A DNA stretch of 64,000 nucleotides from Clostridia bacterium (GTDB taxonomy: Bacteria > Bacillota > Clostridia > Oscillospirales > RGIG577), in NCBI GenBank assembly GCA_017513095.1, contig JAFWDJ010000007.1, forward strand, positions 39,733 through 103,732, read 5' to 3'. This document shows positions 1 through 64,000 of this stretch, one piece after another. The position numbers were made by a program, and so were the translations under genes. The notes beneath the pieces are model-generated. The model saw only the letters and a program-made list of their open reading frames with translations, did no database searches and was not told the DNA's origin. Positions within the stretch are counted from its first letter, which is position 1, and each line of letters starts with the position of its first letter.

Positions 1-527
1 GTAAAGCCTTTAAGGTCGATATTCATGGCGTCGATATACGGAAGAAGCGCCTCAAGAATTTGCGGCTCGGCTGTCCCGTTTGTGACCATTACGTTTATAA
101 GGCCCGCCTCATGCGCCATCGCTGCCGTATCACGGACGAATTCCCAGCCCACAAGCGGCTCATTGTAGGTAAACGCAAGTCCGATGTTCCCGCGGGATTT
201 TGCGCGCTTTGCCGCGTAAACAAGCTCCTCGGGCGTAATTTTTTGGGCCTTTTCTGACATTCTCATTGCCTCTTTCGACCATGAAATCTCATGGTTCTGA
301 CAGAACGGGCAGCGCAGATTGCAGCCGTAGCTGCCGACAGACAGTATCATGCTGCCGGGGAAAAAACGGCGCAGCGGTTTTTTCTCGATGGGGTCAAGCG
401 CAAGGGCGGTGATACGCCCGTAATTTTCGGAAACCACATTCCCGTTAACGCATATGCGCGCACCGCAGAGGCCTTTTTTGCCCTCGGAAATATTGCAGTG
501 ATGAAAACATACGCTGCAGCGAGCCAT
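1..527 (-). CDS. AmmeMemoRadiSam-system radical SAM enzyme (N-terminal part; 3' end lies beyond window start)
   Basis: Absent from the ORF track because it runs off the edge. My minus-strand translation from ATG 527-525 reads MARCSVCFHHCNISEGKKGLCGARICVNGNVV...SVGSYGCNLRCPFCQNHEIS, which contains a CX3CX2C radical-SAM motif. It lies directly downstream of the AMMECR1 fusion gene. Confidence 0.8.
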   Translation of the reverse strand, partial: MARCSVCFHHCNISEGKKGLCGARICVNGNVVSENYGRITALALDPIEKKPLRRFFPGSMILSVGSYGCNLRCPFCQNHEISWSKEAMRMSEKAQKITPEELVYAAKRAKSRGNIGLAFTYNEPLVGWEFVRDTAAMAHEAGLINVMVTNGTAEPQILEALLPYIDAMNIDLKGF

Positions 528-544
528 AGTAATCCCCCCGATCG

Positions 545-1930
545 TCAAGTGTGGCGCACAACTTCAAAGCGCTGAAGCGACACCTTTTCATGCGGCCCTA
601 TCCCCGCTTTCTGACGGGCAATGGCCACCTGCTCCTCCACGCTGTCCACGCCGTCCAGAGCCGGCAAAAGGAGCCCCCGCCTGCCGCCTTTCGTCACGAT
701 CACGCCGTAACGCTCCGTGTCCAGCTCTGCCTCCGAAGATATATCCTCCGGCTCTCCCAGCACGTCAACGCTTATCTCAAGAAACGGAAGCTCGTCCGGG
801 CGGATCGGGTCAAAACGCGGGTCACGGCTCGACGCGCTGACGGCGTTACTGATTATCTCCTTCGCAAGGCTTTGCTTCGTCGGGGCGATCGTGCCGATGC
901 AGCCGCGCAGTCTCCCCTGTTTGTGAATTGACACGAAAGCGCCGGCCCGCGTATCCGTAAGCTCTGCCGGCAAATCGTTCGGAACATTGATCACCTTTCC
1001 GCTGCGCACGAAGCTTTCCACCGATTCCCATGCAAGCCGCACCCACGGATCGCACGCGGCGCGCGCTTCGGTCAGCCGCTTCTCTTCTGCCTCTTGACGT
1101 TTTTTTAGGAATCTGCGGCTTTCGTCGGCTCCCGTCGGCTCAAACGTGCAAATGCCGTATCCCACGCCGGTCACATCCTCGTAGGAAAGCTTAGCCGCCT
1201 TTACTCCCGTGCCGTCCAGGGCGCCGGCCATTATGACGAAGGAACGATGTCCGCACTCCGCCGCACGATCGCAGAAGACCTCATCAAAATCGAACAGCTC
1301 GTCAAAGGCCGCCCGTCCGCATACGTCCATAACGCGGGCGTCGTACTGCGGGCCTTCCGGCGCAAAGCCGTAAGGGCCGTCGCTCTTCAGTTTATGGGAC
1401 AGGTCTCCGCTTGCGATATAGACGGCTCTGCGGCCGATATCGAAAGCGGCCTCTTTAATTATCTGCCCCAGCCTGTAATGGTCCTCGAGCGGCAGTCCGG
1501 AAAGGCCGATACGCACAATATTAAAATCGGAATAATACTGTCGTATGAAATACAGCGGCACCATGGTGCCGTGGTCCAGCTCCGGCGATCTCTGTCCGTA
1601 TGTCCCTGCGGGGAAACCCTCCGCGCTTGCAATGCGCGCAATGGTCTTTACAAGTTTTTCGTCGTATTTCTCTTTGAAGCGCACCTTAAAAGCTCCGAAC
1701 TGCGCAAAGCTGCCCTCCGCGCCTTTGCCGGGCGAGATATGGAAGTAGTCCGAATAGAGCGTGGTGTGAGGGCTTGAGATGATGACGGTCTCCGGCTTTA
1801 GCTCTGAGATCTCCTGCGCTGCGCGAATATATGCCGCCCTCGTAGTTTCTATCTGCCGCTCGCCGCCGCGTCCGACCTCGGGCACTATAAGCGGCGGATG
1901 CGGCACCATATATGCACCGATAATAGACAT
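545..1930 (-). CDS. Fusion of a LigB/Memo-like (class III extradiol dioxygenase fold) domain and an AMMECR1 domain (AmmeMemoRadiSam system protein A/B fusion)
   Basis: 461-aa ORF. The N-terminus MSIIGAYMVPHPPLIVPEVG is typical of LigB/Memo-type proteins. The C-terminal half carries the AMMECR1 signature GAFVSIHKQGRLRGCIGT. It is followed by a radical SAM gene. Confidence 0.85.
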   Translation of the reverse strand: MSIIGAYMVPHPPLIVPEVGRGGERQIETTRAAYIRAAQEISELKPETVIISSPHTTLYSDYFHISPGKGAEGSFAQFGAFKVRFKEKYDEKLVKTIARIASAEGFPAGTYGQRSPELDHGTMVPLYFIRQYYSDFNIVRIGLSGLPLEDHYRLGQIIKEAAFDIGRRAVYIASGDLSHKLKSDGPYGFAPEGPQYDARVMDVCGRAAFDELFDFDEVFCDRAAECGHRSFVIMAGALDGTGVKAAKLSYEDVTGVGYGICTFEPTGADESRRFLKKRQEAEEKRLTEARAACDPWVRLAWESVESFVRSGKVINVPNDLPAELTDTRAGAFVSIHKQGRLRGCIGTIAPTKQSLAKEIISNAVSASSRDPRFDPIRPDELPFLEISVDVLGEPEDISSEAELDTERYGVIVTKGGRRGLLLPALDGVDSVEEQVAIARQKAGIGPHEKVSLQRFEVVRHT

Positions 1931-1988
1931 ATTGTTCCTTCCTTTCCGTTTGGTATTCCGCGAATCTTCACGGTTGCTCCGTATTATT

Positions 1989-2017
1989 ATTATACCAACA
2001 TCGCGTCATATTTCATA
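1989..2017 (-). promoter_or_regulatory. Sigma-A type promoter with extended -10 (TGgTATAAT) for the AMMECR1-fusion gene
   Basis: On the minus strand: TATGAA, 17 nt, then TATAAT preceded by TGG. The -35 is weak and the extended -10 is strong. An identical arrangement sits in repeat copy B. Confidence 0.5.
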
Positions 2018-2053
2018 GCTGAAAATCGAACTTATTTGACGCGGCAATGCAGT

Positions 2054-2082
2054 AAAAAACGCACGCCTAAGCGTGCGCTTTT
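2054..2082. terminator. Bidirectional rho-independent terminator (GCACGC-CTAA-GCGTGC flanked by A-run and T-run)
   Basis: The sequence aaaaaacGCACGCctaaGCGTGCgctttt reads as a hairpin plus U-tract on both strands. It lies downstream of cas6 on the minus strand. Confidence 0.7.
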
Positions 2083-2092
2083 GGGAAGACGG

Positions 2093-2137
2093 GTGCGAAA
2101 AAGATGGATTTGCGGTTTTAATGGATGGATTGGAATA
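2093..2137. repeat. Copy X of a ~45-57-bp conserved intergenic element (more diverged copy)
   Basis: gtgcgaaaaagatggatttgcggttttaatggatggattggaata aligns with copies Y (14422-14477) and Z (18107-18163). Confidence 0.6.
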
Positions 2138-2215
2138 CACGATTTGTGATATCACATACATAAAAGAACGGCGCTTCTGTCAAGAATACCGTTCTCATTT
2201 GTTAAAACAATCGCT

Positions 2216-2947
2216 TCAAAAAACCGTTTTTGATATTGCAACGCCGCCCATTCCAAGTGCGTTTTTTATGCCGATCCCTGAACACTCGGAAAAACATATT
2301 AGTATTTTCCAAATATCTAATAATGGCGCCGAAAGCTGCGCATCGACTCGCAGATTCCCGATAAACCCCGGTATTCTGCTTTCCTTCAGCAAATATCGGG
2401 TCGTGTGCAGATTATAATCCGAAATCCGAATACCGTCCGAAAGCATGTGAAAGGCGTCTTCATCTTCCAACGGATAGGTCGGGTAGACCGCATTCCATTT
2501 TTTCAAAAGGCTTTGCAGAATCAATTCTATATCCGGATATACTGTGTATCTTCCCCTCTGCTTAAAAGCAGTGGCCGACAGGAATCGTAGAGAAAAGAAT
2601 CTTTCAGATTCTATTGCTCGGGCATTTTCTATTAGTTTCTCCGCCGCGAAAGTCTCCTTCTTCAATAGTTCAAGCCCGAGCTCTCCCGAATTAAGCGGAA
2701 GTATTTTTAAATCATCCAAAACGGCAGAAAATGCATCGCTTGCAGACCGATCAAGAAGATGTATCCTCCAAAGCACATCTGAATTATCATGATACAGACA
2801 TTGTGAGATTTGCGTCTTTCCCTGTTCATGCAGTTCTTCTGCGTATTCTTCGGATACAAGCGAGATAAGACAGCTATAGAAAGCATATGCGCGCCATGCC
2901 GGGATCTGATCGTTTGTATTCACACGAAAAACATACCTGTTGATCAT
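2216..2947 (-). CDS. cas6: Cas6 crRNA endoribonuclease
   Basis: Last gene of the csm operon. It has the C-terminal glycine-rich Cas6 motif GIGIKNALGMGGV. The start was moved to MINRYVFRV, giving an ATGA overlap with the csm5 stop. Confidence 0.8.
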   Translation of the reverse strand: MINRYVFRVNTNDQIPAWRAYAFYSCLISLVSEEYAEELHEQGKTQISQCLYHDNSDVLWRIHLLDRSASDAFSAVLDDLKILPLNSGELGLELLKKETFAAEKLIENARAIESERFFSLRFLSATAFKQRGRYTVYPDIELILQSLLKKWNAVYPTYPLEDEDAFHMLSDGIRISDYNLHTTRYLLKESRIPGFIGNLRVDAQLSAPLLDIWKILICFSECSGIGIKNALGMGGVAISKTVF

Positions 2948-4050
2948 CTGATCTGCACCCCGCAAACTCCGTAATGATACAGCTTACCCCTATATCTGCC
3001 GTACTTCATCGTATGAGGAGAAATACCGTGCTCGGAAATATCCTTTTCATGATGATGTTTGCTGAACTGTTTTGTCATGATGGTTTCCGTGTACCTCATT
3101 CCGGCATCGGTGCCGAGATACGGATATACCAGCGTTTTTGAAAAGAATCCCGCCCCTCCGCCGAGGATGAGCGCATCCTGATAAGATACGTCGAAAACGT
3201 CGGACGGGGGCTTAAACCGTGCAAGGAACGTCTTCTGATAAAACGCATCAAATCTTCTTATCATTTGCATAAGCGATTCACCCGTGAAATCAGAGGGAAG
3301 CACGGAATGATCCAAGGTGAGTCTGAACTTCAGCTCGGTACCGGGACGAATGCACTCTCTGCAGATAGGCAGCTCTTTTGGCGAGCCCTTTTCGTTCACA
3401 TCGATCTTTCCGACAAGAATCATGTCTTTATGCGAAATCGGCTCGCTGTCAGATATGGAAATACCTCGGAGAATACTGTTGACAGGATCGTTTGCTGTGT
3501 TTGAATATTTGTCCGGCTTTAATGATACCGTGTTCAGATATTCTCCCTCCAGAGTCTGCATCTGCCGGGCTCTTTTATCCTTATTCTGATGACAATCCGG
3601 CCAAATTCCTTTTTTCTCCCTAAAAATCATATCAGTAAGAATCACCGTTCGCAGCGCCCCTTTGACACTGCTGCCTGGAATATACACGCGATGACGGGAA
3701 TCTCTCATGAACGTATGGATCTCTTTAAGGCTATGGACTTCGTCGAGCGCATCGGCAGCGCTGACTTTGTAAAGGCTGAGACTGTCTTGCTCCTTCTCCG
3801 ATATGCCGCAGTTTTTAAAAAACTGCCAAAGCCGTGTATCTCCTGATAAAACAAATCTTTCATAACGATCTGCAAGCTGTTTTTTGTAAAGATATTCAAA
3901 AAACGCTTCCGTATCGATCATACTAACTGTTTTTGCGTTTGAATCAAAAAGATACTCCGTTTTTTTACGTTCGTTTCCGCTCCCGATATACAGAGGAGCG
4001 CGTGTTGTAAGGACCAGGTCATATACCGACAGATGATCAATACTTTTCAT
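2944..4050 (-). CDS. csm5: Csm5 (type III-A RAMP subunit)
   Basis: 368 aa, in the position after csm4. RAMP-like motifs are present (PLYIGSG, IPGSSVKGALRT). It has a 4-nt ATGA overlap with csm4. Confidence 0.8.
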   Translation of the reverse strand: MKSIDHLSVYDLVLTTRAPLYIGSGNERKKTEYLFDSNAKTVSMIDTEAFFEYLYKKQLADRYERFVLSGDTRLWQFFKNCGISEKEQDSLSLYKVSAADALDEVHSLKEIHTFMRDSRHRVYIPGSSVKGALRTVILTDMIFREKKGIWPDCHQNKDKRARQMQTLEGEYLNTVSLKPDKYSNTANDPVNSILRGISISDSEPISHKDMILVGKIDVNEKGSPKELPICRECIRPGTELKFRLTLDHSVLPSDFTGESLMQMIRRFDAFYQKTFLARFKPPSDVFDVSYQDALILGGGAGFFSKTLVYPYLGTDAGMRYTETIMTKQFSKHHHEKDISEHGISPHTMKYGRYRGKLYHYGVCGVQIR

Positions 4051-5021
4051 GGTCTCACCCCCAGAAAGAGCGGCGCGCTCAGACGATAAACAGGATGCTC
4101 TTCAATTTTGCCTACTTCATACAGCACGGCTTTGAATCTTTTAGGCAAAACAGAACCGGCTGACAAAAACAACTGCGTGACCTTTCGGCGATTCTCCTGC
4201 GCGCAGGCGCCGGACTGAATAAAGCCCGCACGGCGCGTCAGCATATATTCCGAATCGGGAAGCAGATCCGTCAGCTCATCCTCGGAAGGCAGACTCGTAC
4301 TCAGCAGGAGCTGTCTCTTGGCCGACGCGTCCTTCAATGCGGAAAACAGCCGCTCCGTGAACGTGTCAAAAGGCTCGTTGAGATAGATTAAATCTTCGAT
4401 ATGGAATTTCCCATAACCCGAGCTGACTTTACCGCCGATCCCGCCAAAAGAGAGTCCTTCGACCAAAGTCTGCAGATCGTCTGCCAGCAGATCTGTTTCG
4501 CAGCCGGCAAGGAACCAGAGACCGGCGTCCTCTTTGAAGTAATAAAGACCGACCTGATAGGGCAAAGCGTCCTCTCCCGGTGTTATTCTCACCTTTGTTG
4601 TGCCTGTGCTTATGCCAAATTGCGCCAGCGCTTTTTCTGCTTCATAAGGGTCGCCGCCGTAGATATAATCAAAAAAAGCGTCAAGATCATCAGCCGGGAT
4701 CCACTTCAGTTTTTTTGCTGCTTTCCGTCCGGTGATCGTTACCGTCCGATCTGTTTTTGCGGTAATGAAAGGCTTTGGCAGATAAAACGTTTCACCCATC
4801 CAGGGCATACTGTCGCTCAAAAGGATATTTCCCTCCTCCGCCTGTCGGCATAATTCCGCCAGCATATCCCGTCCGCCCAGAGCAAGCGCCGTATGACACA
4901 GAGCCGAAAACAAAGTGTCCGCACAAAAATGGTTCTCGGAACTGTACAGCGCCCCGGCGGAAAAAGAGGGACCGAAGTGGACCGCGGTGTCGAACTTCAG
5001 CTTATACAGGTAATAGTTCAT
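4047..5021 (-). CDS. csm4: Csm4 (type III-A RAMP subunit, Cas10 partner)
   Basis: 324 aa. The N-terminus MNYYLYKLKFDTAVHFG is typical of Csm4/Cmr3-like proteins. A glycine-rich FGGIGGKVSSGYG motif is present. It lies between csm3 and csm5. Confidence 0.8.
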   Translation of the reverse strand: MNYYLYKLKFDTAVHFGPSFSAGALYSSENHFCADTLFSALCHTALALGGRDMLAELCRQAEEGNILLSDSMPWMGETFYLPKPFITAKTDRTVTITGRKAAKKLKWIPADDLDAFFDYIYGGDPYEAEKALAQFGISTGTTKVRITPGEDALPYQVGLYYFKEDAGLWFLAGCETDLLADDLQTLVEGLSFGGIGGKVSSGYGKFHIEDLIYLNEPFDTFTERLFSALKDASAKRQLLLSTSLPSEDELTDLLPDSEYMLTRRAGFIQSGACAQENRRKVTQLFLSAGSVLPKRFKAVLYEVGKIEEHPVYRLSAPLFLGVRP

Positions 5022-5667
5022 ACTCTTCCACCTCTTGGAATAACGTTTTCAGTTGAAGGACGTCAAACTCCGTTTCAAAAGGCTTGATGTCAAATTTCCG
5101 CAGGCTGACACGGCCGCTGCCGCGTGTGCCGTGACCGCCGAGATAGTCAAGCTGAAGCAGCTTCATTCCCCTTGCAAGCAGAGCGAAATCTTCTTCGACC
5201 TGGGTCTCGTCCGCAATATCATATACGATTTTAACGTCAAATTCCGTTCCGCGGCTGACGCGTTCGATAAAGCGTGGATTTGCCACGCCGTCGGCGCGAT
5301 TGATACCGTTTTCCGCCTTGACTTCCGTAATCCCGACACGTCGCATTGCGTCCGCATTGGAAACAAAGCAGTCGGAAAACTGCAGTCTTGCCGCACGGAC
5401 CGGCTTAGAGCTTCCGAAAAGCCTCTTTATTCGCTCGTCATCGTCGTCGAACTTCGGCATTTTTTGAATATCTCCGCTGATGCTTCTGGCAAGCAGCGTC
5501 CTCAGCTTTCCCTTAAGACTGCTGCCCGGTACGATCGGCAGACCCGTAAAGGGATCGCGAACGACCTGACTGTCAACTGCGCCGATGGCAGAAAACGCGC
5601 TGGAATCCCCAATGTGCATTCCGGTACATACAACCAGCTTGCAGCGAATCAAAATCTTTCCATACAT
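5002..5667 (-). CDS. csm3: Csm3 (crRNA-binding backbone RAMP, target RNase)
   Basis: 221 aa with the motifs CTGMHIGDS and LPIVPGSSLKGKLRTLL and a C-terminal GGHGTRGSG glycine loop. Confidence 0.85.
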   Translation of the reverse strand: MYGKILIRCKLVVCTGMHIGDSSAFSAIGAVDSQVVRDPFTGLPIVPGSSLKGKLRTLLARSISGDIQKMPKFDDDDERIKRLFGSSKPVRAARLQFSDCFVSNADAMRRVGITEVKAENGINRADGVANPRFIERVSRGTEFDVKIVYDIADETQVEEDFALLARGMKLLQLDYLGGHGTRGSGRVSLRKFDIKPFETEFDVLQLKTLFQEVEEYELLPV

Positions 5668-5669
5668 AC

Positions 5670-6140
5670 TTAACCCTCTCTTCCGCCAATCAGATAGCGG
5701 TGGTACGCGACCAGCGCCTCCATATAATGTGCAAAGTCTATCAGCTTCTCTCTGTCGTCGCCGATACCTTTGATATATTCAAGCAGCTTCGCTTTTTTGA
5801 CGAACTCCTTTACGCTTTCTTCCCTTCCCGCTTCATATACGACACGTATGCGCATCATGGTCAGCGCGGTCCTGCTCTCCGGCAGGAGCTTCGGCTCGTC
5901 ACGCAGATTCTCTGTGTTGTATATATCCGAAACGAGACTGAAAATGTTGCGTATCTTACTCGTTGTGATCGGTTTACCTCTATTTTCTGACAAACTCCGC
6001 ATAACAGCCTCCGCGTCGTCCACATAGTCGTCCGGGAGCGAGAGCGCTTTTACCTCATCGGGCGGCGCCGGAACGCCGTTCCGTTTATCACGGTACTGCG
6101 GCTGATTCCCTTTTTGCCGAAAATTACTGTAGCTGGGCAT
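5670..6140 (-). CDS. csm2: Csm2 (type III-A small subunit)
   Basis: 156-aa helical protein located between cas10 and csm3, the canonical position and size for Csm2. Confidence 0.75.
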   Translation of the reverse strand: MPSYSNFRQKGNQPQYRDKRNGVPAPPDEVKALSLPDDYVDDAEAVMRSLSENRGKPITTSKIRNIFSLVSDIYNTENLRDEPKLLPESRTALTMMRIRVVYEAGREESVKEFVKKAKLLEYIKGIGDDREKLIDFAHYMEALVAYHRYLIGGREG

Positions 6141-8509
6141 TATTCAGTTGCCTCCTTACGATTTTTATAAACATACAAATAGATGGCGGTAATAAGACTG
6201 TTTCTGTCTTTTTCGTTAAGCGACCAGTCCATCACGTGACCGGAAAACTCCCTGTAGCGCGCATATTCGTCGCTTCCTTTGGAAGGAGACAGTCTCGCCA
6301 GCAGATAAGCAAGCCTTGCAAGCGGCACCTTCCGCTGCGGATCGTCCCTTACCTCCCTCAGCAGGTCAAGAATGCGATACAGGAACGCGGTGCCCCGCTC
6401 CGTCTTTGTGTCCTCTTTCGCCGAGAAGAAGTTCTCCAGCACGGCGAGCTTTACGCCCATGATCTCTCTTTCGAATTCTTCCCATGTATACGTATTGCCG
6501 CTTCCCTGCGCAAAAAGAGAAACGGAATCTTTGCCCGGATTCTGCTTCGCTTCGTCCTCCAGGGCCCCGGTCTCCTCCGCGGCGAGGCGTATCGGGTAAT
6601 GATCGTCAAACAGACCTACGCCGCCGCTTATTGTCAGCGCTCCGCAGGCATACTCCTTCAAAGCGCTTCGTATCCTCCGCGCAGCCTCAAGGACGTCGTT
6701 CCATGCTCCGACAAGGAACACGTCATCCCCGCCGGAATAGACTACCGCGACGGCTAAAGCACTTTGTCCTTTGTACGAGCCGTTCAGCAGCGCTTTCAGA
6801 TAAAGCTTGAAGAACAGTGACATTTGACGCGAGAACGCCGCAGTGCGGGATATCGTGACAAAACGTCGGCGCTCAGACGCCGTTGCGCCGCTTTTACTCT
6901 CAAATCCGGACACGAAAGCCTGTCCGAGATCGTCAACGTCCATCCTGCAAACGGCAAGGCGTCTTATACCCTGACTATGCATTGCAAGTTCCTCCATGGA
7001 ATTGCTTTTCGCGTAGTCGCAAACGTAGAGCCGCGTGCTGTAACGCAGTCCCGCATAGCTTACGTTCTTTGTATAGACCCGCAGAACGGGCTTTTCCTCG
7101 CGAAGCGCCCTCCGCGCGGATGGCTCATCCGTGAAAAAGAAGGCCGCCTCGCCGTAATACGTCGGAAGCGTATAGTCCGCGCCCTTTTCCTCTCCGCAAA
7201 GCACAAGATAGACGCCCGTGTTCTGAATCTTGGACGACAGACGTTCAAACGTGCTGCACCAGCGACATAAGTCGCTTCCGTCCTCCCCCCTGATAAGATG
7301 ATCGGTCCTGCCGCAGACACGGCATTCCCTTCCGGAGAGCTCCTCCTTCGTCCGATTCATTTCGATTATCCGCTGCGCCGAATAACGGTGCAGTTTTTTC
7401 TTTGCCACCGCCCGCGAGACCCTGCCGAACATGGCCTGATACGGCGAGTCTTCCGCCGGGCTGTTCGTAAGCTCATCGGCGCTGCATTCCGTATATCCGT
7501 CGGCAAGATAAAGACTGAGGCCGAACTCATCGGCAAGCCAGCCGTTGAACCGATCGTTCCATGCCTCGATCCGCCGCTTCACCTCATCCGTATTCGGTAA
7601 AAGCAGATAGCAGTGTCCGCCGCCGGAATAGAGAAGATTCGCGCGGCTGACTCCGCACGCGGTCAGAAGCTCGTCTATGTAGTGCTCCATGGTCAGCTCC
7701 AGAAAGAAGGAGCGGCTGCGAAGAGAACGAAGCGCGCCCTTCGTCGAGACCGTAAAAATGAACGTCTGTATCCCCGAAAAATCCGCCGAATACAGAAGAA
7801 AGGCCTTCTTGGCGCGAAACTCCTTTTCCTTCTCAAAAAGCGCCGTACGGTAATCCGTCACGGAGGAATCGTAAAGATACAGCGCCATGCAGGACGCCAC
7901 CGCCGCGGTGATCTTCATGTGGTCATAAAGAGACACGTCCGGGCTTTCGGCCGTGTTCGTGCTTGAAGGCACACTGCTCGTCAGACTCTCCAGCACTCCG
8001 AGAATGGAATTGACCCACTCCTCCTCGGGCGGGAGCGTACGAAGCTGTGCCTCAAGCTCACGGCAAATTTCACCGTACTGTCCCGCCGTCAGACGGATCT
8101 CACTTGAAACGGGCATGCGCAGCGTTCCGTCCTGCGGCATGGCGGAAAGCGCCAGGCCGTCATGCTCGCCGTTAAGATGGGTAAATACCGGCGAAAGCGG
8201 CAGATAGCGCTCAAAGCGCCCGCTCTCTTCGGCGGCGCGGCGGTCAGCGGCCGCGGCGATATTATCGGCAGCGTATGCAATATAGGCGAGGCTGTCCGCC
8301 GCAGGCCCCGCCTCACGCAGCTCCGAGGCATGATGCCAGCGCACGCAGTCCGGCGCTTCACCCGGCGAATAGCCCTGCCACGCCTTCTTCAGAAAAGCGT
8401 GACCCGAAGCGCTGTGATTCCCGCTCTCGCCTGCGCGAAAGCAGAGCTTTCCTACGTCGTGCATGAGACATCCGAGCGTGAGCTCCAATATTTTCTGTCT
8501 CAAAAGCAT
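6140..8509 (-). CDS. cas10: Cas10/Csm1 with N-terminal HD nuclease domain and intact GGDD cyclase motif
   Basis: 789 aa. It has an HD motif (LGCLMHDVGK, WHHAS), a zinc-finger-like CRVCG...CRWC and a Palm GGDD (VVYSGGDDVFLVGAW). Confidence 0.9.
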   Translation of the reverse strand: MLLRQKILELTLGCLMHDVGKLCFRAGESGNHSASGHAFLKKAWQGYSPGEAPDCVRWHHASELREAGPAADSLAYIAYAADNIAAAADRRAAEESGRFERYLPLSPVFTHLNGEHDGLALSAMPQDGTLRMPVSSEIRLTAGQYGEICRELEAQLRTLPPEEEWVNSILGVLESLTSSVPSSTNTAESPDVSLYDHMKITAAVASCMALYLYDSSVTDYRTALFEKEKEFRAKKAFLLYSADFSGIQTFIFTVSTKGALRSLRSRSFFLELTMEHYIDELLTACGVSRANLLYSGGGHCYLLLPNTDEVKRRIEAWNDRFNGWLADEFGLSLYLADGYTECSADELTNSPAEDSPYQAMFGRVSRAVAKKKLHRYSAQRIIEMNRTKEELSGRECRVCGRTDHLIRGEDGSDLCRWCSTFERLSSKIQNTGVYLVLCGEEKGADYTLPTYYGEAAFFFTDEPSARRALREEKPVLRVYTKNVSYAGLRYSTRLYVCDYAKSNSMEELAMHSQGIRRLAVCRMDVDDLGQAFVSGFESKSGATASERRRFVTISRTAAFSRQMSLFFKLYLKALLNGSYKGQSALAVAVVYSGGDDVFLVGAWNDVLEAARRIRSALKEYACGALTISGGVGLFDDHYPIRLAAEETGALEDEAKQNPGKDSVSLFAQGSGNTYTWEEFEREIMGVKLAVLENFFSAKEDTKTERGTAFLYRILDLLREVRDDPQRKVPLARLAYLLARLSPSKGSDEYARYREFSGHVMDWSLNEKDRNSLITAIYLYVYKNRKEATE

Positions 8510-8526
8510 CTCTCCTTTCCTTGAGA

Positions 8527-9098
8527 TTGTTCGTCCCCTTGCGGGGTGTAGATTGTTTCGAGGAACAAAAATGAAAACCTATAAGCAGTTTGAGTTTCCG
8601 TCCCCTTGCGGGGTGTAGATTGTTTCACGCGTGGGAAGCATGGGCCGAGACGTACTACGACGTTTCCGTCCCCTTGCGGGGTGTAGATTGTTTCCTGGCT
8701 ACGGAGGCGCATCTACGGCAGGCGACAGAGGGTTTCCGTCCCCTTGCGGGGTGTAGATTGTTTCAGAAGACTTATTTCCTTCCGCTTGAAATCTTCAAGT
8801 TTCCGTCCCCTTGCGGGGTGTAGATTGTTTCCAAAAAAACATATTGAAAGGATGGCAAAACATGGTTTCCGTCCCCTTGCGGGGTGTAGATTGTTTCGAA
8901 AAACTTGCGGAGGCGGCAAAGATCGACAGCGTTTCCGTCCCCTTGCGGGGTGTAGATTGTTTCTTTAAGGTAAGAGGCAACCACGCCCCCGGTCAAGGTT
9001 TCCGTCCCCTTGCGGGGTGTAGATTGTTTCAAAAGGCGTTCAGTTTCTTTTATAGGTCAAAGGCCGTTTCCGTCCCCTTGCGGGGTGTAGATTGTTTC
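8527..9098 (-). CRISPR. CRISPR array: 9 repeats of 33 nt and 8 spacers of 33-37 nt, transcribed on the minus strand
   Basis: Plus-strand repeat is GTTTCCGTCCCCTTGCGGGGTGTAGATTGTTTC, starting at 8594, 8662, 8732, 8799, 8865, 8931, 8998 and 9066. A degenerate copy at 8527 has 3 mismatches at its first 5 nt. On the minus strand the repeat ends in ACGGAAAC, a type III-like 8-nt crRNA tag. It has a palindromic core CCCCGCAAGGGG. The degenerate repeat is the cas10-proximal trailer end. Confidence 0.95.
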
Positions 9099-9145
9099 GG
9101 CAAACATTCATAAAAACACAGGCTTACAGGCCCTTTCTTTTTTAC

Positions 9146-9174
9146 ATTTTACCAAAAAATTTTCATTTTTGCAA
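9146..9174 (-). promoter_or_regulatory. CRISPR leader promoter (TTGCAA, 17 nt, TGgTAAAAT) within the A+T-rich leader 9099-9282
   Basis: The minus strand reads cTTGCAAaaatgaaaattttttggTAAAATg. Spacing is 17 nt with an extended -10 TG. It lies about 45 nt upstream of the first repeat. Confidence 0.6.
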
Positions 9175-9282
9175 GCGCAGCGTGAAAAAAGCGCGGTCTT
9201 TTTCGCTCCGGCACGTCCGATTTTTGTGCGAACGTATCATCGTATGCGGCATATTAAAGAGCTTCAGCGCCGCTGCCCGCGT

Positions 9283-10620
9283 TCAGATCACGCTTTTGAT
9301 GTATTCGATGCATTCGTCATAGACGCCGAAGATCACCGGGTCGCACGCCGGATAGCAGATTCTGATCACGTCTTCGATCTCCTTAAGAAGCTTGTCCGAA
9401 GTGATTCCACACGCGTCTTTTATCTCCTCCTCCGTTACGGTGACGAGCGTATGGGCAAGCCGATTGCGCAGATCCTTAAGTCCGGCGTAATGGGCAAAGA
9501 GCGAACGCGATCTTGGGGGAACGTCCGGGAAAAAGGAAATCAGATCGTCGCACAACATCGTGCTGGCCTCGTTTTGTTTTATTTCCCACCGTCTTTCATT
9601 CATTATCTTTTCATAATGCCGGTAGAGATCCGGACGCACGTCTTTCAGCCTGTCGGGGTAAAATAAGCGGCGGCGTTCCCGCGAGATGAATTTGTCGATC
9701 TCTCCTCCCGTCTTATTAAGCAGCCTGTCAAGCTGCGCCAGCTGCAGCGTTAGCGTAAGCGGCTCCAGATGAAGCAAAAACTGCGTATAGTTACCCGTCT
9801 TCACCAGATTCTTCATCATAAGATAATATTCGCTTGCGTCGCTGTATTCCCTTCGGCTCCCGGTTTTATAGGCATAGAGCTTAAACGGCAGACCCTTTAC
9901 TTCATCGGCAAGCTGCTTTGCGGGCTTTTCCCTGAGTCTGCTGCGTGCGGCAAGGTGCATTGTCAGCGCCCGCACGTTCTCCGGCAGGGATTCTTTCAGT
10001 TTTTCCAGCGCCTCAAAGTTGCGGTCGTCAAGCAGCGTCACGATCTGGCGTCTGAGGAACTGACGTCGTATGGCATACATCTCGGGCTCGACGCAGCGGT
10101 TCTCCGCCTCGGGCAGCTCATCCTCGTTGCATTCCAGCTCCAGCTCGATATCATACTCACTGTGATTGGCGCGTTGGCTCCTGCCCGCCCCCTTCTCGAA
10201 ATTAATGACCTGTATGCCCTTCGCGCGGTATCGTATATCCGTCACAAGCTGCGAAAGTATCATTTGCATCTGCGGAGTGCCGGAGGTGACGTTTACCAAT
10301 ATCTCGGCGTCGTGGTTCTCTCTTGCGAGCCGTGTCATTACTTCGTGGATAGGAATATCCAGCGCGTCGATATCGTGCGCATTCCTGACGCTTAGCTCCT
10401 CGTACCTAAAATCGGGCCGATAGCCGTTCCAGTGCGCCGAAATCCACTCCAGAGTTCTTTCAAACCGTCCGTCCTTCATAGCAAGCTCGCGCATCTCGGG
10501 AGTGAAGATGAGCCATGCGCTTTCCGGGCGATAGTAGCGTAAAATATGCAGCATCGGTCCGTCATGTTCACCGCGCACAGGATCAGTGGTGCCTATACAG
10601 CTCAAAAGAATCTGTTTCAT
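9283..10620 (-). CDS. csm6: Csm6 (CARF + HEPN cyclic-oligoadenylate-activated RNase)
   Basis: 445 aa. The N-terminus MKQILLSCIGTTDPVRGEHDGPMLHILRYYRPE resembles streptococcal/enterococcal Csm6 CARF domains. The C-terminal HEPN R-X4-H motif is RNRLAH. Confidence 0.8.
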   Translation of the reverse strand: MKQILLSCIGTTDPVRGEHDGPMLHILRYYRPESAWLIFTPEMRELAMKDGRFERTLEWISAHWNGYRPDFRYEELSVRNAHDIDALDIPIHEVMTRLARENHDAEILVNVTSGTPQMQMILSQLVTDIRYRAKGIQVINFEKGAGRSQRANHSEYDIELELECNEDELPEAENRCVEPEMYAIRRQFLRRQIVTLLDDRNFEALEKLKESLPENVRALTMHLAARSRLREKPAKQLADEVKGLPFKLYAYKTGSRREYSDASEYYLMMKNLVKTGNYTQFLLHLEPLTLTLQLAQLDRLLNKTGGEIDKFISRERRRLFYPDRLKDVRPDLYRHYEKIMNERRWEIKQNEASTMLCDDLISFFPDVPPRSRSLFAHYAGLKDLRNRLAHTLVTVTEEEIKDACGITSDKLLKEIEDVIRICYPACDPVIFGVYDECIEYIKSVI

Positions 10621-10678
10621 ATTGTTCCTTCCTTTCCGTTTGGTATTCCGCGAATCTTCACGGTTGCTCTGTATTATT

Positions 10679-10707
10679 ATTATACCAACCTCGCATCACA
10701 TTTCATA
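10679..10707 (-). promoter_or_regulatory. Duplicated extended -10 promoter, now upstream of csm6
   Basis: It has the same TATGAA, 17 nt, TGgTATAAT arrangement as 1989-2017. Confidence 0.5.
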
Positions 10708-10743
10708 GCAGAAAATCGAACTAATTTGCTGCGGCAATGCAGT

Positions 10744-10772
10744 AAAAAACGCACGCCTAAGCGTGCGCTTTT
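10744..10772. terminator. Bidirectional terminator (duplicate of 2054-2082)
   Basis: The hairpin GCACGC-CTAA-GCGTGC and its A/T flanks are identical to those at 2054-2082. Confidence 0.7.
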
Positions 10773-10828
10773 GGGAAAGGGGCTAAAAAGACGGATTAGA
10801 GTGAAATATCTCCACTCGCGCCCGCAGA

Positions 10829-10895
10829 CATTTCACACGCCGCAGGCGTATTTCACGCGCGAAGCGCGTTTCACAAATCCGTGAAACGGATTTAT
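10829..10895 (+). repeat. Three tandem modules, each ATTTCAC followed by a short perfect hairpin
   Basis: The modules are atttcac-ACGCCgcaGGCGT, atttcac-GCGCgaaGCGC and tttcac-AAATCCGtgaaACGGATTT. A GTGAAAT (reverse motif) sits at 10801. Confidence 0.6.
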
Positions 10896-10902
10896 TTTGT
10901 TG

Positions 10903-10948
10903 ACGCCTCCTGAGGACTGCGAGAAACAGTCTACGGGAGGCGTTTTAT
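10903..10948 (+). terminator. Long hairpin plus T-tract (plus-strand terminator with no obvious upstream gene)
   Basis: ACGCCTCC...GACTGcgagaaaCAGTC...GGAGGCGT followed by TTTTA. Confidence 0.5.
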
Positions 10949-11093
10949 TATACTATAAAAACTCAAAGCCCTTTGAAATCAAAGCGTATCGTGCAAAACA
11001 GGCAGCAGACTCTCTATCAAAATCTGCTGCCTGTTTGGGCTAACGATTATTGTTTTGACATAATCGGGGTTATCGTTAAATTTCATAACGTCA

Positions 11094-11279
11094 CTATTTG
11101 GAAAAATCAAACGAACCTTTAAAAACAGATTGCTGATGAAACTTGAGATACTCCATTCTCTTTTCGTTCATAGGTAATGGTTTTATAAATGTACCGTTCT
11201 TGTCGGCAGCGTAATCCTTCACGAGCTTCAGTATCTTGTTTTGCTCCTCCGGCAGATCGTCGGTCAGGGCGATGTTCAT
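11094..11279 (-). CDS. Small hypothetical protein (61 aa)
   Basis: The ORF has a good RBS (AAGGAG, 8 nt, then ATG at MNIALTDDLPEEQ). The N-terminus vaguely resembles the start of a receiver domain. No family was recognised. Confidence 0.35.
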   Translation of the reverse strand: MNIALTDDLPEEQNKILKLVKDYAADKNGTFIKPLPMNEKRMEYLKFHQQSVFKGSFDFSK

Positions 11280-11345
11280 CTGCGTCACTCCTTCATTGGC
11301 TATAAATAACCATAATATCATACCATATATTTTCCCCGTCCCGCA

Positions 11346-11383
11346 TGTCGATTCGGCACAGATTTCTGTCGATTCGGCACAGA
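11346..11383. repeat. Two perfect 17-bp direct repeats TGTCGATTCGGCACAGA spaced 21 bp start to start
   Basis: Copies at 11346-11362 and 11367-11383, in the divergent intergenic region between 11279 and 11420. Confidence 0.8.
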
Positions 11384-11419
11384 CCCCTTGCTAATCCCGG
11401 CGCATTCCCCTAAATTAAT

Positions 11420-11848
11420 GTGAAACGGCTGCGACTGTTATGCCTGCGGAAAGTGAGGAGATTTGCAGTGAATGCGGTGAACTATTTGAGAGATGACCTA
11501 AAATACGCTTCCACGGCGGGGATCCTGCGGGAAGAATCTGAGCGGATGGATTTGTTTCGAGACCCCCTTGACGGTCACGGGCACTACGACTATCCCTATG
11601 ATTTGGTCGTCGTGGCGCCGGAGGGCGCGAAAGGAATGAACATAGTGACGGAATGGTCGGACCGGTATCCGAACGCCGGGATCATCCGGCTCACCAGCGA
11701 CCCGGGTTTTCTCAAGGTCGCATTCAGCAAGCACCTGAGCGATTTTCTGATCTGCCCGTTCATCGAGAGCGAATTCCGTCAGTCCGTCCGAAACGTTCTC
11801 TACGGACCCTCAAGGAGGAAGCCCCGATGTATGGAGCCAGGCGGATGA
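11420..11848 (+). CDS. Hypothetical protein with a degenerate receiver-like C-terminal half (possible gene remnant)
   Basis: GTG start. The stretch DLVVVAPEG...IIRLTSDP...DFLICPF resembles a REC domain with the phospho-acceptor Asp and the conserved Lys replaced. Coding status is weak. Confidence 0.3.
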   Translation: MKRLRLLCLRKVRRFAVNAVNYLRDDLKYASTAGILREESERMDLFRDPLDGHGHYDYPYDLVVVAPEGAKGMNIVTEWSDRYPNAGIIRLTSDPGFLKVAFSKHLSDFLICPFIESEFRQSVRNVLYGPSRRKPRCMEPGG

Positions 11849-11902
11849 GACTATAGAAAAGCGGCATACCGACCCCACACAATACGAAAGGATCTGATCT
11901 GA

Positions 11903-14066
11903 ATGATGAAAACCACACTGAAATAAAGAGGAATGGCGCTGATGATAGCCCTGGCCATGTGCCTCTTTTTGGGGACGTTCATCCTCCCCCAGCAGGCCAG
12001 GGCAGAAAGCTACCAGACTTTTGACACCTCAAAGACCTAATTCATCTGGCTGAAAGAGGATAACGGGGCGATGAACTATCGCCGGAACGCCAACGGGCTC
12101 AACAAGGAGGATCATATCCACCTGGATGTCCCCTCCGGCGGCAACTGCGTGATGACCTTCAAGGACGGCGGCAGCGGCTATTACGGCATCCGGTTCGAGA
12201 GCCGGTATATTGACACGTCGGAAGACGACAGCAGCACCGGCCAATGGATCCATCAGTGGAGCGAGGATCTGAGCCGGGACAACCAGAAATTCAAATTCAT
12301 CCCGGTGGAGGGCGAGCCTGACACCTATTATATCCAGAGCAAAAAGGGCAATATCTATGTGGGACTGAAGGACAACAAAGCCGCCCAGCACACACCGCTG
12401 AAGACCGTCGACAGCAATCATAAGTGCAAATGGGTGGTGGTGCCCACGGATCGGGTGCCCTTCCCCACCGACAAATCCGAAACCTTTGACACATCCAAGC
12501 AGTACTATCTCTGGCTGAAGGAGGGCGACACCTGTACGTATGACTATCGCTGGAATGCCAACGGGACCGGCTGGAAGGATGAGATCCATCTGGACATCCC
12601 CGCCGGTGCCAATTGCAAGTTTACCTTCAAGGACATGGGCAACAACTATTATGCCATCAGGTTTGATAAACGGTATGTCGACATGAAGGACAACCTGCAG
12701 CAGTTGGGAAGGATCCTGTGGCAGTGGGAAGACGATCCGAACCAGGCCAACCGGAACTTCCGGTTCATCCCGGTGGAAGGCGAGCCCAATACGTATTACA
12801 TCCAAATCAAAAGAAACGGCTTGTATGTGGGGCTGGAAGGCTTCCAGGCTGCGGAACGATATCGGAATCTGGCGTGCGTCGATGCGGACCACGCCTGCAA
12901 ATGGGAGGTGATCTCCACCGATATGACCCAACTTGAGTCCAACGCCAAACTTCCGGGGGCCAGGGAACGCCCTGCCCAGCCGTATCCCCGTGGTGGTCTT
13001 CGACTCCGACGGCGGCAGCAGGGTGCCTTACCAGACGGTCCAAACCGGCCAATGCGCCGTGAAGCCCGGCGACCCTGTAAGAACCGGCTATACCTTCCAG
13101 GGCTGGCAGCTGAACGGCGCGGCCTATGACTTCAGCACCCCCGTCAACGAGAGCTTCACCCTGACGGCCATCTGGAAGAAGAACAGCTCCGGAGGAGGAG
13201 GAGGAGGAGGGGGAGCCGTCACCTATGCCGTCAGCCTGCCCGCGGACCTTGTGAACGCCGTCTCCCATGGAAAAATCGTCTCCAGCCATCTCAGCGCCCG
13301 GTCCGGACAGAAGGTGACCCTCACCGCAAGCCCTGACGAGGGCTGGCTGGTGTCCGGCGTCACCGTGACGGACAAGAACGGCAATGCCGTGACCGTCACG
13401 AAAAACGAAGACGGGACCTTCAGCTTCACCATGCCCTCGGGGGCTGTCACCGTGAACCCCGTCTTTGAGAAGAGCAAGGGGCCGGACGCCTCTGATGCGC
13501 CTGAGTCCTCCGATGTTCCAGACGCCGGGAAAGTCTTCGAGGATGTCCCCGAGGACGCCTGGTACCGCGACGCGGTGCAGTGGGCGGTGGAGAACGGCGT
13601 CACCACCGGCACCGACGAGACCCATTTCAGCCCCAACGCCCCCTGCACCCGCGCCCAAATGGTGACCTTCCTCTGGCGGGCCGCCGGAGAACCGGAGCCT
13701 GCGGGCGGTTCCGTGCCGTTTGGGGATATACAGGCCGGCAGCTACTATGAAAAGGCCGTAGCCTGGGCGGTGGAGAACGGCATCACCAACGGCGTGGACG
13801 AGACTCGGTTTGCCCCCGGCGACACCGTGTCCCGGGCTCAGACCGTCGCCTTCCTCTTCCGCTATGCCTTCCTCTATGCCAAGGCCGACGCGGAAGTCAC
13901 CGATGCGTTTGTGGATGTGTCCCCGGAGGCGTGGTACGCCGAGGCCGTGGCCTGGGCTGCAAAGAAGGGCATTGCTCAGGGCGTGGATGACACTCACTTT
14001 GCTCCCAACGACGACTGCGTGAGAGGACAGATCGTGACCTTCCTGTATCGCCTGATGGCCGGGTGA
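11903..14066 (+). pseudogene. Disrupted cell-surface protein: signal peptide, 2 lectin-like repeats, Flg_new (Listeria-Bacteroides) repeat, poly-Gly linker, 3 SLH domains
   Basis: The reading frame MMKTTLK*RGMALMIALAMCLFLGTFILPQQARAESYQTFDTSKT*FIWLKEDNGAMNYRRNANG has in-frame TAA stops at 11924-11926 and 12038-12040. The second TAA aligns with Y in the internal repeat FDTSKQYYLWLKEG. A frameshift near 12930-12960 joins ORFs 12071..13129 and 12933..14066. The SLH motifs are FEDVPEDAWYRDAVQWAVENGV, FGDIQAGSYYEKAVAWAVENGI and FVDVSPEAWYAEAVAWAAKKGI. Confidence 0.75.
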
Positions 14067-14136
14067 GAAGCAGCAGAGGGCTGAGATTCACCCGTAACGA
14101 TACGCCATAAAAGTTACAAAGAAAACCAAAATAAGA

Positions 14137-14171
14137 GAGACGGGATCGCTGCTGTGGCCCCGTCTCTTTTT
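14137..14171 (+). terminator. Rho-independent terminator after the SLH pseudogene
   Basis: GAGACGGG, 13 nt, CCCCGTCTC, then TTTTT. Confidence 0.7.
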
Positions 14172-14376
14172 GTCTGCAGCATAGTATTCTGTTGCCTCTT
14201 GATTAAACGGTTACACGTCCATTTATAGATGGGTAAACGGTTATCCGGATTATGGAGTGTTCAGATATGAATATTTTTATATTTTTCCGTCACGCGCTGT
14301 CTTTCGTTACAGGAATATGACCGGCCTTGGGGACGGCGTTCAGATATCAAGTCCAATGTCCTCAATAAATACAAGA

Positions 14377-14413
14377 AATCCGAACTCTGCCCTACCGGGA
14401 CAAAGTTCGGATT
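14377..14413 (-). terminator. Hairpin (AATCCGAACT...AGTTCGGATT) downstream, on the minus strand, of element Y
   Basis: 10-bp perfect stem, followed on the minus strand by a T-rich tract cttgtatttatt. Confidence 0.5.
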
Positions 14414-14421
14414 CTCAAGTG

Positions 14422-14477
14422 TGTCTATGGGGTACGTAAAAGATGGATTTGCGTTTTTGATAGATGGATTCGAACCC
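14422..14477. repeat. Copy Y of the conserved intergenic element with a tRNA T-arm-like core
   Basis: tgtctatggggtacgtaaaagatggatttgcgtttttgatagatggattcgaaccc. It differs from copy Z by 2 substitutions and 1 indel (hand alignment). It starts 13 nt after the stop codon of the minus-strand gene 14491..15102. Confidence 0.85.
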
Positions 14478-14490
14478 TCGAAGTAATGAA

Positions 14491-15102
14491 TTATTCTACG
14501 GAAATAATCAACTCTACCGCTCCATTGCCGAGGAGCGATGTAAGTTCTGAACTGTTCAGACCGTCTATTCTTCCAAGTCGAGTATACGCCCATGAATTGG
14601 AACCGTAAAACACAACGATTTGGTTGCCGGAATACAGCATGATATCACCGGCCTCGGTGGTCGTCTGCACGTCGTCTCTCGGAAGACTTGTACCGATTGG
14701 ACCGACCTGCTCGAAGCCGCCGTACATCGACATCTGTATCGCGATCGGCGCTTCCTCTGCAAACTCCCTCAGAGCTGTCACGGATTCGTTATCCTCCCAC
14801 GCGACGTATACTTCCTGCCCGTCGATTTTGAGTATCAGATCGGTTTTCACCGGAGTATCCTCCGTTTTTGGGATTGGTTGGCTGCCCGGCTCTGAGGTTA
14901 TATTCATCTGTGATTCAGTGCTTTCGGTTTTCTCGGGAAGTGCCGTGTCTTCCGCAACTGTTCCGAGCGAATCATTTACAGCTGCTGATACTGCTTCCGT
15001 CGCTTCTGTTTTCGCGCAACCGAATAAGGTAAACAGCAGCAGAAAGGCAATGCAAACCGTTACTTGCTTACGCCAGCGACTTGCCAAACCGGTATGCTTC
15101 AT
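14491..15102 (-). CDS. Cyclophilin-like-fold lipoprotein (putative)
   Basis: The start was moved to MKHTGLASRWRKQVTVCIAFLLLFTLFGC (lipobox). The C-terminal region ILKIDGQEVYVAWEDNESV...GDIMLYSGNQIVVFYGSNSW matches the cyclophilin-like domain family commonly found in LysR-linked clusters. Confidence 0.55.
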   Translation of the reverse strand: MKHTGLASRWRKQVTVCIAFLLLFTLFGCAKTEATEAVSAAVNDSLGTVAEDTALPEKTESTESQMNITSEPGSQPIPKTEDTPVKTDLILKIDGQEVYVAWEDNESVTALREFAEEAPIAIQMSMYGGFEQVGPIGTSLPRDDVQTTTEAGDIMLYSGNQIVVFYGSNSWAYTRLGRIDGLNSSELTSLLGNGAVELIISVE

Positions 15103-15610
15103 CTTGTTCCTCCTCCTTTCCGTTTGCTTCGCCCGCGTCGGAGATCCCTCCGCAGAACAGCGAGCCCGCAAGCTCCGCCTTTTCAAAGCAATCGACCCAG
15201 CCCTGCAACCCGCTGACGGCCTTTTCGGGAACGTATTCCTCGTCCTCGGTTGCGGTTGAAAGCATATATACCTTGCGGAATTTGTAGTCAGACGGATACA
15301 GCGGATTCAGACGGTCAAGCAGCGTCTTCATCTGTCCGCTCATCTCGTAGTAATAGATCGGGGTTACGAACACGAGCGTATCCGCATTCTTGACCTTTTC
15401 CGCGATCTCAACGGCGTCGTCTTTCAGCACACACTTTTGCGTCTTCTGACAGGCGAGGCAGCCGATGCAGTATCGGACCTCTTTCCCCTTCAGGCTGATG
15501 CACTCCACATCATGCCCGGCTTCCTTTGCGCCCCGAATCAGTTCCTCTGCCAGTCGGTCTGAATTGCTCTTTACCCGCAGGCTTGTTGTGATCACAATTA
15601 CCTTGCTCAT
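15068..15610 (-). CDS. Flavodoxin-like NAD(P)H-dependent FMN reductase / iron-sulfur flavoprotein
   Basis: MSKVIVITTSLRVKSNSDRLAEE...CIGCLACQKTQKCVLKDD is typical of the FMN-reductase fold with a Cys cluster. Confidence 0.7.
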   Translation of the reverse strand: MSKVIVITTSLRVKSNSDRLAEELIRGAKEAGHDVECISLKGKEVRYCIGCLACQKTQKCVLKDDAVEIAEKVKNADTLVFVTPIYYYEMSGQMKTLLDRLNPLYPSDYKFRKVYMLSTATEDEEYVPEKAVSGLQGWVDCFEKAELAGSLFCGGISDAGEANGKEEEQDEAYRFGKSLA

Positions 15611-16608
15611 TTCAGATTCTCCTTCATGAACGCTTCGATCTTATCGAATGGGATGCAGTTGCCTTCGCCGCCGTCGTACAAATCGGTGTGAGACACGCCG
15701 GGGATAATACAGAGTTCCTTGTTGTCCGCGTACTTGCTGTCCTTCACCATATCGGCGTAGGCGTCGCGGCTCATGTAACAGGAATGCGCCTTGTCGCCGT
15801 GGATCATCAAAACGGCGGAGCGGATTTCTTTTGCGTAGGTGAACAGGCGCATATTCATAAGCGAGGTGCCGGCGCTGGCCGCCCAGCCGTCGTTGGAGTT
15901 CAGGGAGCGGGGATGATAGCCGCGGGGAGTCTTATAATAATCATAGTAGTCCTTTACAAAGTACGGCGCGTCCTCCGGCAGAGGGTCGACTACGCCGCCC
16001 GCTCTGACATATTCACCGGTTTTGTAATCCTGCGTCCGCTGTGTATTGACAGCAATTCGCGCTTGATGCCGTGCTTCTTCGTTGTCGGCAGCGTCGAAGT
16101 ACCCGTTGCCGGCTACACGGGACATATCATACATCGTGGACGTCACAGTCGCTTTGACCCTTGTATCGATGCAGGCAGTCTGCAGAGCCATCCCGCCCCA
16201 GCCGCAGATGCCCATAATTCCGATGCGCTCGGGATCGACGTTCTCCTGCACGGACAGAAAGTCTACCGCAGCCTGAAAATCTTCCACGTCAATATCAGGG
16301 GAGTGCATCGCACGGGGGAAGCCGCCGGATTCGCCGGTAAAGGACGGATCGAAGGCGACGGTCAGGAAACCGCGCTCCGCCATCGTCTGCGCGTACAGGC
16401 CGGAAGACTGCTCCTTGCAAGCGCCAAAGGGGCCGCTGACGGCAATGGCGGGAAGCTTTCCGTCCGCATCCTTCGGCGTGTACATGTCCGCCGCGAGGGT
16501 AATGCCGAAGTGATTGACGAAGGTCACTTTCTTATGATCGACCTTCTCGCTTTTTGGGAACACCTTGTCCCATTCCTGCGTTAGCTTCAGTTCTTCTGTT
16601 TTCATCAT
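15607..16608 (-). CDS. Alpha/beta hydrolase family protein
   Basis: 333 aa with a nucleophile-elbow-like GICGWGG and overall dienelactone-hydrolase-like architecture. Confidence 0.65.
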   Translation of the reverse strand: MMKTEELKLTQEWDKVFPKSEKVDHKKVTFVNHFGITLAADMYTPKDADGKLPAIAVSGPFGACKEQSSGLYAQTMAERGFLTVAFDPSFTGESGGFPRAMHSPDIDVEDFQAAVDFLSVQENVDPERIGIMGICGWGGMALQTACIDTRVKATVTSTMYDMSRVAGNGYFDAADNEEARHQARIAVNTQRTQDYKTGEYVRAGGVVDPLPEDAPYFVKDYYDYYKTPRGYHPRSLNSNDGWAASAGTSLMNMRLFTYAKEIRSAVLMIHGDKAHSCYMSRDAYADMVKDSKYADNKELCIIPGVSHTDLYDGGEGNCIPFDKIEAFMKENLK

Positions 16609-16630
16609 GACCGTTTCATCCTTTCAGAGA

Positions 16631-16849
16631 TCAATTCGTTTTTGATTGTCGGATCAGGTAGTCCATGCGATCCACTCGGCGCTGACTCTCGTGCATTTCC
16701 TCCACCAGCTCACAACGCTGTAAACGGAGAAACCGGACAAGTTCATCTCGTGCGTCTCTTTGATAGAGCTCGATCGCCTTTGCGACCGTATCCTGACTCA
16801 TTCCCGCATCTTCCATGCAGTTTTTCAGTGTTTCTGTGTAATCAGCCAT
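16631..16849 (-). CDS. Small hypothetical protein (72 aa), first gene of the operon divergent from lysR
   Basis: ORF with an RBS. The start was moved to MADYTETLKNCMEDAG. No family was recognised. Confidence 0.4.
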   Translation of the reverse strand: MADYTETLKNCMEDAGMSQDTVAKAIELYQRDARDELVRFLRLQRCELVEEMHESQRRVDRMDYLIRQSKTN

Positions 16850-16979
16850 CGGTTGTCGTTCTCCTTGGCTCCTTTTCCCTTGAAGCAATTTCATTATAGC
16901 GTATTGATTTCTTTCTCGCTAATAGTTATAATGAATATCGTGATATTCACAACAGGAATATCAAGGAAAGGGGCTATAT

Positions 16980-17897
16980 ATGGAGATTCGCACTCTGAAA
17001 TACTTTCTCGCCGTTGCGCGGGAGGAGAATATGACCCGCGCGGCCGAGCAGCTTCACGTAACACAGCCCACGCTTTCAAAGGCTCTGAAATCTTTGGAAG
17101 ATGAGCTTGACAAAAAACTCTTTACCCGCCACAGCTTTAGCATTCGTCTGACGGATGAGGGCGTCTTGCTTCGCGAGCGTGCGGAGGATCTGATTAGCAT
17201 GGCAGACAAAATCGAAAAGGAGTTCCTCTCTCTGGACGATATCACCGGCGGGGAGCTTTTTCTCGGTCTTGCGGAGTCCTATCAGATCGCACACGTCGCA
17301 AACGCGATCAAGGCGCTGAAGGAACGCTACCCCAGGCTGCAGTATCACATTATCAGCGGCGATACCGAGCAGATTGCAGGGAAGCTGCAAAAAGGACTTC
17401 TCGATTTTGTCGTTCTTGCGGAAGATCCCGATCCGAGGAAATATGACTTCATCCCTTTCCCGGAAGCGGACGTGTGGGGGCTCGTTTTTCCCGCCGATGA
17501 TCCGCTTGCGGCAAAGGATCAGATCAGCCTCTCCGATTTGATCGGGCTGCCGCTGTTCTGCTCGGAGCAGGCATGGATACACGAATTTAAAGCGTGGGCG
17601 GGCAACAAATACGATGCGCTTCATCTGGAAGGATCGTTTCGCCTGTCCTACAACGGTTCGATCTTTGCAAAAGCCGGTCTTGGCTATTTGCTTACCTTTG
17701 ATAAACTGATCGACGTCTCTCCGGATAGCGGGTTGGTGTTTAGGCCGCTCACTCCGCGCCTTGAAACGAAGTTGTATCTCGTCTGGAAAAAGTATCAGAC
17801 GCACACGCCGATTGCGGAACGATTTTTGGAGCATATTCGCAACACGTTCCACTCGGGAGAAGACACCGTTCAAGAAGAAACCGGATTTTCTCATTAA
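16980..17897 (+). CDS. LysR-family transcriptional regulator
   Basis: The N-terminal HTH MEIRTLKYFLAVAREENMTRAAEQLHVTQPTLSKALKSLE is followed by a LysR substrate-binding domain. It is divergent from the hydrolase operon. Confidence 0.9.
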   Translation: MEIRTLKYFLAVAREENMTRAAEQLHVTQPTLSKALKSLEDELDKKLFTRHSFSIRLTDEGVLLRERAEDLISMADKIEKEFLSLDDITGGELFLGLAESYQIAHVANAIKALKERYPRLQYHIISGDTEQIAGKLQKGLLDFVVLAEDPDPRKYDFIPFPEADVWGLVFPADDPLAAKDQISLSDLIGLPLFCSEQAWIHEFKAWAGNKYDALHLEGSFRLSYNGSIFAKAGLGYLLTFDKLIDVSPDSGLVFRPLTPRLETKLYLVWKKYQTHTPIAERFLEHIRNTFHSGEDTVQEETGFSH

Positions 17898-18053
17898 ACA
17901 AGCCCTTTTGGAGCTGAAATCAAATTAGACACGGGGGTTCGGATCGTAAGACTTTTTCCCGGTTTCCGTTTTGAACTTTTTTGATTTTCGTGTCCAATTT
18001 GAAGTCCAAAATCAAAAGCCCAAAAAACCGCATGAAATCAAGGAAAATAAAAA

Positions 18054-18101
18054 AACATCCTTTGTTGTCCAAACCCGGGGGGTCAGATTGCAAAGGATGT
18101 T
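18054..18101 (-). terminator. Strong minus-strand terminator downstream of element Z
   Basis: AACATCCTTTG...CAAAGGATGTT, an 11-bp stem followed on the minus strand by TTTTTTTATTTT. Confidence 0.7.
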
Positions 18102-18106
18102 TCATT

Positions 18107-18163
18107 TGTCTATGGGGTACGAAAAAGATGGATTTGCGTTTTTTGATAGATGGTTTCGAACCC
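18107..18163. repeat. Copy Z of the conserved intergenic element
   Basis: tgtctatggggtacgaaaaagatggatttgcgttttttgatagatggtttcgaaccc. It starts 13 nt after the stop codon of the minus-strand gene 18177..19418. Confidence 0.85.
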
Positions 18164-18176
18164 ATGTAGGGCTTTT

Positions 18177-19418
18177 TTATTCTGATCCTTTAGATTTAAA
18201 AGCTTCTACTATTGGGATCATATTCGTTTTCCCTATATCTAATGAGGAAGCATGATTAAATAGCTGGTTAAATATATATTTCTTATCTTGAATTTTAGTT
18301 TGCTCAAAATAGCACTCCCTCTCGCTCAATGTGATAGTAACTTCCATAAAAGTCAACACATCCTCAGTACTAAAGGCCAAACGCTCTTTGGAAGTCATCT
18401 GCAGATATTCTTCTTTCAAAGGGAGCGTTGTATACGTCATCATGAAATAAACGGCAACGATATCCTCTTTGGCAATACGTGTTGCAACTTCATTAACTTT
18501 TCTATATATTGTTGTTTTTAGTCCACCGTTGAAAGAGTCAAGCTCAAATGTACTATCGCTAAAAACAATCATAAAAGTTGGCATAAGATCCGTTGTCCCA
18601 ATCACAACATTCATTAATACAAACTTGTTGAAATAATCGTCTCCCATCTTTGAATACAGCGGATGACGATTAAAATTGCTTAACGGAATACGTACACGAT
18701 CTCTTTTATCACCAGAATTCATTATCATTGCATATCTTTCTGCTCGCTCGAATTTTTTCTTTTGAGGATAATATACATAATCGTTAATTAAAAACATATC
18801 TCTTGGGATTTGTGAAAACTTTAGTCCGGAAATCTTTTCCATAATCACGTCAGAAAGTTTACTATGTTCTCCTACCTCCGCATACATAGCTTTCAGAAAA
18901 CATGACATGCTATGTATTCCTTCAATTATTTTTTTATATACATCTTCTTTACTAGTTTTATCATAGAAAGAAAACTCGGATGAGAAAAATACTTCAATTG
19001 GATTAATGCTGGCAAAAAAACTTTTCAAATCATCCAGGAGGTCAGATAATTCCATATCATTTTCAACGGAAAAGGTCTTGCTTAACACATGCATTCCAGC
19101 AAATGGAAAGAAAACCATAATATCAATTTGTTTGACAAGCTGAAATGGGTGCTCTTTCGTTGTTTCATTTCTTTTGTCAATCATCCACCTACAAGATGAA
19201 AGGTATTTGTCTCTATTCTTTTCGTAAATAGTTTTACAATCTGTGTGTGCAATAGATTTTTGCAATACAAATGTGACATTCCTATACTCAGAGAAAAAAC
19301 TATCAAGGGCTGATATATTGTCAAAAAAATCAGCTTCCTTGTTGAATCGCTCCAGGGAATTTAGCGCACTATAGTATTTTTGCAATGCCGGAAATAGATA
19401 GTCAGACATTATTATCAA
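18177..19418 (-). CDS. Orphan 413-aa protein, no recognisable domain, in an A+T-rich islet
   Basis: Long uninterrupted ORF in markedly A+T-rich DNA, 45 nt downstream of the KilA-N gene on the same strand. I could identify no motifs. Confidence 0.7.
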   Translation of the reverse strand: MIIMSDYLFPALQKYYSALNSLERFNKEADFFDNISALDSFFSEYRNVTFVLQKSIAHTDCKTIYEKNRDKYLSSCRWMIDKRNETTKEHPFQLVKQIDIMVFFPFAGMHVLSKTFSVENDMELSDLLDDLKSFFASINPIEVFFSSEFSFYDKTSKEDVYKKIIEGIHSMSCFLKAMYAEVGEHSKLSDVIMEKISGLKFSQIPRDMFLINDYVYYPQKKKFERAERYAMIMNSGDKRDRVRIPLSNFNRHPLYSKMGDDYFNKFVLMNVVIGTTDLMPTFMIVFSDSTFELDSFNGGLKTTIYRKVNEVATRIAKEDIVAVYFMMTYTTLPLKEEYLQMTSKERLAFSTEDVLTFMEVTITLSERECYFEQTKIQDKKYIFNQLFNHASSLDIGKTNMIPIVEAFKSKGSE

Positions 19419-19463
19419 CTCCTTAATGAAATCCTCTCAAAACAAAATATGGTGCGTCCGCTC

Positions 19464-20072
19464 TTATTCAGTATTGGCTGGATCAAATGTTTCCATTCTC
19501 GAACTTGTGAAAAACTTCAACACTTCGTATCTAAACTCAGCATCATTCCACATTTCAAAATCGCAGGCAATAAAGGGATGGGCCATCGTCCCACCGCCTT
19601 TGCCCTGCTTTGAGGTAATGCCAGTGGCATTCGTCAAGTCGATCCATTTCTTTGGTGTCAGAGTAAACTGCGGTGTTTTTGCATCAACCACTAGTTTTTG
19701 AAATGCCGCCTCATTGAATTGCGGATTGTTGCTCCGTTCCCACGCTGCCAGGAACTCAACTGTATTGCGGCTTCGCAGCCAGCTTTGAATTAAGTAGCTT
19801 GGATTCTCGGCGTCAAATTTGCGTGCAATTTCAGTCAAGGAAATATAATCATCGGATGGATGCAGATATTTGGCAACTGTTTCTTCGAGATAGGCGTTCA
19901 TCTTTGGCTCATAGATTGGCGCCTCATCCTTTAATATCGACTCAAAGATAACATCCAAATAGCGACTCCAGTCCTCTGCTCTGATGGGGGATAGCTTATT
20001 CACACGCACCAAAAACTTCTCTCTGGTTAGAGCGTATGCCCATTCCAGTTCCTCTTTGGTCGCTCTTGGCAT
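19464..20072 (-). CDS. KilA-N domain DNA-binding protein with a ~70-aa N-terminal extension
   Basis: DYISLTEIARKFDAENPSYLIQSWLRSRNTVEFLAAWERSNNPQFN...WIDLTNATGITSKQGKGGGTMAHPFIACDFEMWNDAEFRYEV matches the KilA-N family pattern. Confidence 0.7.
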   Translation of the reverse strand: MPRATKEELEWAYALTREKFLVRVNKLSPIRAEDWSRYLDVIFESILKDEAPIYEPKMNAYLEETVAKYLHPSDDYISLTEIARKFDAENPSYLIQSWLRSRNTVEFLAAWERSNNPQFNEAAFQKLVVDAKTPQFTLTPKKWIDLTNATGITSKQGKGGGTMAHPFIACDFEMWNDAEFRYEVLKFFTSSRMETFDPANTE

Positions 20073-20421
20073 CTGTTTTCACCACTTTCGCTTGATTGGG
20101 ATTCCGGCAGTTTTCCCCTTTCAAAAAGTACACGTCACAGTATTCTTCAAAATCGATGATACCCTTCGTGTATTTCCCATTGTTTAGCAGTTTATTAAGC
20201 ACATCTCTGCTCCAATGTGCATTTCCAGAGGGAGAAGGAATTCCTTGGTTGAATAAATAGCTTTGAATAGATTCCAAACTATTTCCAGCTCTGTAGAGCC
20301 CGAAAATAGTTTTGACAACTTCCGCTTGTTCGGGCACGACTTCAACAAGCCCCTGCTTGTCCCTTCTGTAGCCGTAGCAGATTCTTCCGAAAAGTCTTGA
20401 TTCGACTAATGACAATTTCAT
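19996..20421 (-). pseudogene. Remnant of a large serine recombinase (recombinase domain only; catalytic resolvase domain and zinc-ribbon/coiled-coil missing)
   Basis: FGRICYGYRRDKQGLVEVVPEQAEVVKTIFGLYRAGNSLESIQSYLFNQGIPSPSGNAHWSRDVLNKLLNNGKYTKG matches the recombinase (PF07508-like) domain. No resolvase domain is encoded upstream (20422-20670 is non-coding). The 3' end overlaps the KilA-N ORF. Confidence 0.7.
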
Positions 20422-20628
20422 AATTTTGGTTCCTTTCTAATTATACTGATTTCAACGTGCGTTTTCAATATAAAACACAAATATTAGTGGAATTAGTGCA
20501 AATTCAAAACCTCTATATTAGTGATTTATTTCGTCGGCTGATTGTTTTGGAGTTGTTTTTGATATGAAAATGGAGCAGATTTCCTCGAAAATCCGCTCCA
20601 AAACAGCATTTATTCACTTATTTGTGGG

Positions 20629-20671
20629 ATAAAAAGAGACAAACAGGCTTTTATCCAGCTTGTTTGTCTCT
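20629..20671 (-). terminator. ssrA terminator
   Basis: The minus strand reads AGAGACAAACA...TGTTTGTCTCT followed by TTTTTA, immediately after the tmRNA CCA end. Confidence 0.75.
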
Positions 20672-20673
20672 TT

Positions 20674-21028
20674 TGGTGGAGGCGAGGAGAGTCGAACTCC
20701 TGTCCGAAAACACGTCCCCCCGACTTTCTACGGATATAGCCTGATGTTTATAATTCCCTACGATGCACGCCGACAGGCGGGCTTACATTTTCGGTAGCTT
20801 CATTTTACATGACGCGGGCAAAGCTTACCGCGTACACGTTCACCGCTGATCGACGCCCCATCCCATGCCGCGGTCCTCACGGGCGGGACGGCTGTGCGTA
20901 ATTACGCAGCTACTGCTAATCTGTTAGTTCTGTTAGCGTTTATTTTTAAAGTTGCCCGTTTTTAAATGGCCGGGCGCCATTATCCGCTTATCGGGCTTCG
21001 GCATCCCCGTCGAAACCGGTACGCCCCC
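20674..21028 (-). ncRNA. ssrA: tmRNA (transfer-messenger RNA)
   Basis: On the minus strand the 5' end is GGGGGCGTACCGGTTTCGACGGGGATGCC and the 3' end is GGAGTTCGACTCTCCTCGCCTCCACCA (T-arm, acceptor and CCA). The internal tag frame GCT AAC AGA ACT AAC AGA TTA GCA GTA GCT GCG TAA predicts the tag ANRTNRLAVAA. It lies directly downstream of smpB. Confidence 0.9.
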
Positions 21029-21032
21029 GTAA

Positions 21033-21497
21033 TTATCTCATTTTCTGCTTTATCGCGCGGTCTATTTCACGGTTCGCGTCGCGCGACGCAATGCTCTGAC
21101 GCTTGTCGTATTCCTTCTTGCCCTTTGTAAGCGCTATTTCAACCTTTACGAGCGAGCCTTTGAAATACACGCTCAGCGGGATTATCGCGCATCCGTCCTG
21201 CTTCATTTTACCGAAAAGGCGGTTTATCTCGCGCTTGTGCATGAGCAGCTTTCGTTCCCGCAGCGGGTCTTTATTGAAAATATTGCCCTTTTCGTAAGGG
21301 CTTATATGCATTCCCCTTACAAAAAGCTCGCCGTCCTTTATAAAGCAGTACGAATCCTTCAGATTGAGCTGCCCAAGACGCACGGACTTAACCTCCGTGC
21401 CGAAAAGCTCTATCCCCGCTTCGAACTTCTCAAGTATAAAGTAATCGTGATACGCTTTTTTATTTTTTGCCGCAATTTTTACAGAAGGAGCCGACAT
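21033..21497 (-). CDS. smpB: SsrA-binding protein SmpB
   Basis: 154 aa with KNKKAYHDYFILEKFEAGIELFGTEVKSVR and LLMHKREI motifs. Confidence 0.95.
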   Translation of the reverse strand: MSAPSVKIAAKNKKAYHDYFILEKFEAGIELFGTEVKSVRLGQLNLKDSYCFIKDGELFVRGMHISPYEKGNIFNKDPLRERKLLMHKREINRLFGKMKQDGCAIIPLSVYFKGSLVKVEIALTKGKKEYDKRQSIASRDANREIDRAIKQKMR

Positions 21498-21665
21498 ATT
21501 TTCCTCCGATCAAGTTTTATCCGTGTTTTTTTATTATACCCATGCGGCGTGCCCGCGTCAAGGAGCATTTTGTCAAATCCGCCTGCCGCCCGCTTTAAAA
21601 CGCATAAGGGCGCGGCTTAGTCAATATATTTTATATGATAAAAACGGCTTTTTGGGGGTGAAAAC

Positions 21666-22229
21666 ATGGGGCTTTGGGAAATATTCTTTATCGCCGCAGG
21701 CCTCTCGGCGGACGCCTTCGCGATAGCGCTGTGCAAAGGGCTCGGAATGCGGAGGCGGGACTGTCGCTTTGCCGCGATCGCAGGCCTCTTTTTCGGCGGC
21801 TCACAGGCTCTCATGCCCCTGCTCGGCTGGTTTACGGGCGTTCACTTTTCACGCTTCATCGTAAGCTTCGACCACTTTATCGTGTTTTCGCTGCTTTCAT
21901 TCATCGGCGCGAAAATGATATTCGACGCCTTCGGCGGGGAGCCCGCAGCCGCATTCGGGATATACAGTCTTAAAGAGCTCGTCGCTCTTTCGTTCGCGAC
22001 GAGCATCGACGCGTTCACGGTAGGCATGAGCTTTGCGTTCCTTCGCGCCCCCGTAATGCTCGCCGCGTTAATAATCGGCGCGGTCACGTTCTTCGTGTCG
22101 TTTTCGGGTGTAATTCTGGGCGGCGTATTCGGCGCATCGTTCAAACGTCCCGCGCAGATCGCGGGCGGGGCTTCGCTTATCTTTATCGGCATAAAAATTC
22201 TTATAGAGCATCTTTCAATGCATTTGTAG
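21666..22229 (+). CDS. mntP: Manganese efflux pump MntP
   Basis: 187-aa polytopic protein. MGLWEIFFIAAGLSADAFAIALCKGL and SIDAFTVGMSF are duplicated MntP/DUF204 motifs. Confidence 0.85.
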   Translation: MGLWEIFFIAAGLSADAFAIALCKGLGMRRRDCRFAAIAGLFFGGSQALMPLLGWFTGVHFSRFIVSFDHFIVFSLLSFIGAKMIFDAFGGEPAAAFGIYSLKELVALSFATSIDAFTVGMSFAFLRAPVMLAALIIGAVTFFVSFSGVILGGVFGASFKRPAQIAGGASLIFIGIKILIEHLSMHL

Positions 22230-22425
22230 CGCATATCCTCGTTTCTTCAAAGCCGCGTCGTCTTCACGTTTCAAAAACGGCCGCTCCCGCGTCGGCCGCT
22301 TTGTATAATTCTTACATGATTTTCTGCCTCTATTGACAACGCGTCACGATTGGTAATATTATAATTATTAGGCCTTAAATCACCGGCATTTTTATATGCC
22401 AAAAACAAAGAAAACGGAGAATAAA

Positions 22426-23796
22426 ATGAATCGTGACGTATTTGAAAAGCTGCCCATTCCGAAGGCGGTAATGTCTTTGGCAATACCCTCGGTCTTGAGC
22501 ATGCTCGTTGCAATAGTATACAACATGGCCGACACCTTCTTCGTCGGTCAGACGGGCGACCCCAATCAGGTCGCGGCCGTATCGCTGACCATGCCGCTTT
22601 TCTTTATATTCCTCGCCGTGGGCAATATATTCGGCATCGGCGGCGGCACGTTCATATCTCGTTCGCTGGGCGCAAAGCTCTTCGATAAGATAAAAAACAT
22701 CTCAAGCTCGTGCTTCTATATGTCGGTCGCGGCGGCGCTCGCGCTCACGGCCGTGTTCCTTATATTCATGACGCCGATACTCCACCTTATGGGCACGTCC
22801 GAGGCGACGGAGGGCTTTACGCGCTCGTATCTTACGTTCCTCTCCATAGGCATCGTGTTCTCGGTCGAGTCCATAATGCTTTCCAACATAATCCGCGCCG
22901 AGGGCGCGGCGAAAAGGGCGATGCTCGGCATGATATTCGGCTCGGTGGTAAATATAATCCTCGACCCGATAATGATACTCGCCCTGGGCATGGGCGTATC
23001 CGGCGCGGCTATTGCTACGGTAATCGGCAATATCTGCTCCGTGACGTTCTATCTTCTCTATTTTCGGCGCAAGGATACGGCGCTTTCCGTATCGCCGAAA
23101 TACTTTACGCTGCACGAAATCTGGGGACCTATATTCATGATAGGCCTCCCCGCTTCGGTGAACAACATACTGATGGGACTTTGCAACCTCATACTTAACA
23201 ACGTGCTGTCAAGCTACGGTGACTATCCCGTTGCCGCAATGGGCGTGGCGCTCAGAGCTAATATGCTCGTCGTAATGCTTCAGATGGGCTTCTCCATCGG
23301 CATACAGCCGCTCATCGGCTACTCCTACGGCGCGAAGAATTATACGCGCATGAAAAAGGCCATCGGCTTTACAATGATATGCACCACGATAATAGGCGTG
23401 GCGCTTACGATAGCGTATTACTTTAATACGGAGTTCATCATAACGGCGTTCATAAAGGACGAAACGGTCATAATGTACGGAGTGAAGATGCTGCGCGCAC
23501 TGATGATAGCGGGGCCGCTTTTAGGCATCCTGTTTACGTTCACGTTTTCATTTCAGGCGATGGGGCGCGCGATACCCTCGCTGCTTCTCTCCGTCGCGCG
23601 TCAGGGACTCTTCTTTTTGCCGACGCTGTTTATCGCCAACAAGATATGGGGGCTCGACGGCATTATATATACGCAGCCTGTCACCGACCTATTAACAATG
23701 GCTGTTGCGGCCGTGATGTTCTTTACGATGATGCATAACATAAATAAAAAGGCCGCCGAGGAATCCGCTGCCGTGCCGCCGCCGCAAAACGCTTAA
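22426..23796 (+). CDS. MATE-family efflux transporter
   Basis: 12-TM-like protein with LAIPSVLSMLVAIVYNMADTFFVGQ. The start was chosen at MNRDVFEKL, which has a GGAGA RBS. Confidence 0.85.
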   Translation: MNRDVFEKLPIPKAVMSLAIPSVLSMLVAIVYNMADTFFVGQTGDPNQVAAVSLTMPLFFIFLAVGNIFGIGGGTFISRSLGAKLFDKIKNISSSCFYMSVAAALALTAVFLIFMTPILHLMGTSEATEGFTRSYLTFLSIGIVFSVESIMLSNIIRAEGAAKRAMLGMIFGSVVNIILDPIMILALGMGVSGAAIATVIGNICSVTFYLLYFRRKDTALSVSPKYFTLHEIWGPIFMIGLPASVNNILMGLCNLILNNVLSSYGDYPVAAMGVALRANMLVVMLQMGFSIGIQPLIGYSYGAKNYTRMKKAIGFTMICTTIIGVALTIAYYFNTEFIITAFIKDETVIMYGVKMLRALMIAGPLLGILFTFTFSFQAMGRAIPSLLLSVARQGLFFLPTLFIANKIWGLDGIIYTQPVTDLLTMAVAAVMFFTMMHNINKKAAEESAAVPPPQNA

Positions 23797-23855
23797 ATAA
23801 ACAAAAAAGCTCCGTGCCTCATCGACGAAAACCGTCGTAGGCCTGCGGAGCTTTT

Positions 23856-24701
23856 TTACGTCGGCTTCTTTGCCGCGTCCTTCGCGCACCAGAACGTGAC
23901 AGACGCGAGGACTATAACGGCGCCGATAAGCGACCACATTCCGGGCTTCTCTCCCGCAAAGAGAAATACCCACAGCGGATTTAAAAGCGGCTCAAGAATC
24001 GCGATAAGCGACGCTGTAAGCGGCGGGCAGTTCTTCAGTGCCAGGGCGTAGATCGCGTAAGGCAGGCCGAGCTGGAATACGCCGAGCATCGCTATAAGCA
24101 AAAGCGTCTGGCCCGTAACGGGCGTATCGAACGCCGCCGCGAACGGCAGCCCTATGACCGCCGTTAAAAGCTGTCCCTGAAATATACCCGAAAAGCGCGT
24201 GCTTTCGTCGGCCTCTCCGGAGTTTATGAATACACCGGCGAAGAATATGCCGGACATGAGCCCCGCCAGATTGCCGAGCACGCTGCCCGCCGAAAGGCCG
24301 TCGAAAAAGAACAGCACTATTCCGCCGAGCGTGAGAAAGATAACGGCGTAATCCGTCGCCGCAAAGCGCTTTCTTTTGAATACGGCGTAATACAAAAGAA
24401 TTATCACGGGCGCGCAGTACTGGAGCACTATCGCGTTCGCGGCCGTCGTAAGCTTTGTGGAAAGCACGAACATAAGAAGCGTGCCCGCGAGCGCTATGGC
24501 GATGCTCACCGTGCGTTTACTTATTTTAAGCTCCAGACGCATGAGCTTTATCGAAATAAACACAACGATCGCGGCGATAAGGCTTCGCGCGCCCGAAAGC
24601 GCCATCGCGTTCCACGGGATGAGCTTTATGAATATTCCGCCCGTGCTCCACAGCACGGAGCAGATTATTATCTGAAGCATTCCGAGACGTTTAGCGTCCA
24701 T
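23856..24701 (-). CDS. EamA/DMT-family transporter
   Basis: 281-aa protein with about 10 predicted TM segments and two EamA-like halves. Confidence 0.75.
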   Translation of the reverse strand: MDAKRLGMLQIIICSVLWSTGGIFIKLIPWNAMALSGARSLIAAIVVFISIKLMRLELKISKRTVSIAIALAGTLLMFVLSTKLTTAANAIVLQYCAPVIILLYYAVFKRKRFAATDYAVIFLTLGGIVLFFFDGLSAGSVLGNLAGLMSGIFFAGVFINSGEADESTRFSGIFQGQLLTAVIGLPFAAAFDTPVTGQTLLLIAMLGVFQLGLPYAIYALALKNCPPLTASLIAILEPLLNPLWVFLFAGEKPGMWSLIGAVIVLASVTFWCAKDAAKKPT

Positions 24702-24777
24702 AGATTCTTAGCCTTTCATAAATTTTTACGGTAATATAAATCAAAGCGTGCCTTTCGGCACACTTTGATAGCTTTGC

Positions 24778-25489
<712 letters not shown>

Positions 25490-25503
<14 letters not shown>

Positions 25504-26206
25504 GCTCGTTCAACTTCCTTTCCATTGCGGCAAACAGCTTGGACAATATCGTCGTTACGCCAAGATAAATAAGCGCGATTATGATAAGCGGGAAAAACGC
25601 CTCATAAGTGCGGCTCGTAATTACGCTCTGCACCTTTGTAAGGTCGGCAAGGCCGATGTAGCCGACGATAGCCGTCTCCTTAACAAGCACAATAAATTCG
25701 CTCGCGTATGTGGGCAGTATCATTCTCGCCGCCTGAGGCATAATAATGCTTATCATCGTCTGCGACTTTGAAAGGCCCAAAGAGCGCCCCGCCTCGTGCT
25801 GGCCCTTGTCGACGGAGATAATGCCCGAACGTATTATCTCAGCAATATAGGCCGCGCTGTTGCAGGAGAACGCGAATATCGCGACCATCATCTTCGACGC
25901 ATCGGGTGATGTGAAGATAACGAGATACGCGATGAGCAGCTGCACCATCGTAGGCGTGCCGCGTATGAAGTCTATGTACACTATCGAAATAAAGCGGAAT
26001 ATTTTCACGCTCGATATCTTCATCAGCGCAAGGATTATTCCGAATATCGTTCCGAAGATTATCGCCGCTATCGTTACGGTCAGCGTGACCTGCAGACCTT
26101 CGAGATACAGCTTATAGCGGTCGGCGTACAAGAACGCCTGATAGAAGTTATTTCCCGCCGTCTGGAACCAGGCGGACAGGGCCGATAAAATATCCAATCG
26201 TGTCAC
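25490..26206 (-). CDS. Amino-acid ABC transporter permease
   Basis: HisM/GlnP-type permease with the EAA-like loop [28 protein letters not shown]. Confidence 0.9.
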
Positions 26207-26330
26207 TCCTTAAAAAAAGTTACGCAATCTTAAATCAAAACTCAAAGCCGCCCTCAAATTCTGATTTAAAATCGGTATTATTAAGTGAGGAGCAGATTTT
26301 TGCTCCTCACTTAACACATCGAAACAAAAA

Positions 26331-27218
26331 TTATTTCAAAACAATGATGGCCTGAGTGGACTCATAGTAGTCGGTCGAGAAGTCAACGTTTTGTCTTCTC
26401 TCCTCAGTGTTCGTCATGCCTGCTGCGATGAAGTCGATCTTGCCGGTGGAAAGAGCTGCGATGAGCGAGTCAAAGTTCATGTCTTCGATTCTCAGCGTCT
26501 TGCCTGCCTTGTAAGCGATCCATTTTGCAATTTCAACGTCGAAGCCTGCGATCTCGTTTGCGTCGTCTCTGAACTCGAAGGGCTCAAATTCGGCGTTCGT
26601 ACCCATGATTATCTCGCCGTCAGCCTCGTACTCCGGTACCTCGGGGATAACTGCTTCCTCGTCGCCCGTGATGTAGTATGCGAAGATCTGATCGTATGCG
26701 CCGTTCTCCTGAAGCTCTGCGATAGTGTCGTTTACTATGGCAAGAAGCTCGGGGTTGTCCTTCTTAACGGCGATAGCGTACTTTTCAATCTCGTCCGTCG
26801 GCTGGAAGTCGAGAATTACCATGTCTTCGTTTCTCTCAACTATCTTCTTTGCCGGCATCTCGTCGATGATAACGCAGTCAACGCGGCCGTTCTTAAGCTC
26901 CATAGCGGCGTCGGTAGCCTTCTTGAAGCGGGTTATCTCTGCGCCCTCAATTTCGGATGCGATAAGGTCGCCGGTGGTGCCTTCCTGAACGGCTATCTTC
27001 TTGCCTACGAGGTCTGCGGGAGAAGCGAGAACCACGCCGGTCTGCTCCTCTGCCGTCTGCTCTTCCTGCTGCTCTGCGTCGCCCTGGGAATCGGACTTGC
27101 TGTTAGACGAGCAGCCTGCGAAGAGCACGCCCATCATGAGCACGGCTAAAATAAGTGCTAAATATCTTTTCATGTTACCTTTCCTTTCTTTATGGTTTTT
27201 GTCCTTGTAATTATACAT
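26331..27218 (-). CDS. Amino-acid ABC transporter substrate-binding lipoprotein
   Basis: Lipobox LFAGCSS, a low-complexity linker and a family-3 SBP domain. A hairpin at about 26283-26312 separates it from the permease gene. Confidence 0.85.
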   Translation of the reverse strand: MYNYKDKNHKERKGNMKRYLALILAVLMMGVLFAGCSSNSKSDSQGDAEQQEEQTAEEQTGVVLASPADLVGKKIAVQEGTTGDLIASEIEGAEITRFKKATDAAMELKNGRVDCVIIDEMPAKKIVERNEDMVILDFQPTDEIEKYAIAVKKDNPELLAIVNDTIAELQENGAYDQIFAYYITGDEEAVIPEVPEYEADGEIIMGTNAEFEPFEFRDDANEIAGFDVEIAKWIAYKAGKTLRIEDMNFDSLIAALSTGKIDFIAAGMTNTEERRQNVDFSTDYYESTQAIIVLK

Positions 27219-27293
27219 TTTAAATGCACAAAATTCAATAGTTTACATGTATTTAATCAATTTTTATATTTAGTTGTGAAACGAAGCTTTTAT

Positions 27294-28460
27294 TTAATTT
27301 ATATCGATAAGGCTTTTTGTATATACGTCGCACAGCGTGGAGAGGAAAAATTCCCTGCCGGTAATCTCCACGCCCGCCGGAGAAAATACACTGTTCGTAA
27401 CGAAGTCGTATGAGACCATGTCTCTTAAATCGAATATTCTCTCGGCAAAATCGCGCACGCCGTATAACTTAAAGCGGGGAACGCCGCGCTTTCGCGCCTC
27501 GTATTCCATAAGACGCATAAGCACCTCGTCGCAGGTCAACGCTGACGCTCCGAGAAGCCTTGCGGCCTCGGGAAGAATCAGATAAAGCAGCGTGCGCCGC
27601 GGCTCCTCCGCCGGATAGCCGAATGCGGACGCGAGACGCGCCGCTTTGGCGTCGGAAAGCGCGTAGAGCGCGTCGGAGAGCGGCTTTGCGCCCTTTCGCG
27701 CGATAAAATACGTTTCTCCCAAAAGGTCATCGGTGACGCGCTTGGTCTCGCAGTAGCCGGCGTTGAAATTCTCAGTAAGCGCGCTTCTGCTGAAATCAAG
27801 CACGCCGCCCAGATTGACGCTCGGCTTTATCATAAGCTCGCGAAGTCCCTCCTTCGGGTAGCTTCTTATGGGGCGGATCGTGTACGTCCTTATTATAACT
27901 ACGTCGTCGCAGCCGCGCTCGAGCGCGAGATTTACGGGGCAGTTGTCGTAAAACGAGCCGTCAAGATAATTCTCTCCGTCAAGCGGCTGCGTCTTGAACA
28001 CCGGCAAATTGCCGCTCGCCATAAGATAATCGACGAGCTTGCCTCTCGGGATGTCCTCCTTGTATAATCTTAGCGGCTGCCGCCTTGTAAGCGAATAAGT
28101 TATCATCCCGAAATCGACGGCGGATGAGCGAAGCTTGTCCTCGTCGATTATGCGCGCGAGAATCTCGCGAATCTTCGAGGTGTCAAGCCCGCCGTTTTTT
28201 ATCATCGAGCGAAGCGCGCCCGTAAAAAGCGCTACGGTGCTCGCCTGCTTTTTGAATCCGAAGAGCCTTGAAGTGTCAAGCATTTTCCACCAGTCGAGCG
28301 CGACGTCGTAATCGCCCTGCGCGATAAGTGCGCCGTTCATCGCGCCGACAGACGTGCCGCACACGAAGTCAAATTCGTGCCCGGCCTCTCTGAGGGCCTT
28401 CAAAGCGCCCATATGAAACGCGCCCTTCGCGCCGCCTCCTTCAAGTATCAGTCCCTTCAC
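27294..28460 (-). CDS. Patatin-like phospholipase
   Basis: Oxyanion GGGAKGAFHMG and nucleophile GTSVGA (GxSxG) motifs. Confidence 0.85.
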   Translation of the reverse strand: MKGLILEGGGAKGAFHMGALKALREAGHEFDFVCGTSVGAMNGALIAQGDYDVALDWWKMLDTSRLFGFKKQASTVALFTGALRSMIKNGGLDTSKIREILARIIDEDKLRSSAVDFGMITYSLTRRQPLRLYKEDIPRGKLVDYLMASGNLPVFKTQPLDGENYLDGSFYDNCPVNLALERGCDDVVIIRTYTIRPIRSYPKEGLRELMIKPSVNLGGVLDFSRSALTENFNAGYCETKRVTDDLLGETYFIARKGAKPLSDALYALSDAKAARLASAFGYPAEEPRRTLLYLILPEAARLLGASALTCDEVLMRLMEYEARKRGVPRFKLYGVRDFAERIFDLRDMVSYDFVTNSVFSPAGVEITGREFFLSTLCDVYTKSLIDIN

Positions 28461-28722
28461 TTCGCACCTCCGGTAAACTATGCCTGGGCCAAGCTGTCAT
28501 TTTGATAAGTATTAAAACTATTATACCCCTATTTTACGCTCGATGTAAAGCGATAAAGCGGGCAAAGAGAGACTTTGAGATGCTTTTTCGGCCTGCTCTT
28601 TTGTTTAAACACATTTTTTCGCATTATTGGCCTGTTTCTTATATAGATAAAAATATAGAGAAAAAGCGCCCTGCCCGAAGGCAGAGCGCTTTTTAAAATC
28701 AGGTTTTAATTCCGTTTAAGAA

Positions 28723-30114
28723 TTATTCGTCCAGAGCCCAGATCTCGTCGGGGGTAAGAACCTTCTTGCCCGGGATAATGTAAGCAACTCTCGTGGTGTT
28801 TAAAAGGTGCTTGTAGTTGAAGTTCTCACTGATGGAGTTACCGCCCCAAGAACCGCAGCCAAGGCTGGAGGTCGGAATGTAACCGTTCAGGTTTACAGGC
28901 GAGCCGGAAGCGAGAAGCAGCGGCTGATTAACGAGGTAACGGCAAACGGGCATACGTGCTGCAGCCTTCTCGATAAGAGCGTCGTCGTTCGACCAGATAC
29001 CGCCGGTGTGGCCTGCGCCTTCCTGGAAGTAGTTTCTTCTGCAGTTCTCGATTGCCTGATCGGGAGTGTCATAGGGAACGAATCTGATGATCGGAGCAAG
29101 GATCTCCTTGGAGAGGATATCTTCCTCTGCAAGGCCGTCTACTCTGCAAAGGAGGCAGATGGTCTCTTCCGGAACGCCGTCGATACCGAGCATCTTTGCA
29201 AGGCCGGAAGCCTTCTGACCAACGATCTTCGGCTGAATCTTGCCGGTCTCCTGGTTGAAAGCGTTCTTTCTAACCTTATCAACCTCAGCGGGATCCTTTA
29301 TGTCATAGCCGCCGTTTCTTACGAATGCAGCGATGATCTCTTCGCGCTTTTCCTTCGGAACGTGGAAGGTCTGCTCACCGGTGCAGGGAACGCCGTTGTC
29401 ATAGTTACGGCTGAACATAGCCTTCTGAGCCATGGTGTCGTAATCGGTCCAGTCGGGACCAACGATAAGCTGGGAGTTACCCTGACCTACGCCGTAAGCC
29501 GGAGTGCCGCTGGAGTAAGCAGCCTTAACCATGCTGGGGCCACCCGTTGCAACGATAACGTCGCAAGCGCTCATCAGTAAGCCGGTAAGCTCGATGGAGG
29601 GCTCATCGATGGACTGAACGAGGTTGTTGGGCGCGCCGAGCTCAACGAGCTTGTCGTTCATGATCTTGCAGGCGTGAGCGGTGCACTTCTTTGCAGCCGG
29701 ATGAGGAGCAACGATGATAGCGTTTCTCGTCTTTATAGCGTTCATTGCGTTGGTAGCAGCCGTAGTGGTCGGGTTCGTAACGGGAGTGATGGAAGCGAGA
29801 ACGCCCATCGGCTTTGCGAACTTGAGGATACCGTCAACGTCCTTGGTGTCTTCGATAAGACCAACGGAGGGCTTGCCGCATACTGCCCACCAGGTAGCGG
29901 TGGTAACGCCCTTGTGCTTGCCCACCTTGGACTCAACGGTGCCGTACTTCGTCTCTGCAACTGCTTCCTCGGAAAGCATCTGAGCTGCATCGAATATAGC
30001 CATACCGATAGCCTTGGTGAGCTCGTCGATCTTTTCCTGCGAGAAAGTATCTAAAATTGCCTGTGCCTCTTTTGCCTTTGCAACCAGGCTCTGGATGTAT
30101 TCTTTGTTATCCAT
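28723..30114 (-). CDS. CoA-acylating aldehyde dehydrogenase, SucD-like (paralog 1)
   Basis: 463 aa. The pattern MDNKEYIQSL...ITPVTNPTTT...IIVAPHPAAKK...ATGGPSMVKAAYSSGTPAYGVGQGNSQ resembles Clostridium kluyveri succinate-semialdehyde dehydrogenase (acylating). Confidence 0.75.
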   Translation of the reverse strand: MDNKEYIQSLVAKAKEAQAILDTFSQEKIDELTKAIGMAIFDAAQMLSEEAVAETKYGTVESKVGKHKGVTTATWWAVCGKPSVGLIEDTKDVDGILKFAKPMGVLASITPVTNPTTTAATNAMNAIKTRNAIIVAPHPAAKKCTAHACKIMNDKLVELGAPNNLVQSIDEPSIELTGLLMSACDVIVATGGPSMVKAAYSSGTPAYGVGQGNSQLIVGPDWTDYDTMAQKAMFSRNYDNGVPCTGEQTFHVPKEKREEIIAAFVRNGGYDIKDPAEVDKVRKNAFNQETGKIQPKIVGQKASGLAKMLGIDGVPEETICLLCRVDGLAEEDILSKEILAPIIRFVPYDTPDQAIENCRRNYFQEGAGHTGGIWSNDDALIEKAAARMPVCRYLVNQPLLLASGSPVNLNGYIPTSSLGCGSWGGNSISENFNYKHLLNTTRVAYIIPGKKVLTPDEIWALDE

Positions 30115-30161
30115 AATTGGTGTTCCTCCTAATATATATTCAATAATAATTTTTTACTAAA

Positions 30162-31538
30162 TTAGCCCATCTGCCAGATTTCTTCGTGGGAAGGACTGTG
30201 AACGCCCTTGAGCGGATATGCCACTCTCGTGGTGTTCATGAAGTGATAGTAAGTGAGGTTCTCACTGATGGAGTTGTTGCCCCACGAACCGCAGCCCAGC
30301 GAAGAGGTAGGCATAAGACCGTTCTGCTGTCTGCCGCTGCCTGCAACGTTCGGCTGATTTACAACCATGCGGCATACGGGGATACGGTCGCCTGCGAGCT
30401 TGATGTTGTCATCATTTTCGGAGTAAACGGTTGCGGAGTGGCCTGCGCCTTCCATAAGGAGGTTCGTTCTTGCATGCTCAACGCCTTCTGCAAAGTTCTC
30501 GCACGGTAATACGCGGAGGATCGGGCACATGATCTCGCGTGCCAGGGGCTCGCCCTTGCCGCACTTTTCAACTCTCATGATAAGGAGCTTAGCATCCTCG
30601 GGGCAGCCTTCAACGCCTGCAAGCTTGCAAGCCTGGGGCGGAAGCTTACCTACGATCTGGGTGTTCGGTCTGCCTTCGGGCGTGAAAGCAACCTGACGGA
30701 TCTTGTCTATATCAGCCGGATCCTTAACTTCCCAGCAGCCGTTGTCGATGAATGCCTTGATAACTGCGTCTTCCTTGCCCTTCGGAACGTGAATGGTCTG
30801 CTCACCGGTGCAGGGAACGCCGTTGTCATAAGCGCGGCTCATGATAACGTTCTTAGCCATGGTGTCATAGTCGGTGTAAGTGGTGTCAAGTACAACCTGT
30901 GCATTACCCTGACCCACGCCGAAGGAAGGCTTGCCGCTGGAGTAAGCTGCCTTAACCATGCCGGGGCCGCCCGTTGCAACAACGACGTCTGCAAGCTCCA
31001 TAGCGAGGTTCGTAAGCTCTAAGGACGGCTCTTCGATGCACTGAACGAGATCAGCGGGAGCGCCGATGGAAACGAGCGTCTCACGGATGATGTCAACAGC
31101 GTGCTTCGAGCACTTCTTTGCGCTCGGATGAGGAGCAACAATGATAGCGTTTCTGCACTTTAATGCCGGCATAGCGTCTGCGATAACAGTCGTGGTCGGG
31201 TTCGTGCTGGGGGTAACGCAAGTGATAACACCCAAAGGCTTTGCAAACTCAATAAGGCCTCTCTCGGGGATTCTCTTAACGATACCAACAGACGGCTTGC
31301 CTCTCATAGCGAGGTACTGGTTTGCGCAAACACCTGCGTGCTTAGCAACCTTACCGGGAACGTTGCCGAAGTGAGTCTCTTCAACTGCTTCCTTGGAAAG
31401 CTCTTCTCTTGCATCGTAGATAGCCTTACCGATGGCTCTTACCATCTTGTCTACCTGCTCCTGGGTGTAAGTCTCGATAGACTCCTGCGCCTTTCTGCCC
31501 TTATCGATCAGGCTCTGGATGTATTCTTTGTTGTCCAT
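30162..31538 (-). CDS. CoA-acylating aldehyde dehydrogenase, SucD-like (paralog 2)
   Basis: 458 aa with the same N-terminus MDNKEYIQSL and colinear motifs. It lies 47 nt upstream of paralog 1. Confidence 0.75.
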   Translation of the reverse strand: MDNKEYIQSLIDKGRKAQESIETYTQEQVDKMVRAIGKAIYDAREELSKEAVEETHFGNVPGKVAKHAGVCANQYLAMRGKPSVGIVKRIPERGLIEFAKPLGVITCVTPSTNPTTTVIADAMPALKCRNAIIVAPHPSAKKCSKHAVDIIRETLVSIGAPADLVQCIEEPSLELTNLAMELADVVVATGGPGMVKAAYSSGKPSFGVGQGNAQVVLDTTYTDYDTMAKNVIMSRAYDNGVPCTGEQTIHVPKGKEDAVIKAFIDNGCWEVKDPADIDKIRQVAFTPEGRPNTQIVGKLPPQACKLAGVEGCPEDAKLLIMRVEKCGKGEPLAREIMCPILRVLPCENFAEGVEHARTNLLMEGAGHSATVYSENDDNIKLAGDRIPVCRMVVNQPNVAGSGRQQNGLMPTSSLGCGSWGNNSISENLTYYHFMNTTRVAYPLKGVHSPSHEEIWQMG

Positions 31539-31836
31539 GTTCTGTTTTCCTCCTACAATTTATTTTAATATTGATATGCAACACATATGCCGACGCGCCA
31601 AATCGAATCCATTGTGCCCGGCGCAAACAATTTGCACGACGCACAAAAGAATCGATCGAAGCCCGCCGCCATACTCGGAAAAAATGTATAGAGAAAATTC
31701 CCTCATACACAGTATATTGTATCAGTTGCAAACAGGGCTGTCAACAGCCAAAAAAGCAAATATATAAGCAATTTTATCGTTTTAAAAATAATTTACAATT
31801 ATTTAATGTTTTTTTATGCGCCGTTTCCCCGTTTTT

Positions 31837-32298
31837 TCATCCGAACAGCACAAGATACACGTCCATCTCGTTTTTCGAAAGAAAATCATCTATCGCTCGC
31901 TTGGCGGTATCAAGCGCCCCTTCCCTCGGGTAGCCGTAGATGCCCGCGGAGATGAGCGGGAACGCAATCGAGGCGCATCCGTGCTTTTTCGCAAGCTCGA
32001 GCGAGCTTTTATAGCAGCCGTACAGAAGCTTCTCCTCGTTTTGATTTCCTCCCCGCCAAATGGGGCCCACCGCGTGTATCACGTATTTTGCCGGAAGCGC
32101 GTACGCGCCCGTTATCACCGCCGAGCCCGTATCGCAGTGACCTATCTTTGCGCACTCGGCCTCAAGCTCATTGTATCCCGCCGCGCGGAATATAGCGCCG
32201 CATACTCCGCCGCCCGGCGCAAGCGCGCTGTTTGCCGCGTTCACAATGGCGTCGGCCTTCACCCTCGTTATGTCCCCGTTTATTATCTTAAAACCCAT
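31837..32298 (-). CDS. Macro-domain protein (O-acetyl-ADP-ribose deacetylase-like)
   Basis: [40 protein letters not shown]. The start was moved to the Met that follows an AAGGAGG RBS. Confidence 0.85.
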
Positions 32299-32357
32299 GT
32301 CCGCTGCCTCCTTATTGTTATATTTACAATTATATAATACCACAGATTTCGCATTTT

Positions 32358-32414
32358 ATTGTAAACCTATCGAATATTTTTACGGTTGACAATATTGTTG
32401 TGCCGTGGTATACT
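32358..32414 (+). promoter_or_regulatory. bioY promoter overlapped by a BirA-type operator (inverted repeat ATTGTAAACC, 16 nt, GGTTGACAAT)
   Basis: 10-bp inverted repeat with 1 mismatch at 32358-32367 and 32384-32393. The right half contains the -35 TTGACA (32386-32391). After 17 nt comes TATACT (32409-32414). Confidence 0.6.
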
Positions 32415-32447
32415 GCGAAGCATGAACGAGAAAGGAGACGGCGCCGT

Positions 32448-33014
32448 ATGACCCCTGCTTCAGTTAAAAAAGGAAGGCTCACGACGAGAGAGCTTGTGTA
32501 TATCGCTCTTTTTGCGGTGCTTATCGTCGTATGCTCGTGGATAGCAGTGCCGATGCCGTCGGGCATCCCCATGACGCTTCAGACGTTCGCGATTTTTTTG
32601 ACCCTCGGCCTTCTGGGCGGAAAGCGCGGCACGCTTTCTCTCCTTGTATATATACTTCTGGGCGTCGTCGGGCTCCCCGTATTTTCGGGCTTTCGCGGCG
32701 GCGCGGGCGTGCTATTGGGCACGACGGGCGGATACTTAATAGGCTTTATCATCTCCGCACTCTTATATTGGCTTATCGTTTCAAAGCTCGGCGCGAAAAC
32801 TTACGTTATTATAATATCCATGCTTTTGGGGATAGCCGCGTGCTACGCCTTCGGCACGGCGTGGTTCATATTCATGTACACGAAAAGCACGGGGGCGATA
32901 GGCGTTCTTGGCGCGCTCGCAAGCTGCGTGTTCCCGTTCGTCATCCCCGACCTTGTAAAGATCGCGCTTGCGGTATTTCTTACGAAAAAGCTTTCGCCGC
33001 GCCTTAAAATCTGA
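32448..33014 (+). CDS. bioY: Biotin transporter BioY (ECF S-component)
   Basis: PMTLQTFAIFLTLGLLGGKRG...LLGTTGGYLIGF. The start was chosen at MTPASVKK after an AGGAG RBS. Confidence 0.85.
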   Translation: MTPASVKKGRLTTRELVYIALFAVLIVVCSWIAVPMPSGIPMTLQTFAIFLTLGLLGGKRGTLSLLVYILLGVVGLPVFSGFRGGAGVLLGTTGGYLIGFIISALLYWLIVSKLGAKTYVIIISMLLGIAACYAFGTAWFIFMYTKSTGAIGVLGALASCVFPFVIPDLVKIALAVFLTKKLSPRLKI

Positions 33015-33025
33015 CGCGCCGAACG

Positions 33026-33054
33026 TTGACCGCCGCGCCGTGTTGCGGTATAAT
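33026..33054 (+). promoter_or_regulatory. Near-consensus sigma-A promoter for the glycyl radical enzyme gene
   Basis: TTGACC, 17 nt, TATAAT. An RBS GGAGG at 33062 is followed by ATG at 33075. Confidence 0.6.
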
Positions 33055-33074
33055 CGCGTTTGGAGGTTGTTTTT

Positions 33075-35435
33075 ATGACTGAACGTGTACGAAAATTAAG
33101 AGAACAGAGCCTTAACACGGCTCCGCGCATAGATATGGAGCGCGCGCGCCTTGAAACGGAATGCTATAAGCGTTTCGAGGGCACGATGAGCGTGCCCGAG
33201 CTTCGCGCCGCCGTTTTGAAATACCTGATGGAGCATAAAACGCTGTACTTCGGCGAGGGCGAGCTCATCGTCGGTGAAAAGGGCGCGTCGCTTCAGACGG
33301 CTCCCACCTTCCCCGAGCTTTGCTGCCACACGACAGGCGACATGCTCACGATGGACCGCCGCGAGCTTATCTCGTTTAAAGTAACCGATGACGATATCGC
33401 GCTTCAGCGCGACGTGATAATACCGTTCTGGGAGAACCGCAGTATGCGAAAAAAGCTCATAGGCGCCATGAGCGACGAATGGAAGGCCTGCTACGAGGCG
33501 GGCATTTTCACCGAATTCATGGAGCAGCGCGGCCCCGGACATACCGTCGGAAGCGAGAATATATATAAAAAGGGCTTTCTTGACTATAAATCGGACATAC
33601 GCGCGGCCACAGACGCGCTCGACTTTGAAAACGACCCCTCTGCCCTCTCGCGCCTTGAGCAGCTTCGCGCGATGGACACGGCGTGCGACGCGATAATCAT
33701 ACTCGGCGAAAGATACAGAAAGCTTGCGCTTTCACTTTACGAAAAAGAGACCGACGAAAACCGCCGCTCGGAGCTATTGACGATCGCCGGAAATCTTGAG
33801 GTCGTGCCCGCTCACAAGCCGGAAACGTTTCATCAGGCGCTTCAGATGTACTGGCTCGTTCACCTGTGCGTAACGAGCGAGTTAAATCCCTGGGACGCGT
33901 ACAGTCCCGGCAGGCTCGATCAGCATCTTTATAAGTTCTACAAGCGTGACGTCGAAGCGGGACGCCTCACGCGGGAGCGTGCGCTCGAGCTTATGGAATG
34001 TCTTTGGGTCAAGTTCAACAATCAGCCCGCGCCGCCCAAGGTTGGCATAACGCTCAAGGAAAGCGGCACGTATACCGACTTTGCCAACATAAACACCGGC
34101 GGCATAACGCCCGAGGGCGAAAACGGCGTAAACGACGTAAGCTTTATAATTCTCGACTGCATGGACGAAATGCGGCTTCTTCAGCCGAGCTCCAATGTAC
34201 AGATAAGCCGCAAAAATCCCGACGAATTCTTATACCGTGCCTGCGAAATATCGAAAAAAGGCTGGGGTCAGCCCGCCTTTTACAATACCGAGGCGATAAT
34301 CGCGGAGCTTTTGAACGCGGGCAAGTCGCTTTCGGACGCCTACCGCGGCGGGACGAGCGGCTGCGTTGAAACGGGCGCCTTCGGAAACGAGGCGTATATC
34401 CTGACGGGCTACTTCAATCTGCCCAAAATCCTCGAGCTTACCTTAAACAACGGCTATGACAGGCGCACAGAGCGTCAGCTTGGGCCTAAGCTTGGCTTTG
34501 CGGAGGATTTCAAGTCTTTCGACGAGCTTTTTTCGGCCTATAAAAAGCAGGTGCGCCATTTTATCGACATAAAGGTGCGCGGCTCAAATATAATAGAGCA
34601 GCTTTACGCGAAATATATGCCCGTGCCGTTCTTGTCGGTCATAACGAACGACTGCATCTCGCGCGGACTCGACTACAACGCGGGCGGCGCGCGCTACAAT
34701 ACGTCTTATCTTCAGGGCGTGGGCATCGGCACGATAACCGATTCGCTCACCGCGATAAAATACAACGTCTTCGATAAAAAGAATTTCACGATGGCCGAGC
34801 TTTCGCGCGCGCTTTCTGACAACTTTGAGGGGCACGAGCGCATACTCGCGCTCGTACGCGGAAAAACGCCCAAATACGGCAACGACGACGATTACGCCGA
34901 CGGCGTCATGCGCGAGGTGTTCGGATTTTACCGCACCTGCGTCACCGGCCGAAGCAACACGCGCGGCGGCATGTGGCGCATAAACATGCTGCCCACTACC
35001 TGCCACGTCTACTTCGGCGAGGTCATGGGCGCAAGCGCGAACGGCCGCCTTGCGGGAAAGCCCGTCTCCGAGGGCATATCTCCCGCCAAGGGAGCCGATA
35101 TTTACGGCCCCACCGCAGTTTTAAAGTCGTGCGCGAAGATGGACCAGCTCAAAACGGGCGGCACGCTTTTAAATCAGAAGTTCGTCCCCTCCGCGATCGC
35201 GGGAGAAACCGGCACGAAAAATTTAGGCTCGCTCATACGCGCCTATTTTGAAATGGGCGGTCATCATATACAGTTCAACGTGATAGACACGCAAACGCTC
35301 AGGGACGCGCAGGCGCATCCCGAGAATTACCGCGACCTTATCGTGCGCGTGGCGGGCTACAGCGACCACTTCAACAACTTAAGCCGCGCGCTGCAGGACG
35401 AGATAATCGAGCGCACGGCCCACGCCGCGCTGTAA
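33075..35435 (+). CDS. hypD: Glycyl radical enzyme of the 1,2-eliminase class, most similar to trans-4-hydroxy-L-proline dehydratase (HypD)
   Basis: Glycyl radical motif RVAGYSDHFNNL near the C-terminus and a thiyl loop GTSGCVETG (Cys plus Glu, dehydratase-type). Long stretches (WVKFNNQPAPPKVGITLKESGTYTDFANINTGG, GWGQPAFYNTEAI, KTPKYGNDDDYAD) agree with my recollection of HypD. This was not verified by search. Confidence 0.6.
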   Translation: MTERVRKLREQSLNTAPRIDMERARLETECYKRFEGTMSVPELRAAVLKYLMEHKTLYFGEGELIVGEKGASLQTAPTFPELCCHTTGDMLTMDRRELISFKVTDDDIALQRDVIIPFWENRSMRKKLIGAMSDEWKACYEAGIFTEFMEQRGPGHTVGSENIYKKGFLDYKSDIRAATDALDFENDPSALSRLEQLRAMDTACDAIIILGERYRKLALSLYEKETDENRRSELLTIAGNLEVVPAHKPETFHQALQMYWLVHLCVTSELNPWDAYSPGRLDQHLYKFYKRDVEAGRLTRERALELMECLWVKFNNQPAPPKVGITLKESGTYTDFANINTGGITPEGENGVNDVSFIILDCMDEMRLLQPSSNVQISRKNPDEFLYRACEISKKGWGQPAFYNTEAIIAELLNAGKSLSDAYRGGTSGCVETGAFGNEAYILTGYFNLPKILELTLNNGYDRRTERQLGPKLGFAEDFKSFDELFSAYKKQVRHFIDIKVRGSNIIEQLYAKYMPVPFLSVITNDCISRGLDYNAGGARYNTSYLQGVGIGTITDSLTAIKYNVFDKKNFTMAELSRALSDNFEGHERILALVRGKTPKYGNDDDYADGVMREVFGFYRTCVTGRSNTRGGMWRINMLPTTCHVYFGEVMGASANGRLAGKPVSEGISPAKGADIYGPTAVLKSCAKMDQLKTGGTLLNQKFVPSAIAGETGTKNLGSLIRAYFEMGGHHIQFNVIDTQTLRDAQAHPENYRDLIVRVAGYSDHFNNLSRALQDEIIERTAHAAL

Positions 35436-35490
35436 CGCGCGCCGAAACTCCCGGCAAAGCTCAGAATTGCGTATAAAAGCGAAGAATACT

Positions 35491-35731
35491 CTTTTCGGCA
35501 CGCTGACAGGGTACCAAAAAAGAGGTCAGAATTGTCGATTGCCGAGCGTCGGCGTATGTTATACGTTAGAGAAGGCAATCGACACATAGCCGAAAACGCC
35601 GTAACCCAAAGGTTACGGCGCAAAAGTCGATTTGAAAAAGTGTGCATAACATTTTTGATTCGTAAACTGTATGCACACTTTTTTTGCTTTAATATTATAT
35701 TCTTTTCGGCGGTCTGGCCCTTTTTTGACAG
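35491..35731 (-). repeat. Structured repeat element, copy 1 (minus orientation)
   Basis: The reverse complement aligns with 45444-45680. A core of about 130 nt is about 90% identical by hand count and the 5' part is more divergent. It contains the hairpins GCGCCGTAACCtttgGGTTACGGCG and GTCGATTGCC...GGCAATCGAC and a bidirectional-terminator-like AGTGTGCATA...TATGCACACT. Confidence 0.85.
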
Positions 35732-35799
35732 ACTGTGAAAAGGCAGGCGCTTTCGCGCCTGCCCTTTCCAAAGCGAGGTCGTCTTATATAAAGACCGGT

Positions 35800-36645
35800 T
35801 TATTTGCTGTAATCGTAGAAGCCCTTGCCGCTCTTTCTGCCGAGCAGACCTGCGCGTACCATCTTGCGAAGCAGCGGATGAGCCGCATACTTCTGATCGC
35901 CCATCTCCTTATAGAGAACGTCGCAGACTGCGAGCACAACGTCAAGACCTACGAGGTCGCCGAGTGCAAGCGGACCCATCGGGTGATTTGCGCCGAGCTT
36001 CATGGCGGTGTCGATATCCTCGGCGGAAGCTATGCCGTCGGCGTAGATGCCTATTGCCTCGTTTACCATCGGAACGAGTATTCTGTTAACTACGAATGCG
36101 GGTGCTTCCTTTACCTGTACGGGAGTCTTGCCGAGCTCAACGGCCATTTTGGTAACAAATTCGTTCGTTGCGGCGTCGGTAAGCTGACCGTTTATAACCT
36201 CAACGAGCTTCATTGCGCCAACGGGATTGAAGAAGTGCATACCGATAACCTTCTCGGGGCGCTTGGTCGCGCTTGCAAGCAGCGTTATCGAAAGCGAAGA
36301 AGTGTTCGTAGCGAAAATAACGTCGGGCTTGCAGATCTCGTCGAGCTGCTTGAAAATATCGAGCTTTATGTCAATATTCTCAGCGATGGACTCAACGATA
36401 AAGTCTCTGTCCGCAAAGTCTTCGAGCTTAGTCGTATCCTTTATGCGGGCTATGGTCGCGTCCATATACTCCTGAGTTATCTTTTCCTTGGCAACAGCCC
36501 TGGACATAACCTTATTTATCGTCTTGTACGCGCCGTCCAGTGTGGACTGATGACGGCTTCTCATTAAAACTTCGTGTCCTGCCTCTGCAAATGCCTGAAC
36601 TATGCCTGCGCCCATTGCGCCCGAACCGAGTACGCCAACCTTCAT
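35800..36645 (-). CDS. hbd: 3-hydroxybutyryl-CoA dehydrogenase
   Basis: [20 protein letters not shown] Rossmann motif, 281 aa, next to crt and thl. Confidence 0.9.
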
Positions 36646-36681
36646 TATACTTACCTCATTTCTTAATATATTTTTATATGA

Positions 36682-37458
36682 TTACTTATTGATGAACGGA
36701 TCCGGCTTGCGCTTTTCCATGAACGCGTGCATCGCGTTGCGCTGGTCCTGAGAGCCGAAGCCCTTGCCGGAATTTTCAAGCTCCACCTCGATAGCCTGTT
36801 CCATCGGGAGATGGATACCGTCGTTTACGGCGCTCTTTGCCGCTCTTACGCCGATGGGAGCCTTGGATGCTATGCGGTTTGCAAGCTCCATCGCCTTGTC
36901 CATAAGCTCATCCTGAGTATAAACGGCGTTTACAAGACCAATCTTTAACGCCTCGTCAGCCATTACGCGCTTGCCCGTGTAGAGCATCTCCTTCGCGATG
37001 CCCACATTGATAACGCGCGGGAGCCTCTGCGTACCGCCGAAGCTGGGGATTATGCCGAGTCCCGTCTCGGGGAGGGCGAACATCGCGTTGTCGCTTGCTA
37101 TGCGTATATCGCACGCCAGCGAAAGCTCGCAGCCGCCGCCCAAAGCGAAGCCGTTAACCGCCGCGATCACCGGAATGGGGAAACGCTCGATCTTTAAGAA
37201 CAGCTCGTTGCCCTTGCGGCCGAATTTTACGGCCTCATCGGTGGGCATATCGGCCATCGCGCCGATATCGGCGCCCGCAACGAACGCCTTTTTGCCCGCG
37301 CCCGTTATGATGAGAGCGCGTATATTCTCAACGTCAACACCCGCAAGCACAGCCGCGAGATCGTCGAGCACCTGATCGTTTATCGCATTTAAGGCCTTCT
37401 CACGCGACATCGTGATTATGCCGACGTGACCTTCGGTTCTGTATTCTACAAAGCTCAT
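36682..37458 (-). CDS. crt: Short-chain enoyl-CoA hydratase (crotonase)
   Basis: 258 aa with crotonase-fold motifs ITGAGKKAFVAGADI and AAVNGFALGGGCELSLACD. Confidence 0.9.
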   Translation of the reverse strand: MSFVEYRTEGHVGIITMSREKALNAINDQVLDDLAAVLAGVDVENIRALIITGAGKKAFVAGADIGAMADMPTDEAVKFGRKGNELFLKIERFPIPVIAAVNGFALGGGCELSLACDIRIASDNAMFALPETGLGIIPSFGGTQRLPRVINVGIAKEMLYTGKRVMADEALKIGLVNAVYTQDELMDKAMELANRIASKAPIGVRAAKSAVNDGIHLPMEQAIEVELENSGKGFGSQDQRNAMHAFMEKRKPDPFINK

Positions 37459-37491
37459 CTTAAATTCCTCCGATCAGAGATTATTCAAAGC

Positions 37492-38667
37492 TTACATCTT
37501 CTCGATAACTACGGCCTCGCCCATGCCGCCGCCGATGCAGAGCGTTGCGATGCCCTTCTCGCCCGCCTTAAGCTCATGGATAAGAGTTACGAGTATGCGG
37601 CAGCCGGATGCGCCTATCGGGTGGCCTATCGCGATTGCGCCGCCCTTGGGATTGAGCTGCTCGTCCTTGATGCCGAGCTCACGGCCGACCTGTACCGCCT
37701 GAGCCGCGAAAGCTTCGTTTGCCTCGATATACTTCATGTCCTCAACCTTGAGGCCGCACTTCGAAAGAGCGTCGCGTACCGACGGTATCGGGCCGAGACC
37801 CATATAAGCCGGGTCAACGCCCTTGGAGCCGGTAGCTATGATGCGCGCCTGCGGCTTTAAGCCGTGAGCCTTTACAAATTCCTCGCTCGCAACGATTACT
37901 GCTGCGGCGCCGTCGTTTATGCCGGATGCGTTAGCCGCCGTAACGGTACCGTCCTTCTTGAACGCCGGCTTAAGGCCCGCGATCTTTTCAAGCGTGGTGT
38001 TGCCCTTTACGTATTCGTCGGTGTCGAATACAATGGGATCGCCCTTCTTCTGCGGGATGGTGATGGGAACTATCTCGTCCTTGAACGCGCCCGACGCGAT
38101 AGCCGCAGCCGCCTTCTTCTGGGATGCAACGGCAAATTCGTCCTGCATCTGTCTCGTAACGCCGTATTTCTCGGCTACGTTCTCGGCGGTGATGCCCATG
38201 TGATAGTTGTTGAAAACGTCCCACAGACCGTCGTTTATCATAACGTCTATAAGCTGCTGGTTGCCCATCTTAACGCCGGTGCGTATGCCCTTAACGGCAT
38301 AAGGCGTATTGCTCATGCTCTCAGCACCGCCTGCGATTACGCACTGGTTCTCACCTGCAAGAATGGATCTGTACGCCAGCGTTACCGCATGAAGCGCCGA
38401 GCCGCAGACCTTATTGATGGTCGTTGCCGGAACCTCAACGGGTACGCCTGCAGCGATAGCCATCTGACGGGCGGGGCTCTGTCCCTGAGCTGCCTGGAGA
38501 ACGTTGCCCATTACTACTTCGTCAACATCGGCTGCCGACACGCCCGCTCTCTTTAAAGCTTCCTTTATTACTTCAGCACCCATCTGACTTGCGGTAAGCT
38601 TGGCAAGGGAACCGCTGAAGCTGCCTACTGCCGTTCTGCATGCACCAATAAGATATACGTTTTTCAT
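37492..38667 (-). CDS. thlA: Acetyl-CoA acetyltransferase (thiolase)
   Basis: Active-site contexts INKVCGSAL, NASGINDGAA and CIGGGMGEA. The start was chosen at MKNVYLIGA after a GAGG RBS. Confidence 0.9.
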   Translation of the reverse strand: MKNVYLIGACRTAVGSFSGSLAKLTASQMGAEVIKEALKRAGVSAADVDEVVMGNVLQAAQGQSPARQMAIAAGVPVEVPATTINKVCGSALHAVTLAYRSILAGENQCVIAGGAESMSNTPYAVKGIRTGVKMGNQQLIDVMINDGLWDVFNNYHMGITAENVAEKYGVTRQMQDEFAVASQKKAAAAIASGAFKDEIVPITIPQKKGDPIVFDTDEYVKGNTTLEKIAGLKPAFKKDGTVTAANASGINDGAAAVIVASEEFVKAHGLKPQARIIATGSKGVDPAYMGLGPIPSVRDALSKCGLKVEDMKYIEANEAFAAQAVQVGRELGIKDEQLNPKGGAIAIGHPIGASGCRILVTLIHELKAGEKGIATLCIGGGMGEAVVIEKM

Positions 38668-39019
38668 TACTGTCACCTCTCGTAAATATTTTTATAATAA
38701 TTATAACCTGAGATTTATGGAACATCTCCTGTTCCAATTAAATATTAGCATTTTAATCATTGAATTGCAATATCTTTCACGAATTTTAATGCAATTTTAA
38801 TAAACATTGTTGATTTTTTATCAAACTAAGGGGGCGTTTTTGAGCAAAAATTATAACTAATGAACAATCGAAGCCCTTTTTAATCCCGTGCGGGCACAAA
38901 ATCGCACAATAAAATTGACACCCCGCTTCCGATTTTGTATGATATAGTCAAATCAGCGGCGTATTCGCCGAGTGTCAAAAAAACAATAAATATAATTATA
39001 AAGAACGGAGATGTTATTT

Positions 39020-39544
39020 ATGATCTATGCATTTGACGGCCACTCCCCCGTTATCGAAGAGGGCGCATATGTAAGCGAAACGGCGATAGTCATCGGCGAC
39101 GTTTTCATCGGCAGGGACTGCTACATAGGCCACGGCGCCGTGATCCGCGGCGACTACGGCCGCGTCGAGATCGGCGAAGGCACGGCGGTCGAGGAGGGCG
39201 TTATAATCCATGCGCCGCCCGGCAGAGCATGCAAAATAGGAAAGCGCGTGACCTTCGGCCACGGCGCGATAATCCATTCGAGGGTCATTGAGGACTTCGT
39301 ACTCGTCGGCATGGGCGCAATAACGAGCCTCGGCACCGAAATCGGCGAGTTCGCGATAATCGCCGAAGGTTCCGTCGTAAAGATGATGGACAAGATACCG
39401 CCGCGCGTCATGGCGGCGGGCTCTCCCGCGCGCGTTATACGCCCCGTAAGCGACCGCGAGTTTGAGTTCTGGAAAGAGGACAAGCAGAATTACGTGGACC
39501 TCGCGCACAAGTATTTAAAGCAGGGCATGCAGCGTATCGGCTGA
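39020..39544 (+). CDS. Gamma-carbonic-anhydrase-like / hexapeptide-repeat (PaaY/CaiE-like) protein, paralog 1
   Basis: MIYAFDGHSPVIEEGAYVSETAIVIGDV with left-handed beta-helix repeats. Confidence 0.8.
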   Translation: MIYAFDGHSPVIEEGAYVSETAIVIGDVFIGRDCYIGHGAVIRGDYGRVEIGEGTAVEEGVIIHAPPGRACKIGKRVTFGHGAIIHSRVIEDFVLVGMGAITSLGTEIGEFAIIAEGSVVKMMDKIPPRVMAAGSPARVIRPVSDREFEFWKEDKQNYVDLAHKYLKQGMQRIG

Positions 39545-39645
39545 ATATGACCTATATTTGACATCCGGCCTTTCTTTTTTATATAATGTAACCGATATTA
39601 AAATATGTCGCGCACATATAATAAAAAAGAACGGAGATGTAAAAA

Positions 39646-40170
39646 ATGATCTATGCTTTTGACGGACACAGCCCCGTTATCGAAGAGGGCGCATACGTAA
39701 GCGAGACCGCGATAGTTATAGGCGACGTCGTAGTGGGCAAGGGCGCATACGTCGGCCACGGCGTTATCCTTCGCGGCGACTACGGCCGCATCGAGATAGG
39801 CCCCGAAACGGCCGTTGAGGAAGGCGTTATCGTTCACGCGCCGCCGAACGACGTGTGCAAAATAGGAAAGCGCGTGACACTGGGTCACGGCGCGATAATC
39901 CACTCGAAGGAGATCGAGGATTTCGTCGTTATCGGCATGGGCGCCGTTACGAGCCTCGGCACCGTTATCGGCGAATACTCCATCGTAGCCGAGGGCGCGG
40001 TAGTAAAGATGAACGCGAAGATTCCGCCTAAGGTAGTCGTTGCAGGCTCGCCCGCAAAGGAGGTGCGCCCCGTTTTGGAGCGCGACACGAAGCTCTGGTC
40101 GATGGGCAAGCAGCTCTACGTCGATCTTGCGCAGAAGTATCTTAAGATCGGCATGCAGCGTCTTGATTAA
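39646..40170 (+). CDS. Gamma-carbonic-anhydrase-like / hexapeptide-repeat protein, paralog 2
   Basis: The first 28 residues are identical to paralog 1. The RBS contexts are also similar (gaacggagatgt...). Confidence 0.8.
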   Translation: MIYAFDGHSPVIEEGAYVSETAIVIGDVVVGKGAYVGHGVILRGDYGRIEIGPETAVEEGVIVHAPPNDVCKIGKRVTLGHGAIIHSKEIEDFVVIGMGAVTSLGTVIGEYSIVAEGAVVKMNAKIPPKVVVAGSPAKEVRPVLERDTKLWSMGKQLYVDLAQKYLKIGMQRLD

Positions 40171-40231
40171 AGAAGCATATAAAAACGGCGCGGGAAAAAA
40201 CCCGCGCCGTTTTGCGTTTTTGCCGTTTTTA

Positions 40232-40591
40232 TCAGGTCGCCGCCGCAAAGAGAACGCCGACCAAAGCTATCGCGATGATGAAAGCGACCAGGCAGACGAT
40301 CACGGAGATAAGCGAAAGCACAAATCCCGCCGTCTGCATACCGCCCACAAAGCCGAGCTTTTTTGCCTTTCTCGACATAACGATGCCTACGATGCCCAAG
40401 ATGATGCCGATTATCGCGCCCTTGCCCGTAAAGCAGAGTATCACGGCGATAATGCCGCACACAAGGCTTATTATGGCCTGCGTCCTTCCCGGCACGTAAT
40501 TGTTGACCGGATAATTGTTGTTGTTATTATTGTTGTAGCTGTTGTAGTCGTTAATGTTGTTATTGTTGTTATTGTTGTTATCGTTCTGCAT
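40232..40591 (-). CDS. Small membrane protein with a poly-Asn N-terminus (DUF4190-like)
   Basis: MQNDNNNNNNNNINDYNSYNNNNNNNYPVNNY followed by 3 hydrophobic helices. Confidence 0.6.
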   Translation of the reverse strand: MQNDNNNNNNNNINDYNSYNNNNNNNYPVNNYVPGRTQAIISLVCGIIAVILCFTGKGAIIGIILGIVGIVMSRKAKKLGFVGGMQTAGFVLSLISVIVCLVAFIIAIALVGVLFAAAT

Positions 40592-40664
40592 AATAACACT
40601 CCTCTCCGAAAAACGATTTCAGCTTAGCTGCATTCCGTACAAAGCATGCCCGAAAGGCGGCTCA

Positions 40665-41018
40665 TTATTTTAGACGAACGAACGTCACCCCATGGTTCCC
40701 GCGATTTAAATCGCGCTCGCGTCTTAATTCATCACATTCGTCCAAAAGCCTTACAGTCTCGGCGTTGAATATCGAAAAATCCTCGCCCTTTACGTAGAAC
40801 GCGACCGCGCCGCTCTCTTTGAGCTCAGAAAGCCTTGCGCGAACACCGTTTTTAAGCCTTCCGCCCTTCCCCGACGAGCCGTAGCCGTGAATGAGCTTTA
40901 TTATGCCTGTCTTCAGAGCCTTTGAATACTTTATCTCACTCTCGAGCCGCGTCAATGCCTCGGCAAGCGTCGGGCGTCCGTCCTCTAAGTTTACCGTTCT
41001 GTACGAAGTCTTTTTCAT
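40665..41018 (-). CDS. Smr-domain protein
   Basis: IIKLIHGYGSSGKGGRLKNGVRARL matches the Smr core (hGxG). Confidence 0.7.
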   Translation of the reverse strand: MKKTSYRTVNLEDGRPTLAEALTRLESEIKYSKALKTGIIKLIHGYGSSGKGGRLKNGVRARLSELKESGAVAFYVKGEDFSIFNAETVRLLDECDELRRERDLNRGNHGVTFVRLK

Positions 41019-41025
41019 GAAAGCG

Positions 41026-41955
41026 TCAGAGCTTGAAATTCTTTAAAATATCCTCGGCGTCGCGGCAGATGTCAACGATAATGTCGCGCGCGGGCTTTAC
41101 GTCGTGAATAATGCCCGCGATCTGGCCGCACATGAGCGAGCCGTCGGTCATGTCTCCGCCGTGCACCGCGTTTCCGACGCTTGAAACAAGAACGTTGTGG
41201 AACGTCTTGCCGTCGCCGTTACGCTCGGCCTCTAAAAGCTTTTCGGAGGCGTTCGTGCGAAGGCCTCTCACGCCGTGGCGCAGCGCGCGTCCCATGATAA
41301 CGGTCGCGGTATCATTAGCGCCCACAACCGCCGCCTTGCAGTTGTCGTGTATCTCGCACTCCTCGCTTGCCAAAAATCTTGTGCCCATCTGTATGCCGCG
41401 CGCGCCTAAAATGAACATGGCGGCCATCGTGCGTCCGTCGGCAATGCCGCCCGCAGCGATTACGGGTATCTTTACGGCGTCGCACACCTGCGGAATAAGT
41501 GGGAGCGTCGTCGTCTCGCCTATAAATCCGCCCGACTCCATGCCCTCGGCCACAACGGCGTCGACGCCTATGGCCTCCATCTTCTTCGCGGTCTTAACGT
41601 TAGGGATAACGGGCACGACCTTTATGCCGTTTGCCTTGAACTTCGGCATGAAGCGCTCGGGGCTGCCCGCGCCGCTCATAACTATCTTTACGCCCTTTTC
41701 AATGATTATGTCGGTCATCTCATCAGCGTTGTCGCTTCTCATAAGAAGGTTTACGGCGAACGGCTTATTCGTAAGAGCCTTCGTTTCGTCTATCTGGCGC
41801 CTGAGCTCGTCGGGCTTTAGCATTCCCGACGCCAAAACGCCGAGTCCGCCCGCCTCCGATACGGCCGCCGCGAGACGCGGCGATGATACGGCCGCCATTG
41901 CTCCGCATATAACGGGATATTCTATGCCCAAAACTTCGGTAACGCTTGTTTTCAT
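41026..41955 (-). CDS. Nitronate monooxygenase / FabK-like FMN-dependent enoyl reductase
   Basis: LGIEYPVICGAMAAVSSPRLAAAVSEAGGLGVLASG, a TIM-barrel NMO family protein. Confidence 0.8.
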   Translation of the reverse strand: MKTSVTEVLGIEYPVICGAMAAVSSPRLAAAVSEAGGLGVLASGMLKPDELRRQIDETKALTNKPFAVNLLMRSDNADEMTDIIIEKGVKIVMSGAGSPERFMPKFKANGIKVVPVIPNVKTAKKMEAIGVDAVVAEGMESGGFIGETTTLPLIPQVCDAVKIPVIAAGGIADGRTMAAMFILGARGIQMGTRFLASEECEIHDNCKAAVVGANDTATVIMGRALRHGVRGLRTNASEKLLEAERNGDGKTFHNVLVSSVGNAVHGGDMTDGSLMCGQIAGIIHDVKPARDIIVDICRDAEDILKNFKL

Positions 41956-42043
41956 TATTATGCCTCCTTATACTTCTATTTTACAGTACTTACTATAAAA
42001 TACCACGCGGCGCATAAAAGCGCAAGCGCGTTTTGATACTATA

Positions 42044-42976
42044 TCACAGCAGCTTCTTTATATTGAGTATGATGACCGCGGCAAGCGAGCAGGCAAGCGA
42101 TATCGCGAGCACCGTCCAGAATCCGGTGGGAGAGCCTGCGAACGGCACGTTTACGTTCATGCCCCACAGGCTTGCGATAAGCGTAGGCACCGAAATAACT
42201 ATCGTAAGCGAAGTCAGCACCTTCATGACGATGTTTAAGTTGTTCGAGATTACCGATGCGAAGGCGTCCATGGTGCCGCTTAAAATGTCGCGGTAGATGG
42301 CGCACATCTCCATTGCCTGCTTGTTCTCTATGATTACGTCCTCGAGAAGGTCGAGGTCATCGGGATATTCCTTTATGAACGGCATACGCAAAAGCTTCTC
42401 CATGACTACCTCGTTCGATTTTATCGACGTCGAGAAGTAAACGAGCGACTTTTCGAGCTTGAGCATCTGTATAAGCTCCTCGTTCTTCATCGATTTGTGA
42501 AGCTCTCTTTCAACGCGCGTCGAGGATTTGTCTATCTGCTTTAAGTAAAACAGGAATTTCGCCGCGTTCTTATAAAGTATCTGAAGCACGAAGCGGTTCT
42601 TCTTTTTCGTGGAGTATCTTAACACCCGCGTATTGTGGAACTGACTTAATATCTCCACGTCGCGAAGGCAGACGGTCACGATATTGTGCGGAGTGTAGAT
42701 TATGCCGAGCGGTATGGCGTTGTGAAGCTCAAGACCCTGCTCCTCAGCCACAACGGGAGTATCGACCAAGATGAGCGTCGCTTCCTCTTCTATTTCGAGA
42801 CGCGCGCGCTCCTCTTCGTCCGTCGCGGCCTTTATAAAGTCAAGCTCAATGTTTAACTTGTTTGCGACGAACTGCATCTCTTCCTCGGTAGGGGCGACAA
42901 GTTTGACCCAGCTTCCCGGCTCAATAGTATCTATTTCTCTTGTTATATCGCTCTCGGTGCGGTAGATGGAAATCAA
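42044..42976 (-). CDS. corA: CorA-family magnesium/cobalt transporter
   Basis: C-terminal two TM helices with the signature WGMNV. Confidence 0.9.
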   Translation of the reverse strand: MISIYRTESDITREIDTIEPGSWVKLVAPTEEEMQFVANKLNIELDFIKAATDEEERARLEIEEEATLILVDTPVVAEEQGLELHNAIPLGIIYTPHNIVTVCLRDVEILSQFHNTRVLRYSTKKKNRFVLQILYKNAAKFLFYLKQIDKSSTRVERELHKSMKNEELIQMLKLEKSLVYFSTSIKSNEVVMEKLLRMPFIKEYPDDLDLLEDVIIENKQAMEMCAIYRDILSGTMDAFASVISNNLNIVMKVLTSLTIVISVPTLIASLWGMNVNVPFAGSPTGFWTVLAISLACSLAAVIILNIKKLL

Positions 42977-43099
42977 AAGAATCGCCTCCCCATATAGTTT
43001 TGTATTTTATTTTACCATATTTCGCACGTTTTCACAATATGCGAAGCGTAATTTTTACGATTGAATTTTACTATTAAAATTTTGACAGTATTATTTTTC

Positions 43100-43137
43100 T
43101 TTTAGTACTTGACAATACATAATACTAAAATTATAAT
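43100..43137 (+). promoter_or_regulatory. Consensus promoter (TTGACA, 17 nt, TATAAT) embedded in the inverted repeat TTTTAGTA, 15 nt, TACTAAAA; likely PadR auto-operator
   Basis: The -35 is at 43109-43114 and the -10 at 43132-43137. The inverted-repeat arms are at 43100-43107 and 43123-43130. Confidence 0.6.
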
Positions 43138-43199
43138 AACAGCAGAGCAAAAAAACATCCGCCGCGTTCACAGGCGGAACAACAGGTGGTGATACCGCT

Positions 43200-43514
43200 T
43201 TGAATACTCAATTCAAGAAAGGCGTGCTGGAGCTTGTGGTACTAATGTCGCTTTCCAAAAAGGACATGTACGGCTATGAGCTCGTAAGCGAGGTGTCAAA
43301 GATTATCGACGTAAACGAGGGCACGATATATCCCCTCTTAAAGCGCCTTACGAACGAGCGATACTTCGATACTTATTTAAAGGAATCAAGCGAGGGCCCG
43401 CCGCGAAAATATTATCATCTCACGGCGCTCGGCCGCGAATATAAGGACGACCTGAAAAAAGAGTGGCTTAAATTCCACAGGAAGGTCGACGAATTCATAA
43501 AATCTGACGTATAG
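43200..43514 (+). CDS. padR: PadR-family transcriptional regulator
   Basis: KKGVLELVVLMSLSKKDMYGYELVSEV...EGTIYPLLKRLTNERY, with a TTG start. Confidence 0.9.
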   Translation: MNTQFKKGVLELVVLMSLSKKDMYGYELVSEVSKIIDVNEGTIYPLLKRLTNERYFDTYLKESSEGPPRKYYHLTALGREYKDDLKKEWLKFHRKVDEFIKSDV

Positions 43515-43534
43515 TCACGGGAGGTGCGAATACA

Positions 43535-44590
43535 TTGAAAAAACAGGAATTTCTGGACCGTCTTGCCGAGAAGCTCGCGGTCCTTAACGAAAAAGAGCGC
43601 AGCGATATATTGTCGGAGTACTCGCAGCACATTGATATGAAGACGGCCGAAGGCCAGAGCGAGGAGGACGCGATAGCCGATTTCGGCGACCCGGACGAGC
43701 TTGCGCGCGAGATTCTCGATGCGTACAACATTGATCCCGATTACGCGAAAGGAAAGCACGAGCGTGACCGCTCCTTTGAAAAGATGGTCGCCGATAAGGT
43801 GTCGGGCTTTACCGCTTGGATGAACCGCACAGCCGACACGCTGTCGAAAAAGAGCTCGAAGCAGATAGTCGGCATTGTGATAAAGCTTATTCTGCTTGTC
43901 ATAGTACTTTTGCTGCTTCGCATACCGGTGGGGCTTCTCACCTCGCTTTCGGCTGCCGTTTTCCTCGCGCTTCCCTACTCGGTCGGCAGCGCGGTAAACA
44001 TTATTATCGCCGTGCTTATAAACGTCGTATACGTCATCGTCGTATGCTACGCGCTGTACGTCTTCTTTAAGCGCGTCGCAAACGACGGCTATACGGGCGA
44101 AAAGGAGGCAAAGGACTTTATGAACGGAATGAATAACGAGCCGTATGAAGAAAGCGGCGCGCAGAAGGAAAACACCGCCTCAGGCGGCGAAAAAAAGTAT
44201 CACGGCTTTACGTGGCAGGACAGAACGGTCGACGACGTCTCAGGCGCGTCGTCCGGCAGTACAGGTGCGGCGTCCGGAGGCGATACGCCCAAAAAAGGCG
44301 ACTCCTCCGCTTCGGCGGCGCACGTTTTCGGCACGATCTTAGGCGTAATCTTAAAAATAATCGTCGTAATCATTATGATACCCGTTATCCTAATCGGCAT
44401 AATATCCGTCGTGGGCCTCGGCGCGAGCATCGCGCTCGTCATCCAGGGCTTCGGCGTAGTCGGAATAATGCTCATCGCATTGGGCGTAACGCTCTGCCTG
44501 CTTGCAATCATCTGGGCGGTGTTCAAGGCGCTCTTCGGAAAGAAGCGGCCGCCTGAGAACAGCCCCGCGGCGGGCGCAAAGGAGGTGTGA
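43535..44590 (+). CDS. DUF1700-type membrane protein (PadR-associated)
   Basis: The N-terminus MKKQEFLDRLAEKLAVLNEKERSDILSEYSQHI is typical of DUF1700/HAAS proteins. Several TM segments follow. Confidence 0.7.
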   Translation: MKKQEFLDRLAEKLAVLNEKERSDILSEYSQHIDMKTAEGQSEEDAIADFGDPDELAREILDAYNIDPDYAKGKHERDRSFEKMVADKVSGFTAWMNRTADTLSKKSSKQIVGIVIKLILLVIVLLLLRIPVGLLTSLSAAVFLALPYSVGSAVNIIIAVLINVVYVIVVCYALYVFFKRVANDGYTGEKEAKDFMNGMNNEPYEESGAQKENTASGGEKKYHGFTWQDRTVDDVSGASSGSTGAASGGDTPKKGDSSASAAHVFGTILGVILKIIVVIIMIPVILIGIISVVGLGASIALVIQGFGVVGIMLIALGVTLCLLAIIWAVFKALFGKKRPPENSPAAGAKEV

Positions 44591-44593
44591 GCC

Positions 44594-45373
44594 GTGACGT
44601 ATAAAAAGCTTTTGATAATATTTATAATAGGAATAATCCTCGTCGGCGCGGGCGCGGGCGTTTCAGTAGCCGAATTCGGAAGCTACCGCAATATGGGCGA
44701 AAAAACGATTCCGAGCAGCGAGGAGGACATAAGGACGGAAAGCTTCGATATAGTGCTTTCGGGCTCCCCCGAGGACAGAAGGGTGACGCTTGAGCTTAAC
44801 CCCTACGATCAGCGGCTTAACGCTGTCGTACCCGTCTTCACAGAGGACGAGTCACTGACGGACGGCCTTATCCGCATTGAAACGAAGTACAACGGCCGTT
44901 ATTACTATATGGACGTGGAACATTCGCGGATTCTTACGGTCGACGGCGAGGAAAAACCCGATTTCGGCTACGACGCAGAGCTCGGACGGTATTACTACAT
45001 TAAGACCGTCGAAGACGAATACTCCTTCGACGACGAGGAATATTTCGACGAGGACGGATACATCGGCGGCGAGGAATATTTCGACGAGGACGAATACTTT
45101 GACAAGGACGAATACAATGGCGGCGATGACGTAATCGTGTCCCCCCGCGCGGAAAAAATATATCCCGAAACGGGGCATTATAAGGTGAACGAGGATATAA
45201 CGGTCTATTCGTACACCGCACACTCCGCCTTCTTCGGAATTCCGAACGGCGTGAGCATTGCCGACGTGCTCGAGGACTTAAAGCACAGGGAGATATACAC
45301 GTACGTAAGACCCGCCGACTTTTCGGTGACCGTTTTCGGAAACAAAAGTACTCTCGCGGAAATAGAATACTAA
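44594..45373 (+). CDS. Membrane-anchored hypothetical protein, third gene of the padR operon
   Basis: GTG start, N-terminal TM helix and an acidic DEEYFDEDGY repeat region. Confidence 0.55.
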   Translation: MTYKKLLIIFIIGIILVGAGAGVSVAEFGSYRNMGEKTIPSSEEDIRTESFDIVLSGSPEDRRVTLELNPYDQRLNAVVPVFTEDESLTDGLIRIETKYNGRYYYMDVEHSRILTVDGEEKPDFGYDAELGRYYYIKTVEDEYSFDDEEYFDEDGYIGGEEYFDEDEYFDKDEYNGGDDVIVSPRAEKIYPETGHYKVNEDITVYSYTAHSAFFGIPNGVSIADVLEDLKHREIYTYVRPADFSVTVFGNKSTLAEIEY

Positions 45374-45411
45374 CGCTCTCCCCCTGCGGGCCCATGCCCG
45401 CATAATATAAA

Positions 45412-45440
45412 GCGGAAGCCGCTTTCACGGCTTCCGCTTT
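45412..45440. repeat. 29-bp terminator hairpin, left copy of a perfect direct duplication
   Basis: GCGGAAGCCGctttcaCGGCTTCCGCttt is identical to 45705-45733. Confidence 0.95.
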
Positions 45441-45704
45441 ATGCTGTCAAAAAAGGGTCGGACCGCCGAAAAGGATAAAATATCAGAACAAATAATGTGT
45501 GCAGCCATTTTACAAATCAAAAATTCCGGCACATCGTATCAGCGCGGCTTTTGCGCCGTAACCTTTGGGTTACGGCGTTTTCGGCTATATGCCGATTGCC
45601 TTCTCTGCCGTATTTAATACGCCGACGTTCGGCAATCGACAATTCCAACCTCTTTTTTTGGCACCCTGTCAGCGTGTCGAAATAGTGTGTTTCGACACGC
45701 TGAC
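45441..45704 (+). repeat. Structured repeat element, copy 2 (plus orientation), 264 bp
   Basis: It starts atgCTGTCAAAAAAGGG and ends with a perfect 15-bp hairpin GTCAGCGTGTCGAAA...TTTCGACACGCTGAC. It is homologous to the reverse complement of 35491-35731. Confidence 0.85.
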
Positions 45705-45733
45705 GCGGAAGCCGCTTTCACGGCTTCCGCTTT
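45705..45733. repeat. 29-bp terminator hairpin, right copy of the duplication
   Basis: Identical to 45412-45440 and followed by an extended T-run. Confidence 0.95.
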
Positions 45734-45735
45734 TT

Positions 45736-46563
45736 TCAGTCGCAGCAGCAGTTATCTTCAAACGCGCTCTTATTGGGCGGGAAGAAGTCGTCAATCGGGA
45801 AATTGAACTGTGAAAACAGCTCGCACGGATCCTGATCGGTGCCCGCGGACGCGCCCTCGCAGTCCCTCTGCGGGATGCAGAAGTCGTAAACGGGTATGAG
45901 AAGCTGTACCTTTCTCGACAGTCTGATTATCGAGAAAATACCCACCGTAACAAGAATCTGCTTGTCGGCCTCGGCCGTTATTTCGTCCTCGAACACGCCC
46001 GAAACGCAGCGCGGCAGGCTCTCCGCGTCGAAATTGCAGCAGCAACAGCACGAGCAGCAGTTATCGCCCGCCGACTCGGGCTCGGCAATCCTTGCCTGAA
46101 GGATCATCGGGTCTACCGTTTCAACGCTCGCCTCGGGCAGATTATTCGTCTGACGGAGCGCGCTGTCGCTGTCGCCCGCCGTGATCTTCGAGCTAAACGT
46201 TCTCGCGGAGCCCTCCGAACCGAACAGGATGACCGTCTTATCCGCCATAGCCACGCCCGTCACGTTTACGGACTGTCCCATGCCGGTGAATACCTCGAGC
46301 GTTATCCTGAAATAGTAGCGGATGGTCACGGAATAATATCCGCGGTTGAACGATATTGGCTCCGCGTCGATATCCACCCAGATAAGCTCTATATCCTTCG
46401 AGCGCACGCTTATCGCCTTGTTTATGACCGGCATCGTGCATCTTGGGAAGTAAACGGGGATATCCCTAAGACAGTCGCGGTCCCGGCAGGAGTCGTATAT
46501 GCGCTTCGTATCGATACATACGGCTTCACGTACCGCCCGCGCAGTCTCGTTTCTTGCAGCCAT
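45736..46563 (-). CDS. Cysteine-rich hypothetical protein (275 aa)
   Basis: N-terminal CxxxxxxxxxCxxxxC (VCIDTKRIYDSCRDRDC), an internal run DNCCSCCCCCNF and a C-terminus NCCCD. No family was recognised. Confidence 0.6.
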   Translation of the reverse strand: MAARNETARAVREAVCIDTKRIYDSCRDRDCLRDIPVYFPRCTMPVINKAISVRSKDIELIWVDIDAEPISFNRGYYSVTIRYYFRITLEVFTGMGQSVNVTGVAMADKTVILFGSEGSARTFSSKITAGDSDSALRQTNNLPEASVETVDPMILQARIAEPESAGDNCCSCCCCCNFDAESLPRCVSGVFEDEITAEADKQILVTVGIFSIIRLSRKVQLLIPVYDFCIPQRDCEGASAGTDQDPCELFSQFNFPIDDFFPPNKSAFEDNCCCD

Positions 46564-46698
46564 GATTTCCTCCTGTAAAAAAATAAACTTTTTCGGGCGA
46601 TACGGTTTTTCGTTCGCCTCGGTATATTTTATGCAATGCGCGGCTTTTGGTGATTAAAGCGCGCGCGGCCGCATATTATCTAACCGTACGAAAGGAGC

Positions 46699-47595
46699 GT
46701 GGGCCGGATGGAAAAGGAGTATCACGTCCGTCACGCAGACGGGGATTTTGCGCTTTTGATGACGTCCCGCGGCGGCATAACGATACGAACGCCCGCGCGC
46801 GGCAGAGCGGAAGCGAAGTCGCTTTTTAAGAACGCGCGGGGCGGCATGGACGTATGCGTAAGCTGCGGCGGCGTCGTGTACGTTATGGCGCAGACGCAAA
46901 GCGGGGCGATAATTAAAATAATCAAACGAGACGGCGTGTGGCACCGCTTCGACGTTCTCGTGCCGAAAAACGCGCTCTATTATCCCAAGCGCTTCGCGCT
47001 CTGTCCGCAAAGCGACGGCGTTTTCGCGTTCTTTTCGCTCCGCGGCTCACAAAATACGTCCCTTTGCATGACGAATCTGTCAAAAAGCGGCGCCGTGCCC
47101 GCGATGATTGCGCATATCGGCGCATGGGACGCCTTTGACGCCGCGAAAAGTCCGGGCGGCGTATGCGCCGCGTTCACGGACGAGGCGGGCACGCTTTACG
47201 CGCTGTTTTACGAGCCTTTAAAAAACAAAAAAAGCCTCGTTCCCCTGCTTTCGGGCGGCGGCTTTTCAAATATTCGTGCCTTCGCGGACGCTGGCGCGCT
47301 CCACACGGTATTCCTGCGGGACGGGAGGCTTTTTTATATCGAGACAGATGCTCGGACGCGCCTCGTGCGAGCGATTCACGATTTGGGCGCTGCGGACGCG
47401 GACGCGGAGCTTTCGCTCTCTCATAAGCGCGGCGCGCTTTTTATACATACCGTCTCTGAGAGCGCAGCGGACACGCTTGAATTTGATTTAAAACGGCGCG
47501 TGTATAAAAAAACGACGCGCGCGACAGGCTCGCACGCGCCTTGCGAGATAAAGCATGTATTCGCGGGCGGAAGCGAAACGGAGCTTGTGATATAA
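46699..47595 (+). CDS. Hypothetical protein (298 aa), divergent from the Cys-rich gene
   Basis: Uninterrupted ORF with host-like composition. No recognisable motif. Confidence 0.5.
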   Translation: MGRMEKEYHVRHADGDFALLMTSRGGITIRTPARGRAEAKSLFKNARGGMDVCVSCGGVVYVMAQTQSGAIIKIIKRDGVWHRFDVLVPKNALYYPKRFALCPQSDGVFAFFSLRGSQNTSLCMTNLSKSGAVPAMIAHIGAWDAFDAAKSPGGVCAAFTDEAGTLYALFYEPLKNKKSLVPLLSGGGFSNIRAFADAGALHTVFLRDGRLFYIETDARTRLVRAIHDLGAADADAELSLSHKRGALFIHTVSESAADTLEFDLKRRVYKKTTRATGSHAPCEIKHVFAGGSETELVI

Positions 47596-47640
47596 AAAGT
47601 CCCGCTCACGCTTGTGAACGGGACCTTTGAAAGCTGATAT

Positions 47641-48594
47641 TTACTTGCCTTTTCTTGATATTGCCTTCTTTACGGCCGCCTCTACCGCCTCGGCGGTAAA
47701 GCCGAACTTCTTCGTAAGGTCGGAATACTTGCCTGTCTCGGCGTGTCTGTCGGGCATGGAGACAGACTCGAGCGGTGCGTACGCGCCCTCAGTGAGCATT
47801 ACCTCGGATACGGCGCTCGTAAGTCCGCCGATTACGTTGTGCTCCTCGGCCGCAACAACGGCGCCCGTGGACTTCGCGTACTTTACGATGGTGTCGCGGT
47901 CAAGCGGCTTTATCGAATAAAGGTCAACGACGGTGACCTCTATGCCCTCAGCTTTAAGCTTCTTCGCTGCTTCAAGCGCCTTAGATACCATAAAGCCCAT
48001 TGAGAAGACTACCGCGTCTTTGCCCTCGCAGAGCACCTTGGAGCCGCCGGGGACGAAGGTATCGCTTTCGGAGTAGATCTGCGGGAACGCCTCTCTCGAA
48101 AGGCGGAAGTATGCGGGGCCCACGTGCTCCTGAGCGAGATACTTCGTTATTCTGTCAGTCATTATCTCATCGCTTGCAACGAATACCGTAAAGTTGGGCA
48201 TCGCGCGCATAATGGCGATATCCTCGAGCGAATGATGGCTGGGGCCGTCGTATGCGCCCGAAAGTCCGGCGTAAGCGCCGGCAAGCTTTACGTTGAGCTT
48301 TCCGTAGGAAATGAGCGCCTTTGAAGCGCACGCGCCTATCGTGGTGAGAAACGACGTGAACGTGTTTACGAATACGTTCTTGCCGCAGGTGGACATGCCT
48401 GCCGCCATTGCCACCATGTTGTTCTCGCTTATGCCGACGTTGAAGAAGCGATCGGGCGCTTCCCTTGCGAAAAGAACGGATTTGGTGGAGCCCGAAAGGT
48501 CGGCGTCGAGCACGATAACGTTCTCGGTCGGTACGCCGTATTTTCTTAACGCCTCGCCGTAAGCGTCTCTTATCGATTTAGGCATCAAGCGCAC
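47641..48594 (-). CDS. Transketolase, C-terminal (pyrimidine-binding) subunit
   Basis: 317-aa split-transketolase second half (DLSGSTK, ISENNMVAMAAG). Confidence 0.9.
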   Translation of the reverse strand: MRLMPKSIRDAYGEALRKYGVPTENVIVLDADLSGSTKSVLFAREAPDRFFNVGISENNMVAMAAGMSTCGKNVFVNTFTSFLTTIGACASKALISYGKLNVKLAGAYAGLSGAYDGPSHHSLEDIAIMRAMPNFTVFVASDEIMTDRITKYLAQEHVGPAYFRLSREAFPQIYSESDTFVPGGSKVLCEGKDAVVFSMGFMVSKALEAAKKLKAEGIEVTVVDLYSIKPLDRDTIVKYAKSTGAVVAAEEHNVIGGLTSAVSEVMLTEGAYAPLESVSMPDRHAETGKYSDLTKKFGFTAEAVEAAVKKAISRKGK

Positions 48595-49420
48595 CTCCTT
48601 TAAGCTCGGCCATGGCCTTTTTGTAGCTTTCGTCGTCTATCGCGCTTCCGTGCCACTTGTTGTTGCCTTCCATGAACGATACGCCCTTGCCCTTTACCGT
48701 TTCGGCAATGATTATCGAGGGCATACCCTTTTTAGCCTTGGCCTCGTCGATGGCGTCGCAGACGTCCTCAACGTCGTGGCCGTTGCAGTGGATTACGTTA
48801 TAGCCGAACGCGCTCCACTTCGCGTGGATGTCGCCCATCGGCATTATAACATTGCTGGGTCCGTCAAGCTGTACGTGGTTGTTGTCGAGTATCGTAATAA
48901 AGTTGTCCGCCTTAAACTTGGATGCGGACATTGCGGCCTCCCAAACGATGCCCTCGTTCGTTTCGCCGTCGCCCAAAATGGCGTAGGTGTACGCATCGGG
49001 ATAATCAAGGCGCTGTGCGAGCGCCATGCCCAATGCCGCAGAGTAGCCAAAGCCTAAAGGCCCCGTGGGTATTTCGATACCCGGAGTGTGGTTCGGCGAG
49101 GGATGACCCTGAAGGTGGCTTCCCGCCTGACGCAGAGTCTTTAAGTCCTCTTTGGGGAAAAACTCAAGCTCGGCTAAAATGCGGTAGAGCATCGGAGCCG
49201 CATGGCCTTTGCTCAAAACGATGCGGTCGCGGCCGGGCCATTTCGGGTTTTTCGCGTCGAACCTCGCTTTCTCGAAAAAAATTGCGGTCAATATCTCGCA
49301 GACCGATAATGAGCCACCTGGGTGACCGGTCTGTATCGAATGCAGCGTTTCTATCACGTCGATGCGAAACTGCCTGCAAAGCGACTCGAGATAGGCCTTT
49401 CTTTTGGGGTCTAAACTCAT
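48578..49420 (-). CDS. Transketolase, N-terminal (TPP-binding) subunit
   Basis: GHPGGSLS, LSKGHAAP and GDGETNEG motifs. The start was chosen at MSLDPKRKAY after an AGGAGG RBS. Confidence 0.9.
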   Translation of the reverse strand: MSLDPKRKAYLESLCRQFRIDVIETLHSIQTGHPGGSLSVCEILTAIFFEKARFDAKNPKWPGRDRIVLSKGHAAPMLYRILAELEFFPKEDLKTLRQAGSHLQGHPSPNHTPGIEIPTGPLGFGYSAALGMALAQRLDYPDAYTYAILGDGETNEGIVWEAAMSASKFKADNFITILDNNHVQLDGPSNVIMPMGDIHAKWSAFGYNVIHCNGHDVEDVCDAIDEAKAKKGMPSIIIAETVKGKGVSFMEGNNKWHGSAIDDESYKKAMAELKGGALDA

Positions 49421-49647
49421 TTTTACCTCCTTGAAGTACGCGCCGCAATATGACGTTTCGGCGGCGCAAAAAATAATTTCGTGGTTATATTTTATCATAC
49501 TAATGCGATTTAGCAAATATTTTATATGAAAATTGCCCTCATTTTTCCGTATTGGCTATAAACCGCGCAGCGAGCGGGCGGCTTTTTGGCCGTTTCTTAC
49601 AAATTCAAGCGTTTAATTCGCTTTTTATAATAAATCCGCGTATTTTC

Positions 49648-49676
49648 TTGACACTCCGATTTTAAATTGCTAAAAT
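49648..49676 (+). promoter_or_regulatory. Sigma-A promoter (TTGACA, 17 nt, TGcTAAAAT) upstream of lpd
   Basis: The -35 is at 49648-49653 and the -10 at 49671-49676 with an extended TG. Confidence 0.6.
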
Positions 49677-49766
49677 GAAATTTGTGATATCGTGATTTTT
49701 TCGCTTTCACATTTTTTGGTGTATTGAACTTAAAATTTTATAATAATTTACAGGAGGAAACACAAG

Positions 49767-51140
49767 ATGATTTATGATGTAATTGTTTTAGGCGGCGGCC
49801 CCGGCGGTTACCTGGCAGCAGAGAGAGCAGGCCATGCAGGTCTCAACGTGCTTCTTATAGAAAAGAGAGCACTGGGCGGCACCTGCTTAAACGAGGGCTG
49901 CGTTCCCACTAAAACGTTCCTTTATTCCGCAAAGATATTCGACTACGCTAACGGCGTAGGCTCGCACTACGGCGTGTCCGTTGAGAATCCGAAGATCGAC
50001 CACGCTTTCGTAGTTAAGAGAAAGAACAAGGTCGTAAAGACGCTTGTAGGCGGCGTTGGCTTTACGATGAAGCAGGCTAAGGTTACCGTTAAGTACGCTG
50101 AGGCTAAGCTTTGCGCTAAGACCGACGACGGTTTCATGGTTGCAGCAGGCGGCGAGACCTTCGAGGGCAAGAACATAATCATCGCTACCGGTTCCGAGGC
50201 TTTCGTTCCCCCGTTCTTCGAGGGTATCAAGGAAGCTGTTGAGAGCGGCTTTGCAGTAACGAACCGCGAGATACTCGACCTCGAAGAGGTTCCGAAGGAA
50301 TTCGTGGTTATCGGCGGCGGCGTTATCGGTCTGGAGCTTGCTTCCTACTTCAATTCGGTAGGCTCCAACGTAAACGTAGTTGAGATGCTCCCCAAGATCG
50401 CCGGCCCGAACGACAACGAGATCTCGAAGATGCTCCAGAAAGAGTATGAGAAGAAGGGCGTTAAGTTCCACCTGAACGCAAAGGTTACGAAGATACTTTC
50501 CGACGGTATCGAGTACGAGCAGGACGGCGAGACGAAGAAGCTCCCCGCTGACAAGGTCCTCCTTTCCATCGGCCGCAAGGCTAACACGAAGGGCTTAGGT
50601 CTTGAAGAGATGGGCGTTGAATTAAATCGCGGCGCAGTTGTTACCGACGCTCAGATGAAGACCAACGTTCCCGGCATCTATGCAGTAGGCGACGTAAACG
50701 GCACCTCCATGCTGGCTCACACGGCTTACAGAGAGGCAGAGGTTGCTGTAAATACGATCCTCGGCATCGCTGACGAAATGAAGTACAATGCAATCCCCGG
50801 CGTTATCTACACGAACCCCGAGCTCGGTTCCGTAGGCTACACCGAGGAGGTTGCAAAGGAAAAGGGCATAAACGTTAAGGTCGTTAAGCTTCCCATGGCT
50901 TACAGCGGACGTTGGGTTGCTGAGAACGAGGGCGGCACCGGCGTATGCAAGCTCATCGTTGACGTTGACACCAACAAGCTCGTTGGCGCGCACATCCTTG
51001 CAAACTACGCTTCCGAGTTCATCTACGGCGTAGCAGCTATGATCACCTGCGATCTCGACCTCGATGCTATAAAGAAGATAGTCTTCCCGCATCCGACCGT
51101 ATCCGAGATAATCCGCGAAGGTATATTCATGTACAAATAA
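49767..51140 (+). CDS. lpdA: Dihydrolipoyl dehydrogenase
   Basis: GGGPGGY FAD motif, redox-active GGTCLNEGCVPTK and the C-terminal interface domain HPTVSE. Confidence 0.9.
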   Translation: MIYDVIVLGGGPGGYLAAERAGHAGLNVLLIEKRALGGTCLNEGCVPTKTFLYSAKIFDYANGVGSHYGVSVENPKIDHAFVVKRKNKVVKTLVGGVGFTMKQAKVTVKYAEAKLCAKTDDGFMVAAGGETFEGKNIIIATGSEAFVPPFFEGIKEAVESGFAVTNREILDLEEVPKEFVVIGGGVIGLELASYFNSVGSNVNVVEMLPKIAGPNDNEISKMLQKEYEKKGVKFHLNAKVTKILSDGIEYEQDGETKKLPADKVLLSIGRKANTKGLGLEEMGVELNRGAVVTDAQMKTNVPGIYAVGDVNGTSMLAHTAYREAEVAVNTILGIADEMKYNAIPGVIYTNPELGSVGYTEEVAKEKGINVKVVKLPMAYSGRWVAENEGGTGVCKLIVDVDTNKLVGAHILANYASEFIYGVAAMITCDLDLDAIKKIVFPHPTVSEIIREGIFMYK

Positions 51141-51263
51141 GCCGTAATACGGCGCAAAAAGGGCAGAGTGAAACGCTCTGCCCTTTTTATATGCGTCGGC
51201 AGCCGTTGACTGCAGTAATCTTTAATAATACAAAAGCCCCCGACGGCAGTCGGGGGCTTTTTT

Positions 51264-52127
51264 CTACTTATTTCTGAATGTGCGCTTAGGCTGCCACGGA
51301 TAGCACGGCGGCAGGTCCTTCGTCGGGCTCATCGAATACTTCGGATCGCGCTTCTCAAGGAAGGAATTTACGCCCTCCGCAGCGTCGGGAGCGGCTCCGA
51401 GGTACCAGTAAAGCAGCGACTCCACCTCGTGCGCGTCCATCGGCGACTGCGCGCCCTGCATAGACCATAAGAGGCGGCGCGTCATGGCGCACGAAACGGG
51501 AGCGCAGTTCGTTGCGATGTCGCGCGCAAGCTCCAGCGCCTCCTTCATAACGTCCTCGGGATCAACTACCTTGTAATAAAGGCCCATCTTGTCAAGCTCG
51601 TCGGCCTTCCATACCTTGCCCGTAAGGGCTATCTTCATGGCGTTGCTCATGCCTACTATTCGCGGCAAAAAATAGCTCGAGCAGCCGTCCGGCACTACGC
51701 CGCGGCGTACGAATACGGCGCCGTATTTGCCTCTGTTCGACGCGATGCGAAAATCGCACGGAAGCGTCATCGTAAAGCCCACGCCCACGGCGGAGCCGTT
51801 TATCGCCGCTATAACGGGCTTGTTGCAGTCGAATATCGCAAGCGCCAGCACACCGCCGCTGTCGCGGTGCTCCATAAGAGGCGTCTTCGTAATGTCGAAC
51901 GTGCTTCCCGCGTTGCCCAGATCCATTCCGGCGCAGAAATGCTTGCCCTTCGGGTCGCCCGTAAGGATTATTACGCGCACGTTATCGTCGCGGTCGCCCT
52001 CGCCGAAGGCGTCGATAAGCTCCTGACAAAGGTTGTCGGTATACGCATTGTACCTCTCGGGGCGGCTTATCGTAATGGTCAGTATCCCCTCGGATATCTC
52101 ATACTTTATGTCCTTGTACTCTTTCAA
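51264..52127 (-). CDS. Enoyl-CoA hydratase/isomerase family protein
   Basis: 287-aa crotonase fold (ILTGDPKGKHFCAGMDL, AAINGSAVGVGFTMTLPCD). Confidence 0.8.
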   Translation of the reverse strand: MKEYKDIKYEISEGILTITISRPERYNAYTDNLCQELIDAFGEGDRDDNVRVIILTGDPKGKHFCAGMDLGNAGSTFDITKTPLMEHRDSGGVLALAIFDCNKPVIAAINGSAVGVGFTMTLPCDFRIASNRGKYGAVFVRRGVVPDGCSSYFLPRIVGMSNAMKIALTGKVWKADELDKMGLYYKVVDPEDVMKEALELARDIATNCAPVSCAMTRRLLWSMQGAQSPMDAHEVESLLYWYLGAAPDAAEGVNSFLEKRDPKYSMSPTKDLPPCYPWQPKRTFRNK

Positions 52128-52196
52128 AACTGCTCCTCCTTTATTGTTTTTTATATAAAACCGCGGGGCAAGAAAACCCCGCGGTCTTTGTACGAA

Positions 52197-55100
52197 CTAA
52201 ATCTTAAAATAATCGACGCCCGACTTAAAGAGCTTCTGATCCTTTTCGCCGTAAATGTTGCGCGCAATGTTCTTTCCTATGCGCTCGCTGTGACCCATTT
52301 TGCCTAAAATGCGTCCGTCCTTATTCGTTATGCCCTCGATAGCCCAAACGGAGCCGTTGGGGTTGTAGTCGATGTCATAAGTCAGCGCCTCGGAAACGTC
52401 TACATACTGAGTCGCTATCTGCCCGTTTTTCTTGAGCTCTTCGAGAAGCTCGTCGCTTGCGACGAAGCGTCCCTCACCGTGCGATATCGGTATCGCGTGA
52501 ACGTCGCCCACCTTCGTATTGTAAAGCCACGGCGACTTCGTGTCGGTCACGCGCGTATATACGTAGCGCGACTGGTGGCGGCCTATCTCGTTATAAGTAA
52601 GCGTGGGCATATCCTTCGTCGCGGGCATTATCTTGCCGTAAGGCAGAAGTCCCACCTTAACGAGCGCCTGGAAACCGTTGCATATGCCCAAAACAAGGCC
52701 GTCGCGGTTCTCGATAAGCTCCATAACGGCTTCGCTTATGCGCGGATTGCGAAGCACGGTCGCAATGAATTTGCCGCTTCCGTCGGGCTCGTCGCCTCCG
52801 GAGAAGCCGCCCGGCAGCATGAGTATATTCGACTGATTTATAAGGCGCGAAAGCTCGGCCACGGACTGCTCTATCATATGCGCGGAAAGATTCCTTATCA
52901 CGAAGATATTAGCCTCTGCGCCCGCCTTTTCAAACTGAGCGGCGGTGTCGTATTCGCAGTTCGTGCCCGGGAATACGGGGATTACGACCTTCGGACGCTG
53001 CACGCCGACTCTCGGAGCGATTTTAACCTGCTTATATTTCCATAGGTCGATAAACTCCGGAATCTCGCTCGCATTTTTCTTCACCTTCGTCGGGAACACC
53101 TCCTCAAGCGGGGTCTCCCACGCATCAAGCAGCATATCTATGGGTATAATGTCGCTGCCGCGGCGTATCATGCGCCACGAGTTTACGCGTCCCAAAAGCA
53201 CGGCTTCAAGCTCGTCGGGAAGCTGCTCGTCGGGAGCCGTCTCAATGACGATGCTGCCGTATAAGCGCTCGAACAGGCGCTCCTCGGGAAAGCTCTTGTC
53301 AAAGTCAAAGCCCACGGGATTGCCGAAGCACATCGTGACCACGGCCTCCGCCACACCGCCGAAGCCTATGGACGACGATGCCTTTATCTTGCCCTTCGAG
53401 GCAAGCTTGTGAAGTATCTCATATTTATTCTTTAAATCCTCAAAATCGGGCAGCTTGTTTTCGTCGTACTTCGCGGAAACGAGATAAACGCAGTCCCCCT
53501 CCGATTTAAAGTCGCTCGTAACGAGCTTCGACGCCTTCCATGTGTTTATCGCGAACGATACGAGCGTCGGCACTACGTCTATATCCATGAACGTGCCCGA
53601 CATCGAGTCCTTGCCGCCGATGGCCGCAACGCCCATCGAAAGCTGCGCGTGAAGCGCGCCCAGCACTGCCGAGAACGGCTTGCCCCAGCGCACGGGGTCG
53701 CCCTTTAGCTTCTCGAAATACTCCTGAAGCGTGAGGTACGCGCCCTTTATCGGCGCGCCCGACGCCGCGATGTTCGAAAGCGACTCAACTACCGCGTATA
53801 CAGCGCCGTGAAACGGGCTTGCCTTGGCGATATAGGGATTGAAGCCGTACGCCATTACGGACGCGGTGTTCGTTTCTCCGCCGAGCACCGGAATCTTCGC
53901 CGCCATATAGCGCATCTTCGAGCGCTGATAAAGGCCGCCGTAGGGCATTACAACGCTGCCCGCGCCTATCGTGGAGTCGAAACGCTCAACAAGGCCGCGC
54001 TGCGAGCATACGTTTAAGTCGGAGAGCATATTTGTAAGCTTGTCTCTTAAAAGCCTGCCCTCCGCGTTATAGGAAAGCTCTATCTTATCCGTATCTATCT
54101 TAGGCACCGAAACGCGCGTCGTCTTGGGTGCGCCGTTCGAGTTTAGAAACTCGCGCGAAAGGTCAACGGTCACGTCGCCGTTCCATTTCATCACAAGGCG
54201 GCCCGTATCGGTCACGCGCGCGACAACGGTTGCCTCAAGGTTTTCGGCGCCCGCGAGCGCGATGAACTTATCGGCGTCGTCTTTTTCTACCACGACGGCC
54301 ATTCTCTCCTGCGACTCGGATATCGCAAGCTCGGTGCCGTCAAGTCCCTCGTACTTCTTTGGTACGCGGTTTAGATCGATCTCCAAAGAATCGGCAAGCT
54401 CGCCTATCGCAACGGATACGCCGCCCGCGCCGAAGTCGTTGCAGCGCTTTATCATATGCGAAGCCTCGGGGTTTCTAAAGAGCCTCTGAAGCTTTCTTTC
54501 CTCGGGCGGATTGCCCTTCTGCACCTCCGCGCCGCACTCCTCAAGCGATTCGAGCGTATGCGACTTCGAGGAGCCCGTGGCTCCGCCGCAGCCGTCGCGG
54601 CCCGTGCGGCCGCCCAAAAGGATAACGACGTCGCCGCATTCGGGTCTCTCGCGGCGCACGTTCTGTGCCGGAGCCGCGCCGACTACCGCGCCTATCTCAA
54701 GACGCTTCGCAACGTAATCGGGGTGGTATACCTCCGATACAAGTCCCGTCGCAAGACCTATCTGATTGCCGTACGAGCTGTATCCGTTCGCCGCCGTGCG
54801 CACTATCTTTCTCTGCGGCAGCTTGCCCTCCATAGTGTCGGCAAGGCTTACTCGCGGATCGGCCGCGCCCGTAACTCTCATCGCCTGATATACGTAAGAG
54901 CGTCCCGAAAGCGGGTCTCGTATCGCGCCGCCCAGGCACGTTGCCGCGCCGCCGAACGGCTCTATCTCGGTGGGATGGTTGTGCGTTTCGTTCTTGAAAA
55001 GAAGCAGCCACTTCTGGCGCTCCTTGCCCACGTCGACGGTTATCTTTATCGTGCAGGCGTTTATCTCCTCGGATTCGTCGAGATTTTTGAGCTTTCCGGC

Positions 55101-55946
55101 CTTCTTTAAGACCTTCGCCGCTATCGTCGCGATGTCCATAAGGCATATATCCTTATGCTTTCCGATGTAGAGCGACTGGCGATGCTTTAAGTATTTGTCG
55201 TATATTTCTTTTAAATAATCGTCGTCGATTTGTACGTCCTCGATCTTCGTAAGGAAGGTCGTATGACGGCAGTGGTCGGACCAGTACGTGTCTATCATGC
55301 GAAGCTCCGTCATTGTGGGGTCGCGGTGCTCCGTATTCTTAAAGTAATCTCTGCAGAAGGCGATGTCGTCGCGGTCCATCGCAAGACCGTACTTATCTAT
55401 AAGGGAGAAAAGCGTATCGTCGTCGGCCTCGGTGAAGCCGTCCACCAATGCCACCTTGTCGGGTATGTCATACTTCATGGCGAGCGTATCGGGCACGGTA
55501 AGCTGCGCCTCGCGGCTCTCCACGGGGTTTATGAGATAATCCTTGATTTTTTTAAGGTCCGCCTTGCTTATTCTGCCCATAAGCACATAGACCTTCGACG
55601 AGGTGATTATGGGGCGCTCGCCCTGCGTAAGAAGCTGTATGCACTGCATACAGGAGTCGGCCCTCTGGTCGTACTGTCCCGGAAGATACTCCACCGCCAC
55701 GATTTTATGGCTGCCGGAAATCTCGGGAAGCTTATCGTACGTGTCATCTACCTGCGGCTCGGAAAAAATGGAGCCGCGCGCAAGCTCGAACGTCTCGTCG
55801 TCTATGCCCTCGGCGCAGTAGCGGTTAAGAACGCGCACTCCCTTTAGGGACTTTATTCCGAGGTCCTCGCTTAAAGCCTGGAAAACCGAACCTGCCTCAA
55901 CCGCAAATTCGGGACGTTTTTCAACAAAAATGCATTTTACTGACAT
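52197..55946 (-). CDS. purL: Phosphoribosylformylglycinamidine synthase, single-chain large form
   Basis: 1249 aa with a C-terminal glutaminase domain (GICNGFQAL, HGEGRF). Confidence 0.9.
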   Translation of the reverse strand: MSVKCIFVEKRPEFAVEAGSVFQALSEDLGIKSLKGVRVLNRYCAEGIDDETFELARGSIFSEPQVDDTYDKLPEISGSHKIVAVEYLPGQYDQRADSCMQCIQLLTQGERPIITSSKVYVLMGRISKADLKKIKDYLINPVESREAQLTVPDTLAMKYDIPDKVALVDGFTEADDDTLFSLIDKYGLAMDRDDIAFCRDYFKNTEHRDPTMTELRMIDTYWSDHCRHTTFLTKIEDVQIDDDYLKEIYDKYLKHRQSLYIGKHKDICLMDIATIAAKVLKKAGKLKNLDESEEINACTIKITVDVGKERQKWLLLFKNETHNHPTEIEPFGGAATCLGGAIRDPLSGRSYVYQAMRVTGAADPRVSLADTMEGKLPQRKIVRTAANGYSSYGNQIGLATGLVSEVYHPDYVAKRLEIGAVVGAAPAQNVRRERPECGDVVILLGGRTGRDGCGGATGSSKSHTLESLEECGAEVQKGNPPEERKLQRLFRNPEASHMIKRCNDFGAGGVSVAIGELADSLEIDLNRVPKKYEGLDGTELAISESQERMAVVVEKDDADKFIALAGAENLEATVVARVTDTGRLVMKWNGDVTVDLSREFLNSNGAPKTTRVSVPKIDTDKIELSYNAEGRLLRDKLTNMLSDLNVCSQRGLVERFDSTIGAGSVVMPYGGLYQRSKMRYMAAKIPVLGGETNTASVMAYGFNPYIAKASPFHGAVYAVVESLSNIAASGAPIKGAYLTLQEYFEKLKGDPVRWGKPFSAVLGALHAQLSMGVAAIGGKDSMSGTFMDIDVVPTLVSFAINTWKASKLVTSDFKSEGDCVYLVSAKYDENKLPDFEDLKNKYEILHKLASKGKIKASSSIGFGGVAEAVVTMCFGNPVGFDFDKSFPEERLFERLYGSIVIETAPDEQLPDELEAVLLGRVNSWRMIRRGSDIIPIDMLLDAWETPLEEVFPTKVKKNASEIPEFIDLWKYKQVKIAPRVGVQRPKVVIPVFPGTNCEYDTAAQFEKAGAEANIFVIRNLSAHMIEQSVAELSRLINQSNILMLPGGFSGGDEPDGSGKFIATVLRNPRISEAVMELIENRDGLVLGICNGFQALVKVGLLPYGKIMPATKDMPTLTYNEIGRHQSRYVYTRVTDTKSPWLYNTKVGDVHAIPISHGEGRFVASDELLEELKKNGQIATQYVDVSEALTYDIDYNPNGSVWAIEGITNKDGRILGKMGHSERIGKNIARNIYGEKDQKLFKSGVDYFKI

Positions 55947-56010
55947 ACCTGTTCACCCTTTTTAAGATTTATCGTATTTATTTAATTTTATCATCAAACC
56001 GGCGGGAGTG

Positions 56011-57321
56011 TCAACGCACAAAAGGACGCGCCGCACCCCCGAAAAGGACTTCTCCCTCTCTTTTCTCTATCCTGACTGCGACGCGCTCCCCTTCTATGGG
56101 CGTTTCGGAAAAAACGTGCGTCATGCAGTAATTTTCGGTGTAGCCGCGATACGTGCAGTCGTCTGTTTTCTCTTCTATCAGCACTTCGCGCACCTTGCCC
56201 GTCTGTTCGTCAAGAAAACGTTCGGCAACACCCTTCGCCGCTTCGCTCATAACGGCGACACGGCGCGATTTTTCGGCGCGCGTAAGATGACCGGGCATCT
56301 TTTCCGCTCGGGTGCCCGGGCGCGACGAAAACGGGAACACGTGCACCTTCAAAAAGCGCTGCCGCTTCACAAATTCGAGCGACTCTGAAAAATCCTCCTC
56401 CGTTTCGCCGGGGAATCCAACGATAACGTCGGTCGTGACCGATGAGGAAGGCAGAGCCCTTCTTATCTTTATGAGCGTTTCCTCAAATTCGGCGGCGGTG
56501 TACCTTCTGTTCATGGCGGCAAGCGTCCTGTCGCAGCCGCTCTGAAGCGAAATGTGAAAATGCGGGCACAGCCGCTTAAACGAGGGAAGCGCCGAGAGGA
56601 ACGCCTCGTCGAAGCACGAGAGATTCAATGACCCGAGCCTTACGCGGAAATCGCCCTCTGCGTCCTCGCACAGCGAAAGCACGTCCGAAAGCGTCTTTTC
56701 GTATTTTATATCCTTGCCGTAGGAGGAAATGTGTATTCCCGTCAAGACTATCTCCTTATATCCCCTTTTTATTATCCCTGAAAGCTCGCTTTGTATGTCC
56801 GAAAACGGCTTCGACACGATGGGGCCGCGCGCGTAGGGAATCACGCAGTAGGAGCAGAAATTGTCGCAGCCGTCCTCTATCTTTATGCTCATGCGCGTGC
56901 GCTCAAGCGCGTCGGACGCGCTCATTTTCTCAAACTCGCGCACCGAAAACGGATCGCGCACCGACAGAAGCTTTGACTTTCTGCCCGCGTTTTCGATTAT
57001 GAGCTTCGCAAACGCCATACGGTCCTTCGTGCCCGTTACGATATCCACGCCCGGCATGGCCATAACGCGCTCCGACTGAAGCTGTGCGTAGCAGCCGCAT
57101 ACGCATATGAGCGCGGCGGGATTTTTCTTTACGGCGCGGTTTATCGCGCTGCGCGATTTACGGTCGCTCTCGGCCGTCACGCTGCACGTATTTATAACGT
57201 AAACGTCGGCCGTATCCGAAAAATCAACTATCTCGACGCCCGCTTTTTTAAGCACTCCGGCCAGTGCCGCGCTCTCGTATTGGTTTACCTTGCATCCCAA
57301 AGTGTAAATGGCTGCCTTCAT
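56011..57321 (-). CDS. mtaB: tRNA methylthiotransferase, MtaB-like (radical SAM + TRAM)
   Basis: UPF0004 N-terminal domain (MKAAIYTLGCKVNQYES) and a radical SAM CDNFCSYC motif. The start follows a GAGGTGGAG RBS. Confidence 0.8.
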   Translation of the reverse strand: MKAAIYTLGCKVNQYESAALAGVLKKAGVEIVDFSDTADVYVINTCSVTAESDRKSRSAINRAVKKNPAALICVCGCYAQLQSERVMAMPGVDIVTGTKDRMAFAKLIIENAGRKSKLLSVRDPFSVREFEKMSASDALERTRMSIKIEDGCDNFCSYCVIPYARGPIVSKPFSDIQSELSGIIKRGYKEIVLTGIHISSYGKDIKYEKTLSDVLSLCEDAEGDFRVRLGSLNLSCFDEAFLSALPSFKRLCPHFHISLQSGCDRTLAAMNRRYTAAEFEETLIKIRRALPSSSVTTDVIVGFPGETEEDFSESLEFVKRQRFLKVHVFPFSSRPGTRAEKMPGHLTRAEKSRRVAVMSEAAKGVAERFLDEQTGKVREVLIEEKTDDCTYRGYTENYCMTHVFSETPIEGERVAVRIEKREGEVLFGGAARPFVR

Positions 57322-57466
57322 CAAAACTCCACCTCTCATATAAAAAATTATATAGAAAACGCAAAAAATGTTCAAGAATATATTGACTTATCAATAAAAA
57401 AATCAGAAAATAATCTTGATAGCATTTTTTGATAACCGTTTTCTTGTTGACACAAGAGGTGCTGTT

Positions 57467-59263
57467 ATGGATTTTTTCAGAATCGTCTCATTTTTCGGAG
57501 GGCTCGGCTTATTCATTTTCGGCATGATGCTCATGGGCAACGCGCTTGAAAAAATAGCCGGCAACAAGCTTTCCGCAATAATCGAAAAATTCACGAGCAA
57601 CCGTATAAAAGGCGTGCTTTGCGGTGCGGCTGTCGCCGCCATTATTCAAAGCTCCTCGGTTGCCACTGTCATGGTAGTCGGCTTCGTAAACGCCGGCGTA
57701 ATGAAGCTCACCCAGGCCGTAGGCGTCATTTTGGGCGCCAATATCGGCACCACGATAACCGCGCAGCTCATCGGCCTCAACGCCATAAGCGCGGACAGTC
57801 TTGTTTTACAGATTTTCAAGCCCACCACCCTGGCTCCGATAGCCATCGTTATAGGCATTTGTCTCTATATGCTCGCAAAGCGCGTACGCTCGGTCGAGCT
57901 GGGCGAAGTGCTCATAGGCTTCGGCATCCTTTTCGTCGGGATGCAGACAATGGAAGCGGCCGTTTCCGTGCTTGCGGACATGCCCGAATTCAGTCAGATA
58001 TTCCTCATGTTCTCGAATCCGATAATAGGCGTGCTCATCGGCGCGGCTCTCACCGCGATAATCCAGAGCTCGAGCGCGTCCGTCGGCATACTTCAGGCGT
58101 TCGCCTCGACGGGACTTATCACGTTTTCAACGGCCGTTCCGATAATACTCGGCCAGAACATCGGCACGTGCGTCACGGCCATCCTCTCCAGCGTCGGCGC
58201 TAATAAGAACGCGCGCCGCACGGCGTTTATCCACCTTTACTTCAACGTTATAGGCACCGTGATATTCATGATAGCGATATACGCCATTCAGGCGTTCGTG
58301 GGCTTCGCCTTCTGGGACGACACGGTAAATTCACAGACAATAGCAAACTTCCACTCCGTATTCAATATAACGTGTACGCTTATCTTCATACCGTTCGCAA
58401 ATCTTTTAGTCAAGCTTGCGAACATGACGATAAAATCCACCGACGACGAGGAAACGGTAAAAACGAAGTTCGACGACCGACTCCTCTACATGCCCGCGGC
58501 TGCTCTTTCGCAGGTCGAGGACTCCATTGAAACGATGTTCTCAATGGCTATAAAGAACATCTCCCGCGCGCGCGAGGCGATAACGGATAAGAACCGCGAC
58601 AAGGTAAAAAAGATAGTCGACGACGAGGACGTTATCGACAAGATGGAGTTCGAGGTGTCGAAATACCTCGTTAAGATCACCGACCAGGAATTGAGCGAGA
58701 ACGAGAGCAAGACCGTATCCGTATATCTTAAAATGGTCAACGACATCGAGCGTCTCGGCGACCACGCCGTAAACCTTTCGGAGATCGCCGTCGATATAAT
58801 GAACGAAAAGATAACGTATTCCCCCGCCGCGCAGCACGAGCTTGGAATAATGTTCGACGCCGTGGAGGATATACTCAATTTAGCGTATCAGAGCGTCAAA
58901 AGCGAGTCCGACAAATTTACGTACGCGATACAGGTCGAGCCTCTCGAGGAGATCATAGATATGCTCACCGAGGCGCTGCGTCTCGGACACATACAGCGTC
59001 TGTCCGACGGCATATGCTCCGTGGAGACGGGCGTATCGTTCCTCGAGATAATCAACAACCTCGAGCGTATCGCCGACCACTGCTCGAATATCGCAATAGG
59101 CACGATGCAGCAGCACGACGACTTTGCAAGCACGATAGACCCGCACGCCTTCTCCGTCCATCTGCGTGAAGAGTTCGGCCGGGATTACGACAGATACTAC
59201 GATTACTTTATAGCGAAGTACTACAACCGCCTGGGCCAGAGCCCGCAGCAGGAACAGAAGTAG
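57467..59263 (+). CDS. Na/Pi cotransporter family protein with C-terminal PhoU-like repeats
   Basis: Duplicated motif AAIIQSSSVATV / TAIIQSSSASVG and C-terminal PhoU-type helices. The terminator ACACCGCGCGaaaCCGCGCGGTGT is at 59281-59309. Confidence 0.85.
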   Translation: MDFFRIVSFFGGLGLFIFGMMLMGNALEKIAGNKLSAIIEKFTSNRIKGVLCGAAVAAIIQSSSVATVMVVGFVNAGVMKLTQAVGVILGANIGTTITAQLIGLNAISADSLVLQIFKPTTLAPIAIVIGICLYMLAKRVRSVELGEVLIGFGILFVGMQTMEAAVSVLADMPEFSQIFLMFSNPIIGVLIGAALTAIIQSSSASVGILQAFASTGLITFSTAVPIILGQNIGTCVTAILSSVGANKNARRTAFIHLYFNVIGTVIFMIAIYAIQAFVGFAFWDDTVNSQTIANFHSVFNITCTLIFIPFANLLVKLANMTIKSTDDEETVKTKFDDRLLYMPAAALSQVEDSIETMFSMAIKNISRAREAITDKNRDKVKKIVDDEDVIDKMEFEVSKYLVKITDQELSENESKTVSVYLKMVNDIERLGDHAVNLSEIAVDIMNEKITYSPAAQHELGIMFDAVEDILNLAYQSVKSESDKFTYAIQVEPLEEIIDMLTEALRLGHIQRLSDGICSVETGVSFLEIINNLERIADHCSNIAIGTMQQHDDFASTIDPHAFSVHLREEFGRDYDRYYDYFIAKYYNRLGQSPQQEQK

Positions 59264-59537
59264 GAAGATTGAATGATGAAACACCGCGCGAAACCGCGCG
59301 GTGTTTTTTGTTTGCGGGGGGATTTGGTGGGGAAAAAAGTATACTTTTTCCCACCCCGTATTGCATAATTTTTGGCAGAGTGATACACTATATCTTGTAA
59401 TGCCGAAAAGAATCGGCACAAAAATTCAAGTGGTGCGTAAAGTATACTTTTTTCCCCGATTTTCGGCCGAAATACAGGTAAAATCTCATGTTTTTGTGCC
59501 CGAATTCAGGAAAAAGAGCACGGAAAGGACGGTTTTT

Positions 59538-62500
59538 ATGAAAAAGAAGGTTTTAAGCCTCATTGTGGCACTCGTTATGGTGCTTACGATGCTCCCCGTG
59601 ACGGGTCTGGCGGCGGATACGCCTCCGGCGGTAAACATCACGCAGATAAGCTACGCCGACGGCGCAGTCAGCCTTGCATGGCAGGCGCAGGACGGCGTTG
59701 ACGGCTACCGAGTGTACCGCAAAACGGGTACGGGTTCGTGGACGAGCATACTTTCGTCTACAACGGCGACGTCGTATGTCGACGACACCGTAACGGAGGG
59801 CAAAACGTATTCGTATACGATTCGCTCGTTCGTAGGCAAGACGTACAGCGCGGGCTACGCCGACACGGCTAAGACGATAACCGCGAAAGCATCGGTTGAG
59901 ACGCAGCCCGTGACGATAACGTCGATTAGCTACGCTAACGGTGCAGTCAGCCTCGCATGGCAGGGACAGGACGGCGTGGACGGCTACCGCGTATATCGCA
60001 AGACCGGCTCGGGCAAATGGTCGACTGTGCTTTCCTCTACGACGGCGACTTCATACGTCGACAACACCGTAACGGAGGGCAAGACGTACAGTTATACCAT
60101 CCGTTCAAAAGTGGGAAGCACGTGGAGCACCGGATATGACGCGACGGCGAAGACTATCACGGCGAAAGCCGCAGTCGAGCCGCAGCCCGTGACAATAACG
60201 TCGATAAGCTACGCTAACGGCGCGGTCAGCCTTGCTTGGCAGGCGCAGGACGGCGTTGACGGCTACCGCGTGTATCGCAAGACCGGCTCCGGCAAGTGGA
60301 CAACCGTTTTGTCTTCCACGACGGCAACGTCGTACAAAGATACCACCGTAACCGAAGGCACAACATACAGCTATACTATCCGCTCCAACGTCGGCAGCGC
60401 ATGGAGCACGGGCTATGCCGATACGGCGGCGACCATCACGGCGAAAGCCGCAGTCGATCCGATGCCTGTAACAATAACGTCTATAAGCTACGCGAACGGC
60501 GCTGTCAGCCTTGCTTGGCAGGGACAGGACGGCGTTGACGGCTACCGAGTATACCGCAAGACCGGCTCCGGCAAGTGGACGATCGTTTTATCCTCAACGA
60601 CGGGCACATCGTACACCGATACCACCGTAACCGAAGGCACAACATACAGCTATACTGTCCGCTCCAACGTCGGCAGTGCATGGAGCACGGGATATGCCGA
60701 TACGGCGGCAACGATAACGGCAAAGCCCGCAGTAGAGCCTGCGCCCGTAACGATAACGTCGATTGACTACGCAAACGGCGCAGTAAGCCTCGCTTGGCAG
60801 GGACAGGACGGCGTTGACGGCTACCGCGTATACAGAAAGACCGGTTCCGGCAAGTGGACCGTGCTTCTTTCGTCCACGACGGCGACGAGCTATACCGATA
60901 CTACGGTGACCGAGGGCACCACGTACAGCTATACCATACGCTCCAACGTCGGCAGCGCATGGAGCACGGGCTATGCAGATACGGCGGCAACAATAACGGC
61001 GAAGGCCGCAGTCGATCCGATGCCCGTGACGATAACCGACATAAGCTACGCAGACGGCGCGGTGAGCCTCGCTTGGCAGGGACAGGACGGCGTCGACGGC
61101 TACCGCGTATATCGCAAGACCGGCTCCGGCAAGTGGACGAGCATTTTATCCTCCACTACGGAAACGAGCTACACCGACACAACGGTGACAGAAGGTACTA
61201 CATACAGCTATACGATCCGTTCGTTCGTCGGCAAGACGTACAGCACCGGCTACGACGCGACGGCGAAGTCGATAAAAGTTTCTCCCGCCGCACCCCCCGA
61301 CGTGAACATAAACATGATAACGCAGAGCAGCACGGGCGGCATAAAAATAGCGTGGGATGCGGCGGATAATGTTGACGGCTACCGCGTATACAAAAAGTCC
61401 GGCAGCGGAAGCTGGAAGACGGCTCTTTCCAACACTACCGACACAACGTTCATCGATACCGACGTAACGCCCGGAGTGACGTATTATTATACGGTGCGTT
61501 CTGTAAAGGGCGGCGTATGGAGCACAGGATATAACGACACGGCAAAGAGCTTTAAGGCGGGCACGCCGGGGCTTTGGTCGAACGGTGGAACTATTAACGG
61601 CATTGACGATAAGACTGTAGAAAAAGTATACATTCCCGTATCGATTGACGGCGCAGCCGTGACGAGCATTGGCGGGTATGCCTTCCGGAACTGTAGCAGT
61701 CTTACGTCGGTAATTATTCCCGAGGGTGTGACGAGTATTGGCGAGCATGCATTCGACAACTGCAGCAGTCTTACGACGGTAATTATTCCTGAGGGGGTAA
61801 CAAGCATAGGGGCATGGACGTTCGCATACTGTAGCAATCTTACATTGGTAATTATTCCCAAGAGCGTGACGTGCATAAGTTACGGAGCGTTCCGGAACTG
61901 TAGCAGTCTTAAGTCGATGACTATACCCGAGGGCGTGACGTGTATAGAGAACGATACGTTCTCCGGTTGCAGCAGTCTTACGTCTGTGACGATACCGTCG
62001 AGCGTGACGAGCATTGGAGAAAGTGCGTTCCATACCTGCAGCAGCCTTACGTCTGTGACAATACCGGAAGGCGTGACGTGTATAGAGGAAGATACGTTCA
62101 GAGGCTGCAGCAGTCTTACGTCCGTGACGATACCGTCGAGCGTGATGAGCATTGGAAAATATGCGTTCTTGAAATGCATCAGCCTTACGTCGGTGACGAT
62201 ACCCGAAGGCGTGACGTGTATAGAGGAAGATACGTTCTCCGGTTGCAGCAGTCTTACGTCCGTGACGATACCTTCGAGCGTGACGAGCATTGGAGAACGT
62301 GCGTTCCATACCTGCAGCAGCCTTACGTCCGTGACGATACCGTCGAGCGTGACGAGCATTGGAGAACGTGCGTTCCAACTTTGCAGCGGGCTTACGTCCG
62401 TGACGATACCCGAAGGCGTGACGAGCATTGCATACCAAGCGTTCTCCGGTTGCAGCGGCCTTACGTCGGTGATGATACCCGAAGGCGTGACGAGCATTGC

Positions 62501-63950
62501 ATACCAAGCGTTCTCCGGTTGTAGCGGCCTTACGTCGGTTACGATACCCGAAGGCGTGACGAGCATTGGCTCATATGCGTTCTCGGGCTGCACCGGCCTT
62601 ACGTCCGTGACAATACCGTCGGGCATTACAAGCATTGGCGACGGTATATTCCAAGGCTGCAGTAGTCTTACGTCGGTAATGATACCCGAAGGAGTGACGA
62701 GTATAGGCGAGCGCGCATTCCAAACCTGTGAAAGTCTTACATCCGTGACAATACCGTCAAGCGTTAAGGACATAGGCGATTATGCGTTCCAGAATTGCAG
62801 AGGCCTTGTGTCCGTAACGATATCGGAGGGCGTTGAAAGCATAGGCAAGGGAGCGTTTTCAAACTGTACTGCTCTTACGTCGATAACAATACCGTCGAGC
62901 GTTAAATCTATCGGTGCAGATGCGTTCAAGTATTGCAAGCTTACGGACATAAAGGTCGAAAGTGGAAACAATTCTTATGTGTCGGTTGACAACGTGCTTT
63001 TTACAAAAGATATGAAAACACTCGTAAAGTGCTCGGTTGACGTGACCGGAGCTTATGCGATACCATCCGGCGTGACCGATATAAGCGAATACGCATTCTA
63101 TAACTGCAGACAGATCACTTCATTAAGCATACCGTCGAGCGTAACGAAAATAGGCAAGTATGCCTTCGAACAATGCAGAGGGCTTACGTCTTTGATTATT
63201 CCGAAAAGCGTGACGGATATAGGCGGCGGAGCGTTCAGAAAGTGCTGGAATCTTACGTCGATAACCGTTGATAAGGATAATGCGGCATATGTTTCGACGG
63301 ACGGCGTGCTGTTCACTAAAGACAAGAAAACCATCGTCGCTTTTCCGTATGGCAAAGCTGTGTCTTATTCCATTCCGTCAGGGGTTACGACAATAGGCTG
63401 CAACGCATTTGACGGATGTGATAAGCTTACGTCCGTGACTATTCCGTCCAGCGCAAAGAGCATTGGCAATTATGCGTTCTACAACTGCAGCAGTCTTACG
63501 TCGGTAACGATTTCGAATGGCGTGACGAGCATTGACCAAGCCGCATTTCAAGGATGCAGCAGTCTTACGTCGGTAACTATCCCTTCGAGCGTGACGAGCA
63601 TTGGCCAACTCGCATTTCAAGGATGCAGCAGTCTTACGTCGGTAACTATCCCTTCGAGTGCGAGGCAAATTGATGGGGGCGTTTTCCGCGACTGTACTTC
63701 GCTTACATCGATTGTGATTCCCGAAGGCGTGACGGTCATAAACCAGTTATTCAGAAATTGTACAGCACTCAAGTCGGTTTCTATACCGAAAAGCGTTACT
63801 GATATATATGCTTCTTCGTTTGAAGGCTGCACCGCTCTTACGGACGTATATTATGCCGGAACACATGATGAGTGGAGCACAATAAATATAAACGAGAATA
63901 ATAATGACCCCCTCTATAGCGCCACCATCCACTACAACAGCGCGCCGTAA
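59538..63950 (+). CDS. Giant secreted surface protein: signal peptide, 7 Fn3-like repeats, about 30 BspA-type leucine-rich repeats
   Basis: The start was moved to MKKKVLSLIVALVMVLTMLPVTGLAADT (signal peptide). The upstream 79 codons of the track ORF lack coding character. Confidence 0.85.
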   Translation: MKKKVLSLIVALVMVLTMLPVTGLAADTPPAVNITQISYADGAVSLAWQAQDGVDGYRVYRKTGTGSWTSILSSTTATSYVDDTVTEGKTYSYTIRSFVGKTYSAGYADTAKTITAKASVETQPVTITSISYANGAVSLAWQGQDGVDGYRVYRKTGSGKWSTVLSSTTATSYVDNTVTEGKTYSYTIRSKVGSTWSTGYDATAKTITAKAAVEPQPVTITSISYANGAVSLAWQAQDGVDGYRVYRKTGSGKWTTVLSSTTATSYKDTTVTEGTTYSYTIRSNVGSAWSTGYADTAATITAKAAVDPMPVTITSISYANGAVSLAWQGQDGVDGYRVYRKTGSGKWTIVLSSTTGTSYTDTTVTEGTTYSYTVRSNVGSAWSTGYADTAATITAKPAVEPAPVTITSIDYANGAVSLAWQGQDGVDGYRVYRKTGSGKWTVLLSSTTATSYTDTTVTEGTTYSYTIRSNVGSAWSTGYADTAATITAKAAVDPMPVTITDISYADGAVSLAWQGQDGVDGYRVYRKTGSGKWTSILSSTTETSYTDTTVTEGTTYSYTIRSFVGKTYSTGYDATAKSIKVSPAAPPDVNINMITQSSTGGIKIAWDAADNVDGYRVYKKSGSGSWKTALSNTTDTTFIDTDVTPGVTYYYTVRSVKGGVWSTGYNDTAKSFKAGTPGLWSNGGTINGIDDKTVEKVYIPVSIDGAAVTSIGGYAFRNCSSLTSVIIPEGVTSIGEHAFDNCSSLTTVIIPEGVTSIGAWTFAYCSNLTLVIIPKSVTCISYGAFRNCSSLKSMTIPEGVTCIENDTFSGCSSLTSVTIPSSVTSIGESAFHTCSSLTSVTIPEGVTCIEEDTFRGCSSLTSVTIPSSVMSIGKYAFLKCISLTSVTIPEGVTCIEEDTFSGCSSLTSVTIPSSVTSIGERAFHTCSSLTSVTIPSSVTSIGERAFQLCSGLTSVTIPEGVTSIAYQAFSGCSGLTSVMIPEGVTSIAYQAFSGCSGLTSVTIPEGVTSIGSYAFSGCTGLTSVTIPSGITSIGDGIFQGCSSLTSVMIPEGVTSIGERAFQTCESLTSVTIPSSVKDIGDYAFQNCRGLVSVTISEGVESIGKGAFSNCTALTSITIPSSVKSIGADAFKYCKLTDIKVESGNNSYVSVDNVLFTKDMKTLVKCSVDVTGAYAIPSGVTDISEYAFYNCRQITSLSIPSSVTKIGKYAFEQCRGLTSLIIPKSVTDIGGGAFRKCWNLTSITVDKDNAAYVSTDGVLFTKDKKTIVAFPYGKAVSYSIPSGVTTIGCNAFDGCDKLTSVTIPSSAKSIGNYAFYNCSSLTSVTISNGVTSIDQAAFQGCSSLTSVTIPSSVTSIGQLAFQGCSSLTSVTIPSSARQIDGGVFRDCTSLTSIVIPEGVTVINQLFRNCTALKSVSIPKSVTDIYASSFEGCTALTDVYYAGTHDEWSTININENNNDPLYSATIHYNSAP
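59628..61580 (+). repeat. Seven tandem 279-bp (93-aa) repeats inside the surface-protein gene
   Basis: The period was verified at the PVTITSISYANGAVSLAWQGQDGVDGYRVYRKTGSGKW unit starts (59907, 60186 and onward). Repeats 2-6 are near-identical. Repeat 1 differs mainly at its N-terminal edge, and repeat 7 is clearly more diverged. Confidence 0.9.
61630..63850 (+). repeat. Array of 69-bp (23-aa) LRR units (SLTSVTIPEGVTSIGERAFxGCS)
   Basis: Consecutive units are visible in translation. Two adjacent units (about 62400-62540) are almost identical at the DNA level. Confidence 0.85.
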
Positions 63951-64000
63951 GGCGTTATGCATCAAAATAACAGAGGTGAAGACAATGGAACGAGTTGCGG

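Follow-up and report, generated by a model that had tools for sequence, protein, structure and literature searches.

Phage 21 and e14 in icd carry a copy of the end of their target gene. Islands in tRNA and tmRNA genes restore the end of the target gene with their own copy (PMC4383910), and in Dehalococcoides, tandem islands at ssrA are accompanied by a CcrB-family serine recombinase, DsiB, and include integrase-less, cis-mobilizable members (PMC3146451). SCC elements and the Enterococcus cassette chromosome (ECC) have att repeats of ~50 bp and more than one attR site (PMC6222049). SCCmec V(5C2&5) carries type III-A CRISPR-Cas, and direct repeats around type III-A islands have already been described (10.1101/2023.03.19.533347). 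In homology-facilitated illegitimate recombination (HFIR), foreign DNA enters beside a homologous anchor through two junctions, of which one is homologous and the other illegitimate (PMC3240628). Here, we analyzed a type III-A cassette bracketed by direct repeats in a 64-kb stretch of clostridial DNA (the window), and we rated the locus as a variant of the known tandem ssrA/SCC-like islands.

A repeat search of the window returned a direct repeat pair of 160 nt at 1928-2087 (copy A) and 10618-10777 (copy B) with 95% identity, and a direct count gave 152 matches among the 160 positions, in agreement with the gapless, 8-mismatch alignment of the initial annotation. The mismatches (1980, 2000, 2005, 2009, 2020, 2033, 2039, and 2040 in copy A numbering) were spread very unevenly, with none in the first 52 nt (1928-1979, the RBS and 5′ UTR), all 8 in the next 61 nt, and none in the last 47 nt (2041-2087, the terminator hairpin). 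Weaker homology between the copies extended to 2110 and 10797 when one 3-nt indel was allowed (183 nt, 91.8%). As had been claimed, both copies end at the ATG of a minus-strand gene, and the two genes, a LigB/Memo-AMMECR1 fusion (545-1930) and csm6 (9283-10620), are unrelated.

The probability of obtaining 8 or fewer mismatches in 160 nt by chance was ~3e-80. The full-length module was present only twice in the window, a scan of JGI metagenomes returned one match, which was an orthologous single copy (L091), and viral contigs returned none (IMG/VR). In none of these three sets was the module dispersed in many copies before unrelated genes, as a promoter or REP-type element would be, and the common multicopy promoter that the initial annotation had named as one refuting case did not appear in them. 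The bracketed cassette was also present in an independent assembly 7 SNPs apart (L001), again in L092, and partly in L094, so the arrangement is no assembly artifact.

Single-copy sites in relatives identified the origin of the repeated unit. The fusion gene (PF02900 and PF01871; TIGR04335/04336; AmmeMemoRadiSam system protein A/B) opens the host operon and is followed by a radical SAM gene that lies beyond the start of the window and is its neighbor in L001 and L082. The module promoter and 5′ UTR aligned with the DNA upstream of AMMECR1 in L002 (83% amino acid identity), L091 (92% nucleotide identity), and L082 to L086 (90% amino acid identity), all of which lack the cassette and have one module copy each; collinearity between copy A and the lone module reached window position 2111 in L082 and 2110 in L091. 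L082 to L086 and L091 are other species-level lineages (88 to 92% nucleotide identity). The module lies ~290 nt downstream of ssrA in L082 to L086, and a stretch of 2.8 kb upstream of the L091 copy yielded no ssrA. Among 80 GTDB loci with an AMMECR1 homologue, none had cas genes beside it. On sequence grounds, these comparisons establish that the repeated unit is a regulatory module native to the AmmeMemoRadiSam operon, in which an att-type relic is followed by a terminator, an extended -10 promoter, a 5′ UTR, and an RBS, and they bear out the suggestion that a host promoter/terminator module had been duplicated or captured. The one-copy empty site that was to be sought in relatives exists in L082 to L086 and L091 but not within the species, where all three assemblies carry the cassette and neither an empty site nor an excision or circular junction was found.

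Copy A (core repeat 1928-2087, extended to 2111, minus strand) is predicted to drive the AMMECR1 operon. Its elements, all on the minus strand, are an RBS (GGAAGGAA, 1935-1942), a 5′ UTR of ~52 nt with a hairpin, a TG-extended -10 TATAAT (TGGTATAAT, 1989-1994), a weak -35-like ATGAAA (2011-2016), a terminator hairpin (2060-2078), and an att-type core (2091-2111). Copy B (10618-10777, extended to 10797, minus strand) is fused at the ATG to csm6 and has the same parts shifted by +8690 (RBS at 10625-10632, -10 at 10679-10684, and hairpin at 10750-10768), followed by a degenerate native-type core (10780-10797, minus strand). The RBS and 5′ UTR of the two copies are the same, whereas the promoters differ at three spacer positions, so the signals are not identical throughout as first described. 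The hairpin has 12 bp in both copies (-19.3 kcal/mol) and is followed by U6 on the minus strand; on the plus strand, just four U follow the stem and the z-score is 0.1, which leaves the supposed bidirectional terminator with support in one direction. A terminator scan called the hairpin in neither copy, probably because A/T runs lengthen its stem. The promoter, transcription start, and terminator activities of the module are predictions.

The genes between the copies follow the order given in the initial annotation (csm6, array, cas10, csm2 to csm5, cas6); csm, cas6, and csm6 genes account for all ORFs in 2112-10617, and cas1-cas2 are absent there. The type III-A (Csm) core genes are all present in a minus-strand effector operon (2216-8509) that has the same order in L087 to L089, and they were assigned by Pfam matches (PF22335/PF18211/PF20824, PF03750, PF03787, PF17953, and PF10040): cas6 (2216-2965), csm5 (2944-4050), csm4 (4047-5021), csm3 (5002-5667), csm2 (5670-6140), and cas10 with its palm domains (6140-8509). 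The adjoining CRISPR array (8527-9098, read on the minus strand) has 9 repeats (GAAACAATCTACACCCCGCAAGGGGACGGAAAC; the last is degenerate) and 8 spacers, and only 18 nt separate its last repeat from the cas10 ATG. The leader (9099-9282, minus strand) contains a TG-extended promoter-like site (TTGCAA-17-TAAAAT, 9174-9146). The csm6 gene encodes a CARF-HEPN nuclease (PF22208 and PF09659; TIGR02672 at 278 bits), and its native start codon is joined straight to copy B. In related cassettes (63 to 65% identical), which are located in other defense islands (L087 to L089), csm6 homology begins exactly at the ATG and the DNA upstream is unrelated. This indicates that the 5′ region of csm6 was replaced by the host module.

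The 8.5-kb block between the copies had been taken for a discrete insertion. Compared with the L082-type empty site, however, the whole of 2112-20671 is inserted: homology to L082 ends at the 3′ end of ssrA (20672; tmRNA gene at 20674-21028, minus strand) and picks up again at 2111. Copy B lies inside this 18.6-kb composite island, and the cassette is the AMMECR1-proximal segment of four (20671-18164, 18106-14478, 14421-10798, and 10617-2112). The first ORF after ssrA encodes a truncated large serine recombinase (LSR) of 141 amino acids with the recombinase domain only (19996-20421, minus strand; phrog_95 integrase, 1.5e-18; PF07508 in the L092 annotation; 47% identical to an LSR of L095). This fragment is the only recombinase sequence in 2112-20671; the interval has no intact recombinase, and the cassette part (2112-10617) has no recombinase gene. 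Directly distal to copy B lies a Gut-1 RNA motif (RF01706; 10825-10902, minus strand) with three hairpins spaced by GUGAAAU and a score of 74.1 bits versus the Rfam gathering threshold of 50. The Gut-1 region is a breakpoint of strain differences, and the motif is also found in L001 and twice in L093. A transposon with target-site duplication was rejected: the repeat is 160 to 183 bp versus 2 to 15 bp, and there are no terminal inverted repeats and no transposase.

The ~21-nt att-type core marks the distal edge of the repeat and occurs again at 14430 and 18115 within a ~57-nt element (three occurrences in the window, all on one strand, versus 0.01 expected by chance). Element x (14422-14477, minus strand; P-left, core, and CATAGACA) lies 14 nt past the stop of a cyclophilin-like gene, element y (18107-18163, minus strand; 95% identical to x) lies 14 nt past the stop of a 413-aa ORF, and both mark segment boundaries. 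At copy A, an element-type left half-site, P-left (2112-2140, minus strand; 21/27 identical to x and y), forms an attR-like hybrid with the core at 2091-2111. Elements y, x, and A and the core of B are all on the minus strand within 2091-18163, so that some of the segments stacked past one target are separated by att repeats in the same orientation, as in a tandem array. The cassette has similar cores at both ends, as in a site-specific island, although one of them is degenerate and the recombinase gene is missing; a single att copy is found in L082 to L086 and L091. On viral contig L095, the ~57-nt element has three serine recombinase genes on one side and a tyrosine integrase gene on the other, and on viral contig L096, it closes a 7-kb island that begins right after a tmRNA 3′ end (in the order tmRNA 3′ end, LSR fragment, cargo, element); the two ends of that island form an inverted repeat of 29 nt. 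Because the interval has no intact recombinase, the att reading, with a serine or a tyrosine recombinase as the candidate enzyme, rests on these two viral contigs. That the distal boundary of the repeat is the att-type site of other segments and of recombinase-bearing elements suggests that part of the repeat reflects site-directed accretion.

The account that we favor as a whole, and in which our confidence is evenly divided, combines a native module, a tandem island at ssrA, an HFIR origin from two alleles, and an insulating function. The cassette would have been brought in, or brought in again, from a related strain in which it already stood directly upstream of the module, and the duplication would have arisen at that point. 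The right-hand exchange would have been homologous, within the module or the AMMECR1 region, and the left-hand join would have been illegitimate at the shared ATG, linking the recipient's AMMECR1 start to the donor's csm6 start. The process would be HFIR or, equivalently, aberrant excision followed by Campbell-type reintegration; copy A would then descend from the donor and copy B from the recipient.

The arms and alleles of the two copies are consistent with this history. The left arm of copy B (AGATATTTCACTCT) is native and common to the L091 empty site, with homology to 10811; that of copy A is element type, and its junction is a hybrid in which an element half-site adjoins the native core and module. 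Four of the 8 differences show the L091 state in copy A and the L082 state in copy B, the same pattern holds at position 2094, outside the 160 nt, and at 2005, one more of the 8, B alone matches L082. This pattern argues that the differences are not private mutations. Divergence between A and B is 5%, versus 0.08% between strains over the cassette. The copies also share 7 to 10 derived states relative to both outgroups (L091 and L082), including changes in the 5′ UTR hairpin (1959-1961, 1972, and 1974); to accommodate these and the uneven mismatches, either the copies must have undergone gene conversion afterward or the donor must have been very close. The start-codon-exact join has a microhomology of only 3 nt and therefore calls for selection, and no donor-state genome (the cassette with its own csm6 promoter beside a single module) was found.

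The shared derived states and uneven mismatches would fit equally well with a duplication in situ, in which an att-integrated island with its own csm6 promoter came first and the module was later copied before csm6 within the same chromosome lineage. This could have happened by tandem duplication of the stretch from csm6 to the module through illegitimate start-codon exchange, with the first copy then lost by excision or deletion, or by an ectopic gene conversion that started from the shared 21-nt core and was resolved at the ATG; the distal boundary at that core and the perfect identity of the 52- and 47-nt runs point the same way. We nevertheless consider such a duplication unlikely, since the split of alleles between L091 and L082, including the L082 state at 2005, is not what private postduplication mutations would produce, the divergence of A and B stands against that between strains, and the L091-type left arm of copy B would demand extra steps to restore an intact native site.

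The att-type core at the distal edge of both copies and the hybrid junction at A could also mean that the cassette is or was cis-mobilizable, its circle carrying P-left, core, and module before csm6, such that recombination at the core would yield both copies. Recombinases and ssrA are found with related elements, integrase-less cis-mobilizable members are known from ssrA island arrays (PMC3146451), and restoration of the target by the island's own copy is the rule (PMC4383910). We find this doubtful: the recombinase is lacking in the cassette and truncated in the interval, integration at the core would leave the host promoter undisrupted and thus with nothing to restore, elements x, y, and z and those of L095 and L096 continue after the core into CATAGACA-type sequence and not the module, the JGI metagenome and IMG/VR scans yielded no other instance, and an earlier illegitimate capture would still be required.

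A broader proposal, quite improbable in our judgment, is that the ssrA-AMMECR1 interval is an undescribed SCC-like "cassette chromosome" of gut Clostridia, with recombinase-mobilized segments that have conserved ~57-nt att ends, are bordered by Gut-1 hairpin arrays, and accrete defense cargo, for example, type III-A systems and STAND NTPases. If so, the repeat would be programmed, and a 183-bp att with extended identity would give the first gene of an incoming, otherwise promoterless cassette a host promoter, UTR, and RBS, the host operon would keep its own module copy, and Gut-1 would be a DNA-level recombination or structural element, not an sRNA. A reading without insertion (a dispersed promoter/REP element, chance similarity, or a metagenome assembly artifact) is hardly credible: although the RBS-proximal 24 to 27 nt of the module recur upstream of the cyclophilin-like gene, as short signal pieces can, the chance value, the copy counts, and the independent assemblies contradict it.

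Under the favored HFIR account, csm6 would take its promoter, UTR, and RBS from a housekeeping operon by way of copy B, which may also add read-through into the array and cas10-cas6, while the copy A hairpin would end cas transcription and the copy A promoter would keep the host operon expressed; we propose that this hairpin and promoter leave the insertion transcriptionally insulated. For cas10-cas6, the module is probably not the simple source of expression, which would come from the promoter in the array leader or from read-through out of csm6. The two copies, with their long identical runs, would be RecA substrates for cassette loss, which would regenerate an L091-like site; the predicted deletion product with one promoter is exactly the L091 architecture.

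In HFIR and Campbell-type integration, host sequence can likewise end up duplicated on either side of an insert, but these events are known from short inserts in transformation and conjugation experiments in the laboratory (PMC3240628), whereas here the process is read from junction anatomy and the cassette is 8.7 kb. Islands in tRNA and tmRNA genes and prophages also have flanking direct repeats of tens to ~160 bp that end at a gene boundary, since host-like DNA next to the crossover site is part of the element; they restore the 3′ end of a disrupted gene, while here the host gene is intact and the extra copy serves the 5′ end of csm6. The Dehalococcoides islands are similarly stacked downstream of a single tmRNA gene with same-orientation repeats between them, their serine recombinase modules adjoin ssrA, some members lack an integrase (cis-mobilizable or fixed), and their cargo varies among strains (PMC3146451). 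Their repeat, 20 bp long, copies the 3′ end of ssrA (PMC3146451), whereas here it is a ~57-nt element unrelated to that end except for the T-loop-like GGTTCGAA, the innermost pair is extended to a 160- to 183-bp host promoter ending at start codons, and the recombinase is only a fragment. SCCmec and the ECC share with this locus a type III-A csm cargo within cassettes arrayed at a single chromosomal att site, direct att repeats of ~50 bp, and multiple attR sites; large serine recombinases mobilize them, and CRISPR-Cas is lost when the DNA between the repeats is deleted or excised. SCC differs in that it integrates in the rlmH 3′ end with short att sites and its excision was shown experimentally; the present cassette is without ccr genes, its repeat is a promoter/terminator module, and its excision is a prediction. 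The initial annotation knew of no such arrangement at type III loci. Given the direct repeats already described around type III-A islands (10.1101/2023.03.19.533347), the unusual part is only the promoter-length repeat that ends at start codons.

We recovered the direct repeats that flank the type III-A cassette in a repeat search of the window, at 1928-2087 (copy A) and 10618-10777 (copy B), and both their coordinates and the count of eight mismatches claimed in the initial annotation were reproduced (160 nt, 95% identity). The mismatches (copy A positions 1980, 2000, 2005, 2009, 2020, 2033, 2039, and 2040) were restricted to a 61-nt patch, with perfect identity over 52 nt (1928-1979) on one side and 47 nt (2041-2087) on the other, and a weaker similarity extended through a 3-nt indel to 2110/10797 (183 nt, 91.8%). 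Chance was ruled out as the source of this similarity (probability of about 3 × 10−80), and no third copy of the module was present in the 64-kb window. As had been proposed, the copies stop at the start codons of unrelated minus-strand genes: copy A ends at the ATG of the LigB/Memo-AMMECR1 fusion gene (545-1930, minus strand; NCBIfam, AmmeMemoRadiSam proteins A/B), and copy B ends at the ATG of csm6 (9283-10620, minus strand; TIGR02672, 278 bits). Read on the minus strand, both contain an RBS, a 5′ UTR of about 52 nt, a predicted extended −10 element (TGGTATAAT) with a poor −35, and a 12-bp hairpin (−19.3 kcal/mol) followed by U6. The hairpin had been called a bidirectional terminator, a description that is borne out only in part, since on the plus strand no more than four U follow the stem. 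The hairpin within the 5′ UTR was weak (z of about −1.7 to −1.9), and a riboswitch or other known RNA was rejected, with no Rfam match in either copy. An assembly artefact was likewise rejected, since an independent metagenome assembly (L001) has the same arrangement, with 7 SNPs over 8.6 kb; the arrangement is present again in L092 and partially in L094.

Next, we looked into where the module occurs in relatives lacking the cassette. No cas genes were found beside AMMECR1 homologues in any of 80 GTDB loci (homologues of ≤83% identity), and in the closest of these (L002) the alignment with copy A spans the RBS, the UTR, and the −10 region. A sister lineage sampled four times (L082, L083, L084, and L086; 90% amino acid identity) has the order smpB, tmRNA, about 290 nt, one module, AMMECR1, and radical SAM gene, and a third lineage (L091; 92% nucleotide identity) has one module only, upstream of AMMECR1. 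By these sequence comparisons, the module is host sequence native to the AMMECR1 operon, in keeping with the suggestion that a host promoter was captured or duplicated. Exact-protein look-ups gave no result for the AMMECR1 protein, P0121, and the 75-aa form of the small ORF, and the sole return for SmpB was a contig ending just past the tmRNA.

The extent of the insertion needed correction. Homology between the window and L082 ends at the tmRNA 3′ end (20672) and restarts at 2111, the exact distal edge of the extended copy A repeat, so that 2112-20671 (18.6 kb) is extra in the window and includes copy B. The cassette, taken earlier for a discrete 8.5-kb insertion, is thus part of a composite island. 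The first ORF past ssrA is a truncated large serine recombinase gene (19996-20421, minus strand; 141 aa, recombinase domain only, without the catalytic domain), the remnant of a decayed integration module. It is followed toward AMMECR1 by genes for a KilA-N protein, a 413-aa ORF, a LysR protein, a hydrolase, an FMN reductase, and a cyclophilin-like protein and then by SLH and ricin-domain surface proteins, small ORFs, a Gut-1 motif, copy B, and the cassette. The ATG of the cyclophilin-like gene (15102) has CAAACGGAAAGGAggAGGAACAAgATG just upstream (15100-15126, minus strand), which matches the module's RBS stretch at 24 of 27 positions and sits within the 3′ end of the overlapping FMN reductase gene. 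The ricin-type lectin gene (12071-13129, plus strand) shows an internal tandem duplication of 465 to 471 bp (12017-12922; 73 to 81% identical), and the adjoining SLH/InlB-repeat ORF (12933-14066) overlaps it in another frame.

A 21-nt core, AAATCC(A/G)TCTTTT(T)CG(C/T)ACCC, occurs at 2091-2111, 14430-14450, and 18115-18135, in all three cases on the minus strand and within the island interval (chance expectation, 0.01). The latter two copies lie in 57-nt elements, x (14422-14477, minus strand) and y (18107-18163, minus strand), which are 95% identical, are built as GGGTTCGAAnCCATCTATCAAAAAC, core, and CATAGACA, and are each located 14 nt past a stop codon. Within the ~57-nt element are a T-loop-like GGTTCGAA and a pair of AATCCATCT direct repeats. 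Copy A has its core between a diverged left half of the x/y type (21/27) and the native module; only the native-type core (AATCCGTCTTT...) is present in copy B and in the single-copy sites of L082 and L091, and the left arm AGATATTTCACTYT is common to copy B and L091. In att terms, copy A looks like an attR-type hybrid and copy B like an unoccupied site. The interpretation in the initial annotation was largely right but needed the corrections described here.

Two IMG/VR viral contigs carry the same element. In L095 (4250-4305) it has three large serine recombinase genes on one side and a tyrosine integrase gene on the other. In L096 (7075-7132) it lies 25 nt past a STAND-like NTPase gene and closes a segment of about 7 kb that starts directly after a tmRNA 3′ end, includes a serine recombinase fragment, and has a 29-nt imperfect inverted repeat at its ends. 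The cargo of that segment is a 1,013-aa AAA/NB-ARC/TPR STAND-like gene (4009-7050). Across the window, L095, L096, and L093 (a same-species assembly from another sample), the element sits 14 to 25 nt past the stop of the last cargo gene of its segment, and we consider it the likely att site of an undescribed ssrA-linked island family. BLAST searches of phage and plasmid collections with the island segments and the ~57-nt element gave no match apart from a generic alpha/beta hydrolase. Several other readings were rejected: a duplication of the tmRNA 3′ end (the alignment shows a match to the T-loop-like motif only), tRNA fragments (ARAGORN finds the tmRNA alone, and the stems are unpaired), an integron-like attC (no IntI and no attC-type hairpin), and, for the 413-aa ORF beside element y, a hidden integrase (no Pfam, PHROG, or NCBIfam support).

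We also evaluated variation among strains. L093 does not differ from the window between smpB and about 10829, past which it has a second, inverted Gut-1 (RF01706) motif (the pair at 10378-10455, plus strand, and 10473-10561, minus strand), a fourth copy of the att-type element (10574-10630), a terminator, and the contig end. L001, from the same sample, rejoins the window at 10856; the sequence before that point contains a tRNA-Tyr, a split tRNA fragment, and a differing 5′ part of Gut-1 (648-723). Just distal to copy B, the sequence is thus in flux, with breakpoints inside the orphan RNA motif Gut-1 (window 10825-10902, minus strand), and both breakpoints fall among the hairpins of its GTGAAAT-spaced array, which suggests a role for Gut-1 at the DNA level or in recombination, instead of or besides one as an sRNA. 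Past the tRNA-Tyr(GTA) of L001 (390-471) come a terminator and then the tRNA 3′ end once more (GAATCCACCTTCCCCCA, 520-640), this time with its T-loop split by a GC-rich hairpin sequence of about 85 nt; the arrangement resembles either an att-like duplication or an insertion in a tRNA fragment. The cassette and both module copies were constant in three of three assemblies, and no same-species empty site was found.

Within the cassette, cas6, csm5, csm4, csm3, csm2, cas10, and a 9-repeat array lie between the AMMECR1 fusion gene and csm6; cas1 and cas2 are absent, and the spacers had no match in the sequences compared. In L001, the array is represented by the terminal degenerate repeat alone (2265-2506), compared with 9 repeats and 8 spacers in the window (8527-9098), reflecting either assembler collapse or genuine loss via repeat recombination. 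Related III-A cassettes in other defence islands (L087 to L089) have an unchanged gene order and csm6 genes that are 63 to 65% identical. Two of them have defence-type neighbours, with SIR2 and HEPN/nucleotidyltransferase genes in L087 (2237-3816) and a ThiF/UQ_con/JAB (ubiquitin-like conjugation) cluster in L088 (615-6101). The csm6 homology to these cassettes starts exactly at ATGAAACAG and the sequence upstream is unrelated, indicating that the native csm6 5′ region was replaced, nucleotide-exact, by a copy of the host module. Copy B is predicted to place csm6 under housekeeping-operon signals (promoter, UTR, and RBS). The array lies between csm6 and cas10 and is transcribed in the same direction, and the cas10 ATG is 18 nt past the last, degenerate repeat (8509-8560), so that a separate promoter for the effector operon would not fit. 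The array leader has a promoter-like site (9174-9146), and the effector operon would rely on leader transcription or on read-through from csm6. The copy A hairpin, 138 nt past the cas6 stop, is positioned to end cas transcription, and the copy A promoter is predicted to maintain expression of the host operon; together they would make this an insulated insertion. RecA-mediated exchange in the 52-nt or 47-nt runs could plausibly delete 8.7 kb and leave an L091-like site; no cassette loss between the repeats was observed.

How the module came to be duplicated was assessed from the states of the two outgroups. Every model requires one illegitimate junction, in which 3 nt of microhomology link the module ATG to that of csm6. 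Copies A and B differ by 5%, compared with 0.08% between strains. At four of the eight differing sites copy A has the L091 state and copy B the L082 state, a pattern repeated at a fifth site (2094) outside the 160 nt, and at 2005 the L082 state is matched by copy B alone; the differences are therefore not private mutations. We favor a single event of homology-facilitated illegitimate recombination (HFIR), or an equivalent aberrant excision and Campbell re-integration, which would account for both the divergence and the sharing with outgroups. The donor would be a relative with the cassette directly upstream of the element-type left half-site, core, module, and AMMECR1, and the recipient an unoccupied, L091-like site. 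The right crossover would be homologous and the left join would fall at the ATG, making copy B the recipient copy with its native left arm and copy A the donor copy with its element-type left arm. PMC3240628 provides a precedent for the mechanism. Against this model, copies A and B share 7 to 10 derived states relative to both outgroups, including changes that create a 6-bp UTR hairpin, which, with the confinement of mismatches to the 61-nt patch, means that HFIR would hold only with a very close donor or with conversion events between the copies. A test of the ancestral copy from outgroup states gave a mosaic (10 sites grouping A with B, 5 sites grouping A with L091 and B with L082, and none with the third split). 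In-situ duplication, by tandem duplication and excision or by core-primed ectopic conversion, is a rival that we consider less likely. A second rival, less likely again, is that the mobilisable element itself carries the module, as an extended att identity; this too calls for the junction at the csm6 ATG.

The locus offers a clean natural example of an imported defence operon wired into host transcription, with repeats that provide a recombinational exit for the cassette and so bear on the cost/autoimmunity trade-offs of type III systems. In ruminant-gut Clostridia, the analysis also reveals a hotspot of integration, with a conserved att-type element, between ssrA and the AmmeMemoRadiSam operon, and the placement of Gut-1 at recombination breakpoints is a testable lead on an orphan motif. 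Current views are not overturned; the value is that of a lead and of a mechanism now documented. The island in the window and the elements in L095 and L096 match the described pattern of tandem ssrA islands, which CcrB-type recombinases mobilise and which include cis-mobilisable members without an integrase (PMC3146451). The island likewise matches the att-repeat pattern of SCC/ECC arrays, which have repeats of about 50 bp and multiple attR sites (PMC6222049), and one SCC that excises between its repeats has a type III-A locus as cargo (10.1101/2023.03.19.533347). CRISPR-Cas cargo bounded by direct repeats in tandem recombinase-associated islands at ssrA/SCC-type hotspots is thus already known. 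A limited literature search found no description of a promoter-module repeat ending at two start codons, and what is unusual here is the extension of the innermost repeat to an entire host regulatory module that ends exactly at two start codons, with one of the module copies now serving a cas gene.

Follow-up and report, generated by a model that had tools for sequence, protein, structure and literature searches.

A conserved ~60-bp element that probably marks the distal end of cassettes inserted behind the tRNA and tmRNA genes of gut Oscillospirales

Gene content and repeat copies downstream of ssrA

The window, a stretch of 64,000 nucleotides from a Clostridia bacterium, carries the tmRNA gene ssrA on its minus strand, followed by two cassettes and two further blocks whose limits are collected in Table 1. 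A repeated 56-bp element, here called RE, is present in three copies (X, Y and Z), all of them within the 18.6 kb downstream of ssrA. The only remnant of a serine recombinase in the window is a 68-aa relic, and no tyrosine integrase was seen among the ORFs scanned in window region 1-22000.

Table 1. Features of the stack behind ssrA (window positions)
Feature	Position	Strand	Description
ssrA (tmRNA)	20674..21028	-	terminal CCA at 20674-20676, the putative insertion point
Cassette 1	18107..20673	-	terminator hairpin, recombinase relic, KilA-N protein, 413-aa orphan, RE copy Z
Left-end terminator hairpin, cassette 1	about 20631-20673		
Serine recombinase relic	19996-20421		cassette 1
KilA-N protein	19464-20072		cassette 1
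413-aa ORF	18177-19418		cassette 1
RE copy Z, subtype A	18107..18166	-	distal end of the ssrA-proximal cassette; ends ...CCCCATAGACA at 18107; HMM
Cassette 2	14422..18106	-	left-end hairpin, LysR (+ strand), hydrolase, FMN reductase, cyclophilin-like protein, RE copy Y
Left-end hairpin, cassette 2	about 18050-18106		
Cyclophilin-like gene	14491-15186		cassette 2
RE copy Y, subtype A	14422..14480	-	distal end of the LysR/hydrolase/FMN-reductase/cyclophilin-like cassette; HMM
Block 3	10772..14421	-	hairpin, broken SLH/ricin-type surface protein gene (+ strand), Gut-1 RNA, half-RE
Hairpin, block 3	about 14372-14421		
Gut-1 RNA (RF01706)	10825-10902		block 3
Vestige	10772..10803	-	RE distal half (AATCCGTCTTTTTAGCCCCTTTCCCA), fused 24 nt after Gut-1 RNA
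Block 4	2082..10771	-	duplicated terminator+promoter, csm6, CRISPR array, type III-A cas genes, RE copy X
D2 copy B	10618-10777		duplicated terminator+promoter
RE copy X, degenerate	2082..2140	-	ends ...CCCGTCTTCCCA beside the presumed ancestral ssrA-side terminator
D2 copy A	1928-2087		next after block 4

A sequence-only reading of the window had described Y and Z as near-identical direct repeats and X as a more diverged copy, and this description held. Y (14422-14477) and Z (18107-18163) differ by two substitutions and one single-base indel, lie on either side of 14478-18106, and on the minus strand each begins 13 nt past a stop codon (that of the cyclophilin-like gene for Y and of the 413-aa ORF for Z). 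In X, found 75 nt past the cas6 stop, the core lies at 2093-2137 and the changes fall mostly in the first 12 nt and the last 12 nt. Each copy had also been said to be followed by a different hairpin; this is the case for Y and Z, but X shares its hairpin with a vestige of RE located after repeat copy B, since both sit in a 160-bp duplication. The vestige itself, suspected earlier, proved real: the distal half of RE (AATCCGTCTTTTT..CCCA) is followed there by the terminator common with X. In a genome of the same genus (G001), an orthologous RE half-copy adjoins this same terminator.

A whole-genome BLASTN search, as had been proposed, returned X, Y and Z as the only copies in the assembly (45 contigs, 1.99 Mb), and the same three were recovered with a profile HMM based on 112 relatives (E-values 1.9e-12, 9.3e-11 and, for X, 0.0027). 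With three copies here and 1-4 per genome in relatives, a dispersed repeat of the REP/MITE type was ruled out. The resemblance of the core to a tRNA T arm was confirmed, but it spans no more than 11-15 nt, and among the tRNA 3' ends of this genome the best agrees at 18/28 positions. Nothing similar beyond TTCGA was found between RE and the 3' end of ssrA, and comparison with all 39 tRNA/tmRNA genes of the genome left the T arm alone in common. An Islander-type far boundary, defined as a direct repeat of the 3' end of the target gene (PMC4383910), was rejected as well, as RE gave no ssrA alignment and its tRNA match is limited to the T arm.

Cassette boundaries and presence or absence in relatives

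The strict RE motif was found in 56 of the 401 genomes sampled, in gut Oscillospirales, with a patchy distribution by family (0/26 in several families, 12/26 in others). Cassettes of this family begin directly after the CCA of a tRNA or tmRNA gene and finish ...CCCATAGACA. A same-strand tRNA/tmRNA gene ends no more than 600 nt upstream of 38 of 85 RE copies, and the targets cover nine amino-acid identities plus tmRNA. The core of RE is element-borne and unchanged at ten different tRNA identities, so that its earlier interpretation as a displaced tRNA or ssrA 3' end was not supported. Identical cassette left ends were found behind different tRNAs in different genomes, and RE right flanks are identical to sequences that elsewhere follow a tRNA CCA in 11 cases out of 114.

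The cassettes of the window have counterparts of this kind. Over its first 1160 bp, the Z cassette shares 89.6% identity with a cassette behind tRNA-Tyr (L087), and two stretches of it (92% and 81% identity) are found again in a cassette behind a tmRNA end (L045); at both loci the homology begins directly after CCACCA and stops at CCCCATAGACA, the flanks diverging directly after ACA. The 245 bp that follow Z, which form the left end of cassette 2, are 77% identical to a sequence starting 2-3 nt after the CCA of a tRNA-Gln gene (G036). Homologues of the LysR module were considered as cassette relatives and rejected, these being ordinary paralogues or orthologues; only the cassette left end and RE recur. 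In G001 the entire 18.6-kb stack is absent: the sequence of window positions 1-2111 adjoins ssrA, with about 290 bp between, and ssrA is thus only ~290 bp away from the AMMECR1 promoter. Another genome of the genus (G002) has yet other content after ssrA. For a 56-kb RE-bearing element behind a tRNA-Leu gene (G062), a search of three same-genus genomes gave no match to an empty site.

Gene-less miniature forms are abundant, and in relatives Gut-1 is located 105-137 nt upstream of RE. Behind tRNAs of the genome under study there are also hairpin-array units that lack any RE, and thus not every tRNA-linked unit needs RE. Most likely, at least three insertions and the CRISPR-Cas block are stacked downstream of ssrA, each ended by RE (Z, Y, the vestige and X).

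Linkage to a clade of large serine recombinases

At six loci, RE is located 10-54 nt past the stop codon of a full-length large serine recombinase gene, and three recombinase genes in tandem are present at RE-linked loci. RE accompanied five of the six recombinase homologues with at least 58% identity (the exception, L179, at 61%, gave no hit) and none of those with 51% identity or less. The closest recombinase in the phage database (MT836354) is 65% identical, and RE is present there only in degenerate form. The canonical RE was found on one IMG/VR contig only, where it looks integrated, and searches of phage records and IMG/VR revealed no free attP.

In G062, an inverted copy of the distal part of RE lies 6 nt after the tRNA-Leu CCA, and matching variants are present in both arms. 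At three other loci, inverted distal RE lies at the same 6-nt distance after a tRNA-Leu-like end, a copy of a tRNA-Gln end and an RE end, respectively. All four show the symmetry GTAGCC-N6-CA / CA-N6-GGCTAC, the CA being the end of the tRNA CCA; as a sequence, GTAGCC-N6-CA-N6-GGCTAC is attP-like. The inverted left arm is absent from the Y and Z cassettes, and most cassettes, these two included, have a plain terminator hairpin without inverted RE as their left end, so that a classical attL is missing. A transposon with terminal inverted repeats was discarded as a candidate because inverted profile hits were found in only 3 of 116 loci, the other multi-copy loci consisting of direct tandem copies. 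The half-copies (the vestige and that of G001) had pointed to a crossover within the central part of RE, but a survey of the distal motif did not support this: about 25 of 30 matches had a recognisable proximal half and in 2 more this was diverged or partly deleted, the rest being 2 likely chance hits and 1 match ended by its contig, none directly after a CCA.

Relatives located directly behind other tRNA/tmRNA genes, with the copies delimiting cassettes, a same-genus genome without the stack, and the tie to one recombinase clade with an inverted partner beside CCA ends all speak for the earlier proposal that the copies are att-site relics of serial integration next to ssrA. We consider it probable, at roughly two chances in three, that RE is the conserved ~60-bp right-hand (distal) end of mobile cassettes that insert exactly after tRNA/tmRNA genes in gut Oscillospirales, the copies representing successive insertions; RE is most likely a DNA recombination site and not an RNA gene. 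A cassette would enter between the terminal CA of the tRNA/tmRNA CCA and the terminator of that gene, giving, in this order, the tRNA with its CCA, a left end that is usually a terminator hairpin, the cargo, an RE with the terminus ...GTAGCC-CATAGA-CA, and older sequence. The most likely catalyst would be the particular clade of large serine recombinases that is encoded immediately upstream of RE in autonomous elements. On this reading RE would represent the recombinase-proximal half of attP, kept as attR, with CA as the putative crossover dinucleotide, and each new insertion at the same CCA would push older cassettes outward. We infer both that this recombinase would do the cutting and the way in which cassettes without an inverted left arm would move. 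There is no intact recombinase of the RE clade in this genome, and the cassettes are therefore fixed or would need the recombinase in trans.

The att sites of large serine integrases of the phiC31, Bxb1 and A118 type consist of inverted half-sites of roughly 25 bp each around a non-palindromic central dinucleotide; the site adjoins the integrase gene, and insertion is directional and produces no target duplication. RE resembles them in its position next to a recombinase gene, its inverted arms around CA, the lack of a target duplication and its directionality. It differs from them in the tandem recombinase genes, in the many cassettes without a second arm, and in a target that is the generic CCA end of tRNAs and not one unique attB. 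The length of the RE arm is a further difference, its ~60 bp of conservation exceeding the usual serine-integrase half-site, which is a point against the reading of RE as a cassette end.

Alternative readings and known systems

A more far-reaching scheme, possible but with only about one chance in five in our estimation, is that the CCA ends of Oscillospirales tRNA/tmRNA genes would be integron-like platforms run by serine recombinases, with RE in the role of attC; recombination between two REs would loop out any stretch made up of former downstream flank, cargo and RE for re-insertion at any tRNA CCA, with only one conserved half-site. If true, this would explain the cassettes that start with apparently second-hand tRNA terminators, the gathering of defence genes (type III-A CRISPR-Cas, restriction-modification and Abi-like genes) and the orphan Gut-1 hairpin arrays as the commonest cargo. 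Integron cassettes carry an attC with an internal imperfect palindrome and are handled by the tyrosine recombinase IntI at attI. The likeness lies in the arrays of varied cargo, with a conserved site directly after the ORF and the newest unit beside a fixed insertion point. Unlike attC, however, RE contains no such palindrome (0 predicted pairs), there is no IntI or attI here, and the cassettes bring promoters of their own and have genes on both strands.

Somewhat less probable still is that RE acts as RNA, the other possibility raised by the sequence-only reading. It would then form either a shared 3' UTR module or an sRNA 3' domain (as in the Gut-1-type hairpin arrays) that, with its terminator, sets 3' ends, stability or processing, perhaps via the T-loop-like GGUUCGAAU, and travels with the cassettes only as a passenger. 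The placement of RE would suit this: it begins either 1-70 nt past the stop codon of a gene in the same orientation or behind a hairpin array, the ORF upstream is co-oriented in 34 loci, and an intrinsic-terminator-like hairpin follows nearly all copies. At 16 loci the longest frame upstream runs on the opposite strand, but most of these are spurious frames across tRNAs or hairpin arrays. The nearly constant arrangement of co-oriented gene, RE and terminator would also be in keeping with an RNA 3' module. A long-range stem of 9 bp, paired in 88% of cells, can be drawn by hand, but 84 of 129 copies show an A.C mismatch in it and its covariation is not significant; RNAalifold returned no consensus pair for the same number of copies, and neither it nor a hand-drawn two-helix model gave support for an RNA structure. 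Covariance-model searches with Rfam found no match at X, Y or Z at E-values up to 10, Gut-1 matching only within block 3. The patchy, mobile-element-like distribution, the inverted copies that abut CCA ends on the other strand and the tight tie to one recombinase clade also argue against an RNA role.

We regard as quite unlikely that RE forms the right-hand terminus of a transposon, either single-strand (HUH/Y1, IS200/IS605-like) or of another non-serine type, that inserts 3' of the short target CA/CCA and has the left-end hairpin as its second recognition structure. Orientation-specific insertion directly 3' of a fixed short sequence, the lack of target duplication, the left-end hairpins and the many gene-less miniatures would be expected of such an element, but no Y1 transposase or TnpB was seen among the ORFs scanned in the cassettes examined, the large serine recombinase is the only recombinase consistently beside RE, and the arrangement of inverted repeats on either side of CA matches a double-strand att site. 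Finally, a small peptide encoded on the window + strand (MGY.KD.FA...), for which an ATG-initiated frame is readable in Y and in the family consensus, is considered refuted, since Z is put out of frame by its 1-nt indel, a ribosome-binding site is missing, the stop position varies and the variable columns have no three-base periodicity.

Among described systems, the ssrA-GIs of Dehalococcoides (McMurdie et al. 2011, PMC3146451) are tandem islands that accrete downstream of ssrA; their integration module comprises a CcrB-like large serine recombinase and further recombinase genes, and many islands lack it and are thought to be cis-mobilisable or fixed. They share with the present stack the tandem arrangement behind ssrA and an extra conserved, element-borne sequence beside the boundary (PMC3146451). 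Here, in contrast, the ssrA end is not repeated and the 20-bp ssrA repeat that defines those islands is missing, insertion would occur after the terminal CCA, the boundary is marked by an element-borne arm of ~60 bp, many different tRNAs serve as targets, the phylum is different and the recombinase of the window is a relic. The tycheposons of Prochlorococcus (Hackl et al., bioRxiv 10.1101/2020.12.28.424599) are likewise integrative elements with cargo, located at the tmRNA gene and a set of tRNA genes, that form tandem arrays and build variable islands, some members having large serine recombinases. However, 910 of 937 use tyrosine recombinases, their att sites overlap the tRNA, many carry replication genes, and neither an RE-like conserved end nor miniature hairpin-array forms are described for them.

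The recombinase clade linked to RE appears to target the universal CCA end of tRNA genes, which is unusual for serine integrases, and could find use as an integration tool for a broad range of hosts. Unexplained since 2010, the Gut-1 RNA motif is now placed inside tRNA-linked units. As a simple landmark, ...ATCTTTTTTGTAGCCCATAGACA delimits variable, often defence-loaded islands behind tRNA/tmRNA genes; in the window it shows how the 18.6-kb ssrA stack, with its complete type III-A CRISPR-Cas system, was built, and the islands that it marks belong to gut bacteria of a large and mostly uncultured group.

Repeated elements downstream of ssrA

The repeats of the window are a real feature and most likely mark a stack of tRNA/tmRNA-targeted integrative elements that have accreted in tandem. 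The three copies (X, Y and Z) of the repeated element (RE) were found where the sequence-only reading had placed them; as it had stated, 13 nt separate the start of Y from the stop codon of the cyclophilin-like gene and the start of Z from that of the 413-aa ORF. X starts 75 nt after cas6. The suspected vestige proved to be a true half-copy, which matches X in the distal half and in the terminator behind it. The genome-wide BLASTN check proposed in that reading returned X, Y and Z as the only copies in the 45-contig assembly, and a profile HMM made from 112 related copies agreed (E = 1.9e-12, 9.3e-11 and 0.0027). Since both methods gave these three copies only, a dispersed REP-like repeat was ruled out. 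A 160-bp duplication brackets the type III-A CRISPR-Cas block. Because it extends into the distal half of RE, and because the half-RE of the same-genus genome G001 adjoins the same terminator, the boundary of the duplication lies inside a recombination site.

Features of the stack, in minus-strand reading order, with related units elsewhere
Feature	Position	Content
smpB		
ssrA	20674-21028	
Z cassette	18107-20673	terminator hairpin, serine-recombinase relic, KilA-N protein, 413-aa orphan, Z
Recombinase relic (141 aa) and KilA-N ORF	19464-20421	overlap by 77 nt
RE copy Z	18107-18166	minus strand; as Y except two substitutions and one extra A
Y cassette	14422-18106	hairpin, LysR (plus strand), hydrolase, FMN reductase, cyclophilin-like protein, Y
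RE copy Y	14422-14480	minus strand; GGGTTCGAATCCATCTATCAAAAACGCAAATCCATCTTTTACGTACCCCATAGACA
Segment after Y		hairpin, broken SLH/ricin surface-protein gene (plus strand), Gut-1 RNA (RF01706, 74 bits), half-RE
Gut-1 unit	10825-10902	
Half-RE	10772-10803	reached by the 160-bp duplication
160-bp repeat copy B	10618-10777	terminator and promoter
CRISPR-Cas segment		csm6, CRISPR array, type III-A cas genes, X
RE copy X	2082-2140	minus strand; TATTCCAATCCATCCATTAAAACCGCAAATCCATCTTTTTCGCACCCGTCTTCCCA; reached by the 160-bp duplication
160-bp repeat copy A	1928-2087	terminator and promoter as in copy B; then AMMECR1/LigB gene
Gut-1 unit, L081	2764-2956	
Gut-1 unit, own genome C5	about 9624-10100	
Gut-1 unit, own genome C27		after tRNA-Trp
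Gut-1-type array, own genome C40	about 31068-31550	after tRNA-Tyr
Recombinase triplet, L205	13698-17797	
Recombinase triplet, L206	2547-6597	
Recombinase triplet, L207	8204-12249	reverse-complemented
Recombinase triplet, L209	14401-18453	

Distribution, targets and cassette boundaries

A pattern scan with one genome per species gave at least 119 stretches, about 115 of them true copies among the matches listed, and almost all of the copies listed came from gut Oscillospirales MAGs. The consensus of the relatives' copies among these matches is tatGTGAGAGTTCGAATTCATACGCAAAAACnGCnAAAATATCTTTTTTGTAGCCCATAGACA, followed by a variable hairpin; those of the window belong to a rarer subtype, A, also seen in L045, L057, L080, L087, L110 and L115. 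With a stricter motif for the distal half, 1-4 copies each were found in 56 of the 401 sampled genomes of the order, very patchily (from 0/26 in several families to 12/26 in two). RE is conserved in primary sequence and has a mobile-element-like distribution. Among its carriers is a cultured strain, Faecousia intestinalis CLA-AA-H192 (locus L073).

The left-end sequences of the cassettes recurred behind different tRNAs across genomes, from the first base after CCA. Over its first 1160 bp, the Z cassette had 89.6% identity with one that follows tRNA-Tyr in L087, and two stretches (92% and 81% identical) were found in a cassette after a tmRNA end in L045; these relatives share RE with the window, but the cargo is different and the flanks diverge right after ...ATAGACA. 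The 245 bp following Z in the window, at the left end of the Y cassette, were 77% identical to a sequence of the relative G036 that begins 2-3 nt past the CCA of tRNA-Gln, so the terminal ACA of RE stands in for the tRNA CCA; right flanks of RE were sequences that elsewhere follow a tRNA CCA in 11 of 114 cases among the matches listed. In G001, the counterpart of window 1-2111 sits about 290 bp from ssrA and only a half-RE is kept, beside the terminator of X; in G002, also of the genus, another hairpin-array unit follows ssrA. By the boundary comparisons and these two genomes, everything in 2111-20672 has thus been added by accretion, and the most recent insertion should be the one nearest ssrA. 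L045 (DFKH01000086.1), whose Z-type cassette after the tmRNA end has 92-96% identity, is labelled an Alphaproteobacteria MAG, mis-binning being the likely explanation.

Among the matches listed, the end of a same-strand tRNA or tmRNA gene lay no more than 600 nt upstream in 38 of the 85 copies with enough upstream sequence, the chance expectation being well under 1% by our estimate, which takes about 40 tRNA genes in 2 Mb; the targets listed comprised nine tRNA amino-acid identities and tmRNA. Many of the listed loci had a terminator hairpin and an array of short hairpins between tRNA and RE, the arrays being of Gut-1 type in about 24 and built with other linker motifs in others. In about a quarter of the listed loci, an accessory-gene stop codon lay 1-70 nt before RE. 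Pfam was used on RE-adjacent genes for the serine recombinase only; the remaining cargo was named by eye from translations (restriction-modification subunits, zinc-ribbon repeat proteins, Abi-like proteins, a GNAT, a MATE pump and anti-sigma-like proteins).

Units of 110-130 nt follow tRNA terminators downstream of tRNA-Gln or tRNA-Ser (L142, L040, L043 and L053); their start resembles the reverse complement of a tRNA 3' end, and their end is an exact copy of the last 21-23 nt of the local tRNA with the same terminator, sometimes in tandem. ARAGORN called no tRNA in them; they may have been left by a second integration system, of the tyrosine type, or may be small RNA genes. Gut-1, for which the literature gives no function, covers just the 5' half of a unit some 190 nt long, in which three or four hairpins joined by UGAAAU are followed by four joined by the complement AUUUCA, the linkers pairing in nested order in the predicted fold (z -4.5). 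Sister units have other complementary linker pairs (e.g. GCGAUAU/AUAUCGC and AAUGAAG/CUUCAUU), which, as predicted pairs, amounts to linker covariation. In the window's own genome, Gut-1-type units occur in tandem after tRNA-Ser(gct) and tRNA-Trp without any RE; on contig C40 the array is directly followed by a small protein gene, and no RE was detected across that contig.

Serine recombinases and the proposed mode of insertion

L090 encodes a full-length large serine recombinase, with Resolvase, Recombinase and zinc-ribbon domains, whose gene stops 54 nt short of RE. In 400 genomes, RE lay 10-45 nt past the stop codon of five of the six homologues at 58-92% identity, and followed none of those at 51% identity or less; L179, a homologue at 61% identity, had no RE match at E < 0.01. 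In L179 and in the four RE loci with upstream sequence examined, this recombinase was the last of three tandem recombinase genes. The triplets encode proteins of about 510-540, 290-340 and 545-570 aa, RE adjoining the last. The window's own genome had no intact RE-type recombinase; all that is left is a 68-aa relic within the Z cassette, closest (40%) to the RE-adjacent enzyme. Relic and KilA-N ORF are both conserved in L087, at ~90% identity of nucleotides, and the relic therefore moves together with the cassette backbone.

In the relative G062, tRNA-Leu is the nearest same-strand tRNA gene upstream, at 56 kb from the recombinases. The sequence CCA-TAAAAA-GGCTATAAAAAAGATAT comes after it and repeats the distal part of RE in inverted form; further inside, the T-arm-like box recurs, likewise inverted. 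The inverted arm was also found after a tRNA-Leu-like end (L140), after a copy of a tRNA-Gln end (L040) and directly after another RE (L037). Its spacing, CA-N6-GGCTAY in all four places, mirrors the GTAGCC-N6-CA of RE, and both arms of G062 carry the matching variant (GGCTAT and ATAGTC). Judged by these apparent half-sites, RE plus the inverted arm is the attP layout of a serine integrase, in which two inverted half-sites flank a central dinucleotide that is not palindromic; here this dinucleotide would correspond to the final two bases of the tRNA CCA.

RE would thus be the attP arm nearest the recombinase, kept as attR; the cassette would insert at the CA of CCA without duplicating its target, and repeated insertion at ssrA would have given the stack. 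The serine recombinase is the putative catalyst and CA the probable crossover. For the movement of cassettes with a hairpin-only left end (Y, Z and Gut-1-type units), one candidate, of low probability, is an integron-like route, in which recombination between two REs would loop out units of former flank, cargo and RE that are re-inserted at CCA.

Other readings of RE and known systems

RE may, though less probably, have a role as RNA; almost all copies share the orientation of the gene before them and have a terminator behind them. The sRNA or 3' UTR module considered in the sequence-only reading was not supported as a structured RNA, RNAalifold predicting zero pairs on 129 distinct copies, and RE had no Rfam match at E up to 10. 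A hand-drawn stem of GGGUUCGAA with UUYGUARCCC was rejected, being mostly invariant, mismatched (A.C) in 84 of 129 copies and unconvincing in its covariation. The tRNA-end relic suggested by the T-arm-like core was not borne out, as tRNA 3' ends of the own genome match in the T arm only (best 18/28 positions); nor was a displaced ssrA end, the ssrA 3' end (GGAGTTCGACTCTCCTCGCCTCCACCA) bearing no likeness to RE. A small ORF opposite RE was dismissed, its frame being broken in Z and codon periodicity absent. The reading of the repeats as integration scars was right in substance, as the cassette boundaries, the tRNA/tmRNA targets and the G001 difference indicate.

The closest known system is that of the Dehalococcoides ssrA-specific genomic islands, which lie in tandem after ssrA with a CcrB-like serine recombinase module, some islands being module-less (PMC3146451); they differ in being bounded by a 20-bp ssrA-end repeat and in inserting in the T loop (PMC3146451). 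The tycheposons of Prochlorococcus also target tRNA/tmRNA genes and form tandem arrays but mostly use tyrosine recombinases (bioRxiv 10.1101/2020.12.28.424599). RE cassettes fall outside the classical definition of a tDNA island, with its displaced tRNA fragment. The points of note are the putative targeting of CCA ends by a clade of serine recombinases and the link to Gut-1.

Follow-up and report, generated by a model that had tools for sequence, protein, structure and literature searches.

The CIMEs and integrative mobilisable elements of Firmicutes are integrated units that are not autonomous; they retain att sites and are mobilised when site-specific accretion joins them to an autonomous element, CIMEs being defined as deletion derivatives without recombination genes. 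In P2- and P4-like elements, variable defence hotspots lie between conserved genes, and AbiH is a single-gene abortive-infection protein. In the ssrA-GIs of Dehalococcoides, 20-bp direct repeats of the ssrA 3' end mark the boundaries and an integration module of six genes includes the catalytic recombinases DsiB and DsiA; some units without this module have been proposed to be cis-mobilisable by accretion (McMurdie et al. 2011, PMC3146451). The tycheposons of Prochlorococcus integrate at a set of tRNA genes and at the tmRNA gene, where they build genomic islands (Hackl et al., 10.1101/2020.12.28.424599).

We analysed a 64-kb stretch of DNA (the window) in which an A+T-rich islet lies directly downstream of the tmRNA gene ssrA. 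The islet belongs, as one intact copy, to a family of small cassettes that had not been described before and that are inserted exactly after tRNA or tmRNA genes, and its layout runs from left-end hairpins through a predicted promoter, a recombinase-domain-only (RD-only) protein, a KilA-N protein and a variable cargo slot to a 56-nt right end:

20674..21028, minus strand: tmRNA gene (ssrA), the insertion target (ARAGORN; Rfam RF00023, 162 bits)
21033-21497, minus strand: smpB
18107..20673, minus strand: the whole cassette (islet 1), 2,567 bp, GC 0.375, its ends set by sister-cassette DNA similarity
20632..20673, minus strand: left-end hairpin 1 (AAAGAGACAAACAAGC...GCCTGTTTGTCTCTTTTT), terminator-like (inverted repeat I3)
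20571..20600, minus strand: left-end hairpin 2 (TGGAGCGGATTTTC...GAAATCTGCTCCA, then a T-run), terminator-like and kept in sister cassettes
20467..20523, minus strand: two CACTAATAT-containing direct repeats, 34 nt apart (repeat family D2)
20440..20468, minus strand: near-consensus sigma-70-type promoter, TTGAAA-17-TATAAT, agreeing at 11 of 12 positions, with the RD-only ORF starting 19 nt further on
19996..20421, minus strand: RD-only protein, 141 aa, matching Pfam PF07508 only, with no catalytic domain and no zinc ribbon
19464..20072, minus strand: short-type KilA-N protein, 202 aa (Pfam PF04383), overlapping the RD-only ORF by 77 nt
18177..19409, minus strand: cargo gene for a 410-aa protein of an uncharacterised family, with homologues and no family match
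18107..18162, minus strand: right-end motif (GGTTCGAAACCATCTATCAAAAAACGCAAATCCATCTTTTTCGTACCCCATAGACA), 56 nt, 84-96% identical to cassette ends in loci L083, L084, L085, L094 and L163

As in the Dehalococcoides ssrA-GIs, candidate island units stand in tandem directly downstream of ssrA, are associated with serine recombinases and have CRISPR modules among their cargo. However, the far boundary here is an element-borne motif, and the distal direct repeat of the target's 3' part that is a trait of classical tRNA/tmRNA islands is absent, the right end and the ssrA 3' end having only GTTCGA in common. The recombinase-like gene here also lacks a catalytic domain, members of the cassette family are found at 12 or more tRNA genes besides, and the units are far smaller, cassettes measuring about 2-5.6 kb. 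The Prochlorococcus tycheposons are alike in carrying modular, 'plug-in' cargo (10.1101/2020.12.28.424599).

A first-pass annotation of this DNA had described the islet as conspicuously A+T-rich, and this holds: the GC content at 18107-20673 is 0.375 against a window mean of 0.519 and is the lowest of all 2,570-nt stretches in the 64 kb. The three ORFs of the islet (141, 202 and 413 aa) are co-directional on the minus strand, and no integrase of its own stands next to a boundary, none of the three genes having a catalytic recombinase domain (Pfam). The same annotation had let the islet begin after the tmRNA terminator, whereas its first base is 20673, directly after the 3' CCA of the tmRNA, and the hairpin at 20632-20673 is the left end of the element itself. 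In L094, L088, L073, L003, L089 and L078 the sequence of hairpin 1 stands behind genes for tRNA-Arg, Ser, Tyr and Leu; because the same hairpin sits after other tRNA genes elsewhere, we assign it to the element, and it is not the native ssrA terminator. The far end, at 18107, is closed by the conserved right-end motif, which has a T-loop-like start, two (A/T)CCATCT boxes and CA at its terminus. The motif is element-specific, its variants following the lineage of the head module (the RD-only and KilA-N genes) and not the target tRNA; an apparent correlation of the T-loop-like start with the T-loop of the target tRNA was accounted for by cassette lineage. A scan of viral contigs for the motif as a phage attP gave only two matches, and one of these contigs is among the cassette loci analysed here.

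Between the left end and the first gene, the CACTAATAT repeats lie upstream of the promoter and overlapping it, and we regard them as candidate operator sites; a 'cactaatat' box occurs in L089, L078 and L096 as well, although these are distant cassettes. The promoter itself may well be functional, judging by its match to the consensus.

The stretch of DNA similarity to the sister loci begins no more than ~25 nt before the end of the tRNA or tmRNA gene, runs for 1.2 kb at 77-89% identity and stops just beyond the KilA-N stop codon. The junction is invariably CCA followed directly by AAAGAGAC, and the right-end motif recurs at cassette ends. In most loci a tRNA or tmRNA gene lies ~190-600 nt upstream, at least 12 tRNA species being represented, and many loci are near-duplicates from gut metagenomes, so that counts are higher than the true number of independent cases. 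At one chromosomal site (tRNA-Arg-CCG ... TAAACGCGGCAAGCG) there is one cassette in L088 and two in L094, belonging to two lineages with base-identical junctions. Head modules that are 96-97% identical occur at different tRNAs with cargo that is different, deleted or lacking (L087/L088 and L073/L003), the cargo-deleted cassettes L073 and L087 retaining an intact head module, and cassettes form tandem head-to-tail arrays in L085, L094 and L083. With ends this sharp and conserved, and with polymorphism at one identical chromosomal site in related strains, the cassette does not fit the earlier description of a decayed, immobilised element.

The RD-only ORF matches PF07508 over profile positions 1-64 of 102 (E 2.9e-10, 40.7 bits, cut-off 21.1) and PHROG 95 'integrase' (E 1.5e-18), and in Pfam searches it matched neither the catalytic resolvase domain PF00239 nor the zinc ribbon PF13408. 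A catalytic domain of 140 aa would not fit upstream, because only 252 nt lie between the start codon and the tmRNA, and the ORF stops 56 residues past the recombinase domain, within the KilA-N gene, lacking the zinc ribbon and coiled coil of large serine recombinases. The first-pass annotation had read it as a relic that retained the recombinase domain alone; the domain content was correct, but the gene is intact and conserved, with at least 304 homologues, the best 120 of which are all 82-201 aa and mostly 141 aa long. It is intact in every sister cassette examined except L078-L082 and L091, and the family is under strong purifying selection as judged by dN/dS (0.07-0.13, where measurable).

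The KilA-N domain (PF04383, E 7.9e-12, 45.4 bits, cut-off 23.8) occupies residues 73-188, in agreement with the unusual N-terminal extension of ~70 aa noticed earlier. This extension has three helices and is family-conserved ('MPRATKEELxWAY...'), and because it is conserved across the protein family we take it to be genuine coding sequence, despite the overlap with the RD-only ORF; the 645 KilA-N homologues cover 95-100% of the length. An AlphaFold2 model of moderate confidence (pLDDT 70.5) gave nothing informative against PDB folds (best E 2.6). The protein has its KilA-N core in common with PDC-S22, a single-gene KilA-N candidate of PADLOC (E 8e-41), but only profile positions 14-137 of 281 are matched, the C-terminal half of the profile is missing from the 202-aa protein, which thus gives no full-length match, and the window protein has the N-terminal extension. 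In 39 of 45 loci the gene immediately ahead of the short-type KilA-N gene is an RD-only gene, a pairing that holds down to 37-44% RD identity, whereas the long-type KilA-N relatives (267-340 aa) never have an RD-only partner (0/83 loci). At least 12 unrelated cargoes lie behind one and the same KilA-N gene. The conserved pair is thus RD-only with KilA-N, and the 413-aa gene is one of many exchangeable cargoes.

Among the sister cargoes are AbiH (E 1e-41; in the slot in L094), SIR2/ThsA-like proteins, an MkoA/MkoC-like helicase with DUF2726, an HNH effector (PDC-M68A), PDC-M30A with a radical SAM protein, DUF4062 and DUF5677; roughly half of those examined have no defence annotation. The earlier proposal of horizontally acquired DNA at ssrA, with its genes as cargo in a defence-type context, is supported. 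The cassettes resemble the hotspots of P2/P4-like elements in that a conserved scaffold offers a single slot to defence genes which are unrelated and take each other's place, but scaffold, host phylum and insertion chemistry are unrelated, and no similarity of the 410-aa protein to AbiH or the other cargoes could be detected (hhalign probability <=0.4%; 19 sister-cassette cargo proteins compared with the 410-aa family).

The cargo gene in the window probably starts at ATG 19409, with AAGGAG 9 nt upstream, giving the 410 aa of an identical database protein (P0001); a longer ORF from TTG 19418 (18177-19418) gives 413 aa. The KilA-N stop codon lies 54 nt from the ATG, against 45 nt for the longer ORF. 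The protein had been called an orphan without a recognisable motif. It is no orphan, having 638 homologues at 90% clustering, forming 333 clusters at 50% identity and ranging over Bacillota, Bacteroidota, Spirochaetes and Verrucomicrobia, with full-length members of ~400-435 aa. There is, however, no family match in Pfam, PHROG or NCBIfam, and none in PADLOC-DB v2.0.0 (5,027 models, E up to 1). A profile search of 1.84 billion representatives, aimed at fusions and at distant relatives with known domains, revealed no known domain in any full-length relative, the sole longer match being partial (P0346, 756 aa), and the sole match of the family profile to PDB sequences, ATG12 at E 0.77, was dismissed as chance. 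The AlphaFold2 model is confident (pLDDT 89.2), and a Foldseek search with it found no fold match in the PDB, the best being partial and to kinesin motor domains (E 0.11, TM ~0.12); against BFVD there were only partial matches to uncharacterised phage proteins of 150-210 aa (E ~1e-3). We found no recognisable nuclease, NTPase or other motif in the protein and no conserved PD-(D/E)xK or P-loop pattern in the family. A HEPN assignment was rejected: the R83-x6-H90 spacing is HEPN-like, but H90 is replaced by Q, K, A or E in many members.

The 410-aa family is widespread and self-contained; its members are soluble, single-gene proteins whose genes travel on many kinds of mobile element and in type I restriction-modification operons. 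The gene is lower in GC than its flank in 62 of 64 loci and no conserved neighbour was found, its immediate neighbours representing 114 different Pfam families (raw count). It sits between hsdS and hsdR in L014 and has hsdM upstream in five loci, and it occurs on serine-recombinase and Tn916-like elements and on integrative/conjugative elements, frequently beside Xre-type HTH genes; one locus is on a viral contig. A row of three 417-aa genes in L017 proved not to be paralogues. Two of the three are identical copies of a second, different gene, and we read these as probable Mutator-family transposases because the neighbour set contains exactly two Mutator-family transposase matches.

Downstream of the cassette, the window contains two further right-end motifs:

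14422..14476, minus strand: second right-end motif, 95% identical, closing the 3.7-kb unit 2 (14422-18106)
8799-9034: CRISPR array, near the islet
2082..2135, minus strand: third right-end motif, degenerate, closing the 12.3-kb unit 3 (2082-14421)
2054-2081: hairpin with a T-run, after the third right-end motif

Unit 2 carries LysR, hydrolase, flavodoxin-like and cyclophilin-like genes, and unit 3 a type III-A CRISPR-Cas locus; both have a host-like GC of 0.52 and are without a head module. The hairpin at 2054-2081 is probably the native ssrA terminator, 18.6 kb from ssrA. The window may thus hold three tandem units after ssrA, of which units 2 and 3 may be old insertions, a different type of element, or not insertions at all.

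We consider it reasonably likely that the islet is a complete, mobilisable, modular cassette of gut Clostridia, of a kind that enters tRNA and tmRNA genes exactly behind their terminal CA and builds up in tandem, and that its 410-aa cargo would act as a stand-alone anti-phage protein. The two left-end hairpins would end the tRNA or tmRNA transcript, the cassette has a predicted promoter of its own ahead of the head module and the cargo slot, and the right end finishes in CA. The mover would be a large serine recombinase of a co-resident autonomous element, with CA as a 2-bp crossover and with action either in trans or in cis, and the head-module proteins would bind the element's ends or operator, where they would control expression or recruit or block the recombinase. 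A helper of this kind is suggested by the one informative locus, L096, in which a tandem of three genes for large serine recombinases is closed by a right-end-like motif, directly against the left hairpin of a cassette. A classical integrase with T-loop crossover was rejected, each target tRNA keeping its own acceptor 3' strand and the right end being element-specific. The cassettes are like CIMEs in being non-autonomous integrated units whose ends are candidate att sites, but they differ in having a conserved, selected two-gene head module of their own; the base-identical tandem junctions and the L096 element are circumstantial observations of the accretion type. Accretion apart, a bolder form of the proposal would make the cassettes a new non-autonomous, integron-like class of defence cassette, with a CA crossover after CCA, large serine recombinases acting in trans, the dead recombinase domain as an att-site adaptor and the 410-aa protein as a new-fold, single-protein anti-phage system; this we put forward tentatively and hold to be doubtful.

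The cassettes could instead be immobile, as old island scaffolds spread vertically or by homologous recombination and with 'ends' that are merely terminators. In favour of this, no catalytic recombinase is linked to them, two large-serine-recombinase queries having detected no catalytic serine recombinase in the window. Nor did we find a circular junction of the cassette or, among contigs with an identical SmpB protein, an empty ssrA site, and the GC of units 2 and 3 is host-like. Yet near-identical head modules occupy different tRNA genes, two lineages share one site with base-identical junctions, arrays run head to tail and the insertion point is always exactly after CA, which makes immobility very unlikely. 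Less probable still, indeed extremely improbable, is the view of the first-pass annotation, in which the recombinase is a dead relic on a decayed, immobilised island and the KilA-N and 413-aa genes make up a two-gene defence system in which each depends on the other. As had been stated, both genes point the same way; they lie 45-54 nt apart and probably form one operon, and the KilA-N domain matches PDC-S22. However, in 70 genomes of different species encoding the 413-aa family, the gene has a KilA-N neighbour in one and the pair is missing from the other 69, which refutes the two-gene system under the condition on co-occurrence that the annotation itself had set. In the sole genome with the pair (L003) the KilA-N gene has an in-frame stop, the cargo being intact and 92% identical with dN/dS ~0.16. 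This KilA-N gene also heads at least 12 unrelated cargoes, and the recombinase ORF, under purifying selection, belongs to a family of short proteins.

Regulators such as BrxR and CapH/CapP head diverse defence operons, and the RD-only and KilA-N proteins could similarly form a shared phage sensor or transcriptional switch for exchangeable effectors, the tRNA location being secondary. In every case the head module precedes the cargo on the same strand with short gaps between them, one strong predicted promoter carries the repeated CACTAATAT boxes, KilA-N is a DNA-binding domain present in a PADLOC defence candidate, and the right-end variant co-varies with head-module lineage. Against this, AbiH, SIR2 proteins and the 410-aa family are found elsewhere without a head module, L073 and L087 retain theirs after loss of cargo, and the exactness of the junctions, the arrays in tandem and the variety of tRNA sites speak for a function at the level of the element. 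We think such a switch quite unlikely as the main explanation, but it is compatible with a mobile cassette, the two not being mutually exclusive. As for the cargo, we propose from context that the 410-aa protein is an anti-phage gene of stand-alone, abortive-infection type that would need neither KilA-N nor a fixed partner, because it fills the slot of AbiH, SIR2, Mokosh-like and HNH genes and travels on mobile elements and in restriction-modification operons. It could instead be an addiction toxin, a competitor-exclusion, anti-defence or niche factor of mobile elements, with which the lack of a match among 5,027 PADLOC models, the lack of nuclease, NTPase or other motifs and of a fold match, and its frequency on integrative/conjugative elements beside Xre-type HTH genes would agree. 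Its position between hsdS and hsdR in type I restriction-modification operons and the slot it has in common with defence cargoes argue otherwise, its near absence from viral contigs is contrary to a phage-encoded anti-defence role, and we regard a function outside phage defence as unlikely.

If the mobile-cassette reading is right, gut Clostridia would own a compact vehicle, easy to recognise, by which immune genes are sampled and shuffled next to genes for tRNA and tmRNA, its signature being a tRNA ending in CCA, the adjoining AAAGAGAC hairpin, an RD-only gene, a KilA-N gene, a cargo and the 56-nt end. For serine recombinases it would be an unusual choice of target to insert directly behind the CA of many tRNAs, and an element-borne, terminator-like hairpin matters when island boundaries are annotated. 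The selected, catalytic-less recombinase domain raises the question of whether non-autonomous elements bring a site-recognition subunit of their own with which they hijack the serine recombinase of a helper. The cargo slot could in that case serve as a ready discovery tool, since about half of the cargoes examined, the 410-aa family among them, lack any annotation.

The A+T-rich islet that the first-pass annotation placed directly after the tmRNA gene (ssrA) is real: a GC profile and an ORF scan recovered both the A+T-rich stretch and its three ORFs, all co-directional, although where it begins and ends, and several of the terms used to describe it, had to be corrected. Its GC content is 0.375 at 18107-20673, as compared to a window mean of 0.519, making it the lowest-GC 2,570-nt window of the 64 kb. 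The islet and its borders comprise:

18107-18162, minus strand: right-end motif GGTTCGAAACCATCTATCAAAAAACGCAAATCCATCTTTTTCGTACCCCATAGACA, 56 nt, downstream of the cargo gene
18177-19418, minus strand: cargo ORF, 413 aa, no family match
19464-20072, minus strand: KilA-N ORF, 202 aa, KilA-N domain at residues 73-188
19996-20421, minus strand: recombinase-domain-only (RD-only) ORF, 141 aa, sole Pfam match the Recombinase domain
20468-20440: near-consensus promoter TTGAAA-17-TATAAT, just upstream of the RD-only ORF
20674-21028, minus strand: tmRNA gene
21033-21497, minus strand: smpB, just upstream of the tmRNA gene

The cargo ORF had no match in Pfam, PADLOC, PHROG or NCBIfam; its start is probably the ATG at 19409, preceded by AAGGAG, which yields 410 aa, and the identical database protein is also 410 aa long. 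Rather than the decayed island carrying a two-gene system that had been proposed, the islet is one intact representative of a cassette family that has not been described before and in whose cargo slot defence genes accumulate.

The RD-only protein had been taken for a recombinase relic. A database search returned 304 proteins, the best 120 of which are 60-94% identical and all 82-201 aa long, with no full-length recombinase among them. Computed on the 108 codons outside the KilA-N overlap, dN/dS was 0.07-0.13 when the window was compared with those sister cassettes whose dS is unsaturated, and 0.04-0.24 over all pairs, some of which reach dS saturation; this is a conserved family of short proteins. 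Its partner has 645 homologs, and those of 190-210 aa cover 95-100% of the window protein, including its N-terminal 70 residues ('MPRATKEELxWAY...'). Conservation of this extension shows that it is genuine coding sequence and that the 77-nt overlap with the RD-only ORF is real; the same short ORF recurs upstream of the KilA-N gene in related loci. Of 45 loci encoding the short-type (150-235 aa) KilA-N protein, 39 have an RD-like ORF immediately upstream of its gene, as against 0 of 83 encoding the long, PDC-S22-like type; like the other locus counts given here, these include many near-duplicates from gut metagenomes and are not independent samples. A distant subfamily, whose RD protein has 117 aa and is only 37-44% identical, keeps the pairing as well. 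Together, the pairing and the conservation of RD-only define a conserved two-gene unit of RD-only and short KilA-N protein, here termed the head module. RD-only is not indispensable everywhere, since its ORF is disrupted in loci L078-L082 and L091. The long-type KilA-N genes (PDC-S22-like, 267-340 aa; L124-L162, L165-L223) often sit just downstream of tandem large serine recombinase (LSR) genes, as in L137, L139, L151, L157 and L165, suggesting an origin of the head module in the recombinase-proximal end of LSR/long-KilA-N elements.

DNA similarity between the window and its sister cassettes starts inside the tRNA or tmRNA gene, within its final ~25 nt, and spans 1.2 kb at 77-89% identity, ending just beyond the KilA-N stop. 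At the left junction, AAAGAGACAAAC... always comes straight after the tRNA CCA, and the left-end hairpin is found also after tRNA-Arg-CCG, Ser-GGA, Ser-CGA, Tyr and Leu genes, so that it belongs to the element and is not, as previously read, the ssrA terminator. Where enough upstream sequence is available, most loci have a same-strand tRNA gene about 190-600 nt ahead of the head module. Targets include at least 12 tRNA species plus tmRNA. At the other end, the right-end motif closes the cassettes of L083, L084, L085, L094 and L163 with 84-96% identity, is present in diverged form in L078 and L003, and varies with head-module lineage, not with the tRNA. Cassettes also occur in tandem, head to tail, with the right end of one meeting the left hairpin of the next (...GACA|AAAGAGAC...): two of them follow tRNA-Arg in L094, at least two are present in L085, and in L083 the cassette comes after another right end.

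Site-specific insertion is best supported by L088 and L094, the same site on the chromosomes of related strains (flanks 92% identical over 3.9 kb), occupied by one cassette of one lineage in L088 and by two cassettes of another lineage in L094. Their junctions read CCA|AAAGAGAC on the left and ...(C/G)ACA|TAAACGCGGCAAGCG on the right. Head modules of L087 and L088 are 96-97% identical, yet they differ in both tRNA and cargo. An eight-codon mini-ORF, MEGMPPDN*, within L073 6604-6713 and L087 7604-7713 is the sole remnant of the 184-aa trypsin-like cargo of L088 (corresponding region L088 7604-8470); it joins the start and the end of that gene and is therefore the product of an internal deletion, which spared the head module and the right end. 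In L003, the 413-aa gene takes the corresponding cargo position of a cassette that is otherwise 97% identical.

About 20 cargo proteins from sister cassettes were surveyed by Pfam and PADLOC scans, with the following matches:

L094: AbiH, E 1e-41
L096: 992-aa SIR2 protein, ThsA- and Dsr1-like
L095: helicase like Mokosh MkoA and MkoC, with DUF2726
L084: HNH-type effector, PDC-M68A match
L089 and L090: PDC-M30A-like proteins, then a radical SAM protein
L085: DUF4062 and a weak DUF5677 match
L078: DUF5677

Further cargoes matched DUF2806 or a trypsin-like fragment, roughly half had no Pfam or PADLOC match, and none resembled the 410-aa family (hhalign probability at most 0.4%). Given these defence-gene cargoes, the slot behaves like a defence hotspot, of which the 410-aa gene is one occupant.

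That gene was neither an orphan nor half of a two-gene system, as had been claimed. We found 638 homologs (E ≤ 1e-3, 90%-clustered database), nearly all of 405-425 aa, and a profile search of 1.84 billion representatives gave 333 clusters, whose full-length members share a single architecture of ~400-435 aa, with no fusion to a known domain seen. Of 70 loci from different species (Bacillota, Bacteroidota, Spirochaetes, Verrucomicrobia, Kiritimatiellae and others), only L003 (Eubacterium sp. OM08-24) has a member of this KilA-N family next to the cargo homolog. There, the cargo protein is 92% identical to that of the window and its gene is intact (dN/dS about 0.16), whereas the KilA-N gene (L003 9347-9955) is interrupted by an in-frame stop (YLIQS*LRS). 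This stop, in a sister cassette at tRNA-Ser-CGA, falls at the position of invariant W98 and could reflect a real pseudogene or a sequencing error. No neighbour is conserved: the biggest neighbour cluster covers 5 of the 70 loci, and 114 Pfam families are represented among the 124 immediate neighbours. Recurrent company comprises serine and tyrosine recombinases, transposases, conjugation genes and Xre-type HTH genes, and also type I restriction-modification genes: hsdM lies upstream in 5 loci, and in L014 the gene sits between hsdS and hsdR, overlapping both. Homologs are carried on a small serine-recombinase element (P0108) and on a Tn916-like mobilisable element (P0049), GC content is below that of the flanks in 62 of 64 loci, and viral contigs yielded 1 locus among 2.9 million. 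The P0108 variant (L234-L239) is common in gut Lachnospiraceae, on an element encoding DUF3990, an Xre-type HTH protein, two unknown genes and a 482-aa serine recombinase, inserted beside cotJ genes.

An AlphaFold2 model of the 410-aa protein (44-sequence alignment; mean pLDDT 89.2, pTM 0.85) predicts a three-helix bundle at the N terminus and, after it, two alpha/beta regions. Foldseek found no fold match in the PDB (top E 0.11, TM about 0.12), and neither did a sequence search of the PDB with the family. In BFVD, several phage proteins 150-210 aa in length, all uncharacterised, matched the model (m9560213d504c) weakly and only in part (E 1e-3 to 5e-2, target-normalised TM 0.35-0.62, probability up to 1.0); one domain may have phage relatives. 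The family alignment has 37 invariant columns, many of them charged (D39, E44, R46, R83, K96, D213, E224, D288, K301, R306 and E368), and an enzymatic or ligand-binding site is plausible. Inspection of the sequence showed no signal peptide or membrane segment. We consider the protein a widespread, structurally unassigned, stand-alone candidate for defence.

Two further right ends, in the same orientation, lie downstream within the window, so that the 18.6 kb after ssrA appears to consist of three tandem insertions:

14422-14476, minus strand: second right-end copy, 95% identical
about 2082-2135, minus strand: third right-end copy, degenerate
2054-2081: hairpin with T-run, after the third right-end copy
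Unit 1: the RD-only/KilA-N/410-aa cassette
Unit 2: LysR, hydrolase, flavodoxin-like and cyclophilin-like genes
Unit 3: SLH and ricin-lectin proteins and a complete type III-A CRISPR-Cas effector locus
2216-10620, minus strand: type III-A effector locus, wholly within the third motif-bounded unit
9283-10620: csm6 (CARF and HEPN)
8799-9034: CRISPR array, 36-nt repeat, 3.6 copies
6140-8509: cas10/csm1
5670-6140: csm2
5002-5667: csm3
4047-5021: csm4
2944-4050: csm5
2216-2965: cas6

The hairpin at 2054-2081 may be the displaced native ssrA terminator, and neither cas1 nor cas2 was seen among the ORFs scanned at the type III-A locus. Units 2 and 3 have a host-like GC content (0.52) and no head module, which makes their status less certain. 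Right beside csm6 is a Gut-1 RNA (Rfam RF01706, 74 bits, E 5.7e-13) at 10825-10902 on the minus strand. Elsewhere in the window, long coding tandem repeats at 59645-61233, 61678-62706 and 63486-63658, with periods of 279 nt (5.7 copies) and 69/138/207/276 nt, probably belong to a repetitive cell-surface protein.

The anatomy and comparative genomics of the cassettes are demonstrated above; that they move, which recombinase helps them, what the head module does and that the cargo serves defence are inferences. With its own promoter and no predicted terminator between its genes, the cassette is likely to be co-transcribed as three genes, and the two left-end hairpins, which separate the promoter from ssrA, likely insulate it. 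It encodes no catalytic recombinase, and two LSR queries found none in the window. The only hint of a helper is L096, where three tandem LSR genes (2235-6337; the first split, the second without a catalytic domain) precede a junction (6337-6440) at which a right-end-like motif (GGGTTCGGATACGC...GGGTTCACA) abuts the left hairpin of the cassette with SIR2 cargo, suggesting that autonomous serine-recombinase elements share the insertion chemistry of the cassettes. CA is invariant in both the target CCA and the element right end, which fits the 2-bp crossover of serine recombinases. Our best guess is that the cassette would be mobilised in trans, or by accretion with such autonomous elements. An excised circle would join right and left ends as ...CGTACCCCATAGACA|AAAGAGACAAACAAGC..., loss of unit 1 would restore GCCTCCACCA|AATGAAACATCC, and loss of the whole array GCCTCCACCA|AAAGCGCACGCTTAGG. 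The two head-module proteins, RD-only and KilA-N, would bind to the operator or the ends of their own element; CACTAATAT boxes (20467-20523) and, in the right end (18107-18162), (A/T)CCATCT boxes are candidate sites. Regulation of the cargo by the head module is an alternative to be taken seriously, and one compatible with such binding.

The closest described analogue is the ssrA-specific islands of Dehalococcoides, which are tandem and serine-recombinase-associated, some lacking an integration module and some carrying CRISPR modules (PMC3146451). Unlike the cassettes, these islands are bounded by ssrA 3'-end repeats and encode catalytic recombinases (PMC3146451). Tycheposons likewise target tRNA and tmRNA genes and carry plug-in cargo, but encode their own integrases, and PDC-S22 has only the KilA-N core in common with the KilA-N protein of the window. 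Neither the RD-only/KilA-N head module nor the cassette family turned up in a full-text literature search, which is weak evidence of novelty. Taken together, the islet is more interesting than was proposed, in another way: as part of a cassette family, not as a two-gene system.
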